Below, piece after piece: positions 1 to 64,000 of a DNA stretch of 64,000 nt. The notes under the pieces are model-generated. The model did no database searches. It saw only the letters and a program-made list of their open reading frames with translations, and had not been told where the DNA came from. This DNA comes from a virus (Duplodnaviria > Caudoviricetes). How positions within the stretch are numbered: the stretch's first letter is position 1; the number at the start of each line of letters is the position of its first letter. The stretch spans positions 1 through 64,000 of the IMG/VR virus record IMGVR_UViG_2595698755_000001; one strand, 5' to 3'. A program made the position numbers and the translations under genes.

Positions 1-469
1 GCTATAAGGATTTTGATGAAGTTCGTCAAGTGTTTTGGTGAAAAGTACCCCCATAAGATTAATTATGTGATACTTAGAAACATTTAGGTATGTCATGTAG
101 TTGGGCAGTTCATTTTCGTACTGTTTTTATATCGTTCCCCGAATACGAACATTTGCATGATTATTTTATATTAACGTTCGTCCCACATTTCCTATTCAAT
201 ATCCGTTTTTTGCGATTCCCTTTTTTGCATTCCCATGCGAACATATGCACGTAACATATCCTATAGTGAGCGCGGGAATTGCTGATACAACATTCATAAA
301 TTGCGATTTTCCCATATTCCCGAAATCCCCAAAAAGCCCACGAATATTTATATTTATATTCTACAATATCCAAATATCCTATTTATCCTAATTCCCAAAA
401 GTTCCCAACTATTTTCTATATCATACTTTTTAAATATCCTACATTTCTAATATTCTACATACCGTATAT

Positions 470-1400
470 TCATTATTCTTAATTTACATTTTATGTCTAT
501 TTGAACTTTACGATATTATGATTATGTATTGTTATTACATAATGTTATTAACTAACTTATCATAAGTGTATTACTCTTAATATATAATTATCATTAAGTA
601 AGTAACATACATTATGTTATATACTTATATATATTATATTACTTATTATATATATGTTATACATTATATATTATATACTTATGTTATTATATATACTTAC
701 TATATGTTAGTATACTATGTATAGTTAGTATGTTATGTATAGTAAGTTACTTACTATTAGTATATCACTTATCTATTATCATATACTTACTATTAGTATA
801 TTACTTATATTATATACATTACTATATCTTATACATTACATTACTTATAATAAGTAATATACATTATGTTATATACTATACAATATATAGTTACATATAT
901 TAGTTCTTATAATTACTTACTATAATCTACTTACTATTAGTAATTACTATACCTTAATGTTAGTACCTTATTATATTCTATATCCTATACTAATACCTAT
1001 TACTTACTATAATAAGTGTACTATAATTAAGTAATTATATTCGCTTATATAAGTAGCTTATATAACGGAATTAAATATAAAAAGTATATTCTAATTACTA
1101 AATGTAAGTTAATAATAAAAATGGAATATAAAAGCCTTTCTATATTCGATTACTAAAAGTAAGTTAATAATAAAAACTTATATGCTATATCCAATTATGA
1201 TAATTACTTTAAATAAGAAAACGTATATTCCACTTTTACAATATTCAATAATACCGTTTATTATATTCGCTATATACAATATAGATTATAATTGCTATAT
1301 GGAATATGTATTATACATCTAATTACTAAAAGTAAGTAACTATTAATTAAACTTTAATAATCCGAATCACATTATTATCAATATGTCAACTATTATTATT
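470..1400. repeat. Very AT-rich non-coding block with many TTACTTA/AAGTAAGT-type motifs
   Basis: No ORF; dozens of (T)ACTTA(C/T) units; near-identical direct repeats TATATTC..ATTACTAAA(T/A)GTAAGTTAATAATAAAAA at 1085-1121 and 1141-1176, partial copy at 1322-1337. Confidence 0.8.
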
Positions 1401-1770
1401 AAGGCTATATAAAAGGCTTATATAACGAACTCTGTCAGACGCTCCAGAATGGCTCATATGAGTAATTACACTACTAAGGTACTGTAGTATTAAAAACTTT
1501 ATTTGAGCGTTTTTCACTTTTTCGGTAAAAAAAGTCTTGACAAAAAATAAATTTGACAAACTAACTTTTTTATGATTTTTCTTTTTTGTGTGCTCTCAAT
1601 TATCCGAAAATCCAAATTTAATCATATTCGAAATATGGGATATATTATATTTAAAAAAATGAATATCCCGATATATCATTGCCCGAAAACGAACGTAATT
1701 CTACAGTAACTATAAAAAAGTAATTGGCTATACCCTATATATTAAAGAACAAAAAAAAGCTACTGTCATT

Positions 1771-3048
1771 TTAGACAGTAGCTTTAAATTTTTCCCTAGT
1801 CGCTTTTAGTGTTTCCATGTTTATTTGAATTTCGATATTGTAACCATTATGTGTATAACCTTCGATGTATGGAAGAATTTCTTTTGTGTCCTCTACTTCT
1901 ATCCATTCATCAATTTCTTCATATACGTTTACTTCATATGTCCCAGAGCCACCACACATCGGGCAACTAATTTCTACATGCTTATCTAATCTATCGGAAA
2001 ATACTTCATAATCTCCAGAGCCTTCACACATAGGACAGTCACAAGAAACATATTCATCAATCGTAATATCCACATTTACTTCATCGCACATTTCATATTC
2101 GTAACTTCCATTTGCTTTTTCCTTATGATTGATAATTTCCCCATATGAATTGTATTTATTGCTTAAATCAGTTGAATAAATATTCATTTCGTTTAATTCA
2201 TTTAATGCATATGCTAGTTCTGATTTTGTTGTATTATTTCCATAATATTCTAATGCAACTAGTAAAGGCTCATTGTCAATATTGATATATCTGAATAAAG
2301 TTCTTGCAAGCATTTTATCTTCAAAGTCTTCTAAGTCGTCCACACTTTCATGTAGCATACCTATGAATAACTTATCATCATGTAGCGCACCACCTAAATT
2401 TTTACAATATTCTTCATCATCATGTCGAACGTCTTGACAAGATGAGCCTTGAAAACCGTCCCATGTTCCCAACTTACAATAGTAACTCATACCTGCTATA
2501 AATTGCGGTGCACTCGTAACTGTCAAACATAGTTCTTTTTCTGTCTTAATTTGCATACTGTAAAAATCTAACAATTGTTGTGAAAATCCTGCTTTTCTCA
2601 TTGTTTTACCTAGTTTCATTCCACGTTCGCTATATTTCCCCGTTTTCCATTCTTCAAACGTAGGCTTTACAAATTGACATTTAGAGCAATGACAAGTATT
2701 GTCTTTTTTCTCTAATTCTTGGATAGTGTCATGCATAGTTTGCCAATTGATATCATCGTTGTAATATCTGTCTCTAACGCTTTGAATCTCCTTATTAATC
2801 GTTTTTTGTACGCAACCCGTTTCACGTTCGTATTGCTCAAGGAAACGCTTGTAATCGGCTTGACGTTGCACCTTTACAATATATGTGTACTCAAAGTTGT
2901 TTTCTGGTCTTTCATTGAAAGCGCTCCAAGCGTCGTATACGCTAGTTGTTGGGTTAATATCAAGAATTTCTTGACAAACCTGTAATTCATCCGTAATAGA
3001 GTTTTCCACAACTTTTGTACCATTTTGTAAAGTTTTGATAATATTCAT
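1771..3048 (-). CDS. Hypothetical protein with C-terminal DnaJ-type zinc-finger motifs
   Basis: ORF; start moved to MNIIK (GGGGA SD); CPMCEGSG and CPMCGGSG (CxxCxGxG x2); also CHCSKC. Confidence 0.75.
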   Translation of the reverse strand: MNIIKTLQNGTKVVENSITDELQVCQEILDINPTTSVYDAWSAFNERPENNFEYTYIVKVQRQADYKRFLEQYERETGCVQKTINKEIQSVRDRYYNDDINWQTMHDTIQELEKKDNTCHCSKCQFVKPTFEEWKTGKYSERGMKLGKTMRKAGFSQQLLDFYSMQIKTEKELCLTVTSAPQFIAGMSYYCKLGTWDGFQGSSCQDVRHDDEEYCKNLGGALHDDKLFIGMLHESVDDLEDFEDKMLARTLFRYINIDNEPLLVALEYYGNNTTKSELAYALNELNEMNIYSTDLSNKYNSYGEIINHKEKANGSYEYEMCDEVNVDITIDEYVSCDCPMCEGSGDYEVFSDRLDKHVEISCPMCGGSGTYEVNVYEEIDEWIEVEDTKEILPYIEGYTHNGYNIEIQINMETLKATREKFKATV

Positions 3049-3139
3049 TTTAATATTCCCCGTTTCGATTATATTTTTTTTATTTCCCCAAAATCTAAAT
3101 AGATTCAACAAATCGTTTTACCTCAATATACTATTATTT

Positions 3140-4063
3140 TTAATCCCAGAAATTTTTCGGGACGTATGAGCCGTCCTCCGTTTGTACGTAATTCGGATTA
3201 TTCCTGTTTATGTCAGTTCTTGCATTTTCTTCAAATGCTTCCCTATAGGCTTTATCATCTTCACTTTCAACTTTTTCCTGTTTTTGGATATCATCATGAG
3301 CGCCACTATTACCAAATGTTACCTTGACTTTATCCCCTTTTTTGTAATTGTCATTTTCAAGTACAGCTTTATCATTTCCATTTTCTACCTTTACAAGTTT
3401 ATCTTTTGTATTTTCAGAAACCGTATATTCTGTTACTTTTTGTGTTTTTTGTTCGGGTTTTACAATTTTGTTGTTCGGCTTGTTAGCTTGTAAATTATTG
3501 TTGACTTTTGGCTTATTTTGTGAAACTTGCTTTTTGTCATTTTTTGGTTTTTCTTGTTTAACCTCTTTTTTGACTGGTGTTTCTTGTACTTGCTTTACTA
3601 CATTAGAAACCTTTTGCACTGGTGGTGTAACTGGCTTTTCAGTTTCTTCTTTTGGTTGCTCAACTGGTGCGACTGGCTTTTCTTGTTCGGCTAGTGTGAC
3701 AGTTACAACAGTGTCATGATTGTATGTAACTGCAATTTTCAATCCTTCTTTTGGCTCAATTTTGTCAAAGTCTGTCTTTTCGATGAAAACGAAATCATTT
3801 TCGTAAAAAGTGTTTTTAGCTTCGACAACTTTATCCATAACACGAGTAATTGTAAAATATTGAGTAAAAATGTTATCTCTATCACTCGGAATAGTTGCAA
3901 TGTTAAATCCTTCATCTTTTGCCATTTTTTGAACTGGTGTATTAATTGTTTCGGCTTCGACTGCCTTATCATACTCTTTTGTTACCTCATTCACTGCATA
4001 ACCACTTGCAAAAATTGTACCTACAATCGCAACGTTTAACAAACCTTTGATAATTTTTTTCAT
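3140..4063 (-). CDS. Secreted or membrane-anchored protein with K/Q/P-rich linker
   Basis: MKKIIKG plus hydrophobic signal segment; low-complexity central region; AAGGGGA SD. Confidence 0.75.
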   Translation of the reverse strand: MKKIIKGLLNVAIVGTIFASGYAVNEVTKEYDKAVEAETINTPVQKMAKDEGFNIATIPSDRDNIFTQYFTITRVMDKVVEAKNTFYENDFVFIEKTDFDKIEPKEGLKIAVTYNHDTVVTVTLAEQEKPVAPVEQPKEETEKPVTPPVQKVSNVVKQVQETPVKKEVKQEKPKNDKKQVSQNKPKVNNNLQANKPNNKIVKPEQKTQKVTEYTVSENTKDKLVKVENGNDKAVLENDNYKKGDKVKVTFGNSGAHDDIQKQEKVESEDDKAYREAFEENARTDINRNNPNYVQTEDGSYVPKNFWD

Positions 4064-4409
4064 TTAGCATATCCCCTTTATTAATTGATTTTTTGAAACA
4101 ATTCCGCCTACGAACAATTGTTCTAAGGCAGAGTGAATAAAAAATCAATTTACATATATGAATGTATAAACAGTGCACAATTTATTCCATATTTATTATT
4201 TATGATAAAGCATTTTTCTTCTTTTTCAGTGGATAAATCGAAGTATTTTTCTATTCCAGTAATTACCATGTTATCCACAACCAAACCAACATATTGAGTT
4301 AGTTTCATGTTTTCAATCCCCTTTATTTAAAAGTGTACAATCATGTAAGAAATTAAGTATAAAGCAAGGTAACCAAATGCAAGAATCATGCCAACTTTTA
4401 AAATCCCTC

Positions 4410-4616
4410 TTAGTTGCATATTGTGACAGTACCTCTCTTTTTACAGCATACCAAACGGAAATCTTTTCCATTATGTTCGCCTTTCCATGTATAGGTAGTT
4501 TCCGTTTCAACATCTTCATACCATCCGATAATTTCCTGCTCAACTACTGAAAACAGTCTATCAACTTCTTTTTGTAATCTATTACGACAAGCCTTCTCAC
4601 CTAGTAATTTAGCCAT
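4410..4616 (-). CDS. Hypothetical protein
   Basis: ORF with AAGGGG SD in leftward operon. Confidence 0.6.
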   Translation of the reverse strand: MAKLLGEKACRNRLQKEVDRLFSVVEQEIIGWYEDVETETTYTWKGEHNGKDFRLVCCKKRGTVTICN

Positions 4617-4631
4617 GTTATTCAATCCCCT

Positions 4632-4748
4632 TTATTTTTGAATTTTTAAGTTTAGTTCATCTGCTAACTGACAAACCGAATTTATTTTTCTGATATAAAT
4701 TTCTTGCTTAGTTTCTTTACCGAACAAGCGTTTGATAAATTTTATCAT
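4632..4748 (-). CDS. Small hypothetical protein (38 aa)
   Basis: Read by eye (MINLSNACSVKK...); GGAGGG SD; fills the gap in the operon. Confidence 0.45.
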   Translation of the reverse strand: MIKFIKRLFGKETKQEIYIRKINSVCQLADELNLKIQK

Positions 4749-4752
4749 TGCT

Positions 4753-5307
4753 TTATCCCTCCAATTGTTGTTTTTTCCAATTTTTGAAAGTATGATGATG
4801 TCCTACATAGTGTCCTTGTGTACTATAGTTAAAAGTAAAACGAACTTCTCTTTCTTCTAAGTTGGAAAGTTCTTTCATTTTAATGTAAGCAATTCCCCGA
4901 CAATCATTTTCGCTTAATCCTTGAACTGTCATTGTTTTTACTGGTGTATCTTCCCATCTTTTACCATCTTCATAAAGTTGAAAGTTGACAGTGATTGAAT
5001 GTTCTAACATGTATTTAAGTTCTTGCAAACATTCCATTAAATACCACTTTTGCTCCTTCAATTCCCTTGCCATGTCATAACCCCAGTAACCACTTTCAAG
5101 CCTGTCATTAATCCATTTTACCACCTTTTCCATACCGTCAATTATTTCGGCTCTAACGTCTTGTAATTCGTTGTCTGCATGTGGTACTGAAAGTAGGCTC
5201 ATTTTGTGGCTTGCTAGTTCGTCAATGATGTTTTCTAAGTCTGATAATTCGTTAACCGCCTTTAGTTCGTTCACAACGTCAATATCTAAATGTTTGTAAT
5301 TTGTCAT
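4753..5307 (-). CDS. Hypothetical protein
   Basis: ORF; start MTNYK after GGAGG SD. Confidence 0.7.
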   Translation of the reverse strand: MTNYKHLDIDVVNELKAVNELSDLENIIDELASHKMSLLSVPHADNELQDVRAEIIDGMEKVVKWINDRLESGYWGYDMARELKEQKWYLMECLQELKYMLEHSITVNFQLYEDGKRWEDTPVKTMTVQGLSENDCRGIAYIKMKELSNLEEREVRFTFNYSTQGHYVGHHHTFKNWKKQQLEG

Positions 5308-5308
5308 T

Positions 5309-5545
5309 TTAAAGTACCTCCAATTTGATTTTTGTATTTCCATCTAAAAACTGGTTAATTTCTCCAGTTTCTTGCAATATCATTGCATTCCCTTCATGGA
5401 TGAAAACTTTTCCTTCTATTGTAACAAAACCTGCTGTTTCTACCCACTCGGAATAGTCACCACGATTTACCAATTCTTCCCAGTTGCCCCAGTAAGAAAT
5501 TTTTACGTTTTGACCTTCATAATTTTTAATAATTTCAGCTTTCAT
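5309..5545 (-). CDS. Hypothetical protein
   Basis: ORF with AAGGAGG SD. Confidence 0.7.
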   Translation of the reverse strand: MKAEIIKNYEGQNVKISYWGNWEELVNRGDYSEWVETAGFVTIEGKVFIHEGNAMILQETGEINQFLDGNTKIKLEVL

Positions 5546-5619
5546 GTTATAACCTCCTTATTATGTAGTTAACACTCTTTAGAATGTTAACTATGATAAT
5601 AAAGAGGGGACGGGGACAT

Positions 5620-5742
5620 TTAAACCTCATATTTTTTCGTTCGACTCACAAAGTTATAAGAGCGTTTCACAACGGGCTTATAACTGGGCTTTTCGGCTAG
5701 TTTCACAACTGGCTTACTTTCCGTTTCGTATCCGTCCATCAT
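5620..5742 (-). CDS. Small hypothetical protein with internal KPVVK repeat
   Basis: MMDGYETESKPVVKLAEKPSYKPVVKRSYN...; the GGGGA SD lies further upstream, before an in-frame ATC at 5772. Confidence 0.35.
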   Translation of the reverse strand: MMDGYETESKPVVKLAEKPSYKPVVKRSYNFVSRTKKYEV

Positions 5743-5789
5743 TGCAAGTATCCACTCGCTAGGATATGAGATAAGTTCCCCTTATTTGA

Positions 5790-5802
5790 TTTTCAAAGAG
5801 CA
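5790..5802 (-). promoter_or_regulatory. boxA-like antitermination element
   Basis: Minus strand reads TGCTCTTTGAAAA, similar to the rrn-type boxA, in the leader of the leftward operon. Confidence 0.45.
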
Positions 5803-5947
5803 GGTAAACCATTATTTTTTGCGTTTGCCTTATGTTATATTATATTCGCCACTTCTAGAAAGTTTCCTTCTTTTTTGAAAAAATTTATTTATTTTTTCTC
5901 ATCGAACAGTTGTTCGAAAAGGCTTGCTTCCCTTAGTGCCTGTAATA

Positions 5948-5981
5948 ACAATATCATAAAGCATTTTCTTTTGTCAAGCGA
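5948..5981 (-). promoter_or_regulatory. Leftward sigmaA promoter, class I
   Basis: Minus strand TCGCTTGACAAAAGA...TGA-TATTGT, 18-bp spacer. Confidence 0.55.
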
Positions 5982-6119
5982 ACGAATGAAAAACTTTTAT
6001 CGAACATTCGTTCTTGTTTTTGTGTTCCCTTTCGATGTCTTAATAATAGCAAAAGAATATTACAGAACAATAACAGAAATATTACAGTTATGTTACAAAA
6101 CAAAAGAATTAGTTTCTTC

Positions 6120-7190
6120 TATATAAAGGATAAAAAATTGATTCGGGTTAAAATGCATTATATAGAAGAAACTCGAAAATAACGCTCAAACGCTCCAGAA
6201 TCGTTTCTAAGCGCTTTTATGTCTTTTGGGTAATTAGATTACCAGAATCAAATTAAAGCCCGTACAGAGGATATTGTATTTTTACGATGTTTGTATAAAA
6301 CATGTAAATATCGTATATTCATACAGGTTTATGCAGTGAGAATATAGTAAGAATCCCTTTATATCAACGTTTTGTATACCTATCATGGTATAACTGATTA
6401 TACATTTCACTGTATATTTTGCATGATTTATGCAGTATTATACATAGTTTTTGCATAAATGAGCAGAGAATCTAGAATCATGAATATAGTTCATTGTCAA
6501 TACTTAATTTTAATAAGTTTTAATAGTAACTTATGATTCTATATCAACTTACTATTATGTAGTGACTTACTTAAAATATGTATACTTACTATTTGTTATC
6601 AACTTACTATAAATGATATTACTTACTATTTTACATTGTACTTATTTATTGTTGGTAACTTCTATTTTATTGTAAACTTACTAATTGTATTCTTACTTAC
6701 TTTTGTATATCCCCTAACATTTTATTATTGTACTTACTTTATTTAATTATCTGTATCGTAATATTCAAATATGAGACAATTCGGGCTTCCTGTTTTGATG
6801 CTTGTCCGTTCGGGGTGACCCTGTAAAAAAAGTTCTGGGAAAAATCATAATTTTTTCTGGGAAAAATCCCCTATATATACTTACGCAAATTCGTAAATAT
6901 TGCTGAACGATGTGTTAGGCGCACACGCACATACACGCACACATGTATATATTCGCCCACGCACGTAAATTTCCCACGCACATGCACGTGCACACCCATG
7001 AAAAAGCCCCAGACATTTTATGTGAATCGTGCAGGAAAAACGCCTACATGTATACTTACGGGCGCACACAAATATTGCTCCAATATAGTCGCTAGCGATA
7101 CTATAACATCTTTAAAGGTGTCACTTAACGATTATTATATATATAGGAAGAAACACAACTTTTTAAATAAAAGTAAAAAATAATGAATAA
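6120..7190. repeat. Non-coding block at the divergence point with several repeat types
   Basis: TATGCA/TGTATA repeats 6290-6460; ACTTAC field 6520-6750; TTCTGGGAAAAATC direct repeat 6833-6846 and 6855-6868; CGCAC/alternating purine-pyrimidine tract 6918-7070. Confidence 0.7.
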
Positions 7191-7191
7191 A

Positions 7192-7224
7192 TCTCTTGTC
7201 AAGAGACTATACTTAGTGTATACT
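7192..7224 (+). promoter_or_regulatory. First rightward sigmaA promoter, class I, with perfect palindrome
   Basis: TCTCTTG-T-CAAGAGA containing TTGTCA, 17 bp, TATACT. Confidence 0.75.
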
Positions 7225-7271
7225 TAGTATCAACAAGGAACAACAAAACAAAATGAAATGGAGTGTTGTAT

Positions 7272-7601
7272 ATGAGAAATGTAGATGTATTATTTGGATT
7301 CGTTAGTGGTCTAGTTCGTCCTAAAACTAAAACTTTAAGAATTGAAGGTGGTAAGTTATATAATTATAACACAGTCATTGCAGAACGTACATTCGTAACA
7401 ACAGATGGAACAGAACTATGGAATTACAACAGTTCAATATATAATGATGATGTCGTTGAAGGTGAATATCGTTTTGTTGTAAATGTATCTAAATATAGCA
7501 CATCGACAACAACAATACAAAACCAATTATTAAAGATGTTAGATGGAAGACAATTGAAATGCGTTGCAGATATGCCTGTAGGAACACAAACATTACAATA
7601 G
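7272..7601 (+). CDS. Hypothetical protein
   Basis: ORF after GGAG SD, directly downstream of a promoter. Confidence 0.7.
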   Translation: MRNVDVLFGFVSGLVRPKTKTLRIEGGKLYNYNTVIAERTFVTTDGTELWNYNSSIYNDDVVEGEYRFVVNVSKYSTSTTTIQNQLLKMLDGRQLKCVADMPVGTQTLQ

Positions 7602-7630
7602 ACAAATATAAAACAAAGGGAGAGATGTGT

Positions 7631-7987
7631 ATGGCAAATTATCAAATGAGAATTGGAATCGTTATGGTGTTGCAGGATACAATTATGAAATGGAACAATG
7701 GAGATTCAGAACCATTAACTCAAGCGTTGATTAACATAAATAATACAGAAGGTTATGGTGCACGATATTTAGTAGAAGAAAGAGAAATTGATGGCATAGT
7801 ATATGATATTGATGATGTAGTGTTTGAGATACTTGAAGATGGAGCACCCTTGTTTTCAGTGTATCGAGATAAGAGAGATAACATGATGGTGCTAGAAGTA
7901 TATCCAGTAGACCTATTGACACGAAACGAACTAAAAGTTGATTATGACCTAAAAATGCAAATGATAGAAGAATCATTAGTATGTTGA
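7631..7987 (+). CDS. Hypothetical protein
   Basis: Start MANYQ after AAGGGAG SD. Confidence 0.7.
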   Translation: MANYQMRIGIVMVLQDTIMKWNNGDSEPLTQALININNTEGYGARYLVEEREIDGIVYDIDDVVFEILEDGAPLFSVYRDKRDNMMVLEVYPVDLLTRNELKVDYDLKMQMIEESLVC

Positions 7988-8010
7988 GAGTGTGAAAGCA
8001 CTCTCTTTAG
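7986..8010 (+). terminator. Intrinsic terminator-like hairpin
   Basis: GAGAGTG-TGAAAG-CACTCTC-TTT. Confidence 0.6.
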
Positions 8011-8124
8011 TCATATTGCCCGAAAACTGCTTCAAATCCACAATAAAAAATGCTGTTTCCGTCTATTAAGGGGATTTTCTGCATATTCGTCCTGTTGGCT
8101 CAAAATCATTGAAACTCAGAATAA

Positions 8125-8179
8125 CGTTAATAAAGGCTATTTTAAGACCCCTATTTTCTTGATAAAATGATGATTTTAT
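8125..8179. repeat. Extended junction element (arm plus ATAAAA-N6-TTTTAT core)
   Basis: TTAATAAAGG at 8127; core ATAAAA-TGATGA-TTTTAT at 8162-8179. Confidence 0.7.
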
Positions 8180-8362
8180 TCAGCTAGTCCTATTGTTCCA
8201 AATCGAACTAAAACCTCACTATAAAGCTATTAAACACCTCAAACCACCGCATTCTATCACATTGGCTCAAAACGAACAAAATTCTACACAAGCGTAAAAA
8301 ATAATTCACACATGCCCGTACTGTTACATATGATACGATATAACGAAAAGGGAGATGATTAT

Positions 8363-8569
8363 ATGAAATCAAAAGAATATAGATTGGCTCAAATGCAATT
8401 AAGAAATATAGTGAACATTGGAATTGAAAATGGTATACCCCTAACAGATATCAGACTGTTGGCAATGGCTACTATTGATGCATCACAATTATTTATGGAT
8501 GATAAAGAGATTTCAGAATTAAGAATAGATTTATATAATAGGCTCAAATCGGTTGCAATTTATAGTTGA
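8363..8569 (+). CDS. Hypothetical protein
   Basis: Start MKSKE after AAGGGAG SD. Confidence 0.65.
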   Translation: MKSKEYRLAQMQLRNIVNIGIENGIPLTDIRLLAMATIDASQLFMDDKEISELRIDLYNRLKSVAIYS

Positions 8570-8631
8570 CAAGCATAAAATATAATGGTATACTCGGTAC
8601 AACATAAACAAATAATAAAGGGGAGATGTTT

Positions 8632-9300
8632 ATGAATACAATAGCTATTAATGATATGGAGCATATCCGAAATATGGTCGAAATCGGTGACAATGCTTAT
8701 GGTCAAGGTTTAAAAACATTCGATAGACTGGGACATGGATTTTATGGAACTGTTTATGGATACAAAGACTATGCCATTAAATATTTTAGATATGGCATGG
8801 ATTCATTCAGTAAAGATATTGAGATGTTAGTACGATTACAACATATAAAGCATGTACCCCGATTGTATGAAGTGATTGATAACAAGGCAATTGTAATGAG
8901 TAGAGTCAGAGGATATACAATAAACAGATACATGCAACATGTAGAATCGAAAAGGATTGATAATTTTGTCAGCCCCCGATTTAACATAGAATATAGGAAA
9001 GCATTGCAAGACATCATGAGAGCAGGTATTCATCCTGCTGACTTACATAACGAAAATGTAATGATTGAAGAGTCAACGGGATTACCCGTAATAGTAGATT
9101 TAGGTGAATTTAGAGATGAGAGTTTCAGTGAATTATCAATTGAGAATCTAAACTATATCGGTCATACAGATACATATGATGAGGTTATTGTACCAATGGA
9201 GAAATACATAAATGATACATACATACAAGAAGCAAATCAATACAAGGAAATGTTAATGGAAAGAATTGACTTAATGGGTGGCATAGCGAATATTTATTAA
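8632..9300 (+). CDS. Ser/Thr protein kinase-like protein
   Basis: Gly loop LGHGFYGTVY, YAIK lysine, catalytic loop ADLHNENV, DLG motif. Confidence 0.85.
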   Translation: MNTIAINDMEHIRNMVEIGDNAYGQGLKTFDRLGHGFYGTVYGYKDYAIKYFRYGMDSFSKDIEMLVRLQHIKHVPRLYEVIDNKAIVMSRVRGYTINRYMQHVESKRIDNFVSPRFNIEYRKALQDIMRAGIHPADLHNENVMIEESTGLPVIVDLGEFRDESFSELSIENLNYIGHTDTYDEVIVPMEKYINDTYIQEANQYKEMLMERIDLMGGIANIY

Positions 9301-9508
9301 AATATTCGCTTGACAAAAGAAATTAGGTATGATATACTTGAGTTAATCAAATAGGAGGTGATGCCTATATACATGATAACATACATACTGCATGGTATCC
9401 GTCATTCTAAATGTATTATATGTAGCAACATAGATACAGCAGTCGAGTCAATAGATGGTACTGCTACAATAGTAGAGATATATAAATCATATTAAGGGAG
9501 AGATGTTC

Positions 9509-9904
9509 ATGGCTACTAAAACTAAATCGAGAAATCGTTATTACAATCCAAATCCATTAAAGAAAGAAACTGGTGATTGTGTAATACGTGCAATGTGTAA
9601 AGCAACTGGTAGAGAATGGGATGATGTATATATAGAATTGTATAGAATAGGATTTGAATTAAAGGTAATGCCTAACGCTGATGAAGCGTGGAAACAATTC
9701 TTAATTAGCAATGGTTTCACTTATCATAAGTTAACTATCAAACGTGGCTCAAAACGCCCTAAAGTCTCTGAATTTGCACAACAAAACAAAACAGGTACAT
9801 TTGTATTGAGAGTAGCTAATCACCTTGTAACATGCGAGGATGGATATTATTATGACTTATGGGATAGTGGCACATGCTCATTATATGGATATTGGAGCAA
9901 ATAG
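9509..9904 (+). CDS. Conserved phage protein, possible Cys-His-Asp (papain-like) hydrolase
   Basis: GDCVIRA ... NHLV ... DGYYYDLWDS pattern. Confidence 0.6.
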   Translation: MATKTKSRNRYYNPNPLKKETGDCVIRAMCKATGREWDDVYIELYRIGFELKVMPNADEAWKQFLISNGFTYHKLTIKRGSKRPKVSEFAQQNKTGTFVLRVANHLVTCEDGYYYDLWDSGTCSLYGYWSK

Positions 9905-9981
9905 TGGTTCTAACACATTATGTGTTTTCATATAGATAGCAGTAAGCATAAAAAATAACCATAAAAAAGGGGATTGACAAC

Positions 9982-10365
9982 ATGATGAAAAGAACATTAA
10001 TAGGTTTGGTTGTTGGTTTATCATTTCTTTTGGTTGCAGTTGCTTGTACAGATACAGAGGTTAAAAAGGAATCAAAACAGGTACAAAAGAAAGAATCAAA
10101 GCCAGAGCCTAAACAAGAAGCCCCTAAGAACGATGGTAAGATAACTAAAACTGAATTTGATGCAGTCCAATCTGGAATGACATATGAAGAGGTAGTAGCA
10201 ATCATAGGAAGTGAAGGAGAAATGTTAAGCGAAGTAGGCTCAAAGGGTGAACAATTTCATAGTGTAATGTATGAATGGAAAGGAACAGGAGATTTTGGAG
10301 CAAATGCAAATTTCACATTCCAAGAAGGTAAGATGGAAATGAAAGCACAATTTGGATTGAAATAA
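9982..10365 (+). CDS. Lipoprotein, DUF3862/BLIP-like domain
   Basis: Lipobox AVAC; GMTYEEVVAIIGSEG...ANFTFQEGK..KAQFGLK. Confidence 0.75.
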   Translation: MMKRTLIGLVVGLSFLLVAVACTDTEVKKESKQVQKKESKPEPKQEAPKNDGKITKTEFDAVQSGMTYEEVVAIIGSEGEMLSEVGSKGEQFHSVMYEWKGTGDFGANANFTFQEGKMEMKAQFGLK

Positions 10366-10372
10366 CTGTTTC

Positions 10373-10397
10373 AGCCCACTTTCTAGTGGGTTTTTTC
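10373..10397 (+). terminator. Intrinsic terminator
   Basis: GCCCACT-TTCT-AGTGGGT followed by a T run. Confidence 0.75.
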
Positions 10398-10508
10398 TTG
10401 TACAACATTTGTACAACCCCTAACATAAAAATTTTAAATTATTGGTAATCGGACAAATACATAAGCACATAAGATAATGATATAACAAACAAACAGGAGC
10501 GTGATACT

Positions 10509-10688
10509 ATGTTAAATGAAGTGATGCATAAGAAGTATGTTAAACGTGTAATGGCTCATGGTGTACCGAAATACAAGGCGAGTGAGATTGTAGCTACTGC
10601 ACTTGAAACAGGTAAAGGAAAGAATATTGATACATACATTAATTATGCTATGACATTAGTGTATGGGTTAGGTTTTAAAGCAAATTAA
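10509..10688 (+). CDS. Small hypothetical protein (59 aa)
   Basis: Read by eye (MLNEVMHKKYVKRV...); AGGAG SD. Confidence 0.6.
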   Translation: MLNEVMHKKYVKRVMAHGVPKYKASEIVATALETGKGKNIDTYINYAMTLVYGLGFKAN

Positions 10689-10777
10689 AATTAATTTTAA
10701 ATGTTAGTCATCATCCCGTTGACAGGTGCATATAATAATGATATAGTCACAAAGACAACAGAAAAGGAGATGTTAAT

Positions 10778-11278
10778 ATGATTGAATTAAAAGATTATGA
10801 GTTAGATGGTATTCTAGACGGTGAAGAGGATGCACTGGAAAGCTTTTATGAATATAATGGTGACACATACATTTGTGATGCAACTACTGAAATAGCAGAT
10901 AATTACATTCCTATCTACAATTACAATGTATGGGAGAATGCTTCTGACATTCAAGAACACATTGAAGAAGCACTGTCAAATGGGTTAGTTGATACTAGTG
11001 GTGATGTGGATTTAATCAAGATATTCCAAGCAGGTTATTACCAGTATTACAGTGAACGTTTAAGCGAGAATCTAGACATATTATGTTACAACTATGTAGC
11101 AAAACTAGTAAATGATTACTTAGATAATGAAGATACAGATTCAATTGATGAAGATGCTATTGAATCACGTATTGAATCAGAAACAGACAGCTATGACCAT
11201 AACAACACATTCGATGCACTAGAAGAGATAGCAAAGACAATCATTGAAGAAATCAAAGAAGAAGAATTTGCAATGTGA
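10778..11278 (+). CDS. Ocr (T7 gp0.3)-like acidic DNA-mimic anti-restriction protein
   Basis: Very D/E-rich; DATTEIADNYIPIY and GLVDTSGDVDLIKIFQA resemble Ocr DAIHMAADNAVPHY and GLMPDTKDVIRILQA (Ocr recalled from memory). Confidence 0.65.
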   Translation: MIELKDYELDGILDGEEDALESFYEYNGDTYICDATTEIADNYIPIYNYNVWENASDIQEHIEEALSNGLVDTSGDVDLIKIFQAGYYQYYSERLSENLDILCYNYVAKLVNDYLDNEDTDSIDEDAIESRIESETDSYDHNNTFDALEEIAKTIIEEIKEEEFAM

Positions 11279-11284
11279 TTCAAT

Positions 11285-11312
11285 CCCTGCTTCGGCAGGG
11301 AAAATCTTTTTT
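11285..11312 (+). terminator. Terminator-like hairpin
   Basis: CCCTGC-TTCG-GCAGGG with a T run shortly downstream. Confidence 0.6.
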
Positions 11313-11382
11313 AGTAATTCGCTTGACAGGAGATAATAAGGTGTGGTATACTAGGTATAACAAAACAAGGGGAGATGATTGA

Positions 11383-11829
11383 ATGGCTAAAATGACAGTT
11401 CGTGAAGCGTTAGATTATGTAGTGAAAGCAAATGGGCAACCGTTCACAGTTGAATTACGTGATAATATATTGAAGTTCTTAACGTTATTACCTCATCATC
11501 CAAGTGAAACTAAATGGTTAGATAAAGGAGCAATCAAGACAGTTCGTGATTATGATTATGGTTGGTATGCAGAGGTTTTAGTTGAAGAGGTTAATGATAA
11601 GCTTGTTGTAGAGGTTATTGATGGAGATAACCTTGACCCTAATCCTAATCGTGTAAAATCAAATGAAGAAGCATTAGCATTGTTACAGGAGTATCGTGAG
11701 ATTAAGTTCGCTAGTGATATTGATGAGTATTGGAATATGAGTGATGACCACAAGTATTGGATAAGAATGAGTGAAATGGATACTAGAGCATTTGCAAAGC
11801 AAGATGAAATAAAAAGAAAACTTGCATAA
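11383..11829 (+). CDS. Hypothetical protein
   Basis: ORF with SD and its own class I promoter (11319-11352). Confidence 0.75.
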   Translation: MAKMTVREALDYVVKANGQPFTVELRDNILKFLTLLPHHPSETKWLDKGAIKTVRDYDYGWYAEVLVEEVNDKLVVEVIDGDNLDPNPNRVKSNEEALALLQEYREIKFASDIDEYWNMSDDHKYWIRMSEMDTRAFAKQDEIKRKLA

Positions 11830-11896
11830 ATCGCTTGACAAGAGCATAAGAATATAGTATACTAAGGGTAACAACAAAACGAGAGGATGATGTTAA

Positions 11897-12241
11897 ATGA
11901 CAAAACAAAGAAGAACGTTCACAGTAATTCGTAAATGGGCAGAGAAAATGGGTTACACAGTTGAGGAAACATGGGCATATGGTGACCAAGATGCAATTCG
12001 TGTTCATGTCAATGATAAACTATCATTTAAGGCTGAAATGAGAAAGAGCACAATTTATCAAAGTATTCGTGGTCAACGTGGTGATTGTGCAGGATTATAT
12101 ATCACAGAGGATATAAAGCATGAAGCAGGTAAAGCGTGGAGAAGAAGCTATGCATTCCACAAACCATCACAGAAGTATGCTATTGAGAGCATGGAATCAG
12201 ATATCAGAAGATGGGAACGTGACAACAAAAAAAATGCTTGA
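11897..12241 (+). CDS. Hypothetical protein
   Basis: ORF with SD and its own class I promoter (11831-11863). Confidence 0.75.
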   Translation: MTKQRRTFTVIRKWAEKMGYTVEETWAYGDQDAIRVHVNDKLSFKAEMRKSTIYQSIRGQRGDCAGLYITEDIKHEAGKAWRRSYAFHKPSQKYAIESMESDIRRWERDNKKNA

Positions 12242-12294
12242 TAAACGCAAAAGATTATGGTATACTTAGTACATAAATAGAGGGAGAGGATGCT

Positions 12295-12459
12295 ATGTCA
12301 ACAATTTTGAATGTGATATTAGGTGGATGGGGAATATTTTGGATGGGTGTAGGAATTAGAGATGTATTTAAAGGATATAAAACAAAAGATAAAATGTTTT
12401 ACTTTCTTTCAGCAATATCCTTTACTATAAGTATCATATTATTAACAGCAATTAAATAG
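12295..12459 (+). CDS. Small membrane protein
   Basis: Read by eye; two hydrophobic segments; GAGAGG SD. Confidence 0.55.
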   Translation: MSTILNVILGGWGIFWMGVGIRDVFKGYKTKDKMFYFLSAISFTISIILLTAIK

Positions 12460-12587
12460 GGAGAGTGATTATTATAAAAAATAAAAATAATAAAAAATCG
12501 CTTGACAAGAGAATGAATAGGGTGTATAATAAAGGTAACAACAAGCACAACAACAAAAAAACTAAAAAAATGACTGGAGTGTTGCGA

Positions 12588-13613
12588 ATGAAAAAAATGC
12601 AAAATCAATTAGTGGAATTATTAAATATACATGGTGTATCTGGTGATGAAAAGGCTGTACGTGATTACTTACTATTCGAACTAGCAACTGAAAAGTTAGT
12701 TGATAGATGTCACATTGATGACTATGGTAACTTATTAGCTGAAAAGACTTATGGTGATGGCAAAGGTGCTACAGTTCTGTTATCTGCTCATATGGATACA
12801 GTGAGAGGTGTTAGAGCAGACAAAGAGTTAATCGTCAAGAATGGAGCAATCAGTGCTCAACTACCAAATGGAGAGAGAGCAATCTTAGGAGCAGATGACA
12901 GAGCAGGTATTGCAATAATACTAACAGTATTACGCAATATGAACAAAGTACGATTCAATGGTAAGATTAAGGTAGCATTCTCAAGAGAAGAAGAAATTGG
13001 ATGTGTAGGGTCTACAAACATAAGAAAACAGTGGTATGATGGAGTAGACCTTGCAATTGTAGTAGACAGAAAGGGTAGCCGAGATATCGTAGTAGGATGT
13101 GGTCAGCCATTCTGCTCAAATGAAGTAGGATTATTCATGCAGGATGTGGCTCAAATGGCTGATTTAGACTTCAAGTGTGTAGAAGGTGGCATTTCAGATG
13201 CATTAACATTCTCAGAAAACGGAATCAACTCTGTTAACTTGTCGGCAGGATATTACAATGAGCATACAGAGAAAGAGTATGTTGTAATATCTGAAATGAA
13301 GCAAACTGTACGTCTTATAATGCAGGTATTCGCAATCATTAATCAATTCTGTCATACATTCAATGAAGTACCAGATGAGAATATGTGGGTAACAAACTGG
13401 TATCCAACAGGAAAATATACAAGCAAATACGATGTGGGATACTTCGAAGATGTATTTATGCAGGACTTGTATGCAGAAGAATTTGATACTCATGGAGATG
13501 TAATGATATATGAAATGGGTGCAGATGTAGTGATTAGTCAAGGCGACAACGAGATTATGCTAACACGTGAATCATTAAAAGGGTTAATTAACCAACTGTC
13601 GGGAAGCCTATAA
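12588..13613 (+). CDS. Zinc metallopeptidase, M20/M28/M42 clan
   Basis: SAHMDTV, GADDRAG, EEIG and YNEH metal-binding motifs; start MKKMQ after GGAG SD. Confidence 0.85.
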   Translation: MKKMQNQLVELLNIHGVSGDEKAVRDYLLFELATEKLVDRCHIDDYGNLLAEKTYGDGKGATVLLSAHMDTVRGVRADKELIVKNGAISAQLPNGERAILGADDRAGIAIILTVLRNMNKVRFNGKIKVAFSREEEIGCVGSTNIRKQWYDGVDLAIVVDRKGSRDIVVGCGQPFCSNEVGLFMQDVAQMADLDFKCVEGGISDALTFSENGINSVNLSAGYYNEHTEKEYVVISEMKQTVRLIMQVFAIINQFCHTFNEVPDENMWVTNWYPTGKYTSKYDVGYFEDVFMQDLYAEEFDTHGDVMIYEMGADVVISQGDNEIMLTRESLKGLINQLSGSL

Positions 13614-13704
13614 TTTTTATAGGTTTCCTGCATCAAACAAACATAAAGCGCATATAATAATGATATAAACAACATCCAGAAGCTTCACACATCCTAGAAG
13701 GGAT

Positions 13705-14043
13705 ATGATGACTATGACAAATATGTTAAAAAGAGAAAGAAAAGTGTATGTGAAAGTAGTAGGGGACAATGAATATGAGGTTTTGAATGAGAATAAAGAA
13801 AAAGTGTATGGAAGCAATGATGATTACTTTATCTATTTCAAAAACGTAAACTTTAGAGCCAATGGTGAAATAGATGGTAGGTATTTAGGTATGGCAAATG
13901 AGAACATGATTGATAATTATTGCGAGAATGTCTCATACGATGAGTTAAATGGTTTTAATATCAAAGGTAATAAAGTACGTACTGCACGTATGGTAGCATT
14001 AAATAATAAGTCTGGTGCGATTATAATTGTATCAAGTCGATAG
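13705..14043 (+). CDS. Hypothetical protein
   Basis: ORF with AAGGGA SD. Confidence 0.65.
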   Translation: MMTMTNMLKRERKVYVKVVGDNEYEVLNENKEKVYGSNDDYFIYFKNVNFRANGEIDGRYLGMANENMIDNYCENVSYDELNGFNIKGNKVRTARMVALNNKSGAIIIVSSR

Positions 14044-14048
14044 GAGAG

Positions 14049-14345
14049 ATGCATATGTGTATGGTAGTTAAACAAAATAAAGCAAACATTGACGGGGTTA
14101 AATCACTTCATAATTACCTGTACGCCCTCACAGAGCCAAATTATGAGTTATTGGAGATATATCACCAGATTGATGAAGAAGTGGATGAGATTGAGACAGA
14201 GATAGCTGAAAAGGAATTTGAAGCCACAGCACAAGATAATTTGGATGATGTACAAAGAGACATAAGAAGTTTAATTGCTGATATTGATAAGTGTGAATTG
14301 TCACCAGAAGATATAAAAGAAGAATTAAAAAGAATTTTATTTTAA
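14049..14345 (+). CDS. Hypothetical acidic protein
   Basis: ORF with AGGAG SD. Confidence 0.65.
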   Translation: MHMCMVVKQNKANIDGVKSLHNYLYALTEPNYELLEIYHQIDEEVDEIETEIAEKEFEATAQDNLDDVQRDIRSLIADIDKCELSPEDIKEELKRILF

Positions 14346-14409
14346 TCGCTTGACAAGAGAAATACATTCATGGTATACTAAGTACAAGAAAACAAAAGGA
14401 GTGTTGCAC

Positions 14410-14814
14410 ATGACAAAACAAACACAAACAGTAAGGTTAATCGAGTTTCACAATCGTCACATTGATGTACTGTTAAAAAGCGGAACAATGATTCCAAATG
14501 TTGCAGTAACAGGAACAGAAGTATTTGATGTTAATCGAGAAAAGCTTCCATCACCTCTAATCATGGGTACTGACAGATGGGGCAATGAACACAGTATCGC
14601 AACTGACAACATTGAAGCGTTTGTATTCCTAGATACAGATGAGCAAGCACGTTTGAGAAGTGCAACATTCCTAGTTGAAACTTATAGCCAAATTCCAAAC
14701 CTTGAAGCAATCTCACCAGAACTTCAAAAGGCGTTAGAGGATTCAAAAGCAATGAAAGCAGAACTTGAAGCAAATGGAGTTACACCATATGTGCCAGTAA
14801 GGGAGGATGTATAA
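14410..14814 (+). CDS. Hypothetical protein
   Basis: Start MTKQT after AAGGAG SD; class I promoter 14346-14379. Confidence 0.7.
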   Translation: MTKQTQTVRLIEFHNRHIDVLLKSGTMIPNVAVTGTEVFDVNREKLPSPLIMGTDRWGNEHSIATDNIEAFVFLDTDEQARLRSATFLVETYSQIPNLEAISPELQKALEDSKAMKAELEANGVTPYVPVREDV

Positions 14815-14815
14815 T

Positions 14816-15277
14816 ATGAAATTGCAATTACTAATTGATAAATTAAATCATGATTTAACTGAAAAATTTAGAGGTGTGAAGTTTACAAATATAGGGACAC
14901 TTCATCTTGAAATTGTAAGACTTACAGATGAAATCCTTCAAAAATATGAAACAGGATTGGAAATAAATTATTGTTGGGATATTCATATCAAAGGTGAGTA
15001 CCATAAAGTAATGAAGTATGATATTGATTATACAGCAGATAAGCGTTACAAATATGAAACTAGGGGCAAAGTACATTTCATCACATTCTCAGCGTTAAAA
15101 GAGATGCCAGAAGATGCTACTGTAGCTGATTTAATCCATGCAATGCAGTTAGATAGCGCAAAAGAGAACTATGAGCGTATGCAGAAGGAAAGACTTGAAA
15201 TACTTGAAGATTTAGCTGTTAACAAAGAAGGTATTGATAGTTTGGCTAAAAAAATCAAAGCATTAGAATCCCGTTAA
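14816..15277 (+). CDS. Hypothetical protein
   Basis: ORF with GGAGG SD. Confidence 0.7.
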   Translation: MKLQLLIDKLNHDLTEKFRGVKFTNIGTLHLEIVRLTDEILQKYETGLEINYCWDIHIKGEYHKVMKYDIDYTADKRYKYETRGKVHFITFSALKEMPEDATVADLIHAMQLDSAKENYERMQKERLEILEDLAVNKEGIDSLAKKIKALESR

Positions 15278-15327
15278 TATACGGGGTTCTAGATACATAA
15301 GAAATATTGATAAAATAACGATTTTAT
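15272..15327. repeat. Extended junction element
   Basis: CGTTAATATACGG arm then ATAAAA-TAACGA-TTTTAT at 15310-15327. Confidence 0.65.
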
Positions 15328-15447
15328 TAAGGAGTTGACATCAAAATGTTCTACACAGACAGTTTAACTTTTGATTTAATTATGACTGTAGGTGTTTTGA
15401 TTATTGGTTTGTTAATGTTCTATATACTATTCAAATTATAAGGAGAG

Positions 15448-15732
15448 ATGCTTATGAAAAAGATTATTGGTGTTGCATTAATAGGATTGACTTTATTAGG
15501 TGCTTGTGAATCACCTGCAAGTAAACAAGAGCCATCAAAAACTAAAACAGAGAAGGAGGAAATGTTAGAACGACTTGAGACTATTGGTTCGGATAGAGTG
15601 GGTAGTTTTATAACTATCTTTAGAGATAAAGAAACAGGTTGTCAATATTTTAATACTGATGGGTCATATGGTGGTATTGTTATTGAGCCTGTACTGACAG
15701 CAGAAGGAAAACCATACTGTCCACAAAAATAA
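15448..15732 (+). CDS. Lipoprotein, DUF6440-like
   Basis: Lipobox LGAC; RDKETGCQY motif. Confidence 0.65.
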   Translation: MLMKKIIGVALIGLTLLGACESPASKQEPSKTKTEKEEMLERLETIGSDRVGSFITIFRDKETGCQYFNTDGSYGGIVIEPVLTAEGKPYCPQK

Positions 15733-15754
15733 TAATATAATGGAGGTTGATATT

Positions 15755-16075
15755 ATGGGAAGACAAATTAGAACTAATGGTGACAAATGGGAAGTATTCT
15801 CTACGGTTACAGATGAAGTTGTAGGCACGTTTGACTCTCAACATGATGTTGCAGTGTGGTTAGCTAATGATGGTCTTTACAGAGCAAAACTGAACGCTAT
15901 AGAAACACTAATGACATTCCCTGCACGATGGACTATTGATGATAAATATCAGAATGGTAGTGGCAAAAAATATTACTCATGGCTTGATAGTTTATATGCT
16001 AGGTCAGAGAATGGTGAGAATTGGTATCAACTGGTTGATGATAAATTGGAAGAATTAATGAAAGGGGAACGATAA
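15755..16075 (+). CDS. Hypothetical protein
   Basis: GGAGG SD. Confidence 0.65.
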   Translation: MGRQIRTNGDKWEVFSTVTDEVVGTFDSQHDVAVWLANDGLYRAKLNAIETLMTFPARWTIDDKYQNGSGKKYYSWLDSLYARSENGENWYQLVDDKLEELMKGER

Positions 16076-16297
16076 TATGGAAAATATTTTAGCAACTTTA
16101 ATTACTATGGGTGGTATTGTGGGAATTGGTCTATTGACAGGTGTTTTAAAAATTAAGGTTTTAAGTATAAGTAAAGAAGAAAGAAAACAAGGAAAAGGTG
16201 GTTTATATATCAACGGTAGAAAAATATTTAAATAACAGTAATAATTCGCTTGCCAAGAGAGTATAAATGTAGTATACTATAACTAAGGAGGGACAAC

Positions 16298-16588
16298 ATG
16301 ATACGCTACAGAGAGGTCATAATTGATGAAATCTTGACAGCACATGTTACCGAATTGTCATATGGGTTTGACGGTTGTGTTAAAGTATACTGGGTACATT
16401 GTCACCCTATCATTGATGCAATACATTGTGATTTGAGTGGCAAAACAACAGGTAAGGGTGTTAAAAATAACTTGCAAGTCATTATGGATGCAATACACTT
16501 GATGAAAGGTAAGAAAGCTAGAAAGTTAAAAGCCTTACATCAAAAGGGTAATGTAGTCTATCTTGACCGATGGGAGGACGAAAAATGA
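16298..16588 (+). CDS. Hypothetical protein
   Basis: AAGGAGG SD; class I promoter 16246-16278. Confidence 0.65.
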   Translation: MIRYREVIIDEILTAHVTELSYGFDGCVKVYWVHCHPIIDAIHCDLSGKTTGKGVKNNLQVIMDAIHLMKGKKARKLKALHQKGNVVYLDRWEDEK

Positions 16589-16821
16589 TTACATTTGAAG
16601 AAGCGGTTATCTTATTGGAAGCTGATATGGAAGTTACTTTAGAGTGTGATGGTTATGATTATGAAATAGCACCTGCTGATGGATTTGTTGGTGGAGATGG
16701 TATGGAAGGTTGGATTAGTGTAGCACTAGGTAATGTGGTTTATGATGATGCAGAGCGTGTTTTAAGAGAATCTATTAAATTCTTATCATCTGATGGTAAA
16801 GAAGTAGGAATCAGAGCCTAA
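16585..16821 (+). CDS. Hypothetical acidic protein
   Basis: GGAGG SD; ATGA overlap with upstream gene. Confidence 0.65.
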   Translation: MITFEEAVILLEADMEVTLECDGYDYEIAPADGFVGGDGMEGWISVALGNVVYDDAERVLRESIKFLSSDGKEVGIRA

Positions 16822-16835
16822 ACATAAAGGGAGGA

Positions 16836-17072
16836 ATGTATATGAAACGTATAAACAAAACAGAAAAGAACCTCAGAACTGTCTGGAATCAATTAGATAA
16901 TGCAAGTGGTGAATTATATAACGCTATACACAATCTCTCTCAAATGACTGATATCACAGGTCAAATGCAACGTCAAATGGATATGATTGATGTGTCTCGA
17001 ATTGATATGTTGAAACAAGAACTGGAAGCCATTATGGAAGCTAAAGGTGTTAAAATATATGAGCAAGACTGA
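16836..17072 (+). CDS. Hypothetical protein
   Basis: GGAGG SD. Confidence 0.6.
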   Translation: MYMKRINKTEKNLRTVWNQLDNASGELYNAIHNLSQMTDITGQMQRQMDMIDVSRIDMLKQELEAIMEAKGVKIYEQD

Positions 17073-17206
17073 TTTAATTCTCAGACTACATGAAGAGATT
17101 GCAAAAGCTGAACGTAGACAATTACCGAATGCAACCAAACCTAGCGGTTGCATGAGGGGTCTACTGAAAGCTATTGAAATAATAGAAAATCATAAGGAGT
17201 GATTGA

Positions 17207-17434
17207 ATGAAAAGAAAACGTGTAGATTTATATTCTGTCCTTACTCGTAATGGGTATAAAATGCCACGATATTCTGATATAGTGGGTGTAAGAGGTGACA
17301 TATTCAGATTCTTAAATGAGCAGGTTGGATTAAGTAATGATTTAACTACATGTCTAGCAACTTATTCTGACAGTCAGTGGATTAAATTGGCTAGTAGGCT
17401 TAGAAAGCATGGACACGTAAGGGAGGTTGTCTGA
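17207..17434 (+). CDS. Hypothetical protein
   Basis: AAGGAG SD. Confidence 0.6.
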   Translation: MKRKRVDLYSVLTRNGYKMPRYSDIVGVRGDIFRFLNEQVGLSNDLTTCLATYSDSQWIKLASRLRKHGHVREVV

Positions 17435-17670
17435 TGGATTTATATAAAACAGACCTCATAAGAAAGCTTGAAAAGTTTAGAAGTAAAGCATGTTGTCAGC
17501 ATACATTATATCAAGCACACAATCTATGGACACAAGTTAAAGACCATCTTACAAAGCAACAGCAGTTAGATATAAGGGATGCATGGCATCATGCTAGGAT
17601 GGATAGCAACAAGGGAAATAAAGTGCTTCACGACACTGTGAATGCTGTTATTAAAGAGATAAAGGGATAA
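17434..17670 (+). CDS. Hypothetical protein
   Basis: GGAGG SD; stop codon lies inside a junction element. Confidence 0.6.
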   Translation: MDLYKTDLIRKLEKFRSKACCQHTLYQAHNLWTQVKDHLTKQQQLDIRDAWHHARMDSNKGNKVLHDTVNAVIKEIKG

Positions 17671-17698
17671 AAGAAATCTTTTATTAAGGAGGGGTTAT

Positions 17699-17863
17699 AT
17701 GAACAAAGAAGACAAAGAACAAAAAGAGTCAATAGAAGCGTGTGAGCAAGCTATAGGTAGAGAATTAACAATCGAAGAACGTATGATATTTGGCATGGCT
17801 TATCATTGTGGTAGACAGGATGGAATAAAGGTAGTAGAAGATAAAGTCAATGGATTTGATTGA
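17699..17863 (+). CDS. Small cassette-like gene (54 aa)
   Basis: Read by eye (MNKEDKEQK...); fills the interval between two junction sites. Confidence 0.6.
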   Translation: MNKEDKEQKESIEACEQAIGRELTIEERMIFGMAYHCGRQDGIKVVEDKVNGFD

Positions 17864-17896
17864 ATAAAAGGATTGTTTTATGAAAGGAGTGATTTG

Positions 17897-18049
17897 ATGA
17901 AAATTATAAAGAAAATAATCTGTTATTTTAAAGGTCATAAGACAGGGTTTTATGTTCATGATTTCGGTGAACAAGAAGGTCTTTATGGTGAAAGGTATAA
18001 AGATACAATGTATTGCAAGAGATGTGGTTATGGAGATTTGAGAGGTTGA
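17897..18049 (+). CDS. Small cassette-like gene (50 aa), C/H-rich
   Basis: MKIIKKIICYFKGHK...YCKRCG; lies between two junction sites. Confidence 0.6.
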   Translation: MKIIKKIICYFKGHKTGFYVHDFGEQEGLYGERYKDTMYCKRCGYGDLRG

Positions 18050-18241
18050 TAAAATTTTAGTTTGATACAGGAGGGTAGATATATGAGTATGACTGTAGCT
18101 GTTTTATTAGGTGCTCTTTGGGCTTTTAGTTGTATTGGAATAGGTTATTTCATAGCATGGTTTGAAGATAGAAAATAAAGTGTTGACAAGCACCAAGATT
18201 AATGGTATAATAAACTTATCAAAGAAAAGGGAGATGGTTGA

Positions 18242-18616
18242 ATGAAGAAAAAAGCATACGTATTACTTAAAGGTGACAAAATGATTGGAAAGTTCCATAA
18301 CAGTAAAAGAGCAGTTAAGAAAAATTATCCAAAGCAAGTTGTTAAAGATGGTTATTCAATTGGAGTATTCACTTTCAGTCATTCAGAAGACCCAAAAGTG
18401 GTTGATACAATCACATTATACACTGATTACATGGGAGTTAATCATTGTAAGCGTGGTGATGCATTCTACGCTGTAGATGGTAACTATAGAACAGATATGT
18501 CTCCATTCTACAAATTAGAAGTTAACGAGGAAGATGTTGAAAAGTCTAGTTATGAAAGATATTTCATCAAAAATACTGATTCTGTTGAAATTATTGGTAA
18601 AGAAGAAAAAAATTAA
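18242..18616 (+). CDS. Hypothetical protein
   Basis: SD plus class II promoter at 18183. Confidence 0.65.
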   Translation: MKKKAYVLLKGDKMIGKFHNSKRAVKKNYPKQVVKDGYSIGVFTFSHSEDPKVVDTITLYTDYMGVNHCKRGDAFYAVDGNYRTDMSPFYKLEVNEEDVEKSSYERYFIKNTDSVEIIGKEEKN

Positions 18617-18690
18617 ATACATAATTCGCTTGACAAGAGCATAAAATAATAGTATAATGAAGATACAAACAAAGCGAAGGAGATGGTTGA

Positions 18691-19041
18691 ATGATAATTG
18701 CAAAAGTATTCAAGGATGGTAAATTGGTTGACCAAGGGATTGTAATCAGTGGTAAGAAGTGGGTAGAAGCTTATCCAGAACAATATGTTGAAGTAACAAG
18801 TGACACTCATGATTATGGTAATGGTCGCACTTATAATGTAGCTGATGGTTATCACTTCCAAGAATTGCAAGACAATGGTAACGGTTGGGAAGTTGTCTAT
18901 GACAGTAATGAAAAGATTGACCGAACAGTTGATTATGATTTGCCATCATGGTTTGTAAATGCAACTCCAATTCCAGACTTCTCACACAAGATGGATGAGG
19001 ACGGAAACATCGAAGAAACGTTTCATGGGTACATCAAATAA
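18691..19041 (+). CDS. Hypothetical protein
   Basis: SD plus class I promoter 18626-18658. Confidence 0.65.
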   Translation: MIIAKVFKDGKLVDQGIVISGKKWVEAYPEQYVEVTSDTHDYGNGRTYNVADGYHFQELQDNGNGWEVVYDSNEKIDRTVDYDLPSWFVNATPIPDFSHKMDEDGNIEETFHGYIK

Positions 19042-19419
19042 GAGGGGTTTATCCCCTCTATAAACTAAATAAAAAATCTCTTGACAAGAGAATGAATAGT
19101 ATGTTATAATAAAGTTACAAACAAAAGAGAGGATGTTGTTCAATGACTAAGAAAAAAGAATGTTTAATCTGTGGTAATGACAATAAGAAGGAAATCGAGT
19201 TGCAACCATTATATTCTGATGGGGATGGAAATGATGACATTGAAAAAGAATACGTTTGTAAAGAAGGAAAGGGGTGTTGTTAATGAGAAATTTAAAAGAA
19301 ATGACAATACAGGAATTAGAGAGAGAAATCTTTCATCTTAAACATTTCATGCCAACTGAAAACTTACTACCAATCTATAAGGAATTAGCAAAAAAAAGAA
19401 AAGCTAGAAGGGAGATGGT

Positions 19420-19608
19420 ATGATGGAAAGCAAATTAAAGGTCATTACGAGTGCGTTCGAAAGTATTAAGAGAAATGGTTGGTGCAACATTTACAAAGGT
19501 CACAGCGAGGTAATTGAGTCCTTAAAACAAACATTAACAAGTCTTGATATAGAATATTCAACTCATGATTTAGGTTCGGGAATACAATTCATAGTGAGGG
19601 GAGTTTGA
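19420..19608 (+). CDS. Hypothetical protein
   Basis: ORF with SD. Confidence 0.55.
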   Translation: MMESKLKVITSAFESIKRNGWCNIYKGHSEVIESLKQTLTSLDIEYSTHDLGSGIQFIVRGV

Positions 19609-19612
19609 TAAT

Positions 19613-19876
19613 ATGGGAAAATTTCAAGAGATTCAAAGGAAGTCTGGGTTGGTTGTTACAGAGATTAGAAAGTTCTATGACATGAATAATAATAGAAATT
19701 ATCGAGGATTAAAAATCTACGGTGCATGGGATGATACAATTGCATTACGGTTTAATGATGTAAATAAAGAGGATTTTGAGGGTGGCTTGATTAAACACTT
19801 GAAATCATCCAACATAGCAGAAATTGATTGGACATATGGAGAGTATGGTGAAATTGTTATCTATATTGAGGGATAA
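19613..19876 (+). CDS. Hypothetical protein
   Basis: ORF with SD. Confidence 0.6.
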   Translation: MGKFQEIQRKSGLVVTEIRKFYDMNNNRNYRGLKIYGAWDDTIALRFNDVNKEDFEGGLIKHLKSSNIAEIDWTYGEYGEIVIYIEG

Positions 19877-19889
19877 AGGAGGTAATAAC

Positions 19890-20069
19890 ATGGTTATAAC
19901 TATATCTGGTATTGATAAGTTTACACATGATTCTTTCTTCTATTTTACTGTAGATGTTGATTTAATGAAGGATGATTTCCAATTACATCATGAAGAAAAT
20001 TGTGTAAAGGTTTATATCAATGATGACTATTATGTATCATCTAAAGAAGATTTTGAATTGAGTCGATAA
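19890..20069 (+). CDS. Hypothetical protein
   Basis: AAGGAGG SD, start MVITI. Confidence 0.55.
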   Translation: MVITISGIDKFTHDSFFYFTVDVDLMKDDFQLHHEENCVKVYINDDYYVSSKEDFELSR

Positions 20070-20077
20070 AATAAGGA

Positions 20078-20263
20078 GTGATGTGTATGGGATTCAAACT
20101 AGTTTGCAATACGTGCGGAGAAAGTAGCGATGTTAAATTAGATTTGTTGTTTGGTGCAAAATCTATTGACATAGATGGTAAGGTTGATGTTACAACAGGT
20201 GATTGGGAAATATTAAAAGTAGAATGTGAATGTGGAAATAAACTAGTTAGCGATGAGTTTTAA
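20078..20263 (+). CDS. Small zinc-ribbon-like protein
   Basis: CNTCG ... CECG; ends at junction site 20263-20280. Confidence 0.55.
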   Translation: MMCMGFKLVCNTCGESSDVKLDLLFGAKSIDIDGKVDVTTGDWEILKVECECGNKLVSDEF

Positions 20264-20296
20264 TAAAAGTCTGATTTTATATAGGAGGATGATATT

Positions 20297-20503
20297 ATGG
20301 CTAAAATAAAGAAAAAATTGAATGGAACTTTTTCTGTAAATTTAAGTAAGTCAGAGTTAAATACGATTGCTTTATTGTTGGGAAATTCTTCTGATGCTTT
20401 TGTAAGAGAGAGAGCAGATGATTGGGAGATAGACAATTATTCTCAAAAGGAAGAATTAGATGACCTTTGGAGGGCATTTCAGCAACCTAGTGATATGATA
20501 TAA
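20297..20503 (+). CDS. Hypothetical protein
   Basis: AGGAGG SD after junction site. Confidence 0.6.
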   Translation: MAKIKKKLNGTFSVNLSKSELNTIALLLGNSSDAFVRERADDWEIDNYSQKEELDDLWRAFQQPSDMI

Positions 20504-20511
20504 TAGGAGGG

Positions 20512-20703
20512 ATGAACATGTATAGTATAGAATGGGATGATGGCTTTGGTGGTACAGCTTCTAGTAGGTGGACAGATGACAAAGTATTTATCACAGGATT
20601 ATGTGAGTATCTTCAAAAGGCAAATAAAACAGGAATTAAAATTGTACAAAAGATTGATGTAACAGGTGAATTTATAGGAGGAATGTATGATGAAACAATT
20701 TGA
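20512..20703 (+). CDS. Hypothetical protein
   Basis: ORF with SD. Confidence 0.55.
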   Translation: MNMYSIEWDDGFGGTASSRWTDDKVFITGLCEYLQKANKTGIKIVQKIDVTGEFIGGMYDETI

Positions 20704-20863
20704 AATCATTTTTACCGAAACTGTTAAGTCTAGAATTGTTGTGAGAGCGAATAGTTTAGAAGAAGCTGACCAAATGTTTGATGATGGTAAAGTTAACTTT
20801 AGTGAAGCAGAAGAATTAGACAGATGGGATGCAGGTATTGATGAGTCAAAAGAATTAAAATAA
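20690..20863 (+). CDS. DpnD/PcfM-like small protein
   Basis: Read by eye: MKQFEIIFTETVKSRIVVRANSLEEA. Confidence 0.5.
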   Translation: MKQFEIIFTETVKSRIVVRANSLEEADQMFDDGKVNFSEAEELDRWDAGIDESKELK

Positions 20864-20923
20864 ATTCGCTTGACAAAAGAAGCTATGTATGGTAAAATAT
20901 AATTAAGTTAAGGAGATGGTAAT

Positions 20924-21133
20924 ATGCGACCAAGTGGAAAATTTGTTTACTTATTGTCTACAATTGAAGGGGCTTTTATTGCAGAAGTTGTATCTGGTGT
21001 GAAGCTTCAAAAAGGTGACGAACTAAATTATAAAGGCAACAAATTGTTTGTAACAAGTATAAACGTAGTTGGTGGAGATGGTACTAATATTCTAAATGTA
21101 GTGAAAATTGGGTCTGCAATTATTATAGAATAG
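20924..21133 (+). CDS. Hypothetical protein
   Basis: SD plus class I promoter at 20866. Confidence 0.6.
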   Translation: MRPSGKFVYLLSTIEGAFIAEVVSGVKLQKGDELNYKGNKLFVTSINVVGGDGTNILNVVKIGSAIIIE

Positions 21134-21138
21134 GAGAG

Positions 21139-21324
21139 ATGTCTATGAAAAACTTAACAAAAAAGCAACAAGAATTAGCATTAGAATATGCGGTAGCATT
21201 CTTGGAGCAGGAGATTGAAGTCCATGAAACAAGAAGAAACACTACTCATGGTAAGGATAAAGAAGCAATCCAAGCTAGACTAGATGAAATGTATAAGGAA
21301 CTAAACTTGTTTACAAATGCATAA
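21139..21324 (+). CDS. Hypothetical protein
   Basis: ORF with SD. Confidence 0.55.
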   Translation: MSMKNLTKKQQELALEYAVAFLEQEIEVHETRRNTTHGKDKEAIQARLDEMYKELNLFTNA

Positions 21325-21549
21325 TATAATAGTATACTTAAACAAAGGAGGTGTCAATATGGGATATCTAATTGCACTTTTAATAGCTATTGCTTGGGGA
21401 TACGTTGTTGATTTAAGAAAAGGTCAAGTAGGTTGGTTTATTGGTAGAGTGGTGTTTATGCTTGCTTTCTATCACATTACAACATTGATTATGGGGTAAG
21501 TATTTATTCATGATATACAATACTATAAGAAAATAAAAGGAGAGATGTT

Positions 21550-21879
21550 ATGAGAAAATGGGAAGAAAAAGGATTTTCACCACCTGCTTCTGGTGGCTTG
21601 GTTGGATATTTGACAACAGAAAAAGGATTGTTTTATGTCTACTCAATTAATAAAGATATTGATGATATAGGTTTTGATTATTCAAAAACAGGTGATAAAT
21701 ACGACTTAGTTAAAAGCTATGAACTTGAAATCTATTATGATGAAGACTTTTTTGACAGAATGAAACCTCATGTCCAAGAGGTTCTAAAAGAGTTAGGAAT
21801 AGACAAACGTGCTTTCAAACTTTATGACGAATGGGAGAAAGAAATTGACAGAGTGCTTGGAAAGAGGATTTTTGAATAA
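21550..21879 (+). CDS. Hypothetical protein
   Basis: ORF; stop codon inside junction site 21876. Confidence 0.65.
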   Translation: MRKWEEKGFSPPASGGLVGYLTTEKGLFYVYSINKDIDDIGFDYSKTGDKYDLVKSYELEIYYDEDFFDRMKPHVQEVLKELGIDKRAFKLYDEWEKEIDRVLGKRIFE

Positions 21880-21907
21880 AATCTTAATTTTAACAAGGGG
21901 TGGTGTA

Positions 21908-22015
21908 ATGGAGTATTTAAAGTATTTGGAAAATGACTTACCAATATACATCCTAGTTGGTGTGTTGATTCTATTATATACAATAAGTTTAATTGGAGAT
22001 AAGTTTACACGATAA
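21908..22015 (+). CDS. Small membrane peptide, cassette-like
   Basis: MEYLKYLENDLPIYILVGVLILL...; between junction sites. Confidence 0.5.
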   Translation: MEYLKYLENDLPIYILVGVLILLYTISLIGDKFTR

Positions 22016-22045
22016 AATTTTACTTTTAACAAGGAGGATGATAAT

Positions 22046-22222
22046 ATGACAGTATTTGTATTGTATGTGTCTTATCCATATGAAGGTGGATATGTGCTTG
22101 GAGTGTATTCTACAAGAAAGAAAGCAGAAGAAGTAATGAATGATGAAGACTATGTACCTAACAAAGAATATGCAGAAATTAAAGAAATAACGCTTAATAA
22201 ATTTACAAGAATTGTAATTTAA
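22046..22222 (+). CDS. Small cassette-like gene (58 aa)
   Basis: Read by eye: MTVFVLYVSYPYEGGYVLGVYSTRKKAEE; between junction sites. Confidence 0.6.
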   Translation: MTVFVLYVSYPYEGGYVLGVYSTRKKAEEVMNDEDYVPNKEYAEIKEITLNKFTRIVI

Positions 22223-22253
22223 TAAAAACTCAATTTTATGAGGTGGTGATAAT

Positions 22254-22499
22254 ATGATATCTAAAACAGAAGTATTGAATAATAATGCAGTAGTAACATT
22301 CAGCTTATCAGAAAAAGAAATGGAAATCATGAAACATTTAAAAGAGCATGGTTGGATGGAATTTCGTAGAGGTGAGGGTAGTGAAATTGTAGATAGATTG
22401 TATGATTATGGTATTGTTACAAGTGATGATGATGCATGGCATTTCACAATCATACCAACAAAGGTTGGTAAGCAAATCATAAAAGCAATGGATGTATAA
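22254..22499 (+). CDS. Small cassette-like gene, possible winged helix
   Basis: ORF between junction sites. Confidence 0.6.
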   Translation: MISKTEVLNNNAVVTFSLSEKEMEIMKHLKEHGWMEFRRGEGSEIVDRLYDYGIVTSDDDAWHFTIIPTKVGKQIIKAMDV

Positions 22500-22968
22500 A
22501 AACTGAATTTTATGAGGTGGTGATACAATGCTAGGATTAATTATATTAGGTTCTTTTATTCTTGCAGGATTAGCATTCTATGGTGGATTTAAATTGGCAG
22601 AATACATGGATAAATAAAGAGAGGATGATTATATGAAGGTACGCAAGAAATCTGGAAAACCTTTTAAATCTAAAAATAAAATCAATACAGTTAAAGAGAT
22701 TATTCAGCATCCAATACATAAAAATGAAAAAGCATATACATTCTATGAGGATGATTCATATGTAAGTGTTTTAATGTGTGAAGAGGTGATTATATGAAGA
22801 GATTGCAAGGTGCTAAATACCACTCTATGAAAGACAAATTAATTCCTATCGCATACAGTGTAACCAAGGCAGGTAATATTTGTATGTATTATAAGGGAGG
22901 ATTTAGCCACTACTTAAATGATGAGGAAAAATTAGCATTTAAACCAAATGGATTAAAGGAGCGATAAT

Positions 22969-23184
22969 ATGGGAGCATTAGAAATTACTATGACAATTAA
23001 ATGTGGAGAGTGTATCACACATTCCAATTACTCTCTTAAACGTGATGAACTGGATGATATTCTTTTATTAGCTGATACTATTAACAATCATCATATGGGA
23101 CGTTTTGAAGCACGACAAACACATCCAGATGCGATTTATATTACATGTACAGAATGTGGTCATGAAGATGAATTAAGTTTATAA
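22969..23184 (+). CDS. Small zinc-binding protein
   Basis: CGEC ... CTECG. Confidence 0.55.
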   Translation: MGALEITMTIKCGECITHSNYSLKRDELDDILLLADTINNHHMGRFEARQTHPDAIYITCTECGHEDELSL

Positions 23185-23238
23185 ATCGCTTGACAGGAGA
23201 AGCACAATATAGTATACTATTATTAAGGAGATGGTTAT

Positions 23239-23568
23239 ATGAATGAAGCATTACTAGGTTTGACATCCATATTCTTACTCTGTATGTTTTCTATAGCTTT
23301 AGGTGGATTCAGTCGCAAACAGCAAGAGAAGAAAGAAGTTCATGACAAGGAGCGATTGAAGCAGATAAGAGTAGAAACAAATCAATACTTGAAAGAACAA
23401 GGTTATAAGCCTAAGATTAAGATTCAAGTAAAAGAAAGTAGTCATGATAGTTTCAGTACAAAGTCAAGTAAACCTACAAGTAGACCAAAACAAAAGAGTA
23501 ATAGCAGTAGCAATGATGAGCATCATCGTAGGATGGAAATAATTAGAAATTCAAATTTAGGAGAGTGA
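23239..23568 (+). CDS. Membrane-anchored hypothetical protein
   Basis: N-terminal hydrophobic helix; class I promoter at 23186. Confidence 0.6.
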   Translation: MNEALLGLTSIFLLCMFSIALGGFSRKQQEKKEVHDKERLKQIRVETNQYLKEQGYKPKIKIQVKESSHDSFSTKSSKPTSRPKQKSNSSSNDEHHRRMEIIRNSNLGE

Positions 23569-23572
23569 TTCA

Positions 23573-24004
23573 ATGAAATTAGATTATGGGTCTGGAAGAC
23601 AACCAAAACAAGGATTTAAAACGTCAGATTTTACAGGTGCTCCAAATTACGACTTCATGATTAAGAACTATGAAGTCATAGGGGCTAAAAGCGGTCAATT
23701 TGAAGCGATACACGTTCGTAATGTTCTGCATCACATTCCAGAGAAAGACCTTCCTACACTCTTTCTAGAGTTCTCTAGATTGCTAGCAGATGGTGGTACA
23801 CTAATTATCTCTGAACCTCGTGAAGAATTTCATGAGCAAAACAAGAAATTGGATTGGATTTGGTATAGATTCCTAGTTAACGATACTAAAATCATGATTC
23901 CAGATGAATATGTGGATTACAAGAAGTATTTAGTTGATTTTGAAATGGTTGAAAGTTTTGATGAATACAATAATGAAGTAATTACATACAAAAAAGTTTC
24001 TTAA
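23573..24004 (+). CDS. Class I SAM-dependent methyltransferase
   Basis: KLDYGSG motif I; NVLHHI; RLLADGGTLIISEP. Confidence 0.8.
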   Translation: MKLDYGSGRQPKQGFKTSDFTGAPNYDFMIKNYEVIGAKSGQFEAIHVRNVLHHIPEKDLPTLFLEFSRLLADGGTLIISEPREEFHEQNKKLDWIWYRFLVNDTKIMIPDEYVDYKKYLVDFEMVESFDEYNNEVITYKKVS

Positions 24005-24072
24005 TATGAATAAATCGCTTGACAAGAGAATAAGATAGGTGTATAATAAGAGTATGAACAGGAGATGATGTT

Positions 24073-24501
24073 GTGTTTAGAAACCTTATAGGTAAGACGG
24101 TTTTAGTTATTCACGATAATGATGATAACTCTTGGATGGATTCAATAGTTACAGTCAAAGAGGTAAAAACAGTTGGACACAAAGAATTTTGGGGAAGGAT
24201 ACAACCAGTTAAAAGACCTGTTGTAGAATACGCAAATGGGAGTAGGATGTTGTTAGTCAATTTCCAAGACATCTTTGAGGTAGAAGAACTTCAAGCAGAC
24301 CTTCTGGGTAGAGGTGATGAAGTATTTCGGTTTATCGAATTTGAGAAAGTAAAAATACCATACGCTTTACATGATACATATGAATTTCTATATGTGATTC
24401 AAAATATAAAGACTAATGAAATAATAAAATTACAACCAGAGAATGCTATGCATCAATTATGCCCGACATTCAGAGATTTCTTTAAAATGAAAAGAGACTA
24501 A
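24073..24501 (+). CDS. Hypothetical protein
   Basis: GTG start, SD, class I promoter at 24015. Confidence 0.65.
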   Translation: MFRNLIGKTVLVIHDNDDNSWMDSIVTVKEVKTVGHKEFWGRIQPVKRPVVEYANGSRMLLVNFQDIFEVEELQADLLGRGDEVFRFIEFEKVKIPYALHDTYEFLYVIQNIKTNEIIKLQPENAMHQLCPTFRDFFKMKRD

Positions 24502-24514
24502 AGGAGATGGTTAT

Positions 24515-24937
24515 ATGACAAAAATGACAGTATCGCAAGTATGGAACAAGGTAAATGAACTTCAAAAAGGTATGGATACAATGGCTAAAGCATTGGCATT
24601 AGGAATGACTGGAGAGACTGCACAACCTGTACTTGACGCTCTTTTACGTGACTATAAACGATTTAGCAATGAATATTATGAATTTATGAAGCAGGAAGTA
24701 GAAATCGTTGAAGAAAAAGAAGATGATGTGTTCGTATTACAACTTAAATACGATGGGTCATTTTGTAGAAATGTAGCTATTAGCACTCAAGATGGAGAAA
24801 TAATCATTCAGACAACTAACAACATGAAATGGGCAAAGAAATATACTAAGGATGATACACAAAGTATGGTGTGGGACATTGAACGTATGGCAGAGGAAGG
24901 TTATGATGTCAGAAAAATGAAGTGGGTGGAAGAATGA
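24515..24937 (+). CDS. Hypothetical protein
   Basis: AAGGAG SD. Confidence 0.7.
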   Translation: MTKMTVSQVWNKVNELQKGMDTMAKALALGMTGETAQPVLDALLRDYKRFSNEYYEFMKQEVEIVEEKEDDVFVLQLKYDGSFCRNVAISTQDGEIIIQTTNNMKWAKKYTKDDTQSMVWDIERMAEEGYDVRKMKWVEE

Positions 24938-25143
24938 ACCAAAACGTTATGATACAGGAAGCACTCGAAGTATTAAAACGTGGATACTTGCTTGATGGTG
25001 ATGAAGTGACTGTCAGAGTTAATGGTGGTAGAGTGAAACTAAAAGCCTATGGTGAAGCCTTGACAGTAAATGTTTATATGAATGTAAACAAGAAAATATC
25101 GCTCATGAAAAATGACATCGTTAATGATGACCTTGGACTATAA
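24934..25143 (+). CDS. Hypothetical protein
   Basis: ATGA overlap with upstream gene. Confidence 0.55.
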   Translation: MNQNVMIQEALEVLKRGYLLDGDEVTVRVNGGRVKLKAYGEALTVNVYMNVNKKISLMKNDIVNDDLGL

Positions 25144-25162
25144 AATATAGGGAGTGTTGTTT

Positions 25163-25384
25163 ATGAATTATAAAGATAAATTTGTTGGTATTACAATCTA
25201 TGGATTCTGTAATGGTTACTTTGGAAGAGATTCATATGATGATAAAACAATTATTGCCAGTGGTGATAATTGGATTGTCGGCAAAACGCAGTATGGATAT
25301 GTAGAGTTTGCATCATTTGATGATGGGGAGACTATGGAAGAGTTAATTGGAGAATGGAGTGTAGAACCAGATGAGGATTTCTAG
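25163..25384 (+). CDS. Hypothetical protein
   Basis: GGAG SD; GFCNGYFGRDSY motif. Confidence 0.6.
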   Translation: MNYKDKFVGITIYGFCNGYFGRDSYDDKTIIASGDNWIVGKTQYGYVEFASFDDGETMEELIGEWSVEPDEDF

Positions 25385-25545
25385 GTGGTAGTTTTATCGA
25401 ACTAACAACAAAGAGATTTTAAAAGGAATTTAAAGATTATATATAATATATATAGTAATTAATTCGAATAAACTACCTTCTAAAAAATGTATCAAACAGG
25501 CTTGACACAAATAAAAAATAATGATATACTAGGGAGCGTGGAGTA

Positions 25546-25731
25546 ATGAGAGAGAGAATTACAGATGAACTTATTGAACACTTTGCAAGAGGGTATCACA
25601 TTTATAAAAGTGCTATGAAGCAAGCTAACAGTACACCGTCCACATTTGAACAATATGTTGAGTTTTGCTTAGTACAAAGAAAAGAATTAACCAGAAAGGC
25701 GTTGAAGCACATTGAAGCAAAAAAAGCGTAA
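25546..25731 (+). CDS. Hypothetical protein
   Basis: SD plus class II promoter at 25502. Confidence 0.55.
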   Translation: MRERITDELIEHFARGYHIYKSAMKQANSTPSTFEQYVEFCLVQRKELTRKALKHIEAKKA

Positions 25732-25882
25732 TAAAAAGAAGCGTATTGGGGTTATGACCCAGAACAGAGGAACATCTGTACCACCAACACGTGCTGATGA
25801 GAACAAAAAGAAAAAGAATGACCGTAGGAAGCAGAGACAAAAACAAAAAGCCAAAATTAAACGAGGTGATTATGATGTTTAG
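25712..25882 (+). CDS. Very basic small protein (56 aa)
   Basis: Read by eye, TTG start: KQKKRNKKKRIGVMTQNRGTSVPPTRADENKKKKNDRRKQRQKQKAKIKRGDYDV. Confidence 0.45.
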   Translation: MKQKKRNKKKRIGVMTQNRGTSVPPTRADENKKKKNDRRKQRQKQKAKIKRGDYDV

Positions 25883-25988
25883 ACGTAAAAAGAAAAGAAG
25901 TAAATCATCTTCTGGTGGATTCTTCAAGTTTCTTATGGACTTACTAGAAAATTTCTTTGACTAATACAAACATAAAGGGGTCGATTCT

Positions 25989-26675
25989 ATGAAAACATTA
26001 TTAAAAGGTTGGTCTGCATTTGAAGTGATTTGGATTACATTATTCACTGCATTAGCGGTATACATGTACTTCGCATTCGATGATACAGCAGTTGGTCTTA
26101 CAGCTTCTCTGACAGGTATGTGGTGCGTTATTCTTGTAGCCAAGGGTAAAATATCAAACTACTTCTTTGGAGCGATTAATACAGCACTGTACGCTTACAT
26201 ATCATATAAATCACAATTGTATGGTGAATTTATGTTGAATGCATTCTTGTACTTCCCGATTCAGTTTATTGGCTTCTATATCTGGAACAAAAATAAAACA
26301 TTAACAGGTAATGACACAGTAGTAAAAGCAAGAAAATTAAGTAAAAAAGGTTGGGCTTATGTTGTAGCAACAGTCGCAATTGTTGGAGTGTTATATGCAG
26401 GTTTCTTACATATGATTGGCAGTCAACAAGCAGGTGTTGATGGATTTGCAGTAGTATTAAGTATCACAGCACAATTATTAATGCTAAAACGATTCGCTGA
26501 ACAATGGTTACTATGGATTTGTGTTAACGTTTTAACTATCATTCTATGGTTTAATGTTTTCATGACAGACGGAAACAATATTACAATGTTAGTAATGTGG
26601 ATTGCGTACTTATGTAACAGTGTTTATGGATACATTAAGTGGTCAAGAAATGCTAAACAAAGTGAGGTGGCTTAA
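25989..26675 (+). CDS. pnuC: Nicotinamide riboside transporter PnuC
   Basis: Multi-TM; AKGKISNYFFG, LYGE, GFYIW, SITAQLLM, EQWLLW, YGYIKW. Confidence 0.9.
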   Translation: MKTLLKGWSAFEVIWITLFTALAVYMYFAFDDTAVGLTASLTGMWCVILVAKGKISNYFFGAINTALYAYISYKSQLYGEFMLNAFLYFPIQFIGFYIWNKNKTLTGNDTVVKARKLSKKGWAYVVATVAIVGVLYAGFLHMIGSQQAGVDGFAVVLSITAQLLMLKRFAEQWLLWICVNVLTIILWFNVFMTDGNNITMLVMWIAYLCNSVYGYIKWSRNAKQSEVA

Positions 26676-26827
26676 TATGTTTAAGCGTAAACATAATATA
26701 AAAATGAGCACTTTTGAAATAATCCTAATGTGGATAGCAGGATTCACATTAGGAAGTATTATTGGTACTTTTATAATGAATCTAGCAATTAAATTTTTAG
26801 GACTTTAAATAGAAAGAGATGATGTTT

Positions 26828-27856
26828 ATGAATAAGACAGTAGGATTTTTAGGCGGAAAATTTTATCCTATACATATGGGTCATGTTTATGCAATGACAA
26901 TTGCTTCAACAATAGTTGATGAATTACATATTATCGTATCGTATGATGAAAATTATGAGGTTAATGTCCTTAGTAAAGATAGTAAACTACCACATGTAAA
27001 TTATACTCAACGATTGCGATGGTGGACTGAAATTACAAAGGATATGCCACACGTACATGTCCATGCAGTATATGAAGAAAACACTGGTAAACTAGAGAGT
27101 TGGCAAGAAGGAGCAAAGGGAATCCGAAAAGCTATTGGCAAACCTATTACTCATGTATTCTCTTCTGAACATGCTTATACAGACTTCTTTAACGTCTTGT
27201 ATCCAGAAGCAGAACATGTTGTGATTGATGCTAATCGTGATACATATCCAGTATCAGCAACGAAATTACGTACAGAAGGAGTTTATTCAAACTGGGAGTT
27301 ATTACCAGAAGTTGTAAGGCGACACTATGTTAAAAAAGTTGTTGTTATTGGAACTGAATCATGTGGTAAATCTACGCTTGTAAAAAATCTAGCAACCTTG
27401 TACAATACTAATTATGTTGAAGAATATGGTCGGACATTCTATGAAGAATTAGGTGGATGTGAAGGTGTAACATTAACAGAAGATTATCCATTGATTGCAT
27501 ATAAACATAAAATCATGGAGCATGAGGGTCTTAAAGGTGCTAATAAGCTGTTGTTTATTGATACCGAAGCCATTGTGACTCAATACTATTTAAAAGCGTA
27601 TCTGGGGCAACGTGATGGATTATTGACACGTATCGCAAATAATCAGAACTATGACTTATGGATTTTCTTAGAGCCAGATGTGAAATGGGTAGATGATGGT
27701 ACTAGAACATTTGGTGAACAGTCTGTACGTGAACAAAACAATCAAGATTTGAAGTATATGTTAAAGTATATGGGTGTACAATACATAACGATTAAAGGCA
27801 ATTATAATGAAAGATTGAATGAAGCAATAAAAAATATTAAAAATCTGTTGACATAA
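26828..27856 (+). CDS. nadR: NadR-type NMN adenylyltransferase / ribosylnicotinamide kinase (no HTH)
   Basis: GKFYPIHMGH (HxGH), SATKLR, Walker A GTESCGKST, EYGR, WVDDGTR. Confidence 0.92.
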   Translation: MNKTVGFLGGKFYPIHMGHVYAMTIASTIVDELHIIVSYDENYEVNVLSKDSKLPHVNYTQRLRWWTEITKDMPHVHVHAVYEENTGKLESWQEGAKGIRKAIGKPITHVFSSEHAYTDFFNVLYPEAEHVVIDANRDTYPVSATKLRTEGVYSNWELLPEVVRRHYVKKVVVIGTESCGKSTLVKNLATLYNTNYVEEYGRTFYEELGGCEGVTLTEDYPLIAYKHKIMEHEGLKGANKLLFIDTEAIVTQYYLKAYLGQRDGLLTRIANNQNYDLWIFLEPDVKWVDDGTRTFGEQSVREQNNQDLKYMLKYMGVQYITIKGNYNERLNEAIKNIKNLLT

Positions 27857-27998
27857 AGTAAAGATAATGGTATATTATATGTAAGGGGCATAAGTTAACA
27901 TAAATGAGAGGGTCAGCAAGCCCTCTCTAATTACAAAAAAAATAATCTCTTGACAAGCGAAATGTTCTGTAGTATAATAAGAGTATAACAAAGAGAGG

Positions 27999-28316
27999 AT
28001 GATGTTCATGAGAGATTTACAATCAGTTAAAGGTAAGCGTGATTTTCTAAGAAATGTTTTTGCAAAGGCTACAGCGAGGAAAGAAGAAGTATTAGATGGT
28101 CGTAACTTCCGAGACTTAGATGAATATGAAAAAAGTTTAATCATGGAAATCAATAAAGCAATCGACAAGTTGATGCCACAAATTGAAGCATTAACATTTG
28201 TTTTAAATGAAGATTCTGAAATATGTCCTGTTTTATTAAGAGTTGGAAGAGGTCTTAGTGCAGGAGAGGTAATGGGAAGTACAGATTGGTATGCTGATGA
28301 ATCAAAATATAACTGA
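27999..28316 (+). CDS. Hypothetical protein
   Basis: SD plus class I promoter at 27946. Confidence 0.65.
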   Translation: MMFMRDLQSVKGKRDFLRNVFAKATARKEEVLDGRNFRDLDEYEKSLIMEINKAIDKLMPQIEALTFVLNEDSEICPVLLRVGRGLSAGEVMGSTDWYADESKYN

Positions 28317-28332
28317 AAAGGATGATGTACAT

Positions 28333-28689
28333 ATGAAATTACAAGACGGTGCGAAATACATTCACAATGTAGAAGGAACAGAGTTTATTTTAAGAGAAGA
28401 TTATGATGGTCGTTGGTACGTGAGAAACTGGACTGATGAAGGATTGACTAAATCACTATCAGTAACAACTACCGAAATGATTGACATTCTAAAGAAACAT
28501 TATGTGAAAGCTAATGATTTCACTGATGCAGAAAAGTTGACAAAATATGATGAAATTCATAGTTGGTATTTATGGCTTAAACGCAGAACACATGATGGCA
28601 AAGTTGATAAGTGTCATGTTGAAACATTCCTAAAAGGTCTTAAAAAAGAAATTGAAGGGATTGATGCGAATGATGAAACGAAAGCTTAG
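28333..28689 (+). CDS. Hypothetical protein
   Basis: AAGGA SD, start MKLQD. Confidence 0.6.
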   Translation: MKLQDGAKYIHNVEGTEFILREDYDGRWYVRNWTDEGLTKSLSVTTTEMIDILKKHYVKANDFTDAEKLTKYDEIHSWYLWLKRRTHDGKVDKCHVETFLKGLKKEIEGIDANDETKA

Positions 28690-28903
28690 AGGTACATATA
28701 TTCGTGCCACAAAAGATGACATTGAAGAAATCATACACTATCAAATAATCTGGGATGTGTACAATAGTTGTTATCGTATCTTGTGTTTAGATTCATGCAA
28801 TATTATGGCACGAAAAAATGGATTCAAAAATGAAGCAGAAATCAGAGCATACTTTGCAAGAGCAAGAATTGAAATAATTTCTTGGGTTGAAAATAACTTA
28901 TAG
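28652..28903 (+). CDS. Hypothetical protein
   Basis: ORF in operon; start uncertain. Confidence 0.55.
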   Translation: MKGLMRMMKRKLRGTYIRATKDDIEEIIHYQIIWDVYNSCYRILCLDSCNIMARKNGFKNEAEIRAYFARARIEIISWVENNL

Positions 28904-28905
28904 GA

Positions 28906-29337
28906 GTGATGTTGATGAAACAGTTTAAAATCATTGACCGAGATGATAAAATTTTAGCAAAAGGTATCACACTTAAATCAAATATTACGTTATTAGAATG
29001 GTCTAGTGCAATTAAAACATTATCATTCTATGACAATATTGAACAAGTGCAAGAATTTGTATGTAATAGTGCTAAAAGTGTACGACTAGTAGAAATGAAA
29101 GCAAATAGTAAAGAAAGATTACGTGAATATTACCTACAACGCAATGAAGATTTCAGTGGTGTTAGTGGAACTGGGATTGTAGCAGAGGGTGTTATCATGC
29201 CAAGTGGTAAATGTATTCATGAGTGGTCACAATCATATGTAACCTCTCACAATATCTATCCAAATATCCAGTCTGTACAGCACATTCATGGTCATGAAGG
29301 TAGAACAATAGTTAAATTCTATGATGAGAAGGAGTGA
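28906..29337 (+). CDS. Conserved phage protein with internal duplication
   Basis: ILAKGI..LEWS and DFSGVSGTGIVAEGV..HEWS...HGHEGRT. Confidence 0.7.
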   Translation: MMLMKQFKIIDRDDKILAKGITLKSNITLLEWSSAIKTLSFYDNIEQVQEFVCNSAKSVRLVEMKANSKERLREYYLQRNEDFSGVSGTGIVAEGVIMPSGKCIHEWSQSYVTSHNIYPNIQSVQHIHGHEGRTIVKFYDEKE

Positions 29338-29510
29338 TAGTATGGCAAAAGGAAAACTTTATAAAGTAGAAGCCTTTGAGCACGAAGACCTTGTTGAAGT
29401 TGAAAAATCTCTCAATAAAAATATAGATGATTGGAAAGCATGGGATACGGAAGTCAAGTTGAGTACAAATCCAATAACTGGTAAATATTACTATGTTATG
29501 AAAATATATA

Positions 29511-29942
29511 ATGACTAAGGAGGATGATAGTATGATGAAATTTAAAAAGGTGATTTTAACAGCTTTCACAGTATTGACAATGGGTGTTGTTATGGCAGGG
29601 TGTACGACAGAAGCGGATACAGTTTCAGAGAACTTGTCAAAGTCAGCAGATTCATTTGAAGTACAACGTAGAGTAGTATTCTTTAATGGGATTACAGATA
29701 AATACCTTTTAACAATTGAAGGATTATGTGCTTTGGATGCAGATGACAACAAGAAGATTACTGTAACTTGTAAAACTGGTGAAAAACAATATAAGAAGCA
29801 TTATTTAGGATTGAGCGACAATGTTTCATATTTCATTGAGCAAACTGATGCTAAATATGAAAGTGCTTATCACTACAAAGTATTATTCCGTCCAGAAGAA
29901 ATCATTCCAGATATCGACTTACAGACAAGTAAAGGGAAGTGA
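29511..29942 (+). CDS. Conserved phage lipoprotein
   Basis: Lipobox MAGC; ADSFEVQRRVVFFNGITDKYLLTIEG. Confidence 0.75.
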   Translation: MTKEDDSMMKFKKVILTAFTVLTMGVVMAGCTTEADTVSENLSKSADSFEVQRRVVFFNGITDKYLLTIEGLCALDADDNKKITVTCKTGEKQYKKHYLGLSDNVSYFIEQTDAKYESAYHYKVLFRPEEIIPDIDLQTSKGK

Positions 29943-30159
29943 TAATATGAGTCATGAGGATTTCTGTAAAGATGATAATTTCATCTTAAAAAACTACATT
30001 ATCATCTACTACAATCGTTTTGTAAATGAAACTCAAACGCACAAGGTCATGGCTATTAACAAATTTCGTGCAGGTAGACTTTTCTATAAGACTCATAATA
30101 GGAAAGCTTATCATGCTTGTATAGAACAAATTGTAGAAATATAGAAAGGTGGAGATAGT

Positions 30160-30324
30160 ATGAGAAAATTTACAGTAACTTACAAAGAGGTAGTTTATAA
30201 AGAGGTGACAGTTGAAGCAGATTCTCCAGATGATGCAGAAAAAATGGTTGAACATGGAGACTTTAACGGTGAATATGAGATTGATAGTGGAGAAATAACT
30301 GTAACACAAGTTGAAGAAATATAA
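30160..30324 (+). CDS. DpnD/PcfM-like small protein
   Basis: Read by eye: MRKFTVTYKEVVYKEVTVEADSPDDA; resembles the 20690 gene. Confidence 0.5.
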   Translation: MRKFTVTYKEVVYKEVTVEADSPDDAEKMVEHGDFNGEYEIDSGEITVTQVEEI

Positions 30325-30555
30325 TAAAATCTTACTTTTATAAAGGAGTGATACTATGAAAAAAGAATTTAATTTCGTATTATGTACTAGTAGTGACCTT
30401 ACAGTCTTTAAAGCTACAGAATTAGGTGAAGGTGGATTATACAGAGTCTCATGGGATAATGACAAAGAATTTACACTTTATCGCCCAGAGCACGTTAAAA
30501 GCCACTTAGATAAAGGTAATTGGATTGAAGTAGATTAATAAAATTTCCCTTTTAT
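30324..30555. repeat. Two junction sites flanking one gene
   Basis: 30324-30341 and 30538-30555 around CDS 30356-30538. Confidence 0.75.
30356..30538 (+). CDS. Small cassette-like gene
   Basis: ORF between junction sites. Confidence 0.6.
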   Translation: MKKEFNFVLCTSSDLTVFKATELGEGGLYRVSWDNDKEFTLYRPEHVKSHLDKGNWIEVD

Positions 30556-30568
30556 GGAGGATGATAAC

Positions 30569-30814
30569 ATGGAAAATCAAATTAGAGAATATGTTAAAAA
30601 GGAATTAGCGAAACTTGATGGAGATGTAAAGTCAATCAGTCTAACAGGTGTAACAGCTAGTATATTGTCAGATTTAATTGAGGGTTGGGATTGGTCAGAA
30701 GCAGATACAAATGGATGGCAAGTAGACTATTGGCTTACAACTGACAAATATGATATTGAAGGAAGTATGTATTACGGTACAGCGACAATTACATTGTTAG
30801 GAGAGGATGAATAA
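30569..30814 (+). CDS. Hypothetical protein
   Basis: GGAGG SD; DTNGWQVDYW motif. Confidence 0.6.
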   Translation: MENQIREYVKKELAKLDGDVKSISLTGVTASILSDLIEGWDWSEADTNGWQVDYWLTTDKYDIEGSMYYGTATITLLGEDE

Positions 30815-31046
30815 TATGAAAAAATTAAGAGCAGAATTAAATGATTTACTAAGACCATTAAAAAAGAAAGATATGTATAAAATGCCCTCACACATTGTAG
30901 CTTTTGGTGATGAGAATGATAGTGTGCATGTCTTCTTATATGAAGAACAAGTCGATGAAGTTATTGAGTTTCTAGATAAAAAAGTAAATTACTTTACAAT
31001 TTATTCATTAGGTCGAACTGTTGCAACTTATTATAAATATGATTGA
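30807..31046 (+). CDS. Hypothetical protein
   Basis: ORF with SD. Confidence 0.55.
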   Translation: MNNMKKLRAELNDLLRPLKKKDMYKMPSHIVAFGDENDSVHVFLYEEQVDEVIEFLDKKVNYFTIYSLGRTVATYYKYD

Positions 31047-31092
31047 CAAAAATAAAAATTAATGGTATACTATTTTCAAGGAGGATGATATT

Positions 31093-31359
31093 ATGGAAAA
31101 TTTCGTTGAAGGTTATGCGTTAGTTACTGCAAAAGGTCACTATTTATCACTGGAACAAGTTGCTAGTCATGATATTGAAGTGTTAACCTTTTCCAACCCA
31201 GACATGGCAACACTTCACAAATTAGGTGTAGCGATTCAAACAAAACAAGAAATTATTGATAATAATGGTTACTGGAATTATTCTATATTAGAAGAACAGA
31301 TTCCAGTTGGAATTGTAAAAATTAAAAAAATTATCAAAGTGGAAGAGGTGGCTGAATGA
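31093..31359 (+). CDS. Hypothetical protein
   Basis: SD plus class II promoter at 31043. Confidence 0.6.
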   Translation: MENFVEGYALVTAKGHYLSLEQVASHDIEVLTFSNPDMATLHKLGVAIQTKQEIIDNNGYWNYSILEEQIPVGIVKIKKIIKVEEVAE

Positions 31360-31661
31360 CAAATGAAACAGAAAAAATAGATACGTTGTATGTTGAAGTA
31401 GTCGAGAATTTTACAGTAGTAATTGAGTTAACTAGAATCTATACTAGTAAAGTTAGAAATAGTACACTTGGATTCACACGATATTACAATGAATATTACG
31501 ATTTAAAAATATACAAGACAACAAAACGTCAATATTGGTTTGGTCATAAGGTAGAAACAGTATTCAATGTCAAATGGGATACAAACCACGCTAAATTATC
31601 AGAAATGATTAAGTTTGGTAATCAGAAGGTTGATTCCTTACTTGAAAGGATGATTTCATGA
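31356..31661 (+). CDS. Hypothetical protein
   Basis: ATGA overlap. Confidence 0.6.
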   Translation: MTNETEKIDTLYVEVVENFTVVIELTRIYTSKVRNSTLGFTRYYNEYYDLKIYKTTKRQYWFGHKVETVFNVKWDTNHAKLSEMIKFGNQKVDSLLERMIS

Positions 31662-31888
31662 TTAACGTACTCTTAGGGAAGTACAAACATCTAATTGATT
31701 TTGAGGATAATATGCAAAAGAATAATTACAAGTGGGTAGAGGGCTACATACGCTTCCAGAAGAGAAAGAATCGTGCAGGATGGGAAGATGATTGCATTGA
31801 ACTTTTAGTGGATGCAATTGACCTGCAAATGGAGTTTCTGATTGATATAAATTTAACAAAAAAAAGATTTGACAAGCACCAAAAATAA
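31658..31888 (+). CDS. Hypothetical protein
   Basis: ATGA overlap. Confidence 0.55.
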   Translation: MINVLLGKYKHLIDFEDNMQKNNYKWVEGYIRFQKRKNRAGWEDDCIELLVDAIDLQMEFLIDINLTKKRFDKHQK

Positions 31889-31927
31889 TGATATACTAGC
31901 TATAACAAAATAAAAGGAGATGATAGT

Positions 31928-32341
31928 ATGGAACAGAAATTCGAAGTTGGAGAGATTGTATTTGTAAAGGCTGATTTGACTGTGGGTAATCTTTATGAAA
32001 GCCAAGATAGAAGTGGTGGTACATATTGGTCACGCTCTCACAAACCATTCGGAGGTAAATTTGCAGTAGTGGTAGCTTATAATCGTAGAGGTTATGATTT
32101 ACGATTCGGTGCAGACTACGACAAAACAAACATCTATTATGATGAAATGCTAGAGAAATTTGTTGATACACTTAAAGATGGTGAGGACGTAACAAAAGAT
32201 GTTGCAAGATTAGTTAAAAATCTAGAAATACATAACATTCAAAGAATCATTGACAATGCATTAGAAAATCGTATGTTTAGTAGAAATCCAGAAGGTTTCC
32301 AAAAATTAGTAGATACATATAAAGAATTAAGCGAAAAGTAA
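31928..32341 (+). CDS. Hypothetical protein
   Basis: SD plus class II promoter at 31869. Confidence 0.65.
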   Translation: MEQKFEVGEIVFVKADLTVGNLYESQDRSGGTYWSRSHKPFGGKFAVVVAYNRRGYDLRFGADYDKTNIYYDEMLEKFVDTLKDGEDVTKDVARLVKNLEIHNIQRIIDNALENRMFSRNPEGFQKLVDTYKELSEK

Positions 32342-32398
32342 TGTATAGGTACTACTTACAAGTCTAGCGCATATAGTGTAACAAGGGGGAATGATATT

Positions 32399-32902
32399 AT
32401 GACAGCAGGACAATTAAAAAGATATGAGCGACAGTTGAAGAAGTATGCGGATAAGTTTTTAATGGAAAATTATGGTATGACTCTAACAGTACCATTGAAA
32501 TTGAATGGGAGATTGTCAAAAACGTTAGGATGGTTTTCGTATACTAGGAAAGAAGGTAGACCACTAGCAGTAGAGATTAATAAGAAATTTGCAATCAACA
32601 ATGATGCAGAATTAGTGCTAGATGTACTCAAGCACGAACTTGTACACTATGCCTTATTCATGCAGGGCAAACCTCATAGTGACGGAGACAGTTACTTTGA
32701 GAATGAATTACAAAGAAAAGGAATCGTTAGTCAAACTACAATCAACAAGAAATACAAAATAGCAAGTGTTAAAAATGTATACAAGTGTAAGAGTTGTGAT
32801 TTCACTCATCACAAAGCTAGAAGACTGGTAGGATTATCACGATACAGTTGTGCTTGTGGTGGTAATCTAGAATATCTAGGAAAGAGGGTCGTAACAGCAT
32901 GA
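32399..32902 (+). CDS. SprT-like zinc metalloprotease
   Basis: NGRLSKTLG, HELVH (HExxH), YKCKSC...YSCACGG zinc ribbon. Confidence 0.85.
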   Translation: MTAGQLKRYERQLKKYADKFLMENYGMTLTVPLKLNGRLSKTLGWFSYTRKEGRPLAVEINKKFAINNDAELVLDVLKHELVHYALFMQGKPHSDGDSYFENELQRKGIVSQTTINKKYKIASVKNVYKCKSCDFTHHKARRLVGLSRYSCACGGNLEYLGKRVVTA

Positions 32903-33225
32903 TACACAAACCTCTTTTCTACACGAAACATCAACTAAGACGAATGGCAAAGCGTGGCATGTCTAAACCGATAATTGAAGCGGTGGTGACGAATGGAACG
33001 TGGGAGAAGGGTAATGAACCCTTTTCTCATCTTCTTTCATATAAAGGTATTATAGTAGTCTTATATGAACAAAGAGTACAGTTTAATGTATCTTCATGTA
33101 AGTTAGACAGGAAACATACATTGAAAGCTGAAAGGATAGCAAAGGAATCTAATATAGATTTCTGGAAAGCTTATCATCAAGTGGTCAGAAGCATTGACTT
33201 AAAAGTGGAAATTGCAAATATTTAA
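32899..33225 (+). CDS. DUF4258-like protein
   Basis: YTKHQLRRMAKRGMS motif. Confidence 0.55.
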   Translation: MIHKPLFYTKHQLRRMAKRGMSKPIIEAVVTNGTWEKGNEPFSHLLSYKGIIVVLYEQRVQFNVSSCKLDRKHTLKAERIAKESNIDFWKAYHQVVRSIDLKVEIANI

Positions 33226-33246
33226 AAGATATTTGCAATTTCCACT
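33204..33246. terminator. 18-bp perfect inverted repeat
   Basis: AGTGGAAATTGCAAATAT-N7-ATATTTGCAATTTCCACT overlapping the stop codon. Confidence 0.55.
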
Positions 33247-33306
33247 CACATACATAAAAAATAATCATATAATACATATAAGAAAAATAAAAAGGGGAGA
33301 GATGTT

Positions 33307-33744
33307 ATGTCAGCTATTTTGAAACATGAATTAGAAAAGTATTCGGGGAAGCGAAAGCATAGTTCGCAAATGAAAAAGTTTGAAAATACAGGTCTTATGA
33401 AGCGTTTAAAGGAAGTTGAAGAGTGGGAGTGGGAATTGATTGACCACGCATTAGACAGACTAATAGAGAAGGGTATACGTGCATCTAAACGTGATATTGT
33501 CTCTACTATCTATAACTGCTCAATCATCGAGTATCGCATTGTATATAATCGTAGATTGCGGTTATATGAAGAAAGAGTTATCCTACGCTCAAAAGCAACG
33601 GTTAATCGCTGTTACAATCTAAATGTTGTATTCAGCTTAACTACAAAGAATATCGTGACTGTATGGATTAATCACGTGAAAGACCGTCATTCTACTTTAG
33701 ACTGGTCTATCTATGATAAGAATATGAAGGTATTAGGGGTTTAA
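33307..33744 (+). CDS. DUF4258-like protein
   Basis: IDHALDRLIEKGI ... IVTVWIN...D.H.TLD. Confidence 0.55.
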   Translation: MSAILKHELEKYSGKRKHSSQMKKFENTGLMKRLKEVEEWEWELIDHALDRLIEKGIRASKRDIVSTIYNCSIIEYRIVYNRRLRLYEERVILRSKATVNRCYNLNVVFSLTTKNIVTVWINHVKDRHSTLDWSIYDKNMKVLGV

Positions 33745-33845
33745 TAACCCCTAATGTTTTACCTAAAAAGAAAAATTTAATTACTAAAAAAGGTTGTAAT
33801 TGTTCTGAAATAATGGTATACTAGTTACAAGAAGGAGATGATAAT

Positions 33846-34109
33846 ATGAAAGTAAAAAACAGATACCAAATCACAAATAAATTGGATTCTTACATTGTAA
33901 GGGAAACAGGAAGACGAATGGCTGAAAGTGGTGAAAGAGTAACAAAGGGAAAAATTATGGAAGAGATTGCAATTCATTCTGGTGTTGGTCTTGAGTCAAT
34001 TAAGTTAATTAACCGCAACGTTTCTCAACCTTCATTAGTAGTAGCATTAAGAATGGCAGATTACTTCGATACAAGAGTAGAAAATATATTTGACGTTCTA
34101 GAGGATTAA
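33846..34109 (+). CDS. XRE-family helix-turn-helix regulator
   Basis: EEIAIHSGVG...SQPSLVVALRMADYFDTRVENIF. Confidence 0.75.
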   Translation: MKVKNRYQITNKLDSYIVRETGRRMAESGERVTKGKIMEEIAIHSGVGLESIKLINRNVSQPSLVVALRMADYFDTRVENIFDVLED

Positions 34110-34173
34110 TTCCTCTATACATAGGCATCATTTAGAATCACGTGCATATAATGGGAATATAAACAGAAGGGAG

Positions 34174-34692
34174 ATGATTATCATGAATCGGGGCGTTGCA
34201 AGTTTAGTTTTGGGAGCAACAATTATGCTAGGATTGGTAGGCTGTTCAGAGTCAGCTAAACCAGTACATGAAGTCGCAAAAATTGAGACATTCAAAAAGT
34301 CAGAAGCAGAATTAAGAGAAGACTATTTAAGTCTTGTCAAGGAAGAGAATACAAAGTCTGCACAGGCTATGAGAAATGTTTCTAAGTTATTTGAAAGAGC
34401 GACAATGCATCCAGAGTTGTTTCATAATCCACGTTTTCAGTCAGATTTAGAAAAGGAATATAAAGTTGTAGAGAATACCTATTTTAAATTGAAAATGTAC
34501 AAAGAGTTAGATATCCCTAGTGACCTATTGAAAGGTCATAGAGATTTACTGACAGGATATGAATATTGCTATAATGGAAACAATTTAACGTGGGATGGCA
34601 TTTTAGAATCCAATCCACAAAAGATAAAGGATGGTGCAGATTTGATTCGTCAAGGCGTACCATATATAACTTTATCTGGGTTAGACAATTAA
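34174..34692 (+). CDS. Lipoprotein
   Basis: Lipobox LVGC. Confidence 0.7.
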   Translation: MIIMNRGVASLVLGATIMLGLVGCSESAKPVHEVAKIETFKKSEAELREDYLSLVKEENTKSAQAMRNVSKLFERATMHPELFHNPRFQSDLEKEYKVVENTYFKLKMYKELDIPSDLLKGHRDLLTGYEYCYNGNNLTWDGILESNPQKIKDGADLIRQGVPYITLSGLDN

Positions 34693-34770
34693 AAAAGTGT
34701 TTGACAGCCAAAAAAATTAATGATATAATGACATCATAAGTCGTCCAAAAAAGGAGGTAACTGAAACTAC

Positions 34771-34825
34771 CGTTAATAAAGGTAATTTCAGCACTCCTAA
34801 AATCTTGATAAAACAGTGTTTTTAT
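34771..34825. repeat. Extended junction element upstream of the MrpR-like gene
   Basis: TTAATAAAGG at 34773; core ATAAAA-CAGTGT-TTTTAT at 34808-34825. Confidence 0.7.
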
Positions 34826-34884
34826 ACAGTTTGTCACATACCTAAAATACCCTCTATTAAGGACTATATCCTACACGAAAGTTT

Positions 34885-34914
34885 TTTGACAGGATTCGAC
34901 AAAAATGATACAAT
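34885..34914 (+). promoter_or_regulatory. sigmaA promoter overlapped by tandem Spo0A-box-like heptamers
   Basis: TTGACA-17-TACAAT with TG extension; TTTGACA-GGA-TTCGACA. Confidence 0.5.
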
Positions 34915-34999
34915 TATTTTTGTACAAATGAGGAATAATACAACCTTAAATTGGGTATTACTATAGTAAGACAATAAATCAAGATTTGGGAGTGATAAA

Positions 35000-36013
35000 A
35001 TGATGACTACCATGACAAACATAAATGATAATTCTTTATTTGAACAGGATGGTCGTAAACATGAATTTTTGGGTGGTATTGCACCTTCAACTGCTAAAAG
35101 TTATAAACGTATCTTTGGGTATACAAAACCTCACGAGGAAGCATTACAAAAGGATATACGTGACTTTAGCTTGGAAGAACTGGAAACAATCTTATATGAT
35201 TTCAAAGCAAATACAAGAAATACCGTTGAAACGTATGGTCGTATTATTTCTAGTTACCTTAACTGGTGTGTTGAAAATGGATACTCAAAAACAAATCCTT
35301 TAAAGAGTTTGAAGCCTACTGACTTTGAGAAATACCTTACTAATGTAGAAACTTATATGACAGAGAAACAATTGACACGTTATGAAGACAGATGTGTTAA
35401 TGCTCAAGATTCAGTTATTCTAAGACTTTCTTTCATTGGTGTAGGTGGCAAGCAAATGAGCGAGATTAGAAACCTAAAGAAGTCTGACATTGACTGGGCT
35501 AATCACCGCATACGTCTTGTTAACACTCTTAAAGAAGATGATAATGGTTTCCCTTTAAAGTATACAGAACGATATCTAGAAGTCGATGAGCGTACTCTAG
35601 ACCTTATTGAAGAAGCAATTGCTCAAAAGACTTATGAGAAAAAGAATGGTCAAATGGTTGAACAGGATAACATTAGAAAGTATACAGACTTAGTTGATAA
35701 TGATTATGTCATTAGGTCTTCTATAACAAATATTAAAGATGATGCTAAAATTAATGCACCTGCTGATAAATTTGTTATCTATAGAAGATTAGATGTAATC
35801 CAAGAAACTTTATCAATTAAAACATTAACTGCTAAATATGTACAACGTAGTGGTATGGTTTATTATGCTAATGAATTATTGAAAAATATGAAGGATGAAG
35901 AATTAACTTTAGATGAATTAAAAGTAGTCGCAGACCGCTTTAATATGAAAAGCTACCACAATCTAAAAGGATTCTTAACATTAGATACAATCCGCCAGAC
36001 CTACTCAAAATAA
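35000..36013 (+). CDS. Tyrosine-recombinase-fold repressor, SPbeta YopR/MrpR-like
   Basis: VNAQDSVILRLSFIGVGG..MSEI, YEKKNG, LVDNDYVIR, ADKFVI and LT..VQRSG resemble YopR as recalled; box I catalytic Arg and the His of HxxR are not evident. Confidence 0.75.
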   Translation: MMTTMTNINDNSLFEQDGRKHEFLGGIAPSTAKSYKRIFGYTKPHEEALQKDIRDFSLEELETILYDFKANTRNTVETYGRIISSYLNWCVENGYSKTNPLKSLKPTDFEKYLTNVETYMTEKQLTRYEDRCVNAQDSVILRLSFIGVGGKQMSEIRNLKKSDIDWANHRIRLVNTLKEDDNGFPLKYTERYLEVDERTLDLIEEAIAQKTYEKKNGQMVEQDNIRKYTDLVDNDYVIRSSITNIKDDAKINAPADKFVIYRRLDVIQETLSIKTLTAKYVQRSGMVYYANELLKNMKDEELTLDELKVVADRFNMKSYHNLKGFLTLDTIRQTYSK

Positions 36014-36030
36014 ATTTAAAGGAGAACAGT

Positions 36031-36348
36031 ATGCGTAAATTTTTAATTCATGATAAAGACATCAAATTAAATAAAAGTAAACTGGATGCAATTTTGGATT
36101 CTCAAAAAATGGACTATACCGAACTCCATGACAAAATTTGTAAACAGTTTGGTCTTAAAATTTCATACAAAGGATTCATGAATATTCTATCTAATCGGAA
36201 TAGTTGGAAGTTTCTATATGCTTATGCATTATGTGAACTTCTAAAAGTAAATTCTAATGACATATTCGAATTAGTAGATGTAGATGTGGATGCCGAACGT
36301 GTGGAACGTGAGAATATGAAGAAGCGTGATGTACGCAATAAATATTAA
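36031..36348 (+). CDS. Putative HTH DNA-binding protein
   Basis: XRE-like end AYALCELLKVNSNDIFEL; downstream of the repressor. Confidence 0.55.
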   Translation: MRKFLIHDKDIKLNKSKLDAILDSQKMDYTELHDKICKQFGLKISYKGFMNILSNRNSWKFLYAYALCELLKVNSNDIFELVDVDVDAERVERENMKKRDVRNKY

Positions 36349-36512
36349 AGGAGGTGATTATTTTCAGAAAAGTAAGCGGTTTTCCGTAAAAACCATTGGA
36401 CAATATTAGTCAGTCATGTTACACTAGTATTACAGAGGAACGGTACGGTTACCAAAAGTTAAGTCCGAAACATCTGACAATTTAATATTCCATTAGGGAG
36501 AGGGGTTTTGCA

Positions 36513-36893
36513 ATGACTACTACATTAAATGATATTGACGGGTTTATCCAATCATTAAACTTACCACAGGAGTCGAAAGTTTTGTTTCAAACGTTTGGCG
36601 ATTGCCATTCGTTTTACATAACCTGTTATGGACGGAACGATTGCATTACTGATGACCTTCTAGACTACAGAGAAAAAAAGCTAGAAGAATCTAATATAAC
36701 ACTTGACATGTTTATGGATATGTGTTATAATGATTTACGTGTCGCTTTCGAGACTACTTTCTTGCAAGCATTCACGCAGGAACAAATTATGTTGATTGAT
36801 TACAAGTTAACTATCAATCACACAGACCTTGAAACTATTTATAACGGATTCCAAAAAAATCCAAACAAAAATATTTTAAAGTATGTACTATAA
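36513..36893 (+). CDS. Hypothetical protein
   Basis: ORF with SD. Confidence 0.6.
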   Translation: MTTTLNDIDGFIQSLNLPQESKVLFQTFGDCHSFYITCYGRNDCITDDLLDYREKKLEESNITLDMFMDMCYNDLRVAFETTFLQAFTQEQIMLIDYKLTINHTDLETIYNGFQKNPNKNILKYVL

Positions 36894-37006
36894 ATAGTTG
36901 ACAAGCGTAAAGGTTTATGATATAATTAATAGTGTTGATAAGGAAAAGATAAAACTTTTCCTTCACCATAAAAGCAAAAAATAATTACATATCGGGGGAA
37001 TTTTTA

Positions 37007-38188
37007 ATGGCTAAAAAACGAGAAGCAGTAGAACTTAAACAAAACAAATCTCTATTCAAATTTATCGGAAAGGTAACTAACGCAGACAAAGACGGGTTTT
37101 ATCTTCAATCTGTAGCTGACAAAGGCGAACGTGAGGGTGATACTAGACGGTCAATGAGATTTGGCATTCGTACTTCTGAAACAAATACATTAGTGGTGCA
37201 AATGTTTGCTTATGAGCCAGATGAGGTTTACTTATGGAACAGCGATAAGAAAAAGAAAGATAAGAATTACAAAGGTGACCGAGTACCTTATCAAGATTGG
37301 ATTGACAATCTAGAAGACTATCGCAAAAAAGGCTACTCATGCTTACAGGCACGTGTGGGCTTAGATTATGGTGAAGATGGGAAATTAATTAGTAATGGTG
37401 TGCCAGATTACTTAATGGCTGAGTTGTTATCAGAAGGTCTTACAAACGGTGATTTCATCGTTGTTGAAGGTGAGATTCGATACAGCAAGTACAAAGACAA
37501 GAATGATAAGATTCAAGAGCAAGTCCAGTACACTATTAAAAAGGTACATCGTGCTAAAGAAGAAGATTACATTGATGATGAAGGTAATCTAAAAGAAGAA
37601 GTTAACTACTTCGAACAAGAGTTTGTATTCTTAGATGCAGAAAATATTAAAAAAGAAGGTAAAGCAATTGTACGTGGTCGTGTAATTGATTACCGTAAAA
37701 ACTGGTATGACAAACAGTTTGAGGTTGTCTATAAAGATTCAGAGGGCAACGTTGATGAAGACCTTGAAGAATTAGCTATCGGTCTAGCAAAAGAAGTTAG
37801 ATGGGGCGATGTGTTAAAAGTTTGGGGTAATGCAGTGAATCGTACAATCATCACAGAAGAAAAAGATGAGGAAACGTTGAGAGAAGAAGCACGTAAGAAA
37901 AAAGTTTTAAGTGGTCTAGGTGGTAAACAACAACCTAAACATGCTGAAAAGTATTCTGGTAAGCGTTTCGAACAAGGTTTACAAATTCAAGGTGTACTAG
38001 AGTGGGACGACAAGGTTTATACTGAGGATGATTTCCCAACTAACCAAGATTTAATCAAAGAAGAAGAGACTAATAGTAAAGCACGTGGTCTAGGTGGCAA
38101 GAAGAATAATCCATTCAAACAAACTTTGAGTAAGGATTCTGAGCCAGACCCAGTAGTAGATATCGAAGAAGACGATTTACCATTCTAA
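37007..38188 (+). CDS. Putative single-stranded DNA-binding protein
   Basis: OB-fold-like GDFIVVEGEIRY; acidic tail DIEEDDLPF; next to a Sak4-like ATPase. Confidence 0.65.
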   Translation: MAKKREAVELKQNKSLFKFIGKVTNADKDGFYLQSVADKGEREGDTRRSMRFGIRTSETNTLVVQMFAYEPDEVYLWNSDKKKKDKNYKGDRVPYQDWIDNLEDYRKKGYSCLQARVGLDYGEDGKLISNGVPDYLMAELLSEGLTNGDFIVVEGEIRYSKYKDKNDKIQEQVQYTIKKVHRAKEEDYIDDEGNLKEEVNYFEQEFVFLDAENIKKEGKAIVRGRVIDYRKNWYDKQFEVVYKDSEGNVDEDLEELAIGLAKEVRWGDVLKVWGNAVNRTIITEEKDEETLREEARKKKVLSGLGGKQQPKHAEKYSGKRFEQGLQIQGVLEWDDKVYTEDDFPTNQDLIKEEETNSKARGLGGKKNNPFKQTLSKDSEPDPVVDIEEDDLPF

Positions 38189-38338
38189 GATGTTGACAAA
38201 CACAAAAATTAATGATATACTAAAATAGTAAAGTATTACATAGAATACATAACGTTAAGAAACATAGGGGCAAAAAATTCAAAGAAGAAGAAAGCCCCCT
38301 TCTTACATTTTTATATGTGAGAAAAGGGGAAAATATTT

Positions 38339-39511
38339 ATGTCATTTTTAAATAAAATCAAACCAAACAAACCAGTAGCAAGCTTAGAAGGGTATTTCAT
38401 GACATTGCTTGGAAAGTCTAAATTCGGTAAAACAACTTGGATTATGGACGTTGTACGTGAGCATTATGATGGAGATATGAGTAAAGCATTATTACTTGCT
38501 ACTGAGATTGGTTATAAGACAATGGATGGAGTATACGCACTTCCAATTACTGGATTCGAGTGGGCAGACGATGAGGATAATGAAGAAGAAAAAGGTTTCA
38601 TCGAAACTGTTGATGAGTTAATCGAAAACAAAAAAGATGTACCATTCCGATTTATCATCATTGATACAATCACTGCATTAGAGCGTTATGCAATTGCCTA
38701 CACAGTACGTAAAGCTAACAGAGATGACCAACCACAGAAACGTTACACAGACATTTCTGATATCCCTTGGGGTAAAGGTTACAATCTTGTAGCAGAACAC
38801 ATCTATGAGCAAATTGACCGCCTTAAAAAAGCTGGATTTGGCGTACTAGTGATTGGACATGAGAAAACTAAGAGCACAACAACAAAAGATGAGTTTACAT
38901 ATGATTACACAGGATTAAACGTATTAACTAAAACATCTGATATCATTGAGCGTGAGAGTGATTTCATCATCTATGGTGATTTAATGACTATCGAAGGTGA
39001 AGATGGTAAGCCAGTGGAAAGTCGTATGTTACGATTCCGTAGCGATGGCAACTTCTTAGCAGGATGTCGTTTCCGTCACTTCCCAGATGCATTAAGTAAT
39101 GACCCTGCTGAGTTTTTACAAGCGTTTAAGGAAGCAGTCGAAAAATCTTCTATGCGCCCTAAAAAGGTCGAGAAGGTAAAAGACATGAATCCTGCCGATG
39201 AGGAAACAGCAGAACTTGTTGAGAAGATGAAAGAGAATCAAGAAAAGGTTGAAAAAGCCAAAGCTAAACAAGTTGAGCAAGAAGCCGAAGCTGAGAAATC
39301 AGCAGTAGAAACAAAAGAAGAAGCAGTCGTAGTAGATAAGATTGTTGAACTTAAAGACGAAATCATGAGTGAAGTTACAAGTCTTGACAATGAAACTCGT
39401 GAAAAAGTTAAAGATGCATTCCTAAAAGTATTCGGAACTCCAGACTTCCGTAAGTCAGATGACCGAGAAAAATTAGAACGTGCATTAGCATACGTAAAAT
39501 CACTAGCTTAA
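38339..39511 (+). CDS. AAA_24 / Sak4-like ATPase (SPbeta YorG-like)
   Basis: Walker A GKSKFGKTT, Walker B IIIDT, DIPWGKGY, IGHEK. Confidence 0.8.
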   Translation: MSFLNKIKPNKPVASLEGYFMTLLGKSKFGKTTWIMDVVREHYDGDMSKALLLATEIGYKTMDGVYALPITGFEWADDEDNEEEKGFIETVDELIENKKDVPFRFIIIDTITALERYAIAYTVRKANRDDQPQKRYTDISDIPWGKGYNLVAEHIYEQIDRLKKAGFGVLVIGHEKTKSTTTKDEFTYDYTGLNVLTKTSDIIERESDFIIYGDLMTIEGEDGKPVESRMLRFRSDGNFLAGCRFRHFPDALSNDPAEFLQAFKEAVEKSSMRPKKVEKVKDMNPADEETAELVEKMKENQEKVEKAKAKQVEQEAEAEKSAVETKEEAVVVDKIVELKDEIMSEVTSLDNETREKVKDAFLKVFGTPDFRKSDDREKLERALAYVKSLA

Positions 39512-39587
39512 TACATAAAGGAGAATTTGGTAGGTTAATAGTTTAGCCTACCAAATCTCGTAATAAGGCTAAACTAGGAGGAACAAA

Positions 39588-40331
39588 ATGAATAAAAAAT
39601 TTATTATAAGTGGAGTGATGACAGTCAATTTAATGCTGACAATAGGCGTTGGTGCTTATTCTTACAGCACAATTGACAGAAAGAATGCGGAAATCAGTGA
39701 TAATAAGAAAATTATCAAGAAAATTAATGATGACAATGCTGATAAAGACAACCGTATTAAGGACATTCAATCAAAGTTGAATGAACTAGACAACAAAATT
39801 AAAGAATCAGAGAAAGTAAGTGCTGAAAAAGATACTACTATCAATGAGCAGTCCAAGAAATTAGAAGAACAACATTCACAGATTGAAACATATCAAACGA
39901 AGGTTGAGCAGTTGGAGAAAGAATTAAATTTTAAGAAACAAAAGAAAGGAAGTGATGTGAAAAAGAAAATTAATAATGAACAACCTAAACCAGAAGTCAA
40001 AGAACAAAAACAAAGTGGTAGAACTATCACAGTAGAAGCTACAGCTTATACAAACCACCCGTCAGAGAATGGCACATACGGTGGGAAAGTGGTCACTAGA
40101 ACAGGATTAGATATCTCTAGTAACATCACTTACAATGGTATGGGAATCATAGCTGTTGACCCAGATGTTATACCATTAAATTCAATTGTGCAGATTGAAG
40201 GAATGGGTACATATATTGCTTTAGATACTGGAAGTGCGATTCAAGGTAATAGGATTGATATCTTGATGGCAGATAGTAACCAGACATACAACTGGGGCAG
40301 AAGAAATGTCAGTGTGACAATTATAAACTAA
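39588..40331 (+). CDS. Membrane-anchored coiled-coil protein with 3D domain
   Basis: VEATAY, IAVDPDVIPL, ALDTGSAIQGNRIDI. Confidence 0.9.
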   Translation: MNKKFIISGVMTVNLMLTIGVGAYSYSTIDRKNAEISDNKKIIKKINDDNADKDNRIKDIQSKLNELDNKIKESEKVSAEKDTTINEQSKKLEEQHSQIETYQTKVEQLEKELNFKKQKKGSDVKKKINNEQPKPEVKEQKQSGRTITVEATAYTNHPSENGTYGGKVVTRTGLDISSNITYNGMGIIAVDPDVIPLNSIVQIEGMGTYIALDTGSAIQGNRIDILMADSNQTYNWGRRNVSVTIIN

Positions 40332-40345
40332 GGGAGAGATGTTTA

Positions 40346-40879
40346 ATGGCTATTATTATTCTTGAAGGTGCAGATTGTGTTGGAAAGACTACGTTTGCAA
40401 ATGAATTAGCTGAGAAAACAGGTTATGCAATTGTTAAAGGAAGTAGCTTTGAGATTGCTGAAAAAGGTGCAGATTCAATGTTTGCACACATGATGTCATT
40501 GTTAGACTTGAAGGATGTAATCATTGACCGATTCTTTTATTCTAATCTGGTATATGGTAAGTTGTATAACTATCCTATGATGAAACCTGACCAGTATTTA
40601 CAATTATTAAAGAAGATGAATCAAAAAGCTTTGCTGATATATCTTAATGCACCAGTATATGTATTAAAAGAGCGTATGGAGAAACGTGGAGATGACATGA
40701 TTAAGGCTGACGATTTACGTCCAATTAAGGAGAACTATCGTGATGTACTACATGGATTAGGAACACCTAAAATGCTTTTACAATTACGAACAGACGAATC
40801 AAATGTTAAAATTTCAACATCAATGGTAGCAGAATTTGTAAAGTTACAAGAGACAGCTATTCATATACATAACAACTAA
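40346..40879 (+). CDS. Nucleoside monophosphate (thymidylate-like) kinase
   Basis: EGADCVGKTT P-loop; IIDRF. Confidence 0.8.
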   Translation: MAIIILEGADCVGKTTFANELAEKTGYAIVKGSSFEIAEKGADSMFAHMMSLLDLKDVIIDRFFYSNLVYGKLYNYPMMKPDQYLQLLKKMNQKALLIYLNAPVYVLKERMEKRGDDMIKADDLRPIKENYRDVLHGLGTPKMLLQLRTDESNVKISTSMVAEFVKLQETAIHIHNN

Positions 40880-40986
40880 CATAGAAGACTACTCGAAAGA
40901 GTGGTCTTTAACTATAAAAATATTAAAAAAGTATTTGACAATAGTAAAAAATAATGATATACTGTTTATCGAAGGGAGTTGTTAGA

Positions 40987-41577
40987 ATGGCAAAGAAGAC
41001 AAGAAAATGCATGAGATGTAAGATTGATGATACGTTAATGGAAGAAATGGAATTTGAGGTAGTAGGAGAAAAAAGACCTCTTAAAAAATTCTATCACAAA
41101 GCATGTTATAAAGAACATTTAGCAGAAAAACAATTCAAGGTAGAAGAAGCTGAGAAGCTTGATAAGCTAGTACATAAGATACAAGAGATTTATGGTGTTT
41201 CATCTTTACCAAATCAAGCGTATCCATTCTTGCAGAAATTAAGAAATGGTGAGCCTGTTTATGGTAAGCAACAAGTAACAAAGCGGTATAAGGAAGGTTA
41301 TGATTATCTTCTTATTGAAGAGACATTTGACTATTGTAGTTCAACAATTGAATACTACAATAGTGTAAAGAATTTTGATGGTTTTATGTCTGCATTTAGA
41401 TATGCTTTATCAATTATTATTGATAAGATTTATCTAGTAGAACAAAGAGTTAAATCACGTGAACGTGCAGAAATTGTCGCAGAAAAACATATGGCACAAG
41501 TGGAGCAAGAAGAATCATATTCTTCTAACTACAAAAAACCAACAAAAACAAATGACATAACAGATTTCTTAGACTGA
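40987..41577 (+). CDS. Putative helicase loader / replication protein (YorH-like position)
   Basis: CMRC...YHKAC zinc motif; ends DITDFLD; directly upstream of the helicase. Confidence 0.55.
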   Translation: MAKKTRKCMRCKIDDTLMEEMEFEVVGEKRPLKKFYHKACYKEHLAEKQFKVEEAEKLDKLVHKIQEIYGVSSLPNQAYPFLQKLRNGEPVYGKQQVTKRYKEGYDYLLIEETFDYCSSTIEYYNSVKNFDGFMSAFRYALSIIIDKIYLVEQRVKSRERAEIVAEKHMAQVEQEESYSSNYKKPTKTNDITDFLD

Positions 41578-41595
41578 TAAAGGGAGATTGATATA

Positions 41596-43128
41596 ATGGC
41601 AAAAGAAACAACTCAAGAAACGGTTGGACAAATTGTAGAGAAGATTAACAAAGGTGCTGAGATTAATGAGGCATACTTTGTTGGTCTGTTATGGAGTGAC
41701 CCATTTAACAATTTTGCGGAATATAACGATGGGTTATCCGAAGATGAATTTATTCATGACCAATGGGGATTCTTCTTTGAATTAGGAAGACGAATGTATG
41801 ATGAGGGCATTAAAACGTTTGATACAATCACTGTACATACAAAGGTCAAGGAATGGAATGTGGAAGCTAATTTCAATGAATATGGTGGGTTAAACACTGT
41901 AGATGATGCAGTAGAGATTGTAAAAGAACATTCAGATAACATTGATTACTACTATGAAACAATCAAACGGAACTATACTCTTAGACAGTTGTATTTACTG
42001 TTTGGAGACAAGATTTTCCTTAAAAAAGGTAGATATGATTTCGAGAAGATGACACGTGAACAACTGTCAATCTACTGGAATGATAAGGTGAATCAGATTT
42101 CACTTAGCAACGTTAACCGATATGAAGCAGAGGACTTATACATTGAAGCAGATGAGTTTATTAGAAAGTTAAAAGAAGAATCAGCAGAGATGCTACCATT
42201 CTATAATGGTAAACAAATGAACTCAATCACTCAAGGTGTAGCACGAGGACACGTTTATATGTGGGGTGGATTTGGTGGTACAGGGAAGTCTTCAATTACT
42301 GCTGAGAAGGTTGTAATGAGTTGTATCGCCAACAATGAGAAAGCAATCGTTGTACTAAATGAGGAAGATGCACAACAATTCCGTCAAAAGATTGTATTAA
42401 CTATCTTATGGGTTGAGTACAAGATGGTCTTAGATAGAAAACGTCTAGTAAATGGTGATTTAACTGATGAAGATGAAGAAAAGATTCATAAAGCATTTGC
42501 AAAGATGAAGGAAATGTTGAATGGAGAAAATGCCTTAATCAAGGTAATCTTCATGGAAAAATATGTAATTAAAGACCTTGAGAAGATTGTAAGATTCTGG
42601 GCTAATCGTGGTTACATTAACCTTATCATCGACACTCACAAGGTTTCTGAGGAATCAGAGCATGATACACGTTGGGTTACATTCGTAGAGGATATGAAGA
42701 CTATCTACCGCCTTACACGTAAGAATGCAGGTGGAATGAACTTGCGTACATGGGTAACCTTCCAGTTAGCCGACAGTGCGTTAAGAAACCGCTTCTTAGA
42801 CTATGATGCAATCGGTGAAGGTAAAGCTTCTAAGAACGAAGCATCTGTAGTGCAAATGTTTAGACCTGCATGGGGTGATGAGTACAAGGACGGTAAGAAA
42901 GAGTTGAAATGTTGGAGATGGAAAAAGATGCCAGATGGTAAAATAGGGAAGGACTATTTCTTCTTAGAAGAGGGGAAAACTTACTACCTTATGTTTACAG
43001 CTAAAAATCGTTTCGGTCAAGCAAATGACACAGGATTACCAGTATTAGTCATCGAACCTCATTTCCATACAAATACATTCCCAGAAATTGGTTGGTGCTT
43101 TGTATCGAATGAGAAATCTGGAAGATAG
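41596..43128 (+). CDS. DnaB-like replicative helicase
   Basis: GGFGGTGKS, LNEE, IIDT, FQL, KNRFG. Confidence 0.85.
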   Translation: MAKETTQETVGQIVEKINKGAEINEAYFVGLLWSDPFNNFAEYNDGLSEDEFIHDQWGFFFELGRRMYDEGIKTFDTITVHTKVKEWNVEANFNEYGGLNTVDDAVEIVKEHSDNIDYYYETIKRNYTLRQLYLLFGDKIFLKKGRYDFEKMTREQLSIYWNDKVNQISLSNVNRYEAEDLYIEADEFIRKLKEESAEMLPFYNGKQMNSITQGVARGHVYMWGGFGGTGKSSITAEKVVMSCIANNEKAIVVLNEEDAQQFRQKIVLTILWVEYKMVLDRKRLVNGDLTDEDEEKIHKAFAKMKEMLNGENALIKVIFMEKYVIKDLEKIVRFWANRGYINLIIDTHKVSEESEHDTRWVTFVEDMKTIYRLTRKNAGGMNLRTWVTFQLADSALRNRFLDYDAIGEGKASKNEASVVQMFRPAWGDEYKDGKKELKCWRWKKMPDGKIGKDYFFLEEGKTYYLMFTAKNRFGQANDTGLPVLVIEPHFHTNTFPEIGWCFVSNEKSGR

Positions 43129-43195
43129 TTGTTGACATACATAAAAAATAATGATATAATAACATTATAATAACTTGGCATTAGAGGTGGTTATA

Positions 43196-44260
43196 ATGTC
43201 CGATTTTAACGATTTGAAAGAAATCAAGAAAAGGATATTAAGAGAAGATAAGATTGAAGCAGTATTGGAAGCATTAGAGTGTGAGAATATACATACTGAA
43301 CAACGTGGCAATCTTTATTGTGCGAGGTTGCCAGAACATCACCACTCTAATAATCCAAGAGCAGTACAGGCAAAAGCAGATGAAAATATCTCCTGCTCCA
43401 TAAGAAACAGAGGATTCAGTGGAGATATTTTCAATCTAGTGTCATACTTGGCACATGACAAGCGTAATGATGAAGTACAAGGTGACTTATCCCAAGCCAA
43501 ACGATTCATATGTGAACTCTTTGGATGGGATGAATACCTTAATGGTGTAGCAAGAAAGAGAAAGGATTATACAGCCTGTCTCAAGGACATCATGAAGAAA
43601 CGTAATAGAAAAGTTGAAATAAAACCAAACCCTGTAATACCAGAATCAACTCTGGACGATTACTATTACTGGGGCAAACCTTTGCCATATTATGACTGGG
43701 TCTTGGAAGGAATTAGTCATGAGACTCAAATCATGTATGGTATCGGTTATGATGCTTTATCTCATCGAGTAACGATTCCTCTACGAAATAGATTTGGTCA
43801 ACTCGTAGGAGTTAAAGGTCGAATCATGGTAGATGAAGAAGATGAGAGAAAATACATTTACCTATGTAGATGTCAGAACAGCATGGAATGGTTTAATTTT
43901 CACTACGCTCATCCATATATTTTGATGGAGAGAAAGGTATACATAGTTGAGTCAGAGAAAAGTTGTATGAAACTTTTTGATAAGGGTATCTATAACAGTC
44001 TAGCAATTGGAGCATCTGAAATATCAGAAGCACAGGCTCATATAGTTAAACAACTAGGACTAGATATTGAGATTGTCTTATGTTACGACAAAGGCATCGC
44101 AATAGAGGATATTAAAAAGAATGCAAACTTGTTTGAAGGTCGTAAAGTTTCTGCAATGTTCGATACTGATGATTTATTGGATGACAAGGATGCACCAATC
44201 GACAAAGGTATCGAGATTTGGAGAAAACTAGAGTCAGAGTATGTATTCGAAATTGATTAA
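43196..44260 (+). CDS. DNA primase (TOPRIM)
   Basis: RVTIPLRNRFGQLVGVKGR; IVESEKS; LCYDKG. Confidence 0.85.
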   Translation: MSDFNDLKEIKKRILREDKIEAVLEALECENIHTEQRGNLYCARLPEHHHSNNPRAVQAKADENISCSIRNRGFSGDIFNLVSYLAHDKRNDEVQGDLSQAKRFICELFGWDEYLNGVARKRKDYTACLKDIMKKRNRKVEIKPNPVIPESTLDDYYYWGKPLPYYDWVLEGISHETQIMYGIGYDALSHRVTIPLRNRFGQLVGVKGRIMVDEEDERKYIYLCRCQNSMEWFNFHYAHPYILMERKVYIVESEKSCMKLFDKGIYNSLAIGASEISEAQAHIVKQLGLDIEIVLCYDKGIAIEDIKKNANLFEGRKVSAMFDTDDLLDDKDAPIDKGIEIWRKLESEYVFEID

Positions 44261-44362
44261 AAAAAGTTAAAAAACATAAGAAACTTTGTTGACAAGCACT
44301 AAAATTAATGATATAATAATAGTACAAGGTTGAGAGAAACCTAAACATAAAAACATAAAAAG

Positions 44363-44929
44363 GTGGATGATATTATGGTAGAAAACATGAATATGACAGC
44401 AACTCAAACGGAGTTAAATGCAAAGCCTTTCCAAGTAGATTACAAAGAGAATTTAGCAGTAGCTTTCAAGATGCTTGAAGAAGTTGAAATGAGTCTTGAT
44501 AAAGATATACATAACGAGTTAATTAAAGAGTTAAGTAGAATGGACAGAGGGATTTCAGATGTGAAACACATCATGGAGTTTTACCGATTCAATGCACATG
44601 AAGGTTATACACTTTCAAAAATGATGCAAGAATTATGTCAAGCAAGACGAGAAATCAAAGAAAGAATTGATGAAAGAAATCGCATGATGACATTCATTAA
44701 TACATACAGAAAATTGTTTAAGCAACCACTTAAACATCAACTAGGTCAGCAAGAAGGTCGTCAAAGAGCGTTAGACAGCCAGAAATACGAGTTAAGAGAA
44801 ATGAAACATCTTAACGGATACTTAAAAGCTATTGAAGAACAAAAAGCTAAATTGAAAGTACAGCAAGAAGAAGAAGCATTTCTTGCATACCAACAGGAAG
44901 TAGAATACGTGAGTTTAGCCCAAGCATAA
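44363..44929 (+). CDS. Hypothetical coiled-coil protein
   Basis: ORF with class II promoter at 44289. Confidence 0.7.
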   Translation: MDDIMVENMNMTATQTELNAKPFQVDYKENLAVAFKMLEEVEMSLDKDIHNELIKELSRMDRGISDVKHIMEFYRFNAHEGYTLSKMMQELCQARREIKERIDERNRMMTFINTYRKLFKQPLKHQLGQQEGRQRALDSQKYELREMKHLNGYLKAIEEQKAKLKVQQEEEAFLAYQQEVEYVSLAQA

Positions 44930-45043
44930 ACGGGCATAGGCAAACGCCAATTTTCGATATAATTCATCACTCTTAATGATGATTATTATATAATAAAGTA
45001 AAGACAAAAACAAAAAATAATAATTTATTGGAGGAATTTCATT

Positions 45044-45286
45044 ATGAAAACAAACAAAAACATTCTTAAAGGCAACCGATTCCACGAACCAAAGGCAGTT
45101 AACAAATTCAACTTTTATGCAGTGGTTGAGTTAACTAGCAAGGACAAAGCAGGTAATACGATTAAGAAGGATGTATTGGTGACTACTGAGAATCCGACAA
45201 CACGAATCCAAGCAGAGAAAGAATTAACTCTGGAAGCGAAGAAAATGGGCGGTAAAATAACATACTTCGGTGGATTCAAAAAATAA
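45044..45286 (+). CDS. Hypothetical protein
   Basis: GGAGG SD; followed by hairpin 45288-45310. Confidence 0.65.
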   Translation: MKTNKNILKGNRFHEPKAVNKFNFYAVVELTSKDKAGNTIKKDVLVTTENPTTRIQAEKELTLEAKKMGGKITYFGGFKK

Positions 45287-45352
45287 TAGGCTAAGAGTTT
45301 CTTAGCCTTTCTTATTAAACACAAACATAAAAAATAATTATATAAAGGGGAA

Positions 45353-45754
45353 ATGAACATGAACAAACAACAATTACTAGATAACGTGAGAACTATGATT
45401 AAAGGATTAGCAGTTATAGATATGCATAAGAAAAGTGATTTCATCGGTGAAGAGTTAGTAAGATTTGGAGTTTCTAAAGCTGATTTAGATTTAATTCTTG
45501 ACCATGTAAATAAAGAATTTGAAGGATTCGGATTAGAAACAATGATTCTTCAAGAAGCAACTACAGATTACTTGCAATCAGTTACTACTATCTTGCGACA
45601 TATCAAAATGGCAGAAGGATATGAAGCAATGGGTGACATTAATACTAATATTACAGAAGAAGATTTTCATCTAGAAGATGAGGTTTCAAAGGGAGAGATT
45701 GTGAATGGTAAAGTGGATTCAACGGAAAGCGAAGGTAGCAATAAAGAAGCGTGA
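45353..45754 (+). CDS. MazE/EndoAI-like antitoxin homolog
   Basis: MAEGYEAMGDINTNITEE..HLEDE resembles Bacillus EndoAI MRRGYMEMAKINLNISSEAHFAECE (recalled). Confidence 0.6.
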   Translation: MNMNKQQLLDNVRTMIKGLAVIDMHKKSDFIGEELVRFGVSKADLDLILDHVNKEFEGFGLETMILQEATTDYLQSVTTILRHIKMAEGYEAMGDINTNITEEDFHLEDEVSKGEIVNGKVDSTESEGSNKEA

Positions 45755-47393
45755 TGAGGTCGAAGATAAGATTGCAAAAATTAGAGGGATTAAAGACTTA
45801 GATGAGTTTCTTAATCCCTCTGCTGATGTGCTTCATGACCCGTATTTAATGAAGAACATTGATGAAGCTAGTAATAGAATCATATTAGCATTGTCACAGC
45901 AAAAGAACATTTGTGTATCGTTTGACCCAGATGCAGATGGATTAACTTCTGCATCAACTATGATTAGATATCTACGAAACTATACTGATAAAGTTACATT
46001 TATCTATGGTGAGCGTAATGATGGTCATGGTATTAATGAAATGATTGAACTGGATACAGATGATGAGAAACGATTGGCACGTAATACTGAGAATCTAGAA
46101 CTAATCAAATCATGTGACCTATTAATCTTAATCGACTCATCTTCAAATGATACTAAGGCGTGTAAGTATATTTCAGAAGAACTAGGCAAAGAAATTATTA
46201 TCCTAGACCACCATGAAATTGAACGTCCAAATCCACATGTATTACTTGTAAATCCTCAACAAAAGGGATGTAACTATCCAAACAAATTCTTATCTGGTGC
46301 AGGTGTTGTGTTAAAGGTAATGCAAGTAATGGAAGACACACTTGACCAAGTAGACCCATTTAATTACATTGACCTCATCGCTGTAGGAATGTATGCGGAT
46401 ATTATGCGAATTGATATTCCAGAGAACCGTTATATTATACTACAAGGATTAAGAAATGTTAAAACTATGGGACTAACACGAATTTTAAAAGGTGCAAAGA
46501 TTGATAACTGGAATTTAGATTGTAATGCTATTGGTTTCGGTATCGCACCATTGTTGAACGGTACAGCACGTATGGATGAGTTGCGATTGGCAATTGATTT
46601 ATTGTTGGAAGATGATGACAATAAATGTAAACCATTACGATTAAAGATGCAGAAGCTAAATGAAAAACGTAAAGAGATTCAGAAAGATTTATTTGAATCG
46701 TATTCTAAAAAAGTAAATCTTGATGAGAAACTATTAGTTGTGTTAGATGACAAATCATCAAAAGGATTCAATGGTGTAGTAGCACAACAATTATCTGACA
46801 CGTTTAAAAGACCTGTAATCGTAGGACGTAACCATAAAGGAACAATTAGTGGAAGTTTTCGTGGTTATGGTAAGATGAAGTTAAAATCCTTCTTAGGTGG
46901 ATTTAGCGATATTGCTGAAATTGAAGTGCTAGGTCATGAGGGTGCAGGTGGTATTGTTATGCCATCGGAAAATTTAGAACTGTTACAAGAATATATCAAC
47001 AAATTCTTACCAGAACTAGATGAAAAAGAACAGACTGTCATGTATGATTTAGAGTTTACACCAGAAGAAGCTATTGAGAATATCAGAGTCATTGAAAAGT
47101 TTAATAAACTTACTGGTAATGGCTTCCCTAAAATCATTGTGCGTGTTAATGGGATTACAGTTGACACTGTTGATTGTATCGGCAAAACAATGGAGACAGT
47201 GAAATTTAAAACATTCGATGAAATGGAGTTAATTAAATTCCGAGTGAATGACCAGTACGGGTCGAATGTTGGATGTTGGGACTCAATAGATGTAGTTGGT
47301 GTATTGTCTATGAATGAGTTTTACAATTTCAAACTTAAACAGAAAATATATACTCCACAAATAATGATAGAGGATTTTGTGAAGAATGAATAA
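45705..47393 (+). CDS. recJ: RecJ-like ssDNA exonuclease (DHH family, YorK-like)
   Basis: DPDADG, LID, LDHH, NP, LSGAGV, SGSFR, GH motifs. Confidence 0.88.
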   Translation: MVKWIQRKAKVAIKKRDEVEDKIAKIRGIKDLDEFLNPSADVLHDPYLMKNIDEASNRIILALSQQKNICVSFDPDADGLTSASTMIRYLRNYTDKVTFIYGERNDGHGINEMIELDTDDEKRLARNTENLELIKSCDLLILIDSSSNDTKACKYISEELGKEIIILDHHEIERPNPHVLLVNPQQKGCNYPNKFLSGAGVVLKVMQVMEDTLDQVDPFNYIDLIAVGMYADIMRIDIPENRYIILQGLRNVKTMGLTRILKGAKIDNWNLDCNAIGFGIAPLLNGTARMDELRLAIDLLLEDDDNKCKPLRLKMQKLNEKRKEIQKDLFESYSKKVNLDEKLLVVLDDKSSKGFNGVVAQQLSDTFKRPVIVGRNHKGTISGSFRGYGKMKLKSFLGGFSDIAEIEVLGHEGAGGIVMPSENLELLQEYINKFLPELDEKEQTVMYDLEFTPEEAIENIRVIEKFNKLTGNGFPKIIVRVNGITVDTVDCIGKTMETVKFKTFDEMELIKFRVNDQYGSNVGCWDSIDVVGVLSMNEFYNFKLKQKIYTPQIMIEDFVKNE

Positions 47394-47613
47394 GAGTAAT
47401 ATTTTAATGAGAAACGTTAAGATGTTACATAACAAGTTTGGTGCAAAATTACATACAGATGAACAATGGTTAATAGCCTATTGGCAACAAATTGACAGAA
47501 TAAAGATGAATGACGGAAAGTTTGAAGTGAAAGACATTTTAAATAATGCAACTTCATCTAGTGATATACTTAACACTGTCATGCTATTCAGAGTGTTAAA
47601 GCAGATGAGATAA
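47386..47613 (+). CDS. Hypothetical protein
   Basis: GAGGA SD; followed by a terminator-like hairpin. Confidence 0.55.
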   Translation: MNKSNILMRNVKMLHNKFGAKLHTDEQWLIAYWQQIDRIKMNDGKFEVKDILNNATSSSDILNTVMLFRVLKQMR

Positions 47614-47697
47614 ATTTCTTGTCTGCCTTTCTTTTTATCTGTTGACAAGCACAAAGATTAATGGTATAATTGGTTTATAGAAAGGGAGGTTGATATT

Positions 47698-48474
47698 ATG
47701 GCAAAAGAAAGTAGAGTAGTACAATTGCAAACCGATTTGTTGAACATGGGTTACACTGATTCACTTAAAGCATTGAACTGGATGATTTCAATTATGAACT
47801 CTGGTAATGGTTATAAACGTCACGATGGTCGTCACTATTATTATCATTTGGTAGATGCAACACAAGACTTAATAAATCATGGTATAACAGATGAAATAAC
47901 AATTACAGCATGTATCCTGCACGATGCAATAGAAGATGTACCATACATAACTTATGAAACTATTGAAACCTTGTTTGGTAAAGAGGTTGCAGATGTTGTC
48001 CAAGGTGTTACAAAAGACCCAGACATTGACTACAAGACAAACAAAATAGCATTAAGAAATTATCTATATGCTACTTTAGAAAATTGGCGTATGATACTTA
48101 TTAAAACAGTTGATAGAAAACACAATATGTCAACATTGAAGGATGCTTCACCAGAAAAAGAATTACGTCAAGCTAATGAGACATTAGAATACTTCATTCC
48201 ATTATTTAAAGAAGGTCGTAAGCGTTACCCAGAATTTGCAAGATTCTTCCATTCTGCTAAAACAACTCTCATGCCACAAATTATCAGCATCAAAAAGAAC
48301 CATGAGTACAGAGCGCAAGCAGAAGCGAAGATGGAAAAACAGGAAGATACAATAAGGGCTATTATGGCAATGGTTTATAAGACAGCATTAGAGAATATCG
48401 ACAATGAATCAGCAGAAACTTTAAATGAACTGTATGGCAAGTTAAGCCATATTGTCGTTGGAGATTCTAAATGA
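47698..48474 (+). CDS. HD-domain (p)ppGpp hydrolase-like protein (SpoT/Mesh1-type)
   Basis: RHDGRHYYYHL, ILHDAIED, FGKEVADVVQGVTK, IKTVDRKHNM. Confidence 0.8.
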   Translation: MAKESRVVQLQTDLLNMGYTDSLKALNWMISIMNSGNGYKRHDGRHYYYHLVDATQDLINHGITDEITITACILHDAIEDVPYITYETIETLFGKEVADVVQGVTKDPDIDYKTNKIALRNYLYATLENWRMILIKTVDRKHNMSTLKDASPEKELRQANETLEYFIPLFKEGRKRYPEFARFFHSAKTTLMPQIISIKKNHEYRAQAEAKMEKQEDTIRAIMAMVYKTALENIDNESAETLNELYGKLSHIVVGDSK

Positions 48475-48632
48475 TAGATTACATTACATACGGGTTATCA
48501 ATATTATTCTTCTTAGGAATCTGTTTTGGGATGTTATTATTCATAAAAGACATGATTTTTAGTCTTTGGCAGTTGATTGACCAAGAAAGTTACGAAAAGT
48601 GGGAAAACCGTAAAATGTCGAAACTAAAATCT

Positions 48633-48687
48633 CCTTAATAAAGGGGATTTTCGACACCCACTTTTCTTAATAAAATAGAGATTTTAT
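48633..48687. repeat. Extended junction element heading the second accessory array
   Basis: TTAATAAAGG at 48635; core ATAAAA-TAGAGA-TTTTAT at 48670-48687. Confidence 0.7.
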
Positions 48688-48696
48688 ACAGGAGGA

Positions 48697-48903
48697 ATGC
48701 TTATGCCTATACATATTATTAAAGAACTTGAACGTATTATTATTGAAGATAATCTAGACGGTACGCAAACTACTAGACTTCCTAATAATGCAGAGATGAT
48801 GGAGAAGATAAATGAAATAGTCAAACAGGTAAATTTCCTTACTAGGACTAAACCATTACCACCTATTAAACCTGTTTCTTCAAGTCCAAGGAGGTCATAC
48901 TAA
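48697..48903 (+). CDS. Hypothetical protein
   Basis: AGGAGG SD after junction site. Confidence 0.55.
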   Translation: MLMPIHIIKELERIIIEDNLDGTQTTRLPNNAEMMEKINEIVKQVNFLTRTKPLPPIKPVSSSPRRSY

Positions 48904-48915
48904 GGAGGTGATTCT

Positions 48916-49104
48916 ATGAGTAGATTCAGAGATATCATGAAGAGTATCACGCCCGAACAATGGAGGAAAGCTATTCTTAGACGTAGGATTGGTGAAGTGC
49001 TAACTGGACATAAAACTGGTTGGCTTACAGATGAAGAAGCTAAAGACCATCTAATAAAAGTTTTTGAAGAATATCAAAGTTGGGTTGACAAAGACAAAGA
49101 ATAA
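48916..49104 (+). CDS. Hypothetical protein
   Basis: AAGGAGG SD. Confidence 0.55.
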   Translation: MSRFRDIMKSITPEQWRKAILRRRIGEVLTGHKTGWLTDEEAKDHLIKVFEEYQSWVDKDKE

Positions 49105-49352
49105 TGATATAATATTAGACAAGGAGGTTGATAGAGTGATTCTACTGAATGTGAAAATTGATGGAGAGTATAAACCGATTAAAGTACAAGAATTTGAATT
49201 AAAAGCTTTAATTGCTACTGGAAAGTTTGTACAGCTTGGAGGTCAATATTATCATGTAGACCACATCACGAAATTCTTTAAATCAGAGAAAGAAGAACCT
49301 ACCAACAAGAAACCAGAACCACCACAAATTATGATTAAAAGGGGATGAAGCT

Positions 49353-49820
49353 ATGATTAAAGTCGTAGATGGAGATTTATTAAAAGCAAAAGAGGATATC
49401 TTAGGACATCAAGTAAATTGTATGGGAGTCATGGGGTCGGGAATTGCTTTACAAGTCAAACAGCAACATCCAAAAGCTTTTGAAATATATAAAGAACTAG
49501 TAGAAAAAGCAAGAGAAGAAGATTCTCTACGATTCCTTTTAGGTAAAGCATTAGTAGTTGATTCAAATGATAAATACATAGCTAATCTGTTTGGTCAATT
49601 TACATACGGAAGTAACGGTCAATTTACATTAATGAATGCTTTACAAAACTCTCTAATCCAACTTCGCCAGTTTGCGGAAGCACGAAATTTAACTGTAGGA
49701 TTACCATTTAAGATTGGTAGTGACAGAGGTGGAGCAGATTGGAATGAAGTGCTTAAACTGATTGAGAAAGCCTTTGAAGGATATGAGGATAAGGTGACAC
49801 TATACAAATACAGGGGTTGA
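49353..49820 (+). CDS. Macrodomain protein (ADP-ribose binding/hydrolase)
   Basis: GDLL, HQVNCMGVMGSGIA, NLFGQ, PFKIGSDRGGADW. Confidence 0.88.
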   Translation: MIKVVDGDLLKAKEDILGHQVNCMGVMGSGIALQVKQQHPKAFEIYKELVEKAREEDSLRFLLGKALVVDSNDKYIANLFGQFTYGSNGQFTLMNALQNSLIQLRQFAEARNLTVGLPFKIGSDRGGADWNEVLKLIEKAFEGYEDKVTLYKYRG

Positions 49821-49824
49821 TAGT

Positions 49825-50124
49825 ATGAAGATAGAAACAACAAGACTGCAAATGATTCTAGCACACATTCGAACAGATACACACATAAATTTGACAGGAG
49901 AGAATCGTGAAATATTCACTAGTATTATACTAGAACTCATCAAAGCCCGACACGTACAAGAAGACCTCATTGAACTGCTTAAAAGTGCTGATGACAAAAT
50001 TGAAAAACTAGAATGGAAACTGATGTTTGAGAACAAGGACAAAATAGTAAATCAAATGGTCGCCAGAAAGATGAAAGAAGGTAAAATGAATGAAAAGAAC
50101 AGTGGAAGTCAAGAGGAAGAATGA
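49825..50124 (+). CDS. Hypothetical protein
   Basis: ORF with SD. Confidence 0.55.
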   Translation: MKIETTRLQMILAHIRTDTHINLTGENREIFTSIILELIKARHVQEDLIELLKSADDKIEKLEWKLMFENKDKIVNQMVARKMKEGKMNEKNSGSQEEE

Positions 50125-50308
50125 ATGGGTACGTGTGTTTGGAGTAAATGATTTACATAATTCCGATGAGTTTAGAATGTTTGAACCAGATGGAAGACCA
50201 GTGATTGGTGAGAATGGTCAAGTGGTTTTTAAGGCTATCAGTGAGCCTTACTGGAACGATGACCTTTGCACATGGATGATTGATATTGAGAACCGTAAAC
50301 TACGATAA
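50090..50308 (+). CDS. Hypothetical protein
   Basis: ORF in operon. Confidence 0.55.
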   Translation: MKRTVEVKRKNEWVRVFGVNDLHNSDEFRMFEPDGRPVIGENGQVVFKAISEPYWNDDLCTWMIDIENRKLR

Positions 50309-50319
50309 GAGGTGATGCT

Positions 50320-50673
50320 ATGAAGCGTTTAAAGATAGCTACATTAATGTTTGCAGTAACTATTGTTATGAGTGCTTTGAGTGGTTGTGGAACACCGTCA
50401 GATTACGACAACATAAATGAAAATGTCACAATTACAGATACAAAAGTAGCTAAGTTTGATACAGAAAACGTAGGCAGGTCATCTGCTCATGTAATTTATT
50501 TTGAAAAAGATGGCAACTCTACAAAGTTTAGAGTATCTCCTGCTTTGTATGAAGATGTAGAGAAGATACTTAATACTGCAAGAATGGTAGGCAAAGAAAA
50601 AGAATTGAAGTTTGATGTTGTAACTGATGGTAAGGACGTAGTTAGTGTAACATTATCTTCAAATAGAAAATAG
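50320..50673 (+). CDS. Lipoprotein
   Basis: Lipobox LSGC. Confidence 0.7.
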   Translation: MKRLKIATLMFAVTIVMSALSGCGTPSDYDNINENVTITDTKVAKFDTENVGRSSAHVIYFEKDGNSTKFRVSPALYEDVEKILNTARMVGKEKELKFDVVTDGKDVVSVTLSSNRK

Positions 50674-50683
50674 GAGTGATTGG

Positions 50684-51094
50684 ATGGAAGGTTTAAAATT
50701 AATAGAACAAGTGTTTGCAGATGTAATTGAAGAATATGGAAGTATGGATTTATATGAAATTGAAGACCTTGAAGGTGTAACAGAATATGACGATGATATT
50801 GATTATAATGATGATTGGTATAATTTTCATATAGTAACCTTTAAATATAAGGGTAAATACTATTCTTTTGAATATAAACGCCACACATCTGATAACGTTT
50901 GTGATACAGAATATTTCTATGGGACATTCAAAGAAATTAAGATTCTAAAACCATTAGAGCTTTTTGGTGGAATTAAAGATGATTTCACTCTTAATAAAGA
51001 TACTTTCACACAGGCAGAAGTAATTACACTTTTACATCTAAGTCCTTATCAGATTCACCAATTGTTAAAGGAAGTTGAGGACAATGACATCTAA
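50684..51094 (+). CDS. Acidic hypothetical protein
   Basis: AGGAG SD; D/E/Y-rich. Confidence 0.65.
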   Translation: MEGLKLIEQVFADVIEEYGSMDLYEIEDLEGVTEYDDDIDYNDDWYNFHIVTFKYKGKYYSFEYKRHTSDNVCDTEYFYGTFKEIKILKPLELFGGIKDDFTLNKDTFTQAEVITLLHLSPYQIHQLLKEVEDNDI

Positions 51095-51629
51095 GTTTTA
51101 CGTTTATAGATTCCTAGACGTACTAGGAACAGTCTTATACATAGGTAGAACCAATGATTTGAAAAGGCGTTTAGAAAATGAACACTTCTCAAAATATGGT
51201 CACCTTCCAAAAGAATGTTATGATAAATGTGCAACGATAGAGTTTATGGAGTTTGATTCTGAGTCCGAGATGAAGGTCTATGAACTCTATCTTATAAATA
51301 GATATTCTCCACAATATAATGTTATGGAGAACCGCAACGATAATTTTACATTTATTTTAAAAGAAGACTGGACAAAAGTTAAAAATAATGATATAATAAA
51401 TAAGAAGGAATATAAGATATACTCTTACATAGTGATGCATTCAGATGTTGGCAAGTTTAGAACTACTACAACATTGACTGCTCTTGCAGAAGGTCTGAAA
51501 ATGAAACACAAAGATAAATTGTGGAAGTTATTAGAATCACTACAACGTAAGGGTTATATTTATGTACAACAGCTTGGTATGACACTGATAATAAGTCATA
51601 CGTTGAGAGACTTAGAGTTTCCAAAATAA
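51084..51629 (+). CDS. GIY-YIG nuclease-domain protein
   Basis: YVYRF...LYIGRT..LKRR...E..LI....PQYN. Confidence 0.8.
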   Translation: MTSKFYVYRFLDVLGTVLYIGRTNDLKRRLENEHFSKYGHLPKECYDKCATIEFMEFDSESEMKVYELYLINRYSPQYNVMENRNDNFTFILKEDWTKVKNNDIINKKEYKIYSYIVMHSDVGKFRTTTTLTALAEGLKMKHKDKLWKLLESLQRKGYIYVQQLGMTLIISHTLRDLEFPK

Positions 51630-51651
51630 AAATTACAAGGTGGATGATAGT

Positions 51652-52527
51652 ATGGAAAGAAAAATGGGAATAATTACTTTTTTAAATGTGATGAGCAGTT
51701 GGAATCAAGTGCCTACAATTGAATTAGTAGATAATATTGGACTTTTAAGAAATGTAGTACCTTCAAGAACAAAGGTTGCGACATATAAAGACGGTACGAA
51801 TATCGGATTAACTAGAACATTTTTAAATACAGAATGGAAATACATAGAAAATCATAAAACATTTACAGAAGCTTATAATGAAGCAAAAAGCCAAAATCAA
51901 AGTCAAATTGTAGGATTGCTAGGAGATAGATATGAATTTTCATATATTGGCGGTGGAGTAGAAAGTATGCCAATATCGGCATTGACAAGTTTGAATATTT
52001 CTTTCAAGGATTTAGTAGAAGGTAAAATGTGGGAGACATATTCTGGATGGTCGTCACCTTTAGATGGGGAGCAAGCTTCAAGTCCTACTGAACCTAGAAA
52101 CTTTAATTTCACTGAAACAGTGGAGAATTTGCTTGGAGCATCTATTCCTCATTATATGATTCAATTTAATACAGGAAGAAAGATACATTTAGATGCAGAT
52201 GGCATTAAAGATGCTTTAACTGAACAGATTGTAGAATTAGATGCATCACTTTACTTGTCTGGTGCATGGTATGTAGGAGAAGACGTTGTAGAAACAGGGG
52301 GCGGTAATATGACACTTACAGAAGCGGTTGGTCAAGTGGATTGGCAGACACAGGATTTAGTATTCTTAGCAGGAACAAATAAGGAATTTAGAATCTATGG
52401 TGCAAATAACTATTCAGAAGTGAATTTATATAATGCAATACCAAAAAACATTAGAGACACAGAAACAGTACATTCAATATTGTTTGCTAACTCTTGGAGT
52501 TTAGCACCTGCATATACAGGAGCATAA
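51652..52527 (+). CDS. Hypothetical protein with about four degenerate tandem units
   Basis: Repeating (F/L)TE(A/T) ... L.....W pattern. Confidence 0.65.
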   Translation: MERKMGIITFLNVMSSWNQVPTIELVDNIGLLRNVVPSRTKVATYKDGTNIGLTRTFLNTEWKYIENHKTFTEAYNEAKSQNQSQIVGLLGDRYEFSYIGGGVESMPISALTSLNISFKDLVEGKMWETYSGWSSPLDGEQASSPTEPRNFNFTETVENLLGASIPHYMIQFNTGRKIHLDADGIKDALTEQIVELDASLYLSGAWYVGEDVVETGGGNMTLTEAVGQVDWQTQDLVFLAGTNKEFRIYGANNYSEVNLYNAIPKNIRDTETVHSILFANSWSLAPAYTGA

Positions 52528-52567
52528 TGGTTAGGGGTTATCCCCTAACTCATTAATAAAAGGAGGA

Positions 52568-52846
52568 ATGTCAATGAAGAAAACATTATTAGTAACTTTA
52601 ATCGGATTGACAGCTTTAACATTAGGTGCTTGTGGTTATGAGCAAGGCTCAACAGTTTATGGTGGAAAATTCAAAGTCATTGGAGATGTTGGTGGAAACT
52701 ATGCCCTTTTAAGAGATGTTGACACAGGTTGTATATACATCGAACGGACATCTTCATACCCTTCTATATCAGCTTTCTTTGATGAGAATGGTAAAGTAGC
52801 AGGTTGTGGTCAAACAGACTTCGACACTAAAAAATATGATAAATAA
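52568..52846 (+). CDS. Lipoprotein, DUF6440-like
   Basis: Lipobox LGAC; RDVDTGCIY; resembles the 15448 gene. Confidence 0.65.
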   Translation: MSMKKTLLVTLIGLTALTLGACGYEQGSTVYGGKFKVIGDVGGNYALLRDVDTGCIYIERTSSYPSISAFFDENGKVAGCGQTDFDTKKYDK

Positions 52847-53012
52847 GGTGATTAAATGCAAATAGGAGATTACAAGATTCATCGTAAAGACCAATGGGAT
52901 TTACATTGCAAGCCTATCATCTGCATTCACAAATACTATGATGGTGGTAATGGATGTAAACGAGTATTTTGTTTCTGGTTTGACGGACTAAAATTGAAAT
53001 GGAGTCGATAAT

Positions 53013-53357
53013 ATGGCACATATTGATGGTTATGCAGATTTTTTAGTAGAAGATGTACGAGTGAAATTAGGATACGATGCAAAGGATTCTAGTCATGATG
53101 ACGAAGTGTTAGCAAGACTTACAGCAGGTGAAAAGATTTCAAAATCAAAACATCTTAAACAACCTAAGTATCATGTAGGGCAAGTCTTAGTTGACAATAG
53201 TAGACCAGATGCAAATATGAAAATCATTACAGTGTCTCCACAAGTAGATTATACAGGTGAATTTTCATATTTCATTCAATGGAATGAAGATGGAGAGATT
53301 TGGTTTGCAGTCTTTGACGAAGAATATATTACTGATTGGTTTAAGGAGGTCAAATAA
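53013..53357 (+). CDS. Hypothetical protein
   Basis: ORF with SD. Confidence 0.6.
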   Translation: MAHIDGYADFLVEDVRVKLGYDAKDSSHDDEVLARLTAGEKISKSKHLKQPKYHVGQVLVDNSRPDANMKIITVSPQVDYTGEFSYFIQWNEDGEIWFAVFDEEYITDWFKEVK

Positions 53358-53593
53358 TGCAAGCCTTTGAAGTGATGTATGATATTGGTGGTAGTAGTGG
53401 TAATCGTGTTGTTTTGTTGGTAAAAGATGAATCATTTTTAGAGGTTGCTTTATCCGAAAAGACAGAATATAGAATTGGTAATCAGTTTTCTAGAATTAGA
53501 CGTAAGGTAGAAATACCATTAACTAGAGTTATGGTGAAAGATTTATCTATTACAGAATTACTAGCATGGCAGAGAGTTGTGATTGTAGATTGA
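53357..53593 (+). CDS. Hypothetical protein
   Basis: AAGGAGG SD. Confidence 0.6.
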   Translation: MQAFEVMYDIGGSSGNRVVLLVKDESFLEVALSEKTEYRIGNQFSRIRRKVEIPLTRVMVKDLSITELLAWQRVVIVD

Positions 53594-53729
53594 TAGCTAA
53601 GATTTATGTTTGCAACCATTGTCAATTGATTACCGAACCAATCACATATACTCCTACATGTAAGTGTGGGAGAGAAATGATTGAAGGAACAGATGAATAA
53701 AACTACATTTTATAAAGGGGATTGATATT

Positions 53730-53945
53730 ATGTTAAACGCAATCGTTGTTTTAGAGGATAATAAAAATCGAAGAGAACTTAATTTAAAATATAAAATGGT
53801 GGATGATATGCCAATAACAAAAGTTTCATTTGAGAATTTGGGCAATGGTATATTTTACTCATTTAGACAGGTTTATAAGTCTCTTGGAGCAGAAGTGGAA
53901 TTAGTAATTAACGCTGACAAAGTAGTTGAAATCAAAACAATATAG
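53730..53945 (+). CDS. Hypothetical protein
   Basis: Follows the N5 junction variant 53697-53713. Confidence 0.55.
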   Translation: MLNAIVVLEDNKNRRELNLKYKMVDDMPITKVSFENLGNGIFYSFRQVYKSLGAEVELVINADKVVEIKTI

Positions 53946-53958
53946 AAGGAGAGATTCT

Positions 53959-54168
53959 ATGCGTTGGAGAAGTAAGTCGGATTTCATTTCTGTAGGAGAT
54001 ACTAGATACATAACAAAATTCCTTTTATTCCCAAAGAAGATAAATAGAGAATGGCGTTGGCTAGAACGTGCAACAATCCTACAAAAATGTGTTGAGAGAA
54101 TGAATAGTGGGTCAATGGATTATGGATATCACAAGGTGTGGATGGATATACAGTGGATTAAACGATAA
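53959..54168 (+). CDS. Hypothetical protein
   Basis: AAGGAG SD; KFLLFPKKI..EWRWLE motif. Confidence 0.55.
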   Translation: MRWRSKSDFISVGDTRYITKFLLFPKKINREWRWLERATILQKCVERMNSGSMDYGYHKVWMDIQWIKR

Positions 54169-54540
54169 TCTAATAGAGGGGTGATTAAAATGTCACTTGG
54201 AGGATTAGGCTTAATTGGTACTTGTATCTTTGCAGGAGTTTTGGTTTGGTTTGCATATACACGAATTAAAAAATAGGAGTGATAATATGATAGAATTTAT
54301 TCAAGCAATTGATTGGCAAAGTTTTTATGTTGGTGTTGTAACTACTATAATAGTTGGTGGATTAGGTGCAGTATTACTTGGAGCAATTGGTGAAGGACTG
54401 TGACACGATATGACGAACTGACAAAGGTTTATAGCGAAGAAGAAGTCGAATTAATAGAGTATGTATCATGGCTTTGGTTTCGATGTACTGGCAGTGACCA
54501 TAGAGATAAAATCTATGAGGAAATGATTAAAGAGAGAAAT

Positions 54541-54748
54541 ATAAAATGATACTTTTATGAGGTGATTCAATGATTAAATGTGTATGCGGTCAAGTAATGA
54601 AAGAAACAGTAGAACAATGTTTCTTTAAAGAAGATTGCAAAGGTTGTGGAGTTTGTGAAAACGGATTTGTAAAAATTGTATCTTGTGAAAATCCAGACTG
54701 CACCGTTTGTGATGTAGACGTAGATTTTGAATAAAAGGATAATTTTAT
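54541..54748. repeat. Two junction sites flanking a small Cys-rich ORF
   Basis: 54541-54558 and 54731-54748. Confidence 0.7.
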
Positions 54749-54760
54749 AGAGGTGATGTA

Positions 54761-54970
54761 ATGGAGTTACGTGATGAATATGCAGTCTATACACATGTAA
54801 AAGCCTTACAGGATATATTTGAAAATGATACATTTCGTTGGCTCAAAAATGAATATTATGAAGTTGTAGAAGTCTGGAAAGCCGATAGAATTGTAGAAGT
54901 TGAATCGGAATCTGGCAGGGTATTCATAGACCTTGATGATGAATCATTTGAATTTATTGAAGAGGAATAA
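54761..54970 (+). CDS. Hypothetical protein
   Basis: GAGG SD after junction site. Confidence 0.55.
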   Translation: MELRDEYAVYTHVKALQDIFENDTFRWLKNEYYEVVEVWKADRIVEVESESGRVFIDLDDESFEFIEEE

Positions 54971-54990
54971 ATAAATTTATTAGTTTAGGA

Positions 54991-55470
54991 GTGATGTATA
55001 TGGCATGGGACGAAGCTAAAACGAAGGAAGATTTCATTAATCTTCTAAACGAAATAAATGCATACAGAGAACTAGATGGGCAAGACTTCGACTTTGGAAC
55101 AGGGTTAATCAAGAATGATATGTCATTCGGCAGTGAAGATGCTTATTATGAGATGGATATCTGGTCACTAGAAAGCATTATTGAGTATTTTGACTATCCA
55201 GTATACAGAAAGAGAAACAAACGTCAGCGACCAAATAAACACGCTAGAAAGCGTAAGCAGATTCAAAAGATGGAACGTATGCGACACGATGACAATTGGT
55301 TTTACCCTGTTTACAATAATGACAAGTATAATAAAAGATTCTATCGTGGTAAGAGGTCTGCTTTCTTAAAGAAAGTATCTAGCAAGAAAATCCGAAACCA
55401 CAAAGGAAGCTTTCAACCAAAAGGAAACAAACATAAGCGTGTGTTTGATTTCTGGTGGGAATTAGAATAG
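54991..55470 (+). CDS. Hypothetical protein, acidic N-terminus and basic C-terminus
   Basis: ORF; ends KGNKHKRVFDFWWELE. Confidence 0.65.
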   Translation: MMYMAWDEAKTKEDFINLLNEINAYRELDGQDFDFGTGLIKNDMSFGSEDAYYEMDIWSLESIIEYFDYPVYRKRNKRQRPNKHARKRKQIQKMERMRHDDNWFYPVYNNDKYNKRFYRGKRSAFLKKVSSKKIRNHKGSFQPKGNKHKRVFDFWWELE

Positions 55471-55480
55471 GAGTGATATT

Positions 55481-55807
55481 ATGATGGAAGAAAAATTCGA
55501 TGTTTGCGTAGATGATTCTAATGTTGAGATTCTAGATTTTATTAGACTTGCATTTGAAAATGGATGGCATAAACATTATGAAGTTACTGTTTCAATGGTA
55601 GAATTTGATTATGATGAAGACGGTGACAAATTCTACGTAGAAGAACCTAGCAGACTAGTCAATACAGGTTTATCTAACTCATATGGAGCAGTAACAGCAA
55701 TTGAGCATCAAGGGTCATATTATATGTTATTAGATAACTATGGACATACTGGAAGTGTAGAAATTAGTAGAGAATTATACTTAGCATTAAATAAAGAATT
55801 TAATTAA
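55481..55807 (+). CDS. Hypothetical protein
   Basis: AGGAG SD. Confidence 0.6.
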   Translation: MMEEKFDVCVDDSNVEILDFIRLAFENGWHKHYEVTVSMVEFDYDEDGDKFYVEEPSRLVNTGLSNSYGAVTAIEHQGSYYMLLDNYGHTGSVEISRELYLALNKEFN

Positions 55808-56048
55808 AACTTGTTGACAAGCGTAAATATTAATGATATAATAAGTACATAAGGGAGGGCGACATGATGTTATTTCTTGAAAATCTATTTCAAACAATAG
55901 CAATGGGTGGAATGTTTTACTCTGCATATCATGCTGTTGACTGGTTTAAGAAAGAAAAATTTATTCAATCAATTGTTAATGTTATCGGTTTTCTAACATT
56001 CTTTTGGTGGTATCAAGTTTTAGAAATTATGGCATAGGAGAGGATAAT

Positions 56049-56519
56049 ATGAGTCAATTTAAATTAGGAAATAAAGTAATGTTTAAGAGTCAATTGCCAG
56101 ATATCTACAAAGTAACTGAAACAGGTGTTGAAGATTTTGGAGAAAGAAAAGATGTTGCAGTTGTTACTTTAGATAAAGGATATAAAAATATTCCTGCTGA
56201 TTTAATTATGCGAGTTGGAGAACTTGGTGATGGTTATCATACATTTGACGAGTTATATGAGCATCGCATGATGTTATTCCTAGTAATTTGTCATACATAC
56301 AAAGAACAAGCATGGAAGTCTATGTTACATTCAGATGGGACAATGTTTGATGGGTCATTTATTGTAGGTGTCACAACACCAGAGGGTCAATATTCATACC
56401 ATTACAGAGAACAAGATTATCACCTATTCAAAGTAAAAGAATTAGAATTTGCACCAGAATATGATGGACACGTTCCATCGGATATAACTAGACTTTTATC
56501 TCTGTTAGAGAAGGAGTAG
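56049..56519 (+). CDS. Conserved phage protein, WDGH-like domain
   Basis: DGYHTFDELYEHR, AWKS..H.DG, TPEGQYSYH, EYDGH. Confidence 0.65.
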   Translation: MSQFKLGNKVMFKSQLPDIYKVTETGVEDFGERKDVAVVTLDKGYKNIPADLIMRVGELGDGYHTFDELYEHRMMLFLVICHTYKEQAWKSMLHSDGTMFDGSFIVGVTTPEGQYSYHYREQDYHLFKVKELEFAPEYDGHVPSDITRLLSLLEKE

Positions 56520-56524
56520 TATTT

Positions 56525-57031
56525 ATGGAAGTTACTGTTGATGAAAAAGGATATATTGCGAAAGGGAAACAACCTAGACCAATTAAGTGTAATGTAAATA
56601 ATAATGGTTGTTGGATTCCTCAAAAGGGGATGAGAGATAGGGATGGATATGTAATAATTGTACGAAAAGGTAAGAATCAAAAGTTACATAGGTACTCATA
56701 TATGATGTATAACAATAAAGATTTAGATTCAAAGATTGTAATTAGACATAAATGTGACAATAGAGAATGTTGCAATCCAGAACACCTTGAAGAAGGAACA
56801 GTACAAGATAATAATCAAGATATGATTGATAGAGATAGATACAGTAGAGGTAAAACTCACATGAACGCATTTCTCACAAAGGAACAATATATAAAAATAA
56901 AAAACATGTTAGAAAACAAAATTATGATGACAAGGATATCAAAAGAATTAGATATATCATACGAGGTAATTTTCAAGATTAAACACAATAAACATTGGAG
57001 TTGTCAAGAATACGGAAATATAGGAGAGTGA
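56525..57031 (+). CDS. HNH endonuclease (freestanding, homing type)
   Basis: GCW, GY, HR, IRHKCDNRECCNPEHLEEGT..DN. Confidence 0.88.
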   Translation: MEVTVDEKGYIAKGKQPRPIKCNVNNNGCWIPQKGMRDRDGYVIIVRKGKNQKLHRYSYMMYNNKDLDSKIVIRHKCDNRECCNPEHLEEGTVQDNNQDMIDRDRYSRGKTHMNAFLTKEQYIKIKNMLENKIMMTRISKELDISYEVIFKIKHNKHWSCQEYGNIGE

Positions 57032-57035
57032 TTAT

Positions 57036-57779
57036 ATGAGAGAAACTAATGAATTTATTTTCTTCTGGATGGGTGATGATGTTTATTCAAACTTCTATTA
57101 CTCACCATTCGTACATCAAGGAATTAAGTTTCAATGGTCTGAACAAGCTGTTATGTACCGTAAAGCAATGCTGTTTGGAGCAACTAAGATTGCACAAAAT
57201 ATCTTAGAATCAGATACACCTGCACGTTGTAAATTCTGGGGTCGTAGTCGTGAGATTCCATTTGTTGAAAGTGTTTGGAAAGCTAATCGTGAAAGAATCT
57301 ATAGAGAGGTACTTTTGGATAAGTTTTCATTACCAGAGTTGAAGAAAACAATTCTAGCAACAGGTAATAAAAGATTAGTAGAAGCAAGTCCTTCTGACAA
57401 GATTTGGGGTATTGGTCTTCATGAGAATCATAGAGATGCAACAAATCCTCAAAAATGGCGTGGGATGAACTTGTTAGGCAAAGTCCTAGAGCAAGTACGA
57501 ACACAATTAAGCTTTGTCAAGTGTGTCCGTAAACCAATTGAAATGAGAGCCATTCAATGGCATGAGGGAATGGAACTAGAAGGTGTATTTGATAAAGCAA
57601 TGGTTTCAGAAGTGTGGATGGATAAGGGTGCAGAAGATGGACGTTATCATGTATTCACAGATGATGGTATGGTTAATTTATATAACGGTATCATCATTGT
57701 AGAGAAGCCAAACGGATTACGACAAGTATATAGTCTACCATTATTTAGAGAATTTTATGAGGTGATGGATAATGATTAA
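57036..57779 (+). CDS. NADAR-family protein with extra C-terminal domain
   Basis: SNFY, SEQ, KF, LVEASPSDKIWGIG, WRGMNLLG. Confidence 0.88.
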   Translation: MRETNEFIFFWMGDDVYSNFYYSPFVHQGIKFQWSEQAVMYRKAMLFGATKIAQNILESDTPARCKFWGRSREIPFVESVWKANRERIYREVLLDKFSLPELKKTILATGNKRLVEASPSDKIWGIGLHENHRDATNPQKWRGMNLLGKVLEQVRTQLSFVKCVRKPIEMRAIQWHEGMELEGVFDKAMVSEVWMDKGAEDGRYHVFTDDGMVNLYNGIIIVEKPNGLRQVYSLPLFREFYEVMDND

Positions 57780-58326
57780 TAGTGTCTATTATGGATTAAA
57801 ACAAGAGAAGTACGCTGAGACAAATTATCAAAATTGGAACAGGCTTTGGAATATCTTTTATGGTTGGGAAAAACTTGATAGTGAGTATATACAAGCAACA
57901 ATAGATGTCGTTAAGGCTCACATGGAGAATCATGATAACTGTCGATATATTAACCCGACATTTAAAACAATTGACAAAAAGGTTTTCTTGGATAATAAAT
58001 TCTCGATATTGCTTGATAAAGAACAAAGAGTTACGATTGGTGATAAAACAGGAATAGTAATGGATAAGGTTATTGATATATCTAAAGATACAGCATTCTA
58101 CTACACTAGTATCGTTGCAGAAATAGATGATTCAAAGTATGAAGAACGTAGAAAAAAAGAATTTGAGTGGCTTCTACAACTGCTAGAATCAAAGTTAAAA
58201 ATTGTCAAAGAAAGAGAAGCACGAGAAGATATTCAAGATGAAATGAAAATAGAAATAATGAAAGCAGAAGAAGAACAAGATAATACATTTATGGGCAAAT
58301 TAATCAAATGGTTTAAAGGAGAGTGA
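57772..58326 (+). CDS. Hypothetical protein
   Basis: ORF with SD. Confidence 0.65.
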   Translation: MINSVYYGLKQEKYAETNYQNWNRLWNIFYGWEKLDSEYIQATIDVVKAHMENHDNCRYINPTFKTIDKKVFLDNKFSILLDKEQRVTIGDKTGIVMDKVIDISKDTAFYYTSIVAEIDDSKYEERRKKEFEWLLQLLESKLKIVKEREAREDIQDEMKIEIMKAEEEQDNTFMGKLIKWFKGE

Positions 58327-58330
58327 TTAT

Positions 58331-58639
58331 ATGTCATCATATCAAAGAATAGCTTGTGATTCATGTAATGACCTTACTTGGTCAAAAATTGGTACGGATT
58401 CACATAAACTTCATTTGTGCGGAGATTGTTTCCAAAATCTAAAGGATGAAGTAAAGAAAGAACTTTTACGAGATTACTACATACCATGTATGGGTTGTGA
58501 TGGTCAATTTTACACTCAAAATTATTTGGGAGAAATTGAGAATTGTGACCAGTGTGAAGCTAGTGGACGACAAAAAGTGACAAAAGAAGAGTATGACAAA
58601 TTCTGGAAACATTTCAGTCGGGATGAGTTTTACCGATGA
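58331..58639 (+). CDS. Cys-rich hypothetical protein
   Basis: Four CxxC motifs. Confidence 0.6.
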   Translation: MSSYQRIACDSCNDLTWSKIGTDSHKLHLCGDCFQNLKDEVKKELLRDYYIPCMGCDGQFYTQNYLGEIENCDQCEASGRQKVTKEEYDKFWKHFSRDEFYR

Positions 58640-58908
58640 TATGGAAGAGAAGAAAGAAATTCATAATGATTTGGTTTGAGTATCATCTTACATGGATAAA
58701 GAAAACTAAAGGGAAACACGTTTGGCACATGGCTATTGGTAAGTGTCCACAGTGTAGAGAATCATTCACCAAGCCTTTTCTATTACATCAAAATTGTGCG
58801 TATGTAGACGAACTATCAAACTACTACTGGGCTTGTGGAAGATGTCAAGAAGAAATATATGATAGATATCAAGATATGTGGGATGAATATAACGCAAGTA
58901 GATATTAA
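58636..58908 (+). CDS. Cys-rich hypothetical protein
   Basis: CPQC, CGRC. Confidence 0.55.
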   Translation: MIWKRRKKFIMIWFEYHLTWIKKTKGKHVWHMAIGKCPQCRESFTKPFLLHQNCAYVDELSNYYWACGRCQEEIYDRYQDMWDEYNASRY

Positions 58909-58921
58909 GGAGGAAGATAAT

Positions 58922-59188
58922 ATGAGAAAATTATTTGCAGGTATTTTAATTGGTCTAGCAGTTATCATGGCAATCTATGTTGGGGTATTCCTAATGCTAG
59001 GTGGAGGAATTATGGGTATCATTTCAGTGTTGACAGCAGGAGCAGGTGCATCTGTTTTAGGATGGAGTCTAGTTAAGATTCTGTTTGCAGGGTTAGCAGG
59101 ATGGTTAACATTCGCTGTATTCTGGTTACCTGCTATGGTGTTAATTGGTAAACCAAAACGAAAAGGACTGGGTAAAAAATTATGGTAA
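58922..59188 (+). CDS. Membrane protein
   Basis: Hydrophobic; AAGGAGG SD. Confidence 0.65.
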   Translation: MRKLFAGILIGLAVIMAIYVGVFLMLGGGIMGIISVLTAGAGASVLGWSLVKILFAGLAGWLTFAVFWLPAMVLIGKPKRKGLGKKLW

Positions 59189-59436
59189 ATATAATTCATG
59201 AAAGATTTCCAGAGTTTGGTAATGCTACAAATGAAGATGATTTATTAGAAGAAGTATTTAAAGCAAAAGTTGCGTTTGGGAAAGATATAAAAGTAGTTTT
59301 TCATCCAAAATACTATAGAGATTGCTTCCAAGACAATTCAAAAAAATCTACTTTTGATGCACGAGTAGCAGGTATATCTTTTGAATTGTCAATATTGGTT
59401 GATACATACGTGTTAGAATTTATAGAAAGAGGATGA
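59182..59436 (+). CDS. Hypothetical protein
   Basis: ORF in operon. Confidence 0.5.
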   Translation: MVNIIHERFPEFGNATNEDDLLEEVFKAKVAFGKDIKVVFHPKYYRDCFQDNSKKSTFDARVAGISFELSILVDTYVLEFIERG

Positions 59437-59510
59437 TGAAAATCATCCTTTTCTTCTTGACAAGAACAAAAATAAATGATATAATAGGTTTTACAGAAGG
59501 GATGATGCTA

Positions 59511-60269
59511 ATGAAAATTTTAAACAGAAACGTTGTTATGAAAGCTTTAGTTGGGTCAAATAATTACAATTTACAAACAGAAGAAAGAGTGATTGATGGT
59601 CGTATTATTCTTGCTTCTGACAAGGATTACAAAGCATTTATCACACCTACGTTTGAAGAGTTGTATCGTAAAACTATGTTTGCAAAGTCTGAAATTGGGA
59701 CTACAGAAGACATCGAGATTCATGATGTCCGTAAGCTTCCAGACCTGTTCTGGAAAGCAAGCTTAAACTACCTTGAACCATTATATTCTAAGGAATTGTG
59801 GATGGATGGTAGTATTGAAATGCAAGAGATTTACAATCTTCGACAAGAAATCTTTAATATGAATCTGCCTACAATGATTAAAGCGTTGTACGGAACATAT
59901 CGTCAGAAGATGAAGTTATTACCTAAAGGAACTGAAAGTACACAAGTGTTGGTTGATTTATTCGGCTACGACACGAAACAAGGTCAACATGCATATCGAC
60001 ATCTTGATTTTGCAATTAAGTATGCAGAATTAGATTTCAAGAATCCAGAACAAGCATTTAGATATTCTGGTGGAGATTTAGATTTCATGACAGAAATGAA
60101 GTTTGGGTCATTCCGTCAAGAGGTGCTTGAAAACATGCTTCAATTTATCGAGGAATCACGATTCAAACATATTGAAAGTAAGTATATGGAAGCGAAACCA
60201 AATGAAGAATTGAAAGAGCATGTTGACAATTTAATCATGAGTATCGTAAGAAAAAATCTAGTAGCATAA
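59511..60269 (+). CDS. Pol-beta-superfamily nucleotidyltransferase
   Basis: VGSNNYNL ... SDKDY motif; YDTKQ..HAYR. Confidence 0.75.
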   Translation: MKILNRNVVMKALVGSNNYNLQTEERVIDGRIILASDKDYKAFITPTFEELYRKTMFAKSEIGTTEDIEIHDVRKLPDLFWKASLNYLEPLYSKELWMDGSIEMQEIYNLRQEIFNMNLPTMIKALYGTYRQKMKLLPKGTESTQVLVDLFGYDTKQGQHAYRHLDFAIKYAELDFKNPEQAFRYSGGDLDFMTEMKFGSFRQEVLENMLQFIEESRFKHIESKYMEAKPNEELKEHVDNLIMSIVRKNLVA

Positions 60270-60328
60270 CTTGACAACAATTAAAAATAATGATATAATA
60301 GTAACATCAAGTATTGGAGGATGATTGA

Positions 60329-62284
60329 ATGTCAAACATCAAAAAATTGTCAGAGAAAGAAAAAGTACGAAGAAAGATATCCGTATGGCTAGGTGCTTCC
60401 AACCACATAGCTGTACTACATACGATTAAAGAAATTGTCGGCAATAGTGCCGATGAAGTAAACAAGGGTAATGGTGATGAGATTATCATTACTCGACACA
60501 GCGACAAGAAAATAACAATTAAAGATAACTGTCAAGGATTACCATTAGAGGGTAAGAATGAAGATGGTATCGAGAATTATAAATTGTTATTTGAAACATT
60601 GTTTGCAGGTACAAAATATGATAATGGTATTGAGAATAGTGACTATACAGTTGGTACGAACGGTGTATTCAACACTGTATTGACATTCTCATCTGAGGAC
60701 GTTACGTTTGAAGTAGCAAGACCAGACGGTAATGTTTATTCAATCTCTTATCATAAAGGTGACAATGTAAGTCCGTTACAAGTAATTGGCAAGTCGTCTG
60801 AGACATATACAAAGATTACATATCAATTGGACGATGACATTTTTGAAGACAACTATTTTGAAGTTGGAGAAATGTCAGAAATTGCATCTCAACAAGCATC
60901 GTTAATTAAGGGTAAAGTTATTGTTGTAGATGAAGTTGAAGAGACAGAAGAAACTTTTGTCTATGAAAATGGCATTATCGACTTCTTAACAGAACAAACA
61001 GAAGAATTGAATGACCTGCATGAAATGATTGTATTCCAGAAAGAAATTTCTCATGCAACAAAACAAGAAGGTAAAGATGTTACTGATGATGTCAAGGTTT
61101 CAATTGCAATGAAATATACAAAGGAAGACGATGAGCCTACCCAAATCGAGTTTCTTAACGGTAGTAACTTAATTAATCATGGTACAATCTATGATGGAAT
61201 GGTTGCAGGAATGCGTAACATTGTCAATCGTTATTTAAAGGACAATAACATGTATAAGAAGGACGAAAAGCAAATCACAAAAGATGATGTAATTGTTGGA
61301 TTGAATTACGTTATTGATTTCAAATCGTACTTCCCTGTTTATGCGAGTCAGACAAAATTCGCTTCATACGTAAAGTATTATGAAGACGTAATGAAGAATG
61401 CGTTAGAGTCTTTCTTTGAATCATACATAGTTGAAAATAAGACTGACATGGATGCAATTGCTAAAAAGGTATTAATCACAAAACAGAGTCGTGAGAGAGC
61501 AGAGAAGACTCGTATGGACTTCAAGAAGAAGTTTTCTACTCCTGTACATAATATTACATCACCAGTTGATGGATTCGTTAGCTGTACATCTCAAGACCCT
61601 AGCAAGACAGAAGTATATCTTGTAGAAGGTAAATCGGCTCTTGGCTCAACACAACAAGGTCGTGACCCAGAAATTCAAGCAATCTATGCATTACGTGGTA
61701 AGATTCTGAACTGTCTGAAAGCACCATATGATAGAATTTTCAGTAATGATATTATCGTAGATTTAATTAAGATTCTAGGTTGTGGTGTGGAAGTCAAGAA
61801 TAAACATGCAAAAGATTTAAATACTTTCGACATTGAGAAATTAAAATGGTCAAAAGTAATCATTGCAACTGATGCAGACGTTGACGGATTTCACATTCGA
61901 ACACTTATCTTAACTATGATTTACCGTCTAATGCCTACGTTAATTGAAGAAGGATATATCTACATAGCTGAATCACCATTATATGAAATTACACAAAATG
62001 ATAAATCTGTATTTGCATATAGTGATAAAGAGAAGGATGAAATTGTAGCAACTATGACAGGAAACTACACAATCCAACGCTCTAAAGGACTAGGTGAGAA
62101 TACAGCAGAAATGATGTGGGATACTACAATGAATCCAGAGACTCGTAGACTAATCAAAATCACACCAGATGGTCTTGAAGAGACTGCGGAAGCATTTGAA
62201 TTATTTTTAGGTGATAATCTAGAAGGGCGTAAAGAATATATTGAAGAACATTTACATGAATATATCGAAAATATGCTTGACTAA
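60329..62284 (+). CDS. Type IIA topoisomerase subunit B (GyrB/ParE-like)
   Basis: EIVGNSADE, GTNGV, VEGKSA, LRGKILN, IATDADVDG, QRSKGLGE. Confidence 0.95.
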   Translation: MSNIKKLSEKEKVRRKISVWLGASNHIAVLHTIKEIVGNSADEVNKGNGDEIIITRHSDKKITIKDNCQGLPLEGKNEDGIENYKLLFETLFAGTKYDNGIENSDYTVGTNGVFNTVLTFSSEDVTFEVARPDGNVYSISYHKGDNVSPLQVIGKSSETYTKITYQLDDDIFEDNYFEVGEMSEIASQQASLIKGKVIVVDEVEETEETFVYENGIIDFLTEQTEELNDLHEMIVFQKEISHATKQEGKDVTDDVKVSIAMKYTKEDDEPTQIEFLNGSNLINHGTIYDGMVAGMRNIVNRYLKDNNMYKKDEKQITKDDVIVGLNYVIDFKSYFPVYASQTKFASYVKYYEDVMKNALESFFESYIVENKTDMDAIAKKVLITKQSRERAEKTRMDFKKKFSTPVHNITSPVDGFVSCTSQDPSKTEVYLVEGKSALGSTQQGRDPEIQAIYALRGKILNCLKAPYDRIFSNDIIVDLIKILGCGVEVKNKHAKDLNTFDIEKLKWSKVIIATDADVDGFHIRTLILTMIYRLMPTLIEEGYIYIAESPLYEITQNDKSVFAYSDKEKDEIVATMTGNYTIQRSKGLGENTAEMMWDTTMNPETRRLIKITPDGLEETAEAFELFLGDNLEGRKEYIEEHLHEYIENMLD

Positions 62285-62329
62285 CACCAAAAATAATGAT
62301 ATAATGTAAACATAGAAAGGAATGATATA

Positions 62330-64000
62330 ATGGTAACTGTAATTGAACAAAATATTATTGATGCAATAAGAGGGAATTATATGCCATATACAGCGCATGT
62401 AATTTTAGACCGAGCATTACCAGAGATTGATGGATTTAAACCTTCACAAAGACGTATTCTTGAGACTGCTAGACGAATGGGGTTGTTGAATGGAGCACGT
62501 AAGAAGTCACAAGGGATTGTAGGACAAACAATGTTTCTACATCCTCATGGTGACGGTGCAATCTATGAAACTCTAGTACGTATGGCTAGGGATGCAGAAG
62601 CCTTATCGTATCCGTTAATTGATTCTAAAGGTAACTTTGGAAAGCAGTATTCAAAGAATATGCAGTACGCTTCTGCACGTTATACGGAAGCAAAACTAGA
62701 ACCAATTGCAAAAGAATTGTTTAAAGACATCAATAAAAATACAGTGGATATGATAGATAGCTATGATGGAACGTTGAAAGAACCTAAGTTTCTTCCTGTA
62801 ACACTTCCATTCATTCTATTAAACCCACAAAGTGGTATCGCAAATGGTATGGCATCAAGTATTGCACCATTCAATTTGAATGAGGTTGTAGACTACTTCA
62901 TTGCATACCTAAAGAGTCCAAAGACTGCTAGAGTGTCAGATTACATTAAAGCACCAGATTTCTCAACAGGTGGAAATGTAATCTATGATAAGGATACTTT
63001 TGAGCGTATCTTTGAAACGGGTCGTGGAACATTCGTGATTCGTGCTACATATAAAATTGTTGACGATGGTATTATCTTTGAAGAGATGCCTTACACTGCA
63101 ACATTTGAAGCAATTATTGCAAAGATTGTTGAATTAGTTAAAGGTGGTAAGATTAAAGATATCGTGAATGTCAATGACATTTATGGTATTAAGTCTAAAG
63201 GTATTAAAGTTACGACTAAGAAGAATACAGACAAAGAAGCCTTAGTTGAGAAGCTTTTCCGAATGACACCTTTACAATCAACATATCCATGTAACTTCAA
63301 TCTTATTGTTAATGGTACTCCTAGAGTATTAGGAATCAAGGGAATTGCTCATGAGTGGATTCGATTCAGAGCAGATGCAATCAAGCGTGGCTTGAACTTT
63401 GATATGACTAAAAAGATTGAGAAACGTCATCTATTACTTGCACTTAAACAAGTATTATTAGATGTTGATAAAGCAATCAAGATTATTCGTGAAACAAAAT
63501 CTAATAAAGAAGTAGTAGCAAATCTTATGAATGCCTTTGAGATTGACGAGAAGCAAGCAGAATACGTTTCAGAGATTAAACTGAGACACTTGAACAAAGA
63601 GTATTTAATTGAGCGTACAGATGAAATTGCAACGATTGAGGATGAAGTGATTGACCTTAAAGATTTAATTGGAAGTCGTCAACGTATTGCTGAATTGCTT
63701 ATCAATGAATTAGAAGAAGGTAAAAAGAATTATGGTAAAGAGCGTAGAACTGGAATCATTGAAGCGACAGCAGTAGCTAAAGCTGAAAAGAAAGTAGTTG
63801 AGATTGAAGATTACAATGTCAAAGTATTCCTTACTAAAGAAGGTTACTTGAAGAAAATTCCATTAACTTCATTACGTGGAAACTTCACGATGAAGGTTAA
63901 AGATGGAGATGAAATTGTTTCCGAGATTGATACAACTAACAATTCAGATGTATTAGTATTCACAAGCGGTCACAACTGCTACAAGTACAAACTGCATGAA
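62330..64000 (+). CDS. Type IIA topoisomerase subunit A (GyrA/ParC-like), truncated by the window end
   Basis: Read by eye: DRALPEIDGFKPSQRRIL, HPHGD, GNFG, SARYTE, PDFSTGG. Confidence 0.93.
   Translation, partial: MVTVIEQNIIDAIRGNYMPYTAHVILDRALPEIDGFKPSQRRILETARRMGLLNGARKKSQGIVGQTMFLHPHGDGAIYETLVRMARDAEALSYPLIDSKGNFGKQYSKNMQYASARYTEAKLEPIAKELFKDINKNTVDMIDSYDGTLKEPKFLPVTLPFILLNPQSGIANGMASSIAPFNLNEVVDYFIAYLKSPKTARVSDYIKAPDFSTGGNVIYDKDTFERIFETGRGTFVIRATYKIVDDGIIFEEMPYTATFEAIIAKIVELVKGGKIKDIVNVNDIYGIKSKGIKVTTKKNTDKEALVEKLFRMTPLQSTYPCNFNLIVNGTPRVLGIKGIAHEWIRFRADAIKRGLNFDMTKKIEKRHLLLALKQVLLDVDKAIKIIRETKSNKEVVANLMNAFEIDEKQAEYVSEIKLRHLNKEYLIERTDEIATIEDEVIDLKDLIGSRQRIAELLINELEEGKKNYGKERRTGIIEATAVAKAEKKVVEIEDYNVKVFLTKEGYLKKIPLTSLRGNFTMKVKDGDEIVSEIDTTNNSDVLVFTSGHNCYKYKLHE

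Follow-up and report, generated by a model that had tools for sequence, protein, structure and literature searches.

Spacer-specific palindromic boxes at gene joints appear to anchor the exchange of small genes in a lineage of large temperate Firmicutes phages

The window that we analyzed, the left 64 kb (64,000 nucleotides) of the 168,876-bp genome of a Tsamsavirus-like temperate Bacillus siphophage, carries many copies of a palindromic box, ATAAAA-N6-TTTTAT, at the joints between genes. Judged by comparison with related phages, the boxes appear to be fixed joints, that is, positional anchors at which the neighboring small genes were swapped; a cassette-like picture is supported, to this extent, by the comparative data. 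An earlier sequence-only reading had proposed that the phage captures, excises or shuffles single accessory genes at these sites in an integron-like manner; that interpretation is partly supported by the results described here.

The window contains 13 exact copies of the box, with 0.11 expected, and the maximum in 100 dinucleotide shuffles is one. When spacer lengths from 0 to 15 are scanned, N6 gives 13 copies and N5 gives one, with none at the remaining 14 lengths; arrangements in which the arms are not inverted occur 0–2 times each. Of the 17 sites listed in the sequence-only reading, 13 are exact, those at 18049, 21876 and 22012 have one mismatch (in the right arm each time), and that at 53697 is an N5 copy. 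Copies with two mismatches give no signal above background (16 with N6 vs 26–47 at other spacers). In the whole genome, we find 20 exact copies vs none for the pattern read backwards.

The palindrome of 18 bases is the core of a dyad-symmetric box of 26 bp, CTnnATAAAA-N6-TTTTATnnAG; among 150 unique sites, T occupies position −3 in 129 and A the mirror position in 123. Base-pair covariation is absent from these flanks: Watson-Crick pairs at −3/+20 number 107 (null, 107.4), and those at −2/+19 (40 vs 57.8) and −1/+18 (33 vs 37.0) fall below the null. Folded as RNA, the 26-nt box has a mean minimum free energy of −2.3 kcal/mol (range 0 to −5.1; 23 sites). The boxes are, then, real, phage-specific and dyad-symmetric, and they are not stable RNA hairpins; flank symmetry without covariation is of the type seen with DNA–protein contacts, so a protein may bind them. 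The sites are listed below (the boxes without strand), together with a gene that figures in the discussion.

8162..8179, box, spacer TGATGA; backbone copy, preceded by a terminator-like hairpin and followed after ~130–180 nt by the next plus-strand gene
15310..15327, box, spacer TAACGA; hairpin precedes, Shine-Dalgarno begins 2 nt past the right arm
17667..17684, box, spacer GAAATC; gene joint, stop codon TAA within the left arm
17864..17881, box, spacer GGATTG; gene joint
18049..18066, one-mismatch box, right arm TTTGAT, spacer TTTTAG
20263..20280, box, spacer GTCTGA; gene joint
21876..21893, one-mismatch box, right arm TTTTAA, spacer TCTTAA
22012..22029, one-mismatch box, right arm TTTTAA, spacer TTTTAC
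22222..22239, box, spacer ACTCAA
22496..22513, box, spacer ACTGAA
30324..30341, box, spacer TCTTAC
30538..30555, box, spacer TTTCCC
34808..34825, box, spacer CAGTGT; hairpin precedes, 175 nt upstream of the MrpR/SroF-like gene
35000..36013, plus strand, MrpR/SroF-family protein with an integrase fold (P0001), from Pfam and PDB matches
48670..48687, box, spacer TAGAGA; hairpin precedes, Shine-Dalgarno directly after
53697..53713, decayed N5 copy; equivalent to the ACTACA anchor after loss of one base
54541..54558, box, spacer TGATAC; stop codon TGA of the upstream ORF inside the spacer
54731..54748, box, spacer GGATAA

As had been noted from the sequence, the preceding ORF ends with a stop codon within or adjoining the left arm at 13 of the 17 sites, and at the same 13 a Shine-Dalgarno begins 0–4 nt past the right arm; a terminator-like hairpin precedes the box at four (8162, 15310, 34808 and 48670). 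The observation that consecutive sites enclose a single small ORF is confirmed at the four clusters for which it was made (17667/17864/18049, 21876/22012/22222/22496, 30324/30538 and 54541/54731). The boxes occupy non-coding joints between genes or transcription units, with the exception of one within the tape-measure ORF. Two boxes elsewhere in the genome (102514 and 144128) are located between convergent genes, or just behind a stop codon and ahead of a terminator, and no gene start follows them.

All of the 12 relatives scanned carry 13–22 exact copies (e.g., 21 each in Kirov and Thrax3); in 11 assembled genomes, these 13–22 copies compare with 0–2 at spacers of 4, 5, 7 and 8. Exact copies are also found in FADO (30), Geobacillus E3 (17), SPbeta, a distantly related model phage (SPBc2; 13), and phi3T (phi3Ts; 14), with 0–1 for the backwards control, and N6 is the only spacer length found in SPBc2 and E3. 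Exact copies are absent from SPO1, Bastille and two Paenibacillaceae genomes; phage G is at chance (five copies vs four for the control), and an Alicyclobacillus phage with an MrpR-like gene has only two boxes. The box is an ancient feature of a single lineage of large temperate phages of Firmicutes that includes the Tsamsa-like 'Tyroviruses', Geobacillus E3 and SPbeta/phi3T. Its presence in SPbeta and E3, and at backbone places that are conserved, suits a binding site with a regulatory or architectural role.

Across the genomes compared, 194 sites share only 51 different spacers; no spacer occurs twice in a genome, and the spacers follow a collinear order in 10 genomes. The small-gene regions of different phages keep the box, its spacer and its place in the order, and the genes on either side are unrelated (blastp cut-off of 1e-3): the GAAATC anchor (17667) is flanked by six upstream and five downstream protein families in seven phages, the GGATTG anchor (17864) by four and seven in seven phages, the TCTTAA anchor (21876) by six and seven in seven phages, and the TTTCCC anchor (30538) by seven and five in nine phages. 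The conserved island at these anchors is the 18-mer plus the Shine-Dalgarno. Despite unrelated flanks, 22 of 36 comparisons in variable regions show a box that is collinear and has an identical spacer; backbone spacers drift, with 10 of 33 identical in comparisons with Sophrita, Nate and Thrax2. For example, relatives keep the 8162 box at the matching place, with a spacer that has drifted or been flipped (TCATCA in Nate). Variant copies are also shared: the arm and spacer at 18049 recur in KoopaTroopa, MrDarsey, Skywalker and Nate, and the anchor that matches 53697 has the N6 spacer ACTACA in Thrax4, KoopaTroopa and MrDarsey, so the window genome has lost one base there.

In two deletions, the joint falls within a pair of boxes with spacers one base apart. 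Izhevsk lacks the gene at 22254–22499, and its joint consists of the 22222 box (ACTCAA) and the right flank of the next box (ACTGAA); in Skywalker, the left half of the 22012 box (TTTTAC) continues, across a deletion of ~8 kb, into the TCTTAC anchor's right flank. With unrelated genes flanking the same anchor and these joints inside sites, the proposed shuffling of genes at the boxes gains support in part.

In the relatives, sharp homology transitions fall in box windows 25 times in 464, with 3.7 expected; however, gene gaps of every kind are enriched in such breakpoints, not the boxes alone. Boxes have 1.04 events per window vs 0.80 at other gene gaps (p=0.024), but in variable regions alone the values are 1.47 and 1.29, which do not differ significantly (p=0.14). 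An earlier, cruder count gave 2.75 vs 1.62 (p=0.009), and 3.00 vs 2.17 in variable regions alone (p=0.051). Identity jumps at 11 backbone boxes are no higher than at 246 control gaps (p=0.06). Breakpoints are, therefore, weakly commoner at boxes than at other gene gaps. The joints lie on either side of the box or within it; between phi3Ts and SPBc2, five of the 47 listed transitions are at boxes (0.18 expected), and identity begins exactly at the left arm at three boxes. Per 60-nt window, the boxes have 2.39 breakpoints and 35 sigma-A promoters have 0.89, a comparison that is confounded because many of the promoters sit in conserved regions.

As a tentative explanation, which we favor without strong confidence, the box may be a protein-bound, dyad-symmetric element at gene and operon joints that doubles as a short linker through which genes are exchanged where sequences are identical. 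A protein would bind the box on double-stranded DNA, the likeliest candidates being the three recombinase-fold proteins that the lineage shares. With its own spacer and Shine-Dalgarno, a box would give related genomes a stretch of 18–30 identical bp at matching positions, so that recombination requiring identity could replace the ORFs between two boxes; occasional exchange between boxes with nearly identical spacers would delete or move genes. The exchange is more likely driven by general homologous recombination, of the phage or the host, at these short linkers. A point against a linker is that, if any short repeat served, the 35 similar sigma-A promoters should be rich in breakpoints, and they have fewer.

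The exchange would resemble that of the promoter-terminator PeSL (promoter-early stem-loop) cassettes of T4-type phages, regulatory cassettes that Comeau et al. 2014 reportedly described. According to the available part of Arbiol et al. 2010 (PMC2839356), small, non-essential ORFs in hyperplastic regions are surrounded by short conserved non-coding motifs, at which close relatives differ by insertions, deletions and replacements; exchange can also take place between neighboring copies, so that a single ORF is lost or moved, as in the phages studied here. However, a PeSL is there a sigma-70 promoter plus a terminator stem-loop of ~50–60 bp with copies that are all alike, whereas the box is an 18–26-bp palindrome with a locus-specific spacer and a kept order that cannot be recognized as a promoter or terminator; the early promoters repeated in this phage are not its preferred joints. 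PeSL mini-circles have been demonstrated.

Tyrosine recombinase core sites also have inverted arms around a short center (11-6-11 in Xer/dif, 13-8-13 in Cre/loxP), and we consider it doubtful, though worth weighing, that the boxes are such sites, with arms of ~10 bp that bind two protomers and strand exchange across the 6-bp spacer. Because the spacers within a genome all differ, only the same box on another genome could recombine, that is, on a co-infecting relative, a resident prophage or a sister copy; the result would be an exchange of cassettes in register, the natural equivalent of recombinase-mediated cassette exchange in which each lox variant pairs only with its like. The 10+6+10 geometry with symmetric flanks, the distinct spacers in a kept order, the joints beside and inside boxes, the rearrangements between spacers 1 nt apart, and the higher breakpoint count than at the longer repeated promoters are all consistent with this. 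The genome encodes three proteins with the tyrosine recombinase fold, all among the 15 ORFs common to the window genome, SPbeta and E3; the YomM/gp50-like protein (R, E, K, HxxR, H and Y all present) and the YopP-like protein are kept in SPbeta and E3 alongside the box. The intact recombinase sought elsewhere in the genome may thus be the YomM/gp50-like protein, which looks catalytically intact, but the available part of PMC9703825 gives gp50 of Tyrovirus another candidate site, a putative 11-6-11 attP directly after its gene, which we see at 130149. The YopP-like protein has Lys at the expected Arg II position. The protein encoded beside the 34808 box (35000–36013) is assigned by its matches (Pfam MrpR_N_CB, 5.9e-26, and MrpR_C_cat, 4.8e-16; PDB 9rd5_H, 3.2e-23, and 8a0a, 3.8e-21) to the MrpR/SroF repressors, a catalytically dead family, and its residues at the Arg I and first His positions, mapped via Table 3 in the available part of PMC10516654, are not conserved. 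The boxes differ from core sites in number, at 13–30 per genome, and in that no two share a spacer. Also against core sites are the distinctness of the spacers, equally expected by chance (~24 draws from 4096), the free drift of backbone spacers, and the variable-region breakpoint rate, which is not significantly above that of other gaps.

The same protein raises the alternative, which we regard as unlikely, that the boxes are operators or transcription roadblocks of an MrpR/SroF-like repressor that silences the phage in the lysogen. A box lies ~160–190 nt upstream of its gene in the window genome, Kirov and Thrax3 (a sigma-A-like promoter, TTGACA-17-TACAAT, intervenes after the 34808 box); in the available text of bioRxiv 10.1101/2025.11.27.690993, phi3T SroF recognizes a box of 26 bp that contains the TTTTAT hexamer twice and has an A-tract shape. 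This operator (SPBRE for MrpR, that is, YopR) resembles ours in being multi-copy, ~26 bp, A-tract-rich, TTTTAT-based, intergenic and from the same lineage, and SPBRE-type boxes are scarce in the window genome (one exact, 10 with at most one mismatch) compared with SPBc2 (seven and 35). However, SroF is described there as binding its non-palindromic box as a monomer, SPBRE is a direct repeat, and SPbeta and phi3T carry both elements, the SPBRE/SroF box being the one that MrpR/SroF was shown to bind in these phages; in the available part of the SPbeta ChAP-seq study (PMC10516654), the 10 MrpR peaks are at SPBRE, palindromes are at only three of them (yorE, yorM and yorZ), and at least eight SPbeta palindromes are not among the reported peaks. 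SPBRE adjoins the palindrome at only three of the 13 SPbeta copies. Most boxes in the window genome lie between promoterless genes and not on the ~35 strong, very similar early sigma-A promoters, whose own conserved A-rich spacer could hold the real operator; still, 12 of 24 boxes overlap weak promoter-like sequences, vs 5.1 ± 2.0 at random places. It is likewise improbable that the box is a transcription signal (start site, UP-like element or activator site) for the following gene, despite its position after terminators and shortly before a Shine-Dalgarno in the window genome, SPbeta and E3, the strong −35 that starts 3–7 nt downstream of the box end in some relatives (the UP-element position), and the extended −10-like string TTGATAAAAT in five backbone boxes. 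A consistent −35 or −10 is absent, the −10-like reading failing at about half of the sites, those without a T-initial spacer; the boxes at 102514 and 144128 and that in the tape-measure ORF also do not fit. A sigma-70 region 2 gene was not found in the gene search of the phage genome, nor a YonO homologue by blastp, and YonO uses one promoter in SPbeta (PMC5467207). Least credible, and in our view very unlikely, is a role in mRNA as a hairpin, processing site or translational operator 5′ of the ribosome-binding site: the arms are complementary, the Shine-Dalgarno is close in most window sites, and the SPbeta record labels one copy a stem_loop, but the predicted structure is weak (0.0 kcal/mol at several sites), the flanks have no compensatory changes, and no gene start follows at 8162, 34808, 102514 or 144128.

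The likeness to integrons lies in the consecutive small promoterless ORFs with a palindrome resembling a recombination site between each. Neither attI nor an IntI-type integrase was identified in the phage genome. The attC sites of integrons are longer, imperfect palindromes that travel with the cassette and recombine with IntI as folded single strands; here, as judged from the comparisons, the boxes are positional anchors that stay put and the ORFs change, so the integron-like part of the earlier proposal is not borne out.

The window is the left 64 kb of a virus record (168,876 bp) that has direct terminal repeats (the whole record is designated G000). In the aligned parts, its DNA is 93–94% identical to that of vB_BanS-Thrax4 and Izhevsk, Bacillus phages of the genus Tsamsavirus, and 78–88% identical to that of KoopaTroopa, MrDarsey, Skywalker, Chewbecca, Nate, Thrax2, and Sophrita; all of these belong to the large temperate siphophages of the B. 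cereus group, named ‘Tyroviruses’ in PMC9703825. From ~7 to 34 kb the window is dense with small + strand genes behind strong sigma-A promoters, followed by the replication genes (genes were called with a crude ORF filter).

The window contains 13 exact copies of ATAAAA-N6-TTTTAT (the ‘box’), as compared with 0.11 expected; when the spacer length was scanned, N6 was found 13 times, N5 once, and 14 other spacings never, and other arrangements of the arms gave 0–2 copies. The sites and the fixed spacing described in the sequence-only reading are, therefore, confirmed; three of its sites have one mismatch each, in the right arm, and copies with two mismatches occur in the window at background level. 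We name each box by its six spacer bases and refer to a box with a given spacer at the matching place across related phages as an anchor; the single N5 site, at 53697, is the relatives' ACTACA anchor minus one base. The same reading placed the sites at gene junctions, and this also holds: in 13 of the 17 window sites the upstream stop codon is in or adjoins the left arm and a Shine-Dalgarno sequence is located 0–4 nt past the right arm. Four of the 17 sites come after a terminator-like hairpin. G000 contains 20 exact copies, seven of them outside the window and spaced ~10 kb apart through the replication and structural modules; an exact box is found inside the tape-measure ORF (~3,085 codons; G000 121918–121935), and its spacer is unchanged in 8 of 11 genomes, the exceptions being Nate, Thrax2, and Sophrita.

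The terminator-like hairpins directly 5′ of four boxes (window 8115–8145, 34762–34790, 48622–48650, and 15255–15280) have stems that co-vary and a conserved loop, TTAATAAA (TTAATATA at the 15310 box); the stretch of ~60 bp from hairpin to box can be aligned among the copies.

Conservation extends symmetrically past the arms in 150 non-redundant sites from the 11 genomes (sites that share ancestry): position −3 is T in 129 and its mirror is A in 123; for position −4 and its mirror the counts are 65 (C) and 96 (G). The spacer has little consensus. The extended consensus is CTnnATAAAA-N6-TTTTATnnAG, that is, inverted arms around a strict N6, the geometry of a tyrosine recombinase core site (arms around a 6–8 bp crossover region). 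No base-pair covariation was found between the mirror flank positions of the 150 sites, and the 26-nt box folds weakly as RNA (mean MFE −2.3 kcal/mol, with several sites at zero). Symmetric flanks without covariation, together with the weak fold, are the pattern of duplex DNA contacted by protein in two equivalent places and not that of a hairpin; an extended hairpin, an intrinsic terminator, and a stable RNA hairpin were rejected because of the missing covariation and the weak fold.

Each of the 11 assembled Tsamsa-like genomes contains 13–22 exact copies of the box and 0–2 copies with spacers of 4, 5, 7, or 8; Kirov (from another subfamily) and Thrax3 each contain 21. More surprisingly, the box and its strict N6 recur in more distant phages: FADO of B. 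subtilis has 30 copies, Geobacillus virus E3 has 17, SPbeta (SPBc2) has 13, and phi3Ts has 14, whereas only 2 were counted in an Alicyclobacillus phage. Among the control Bacillus phages, SPO1 and Bastille have no copies and phage G has 5 (vs 4 for the reversed pattern). A search of genome contigs for homologous loci gave only two weak matches, in Paenibacillaceae; these two chromosomes, used as pattern controls, contain no copies. The presence of the box in this lineage and its absence in the controls indicate an old trait of one phage lineage instead of a host signal, and a site for a host factor common to Bacillus phages is ruled out by SPO1, Bastille, and G. In SPbeta and E3, the boxes are located a few bases 5′ of a gene's Shine-Dalgarno sequence, on either strand, or directly past terminators; one SPbeta copy is annotated as a stem_loop in its record.

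The 194 exact sites in the 11 genomes have only 51 spacers, and the order of the spacers is the same in every genome, also when one-mismatch variants are included. In the variable regions (those with small genes), the 18-mer and the Shine-Dalgarno sequence that follows it are identical, and the ORFs on either side are from unrelated protein families: the GGATTG anchor has 4 upstream and 7 downstream families in 7 phages, the TCTTAA anchor 6 and 7 families in 7 phages, and the TTTCCC anchor 7 and 5 families in 9 phages. The segment from GAAATC to GGATTG differs in length: here it measures 197 bp, whereas Nate has 235 bp and three relatives have 437–438 bp; also, some gene families are located behind different anchors in different phages. 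The arrangement departs here from that of integrons, to which the sequence-only reading likened it: in an integron attC travels with its upstream ORF, whereas here the sites remain at the same rank in 7–9 phages with 4–7 unrelated upstream and 5–7 unrelated downstream families. An attC site is an imperfect palindrome of about 57–141 bp with extrahelical bases; in contrast, the box measures 18 bp, or 26 bp if the flanks are counted; its 6-bp arms are perfect, and neither covariation nor longer pairing is found. Integrons also have an IntI-type integrase beside an attI site and a Pc promoter; searched with the PF00589 and MrpR-family profiles, the genome has three matching proteins, none at the head of an array.

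In comparisons with Sophrita, Nate, and Thrax2, backbone boxes (those with homologous flanks) have the same spacer in 10 of 33 cases; in the variable regions, a collinear box with an identical spacer but unrelated flanks is found in 22 of 36, a count of the presence of the same spacer and, thus, not strictly the same measure. Because backbone spacers drift while those in the variable regions match, function alone does not keep the spacers constant; shared descent of the linkers through exchange best explains why they are identical in the variable regions.

We then asked how specific the breakpoints are to the boxes. Of 464 sharp homology transitions relative to nine relatives (counted per relative and, therefore, not independent events), 25 are in box windows, with 3.7 expected by position alone. 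However, gene gaps are hot in general, with 1.04 events per window at boxes vs 0.80 at other gaps (p = 0.024); in the variable regions only, the values are 1.47 and 1.29 (p = 0.14). A cruder count gives 2.75 vs 1.62 (p = 0.009) and, for the variable regions, 3.00 vs 2.17 (p = 0.051). Strong promoters have 0.89 breakpoints per 60 nt and boxes 2.39, a comparison confounded by the many promoters in conserved DNA; identity jumps at backbone boxes were not significant. Homology to the relatives stops to the left of the box, to its right, or on both sides with about equal frequency. Two rearrangements have joints within box pairs, where identical sequence hides the exact crossover: Izhevsk is missing the gene at 22254–22499, and its joint combines the left part of the ACTCAA box with the right flank of the ACTGAA box; in Skywalker, a joint across ~8 kb links the TTTTAC box with the sequence that flanks the TCTTAC box on the right. 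At several anchors, the right-arm variant TTTTAA occurs together with a ‘caagg’ ribosome site; this pairing puts some joints inside the box.

In SPbeta compared with phi3T, near-identity begins exactly at the left arm of three boxes, and 5 of 47 listed transitions (several of them near-duplicates) are at boxes, with 0.18 expected; a further ~25 borders are not at boxes. Three phi3T-SPbeta hybrids evolved in the laboratory have blocks specific to one parent that end at these same boxes; however, the crossovers are located in stretches that are identical in both parents, so the hybrids reveal only the natural mosaic borders. Taken together, exchange is less specific to the boxes than the pictures of the anchors suggest.

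Three recombinase-fold proteins are encoded by G000, and all are among only 15 ORFs common to this genome, SPbeta, and E3. The features inside and outside the window discussed below are the following.

Window 35000–36013, + strand: MrpR/SroF-like protein (P0001), 175 nt downstream of the site at 34808, annotated as a tyrosine recombinase in relatives
Window 36031–36348: small gene flanking the MrpR-like gene, annotated as a transcriptional regulator in relatives
Window 33846–34109: small gene flanking the MrpR-like gene, annotated as an XRE-family HTH protein in relatives
G000 130149–130176: 11-6-11 inverted repeat with one mismatch, directly 3′ of the YomM/gp50-like gene
Window 8566, 9310, 10719, 11323, 11835, 12502, 14350, 18183, 18630, 19081, 20870, 23190, 24019, and others: strong sigma-A promoter family

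P0001 matches the MrpR-based Pfam families PF22822 (N-terminal core-binding; 5.9e-26) and PF22823 (C-terminal catalytic-like; 4.8e-16), both past the cut-offs, the MrpR/YopR structure 8a0a (3.8e-21) and that of a close relative, 9rd5 (3.2e-23), in the PDB, and SPBc2 yopR (tblastn, 2e-17). MrpR is the master repressor of SPbeta, with an integrase fold that has lost recombinase activity and that binds the SPBRE element (PMC10516654). Based on the structure alignment and Table 3 of the same paper, Arg I is replaced by V148/G149 and the first His by K279; E155 and K187 are retained, and R283 adjoins Arg II (the alignment ends at residue 317, short of the Tyr). Judged by its domains, P0001 is a member of the MrpR/SroF repressor family and, judged by this alignment, shares the family's loss of the catalytic Arg and His. 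Tyrosine recombinases are characterized by the catalytic residues R-E-K-HxxR-H-Y. The two additional PF00589 proteins are encoded outside the window: P0003 (YomM/gp50-like) has these residues, that is, all of the recognisable catalytic positions, and P0002 (YopP-like) has Lys at the expected position of Arg II. P0003 is, thus, a candidate for the catalytically intact recombinase that the sequence-only reading proposed to look for elsewhere in the genome. For the type phage of the genus, three such enzymes have been reported, in a text that includes no promoter, motif, or inverted repeat (PMC3903500). The repeat at G000 130149–130176 is the putative attP of PMC9703825; it is unrelated to the ATAAAA box. 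With E values up to 0.01 accepted, the products of the two small flanking genes match no Pfam family; they, too, are candidate binders of the box or candidate antirepressors.

Assigning the box as the MrpR operator is favoured by the protein family, and almost no SPBRE-type boxes are found in this genome, so the idea is still alive here. The separate elements in SPbeta and the list of ChAP-seq peaks speak against it. The SPBRE/SroF operator is a direct A-tract repeat with a TAAAAATAAAAT core, and the palindrome is a different arrangement; the phi3T homologue SroF, as a monomer, recognises a 26-bp element in which two TTTTAT hexamers stand in tandem (bioRxiv 10.1101/2025.11.27.690993). SPBc2 contains many SroF-type boxes that are distinct from the palindromes and adjoin one at three places only, and, of the ten MrpR peaks named in PMC10516654, three (yorE, yorM, and yorZ) are at palindromes; that list has no entry for the palindromes in front of yomS, mtbP, and yotJ, for the one separating yonH from yonI, or for some others. 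In addition, the 7–68 kb region contains a family of 35 very strong sigma-A promoters (shared extended consensus roughly tcgcTTGACAag ... AAAAATAATGATATAAT); no other words in the genome are as over-represented as their 10-mers, which reach 30 copies. The A-rich spacer conserved in ~30 very similar early promoters is a more natural place for a MrpR/SroF-like master repressor and could be the real operator. We, therefore, regard a function of the box as repressor operator or roadblock as distinctly improbable. We assign the same low probability to a transcription signal: weak promoter-like matches overlap 12 of 24 boxes (5.1 at random), but a sigma-A promoter was not adopted because only the box at G000 132272–132289 (minus strand) overlaps a strong one, its spacer TTGAAA being the −35 of the near-consensus TTGAAA-17-TATAAT with TG. 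A YonO-type late promoter was rejected because blastp identified no homologue; that YonO uses one start site in SPbeta (PMC5467207) also counts against it. A phage sigma factor was rejected because the profile search gave no Sigma70_r2 match. Given the folding energy and the lack of covariation, action as RNA is highly improbable.

We tentatively favour, as possible although short of probable, a box that would be bound by protein, as DNA, where genes and operons meet and that would bear the evolutionary footprint of a fixed linker: the ORFs between boxes would be exchanged by a process that needs sequence identity, with general homologous recombination as the engine, like the promoter-early stem-loop (PeSL) cassettes of T4-type phages (PMC2839356). 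Like PeSL, the box is a conserved non-coding motif that ends indels and replacements between close relatives; however, PeSL combines a strong early promoter with a terminator stem-loop, whereas the box has no consistent sigma-A promoter and only a weak hairpin, and the early promoters here are a repeat family separate from the box. Exchange catalysed at the boxes by a site-specific recombinase is unlikely: the inverted arms around N6 have the core-site geometry and P0003 has the catalytic residues, but P0001 and P0002 are missing some of theirs and breakpoints are not specific to boxes. Homology-driven and catalysed exchange are not separable from sequences because the sequence around every joint is identical. 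One form of the latter, a built-in ‘allelic crossover’, is quite unlikely; in it, a recombinase-fold protein common to SPbeta, E3, and the Tyroviruses would recombine only boxes with identical spacers, co-resident phages or prophages would swap genes and modules in register, and selection for compatibility with the gene pool would keep variable-region spacers identical across subfamilies. This would be a natural cassette exchange between sites that pair only with their own kind.

SPbeta and phi3T are model temperate phages and Tsamsa-like phages are candidates against the Bacillus cereus group; these phages share a strictly spaced element, in 13–30 copies, at the joints where genes are swapped. 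In the open-access texts searched, papers on these phages contain no passage on the box, and no title listed for SPbeta/phi3T hybrids and breakpoints concerns such a motif; the 1999 SPbeta genome paper, outside that scope, may describe the palindromes as stem-loops. If one of the three conserved recombinase-fold proteins binds the box, YopP or YomM, for which the literature covered names no function, would acquire one, and gene regulation or genome architecture would be tied to the building of mosaic genomes. Were the boxes sites of catalysed recombination, horizontal exchange would be organised in a new way, and mutually exclusive (orthogonal) sites would be available ready for use; if they are only regulatory sites used as short homology, the PeSL idea would extend from T4-type phages to a Gram-positive temperate lineage.

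Two additional observations concern the arrangement of the box. At SPBc2 113663, 116414, and 132746, a palindrome, 6 nt, an SPBRE-type A-tract box, and a ribosome site follow one another as a composite element; these elements are located before mtbP, after yorZ, and before yotJ. Also, at matching backbone sites, the spacer can be the exact reverse complement (TGATGA at window 8162 vs TCATCA at Nate 7949, and TTGTGA at Chewbecca 8000 vs TCACAA at Sophrita 9304), that is, the loop is flipped between the palindromic arms.
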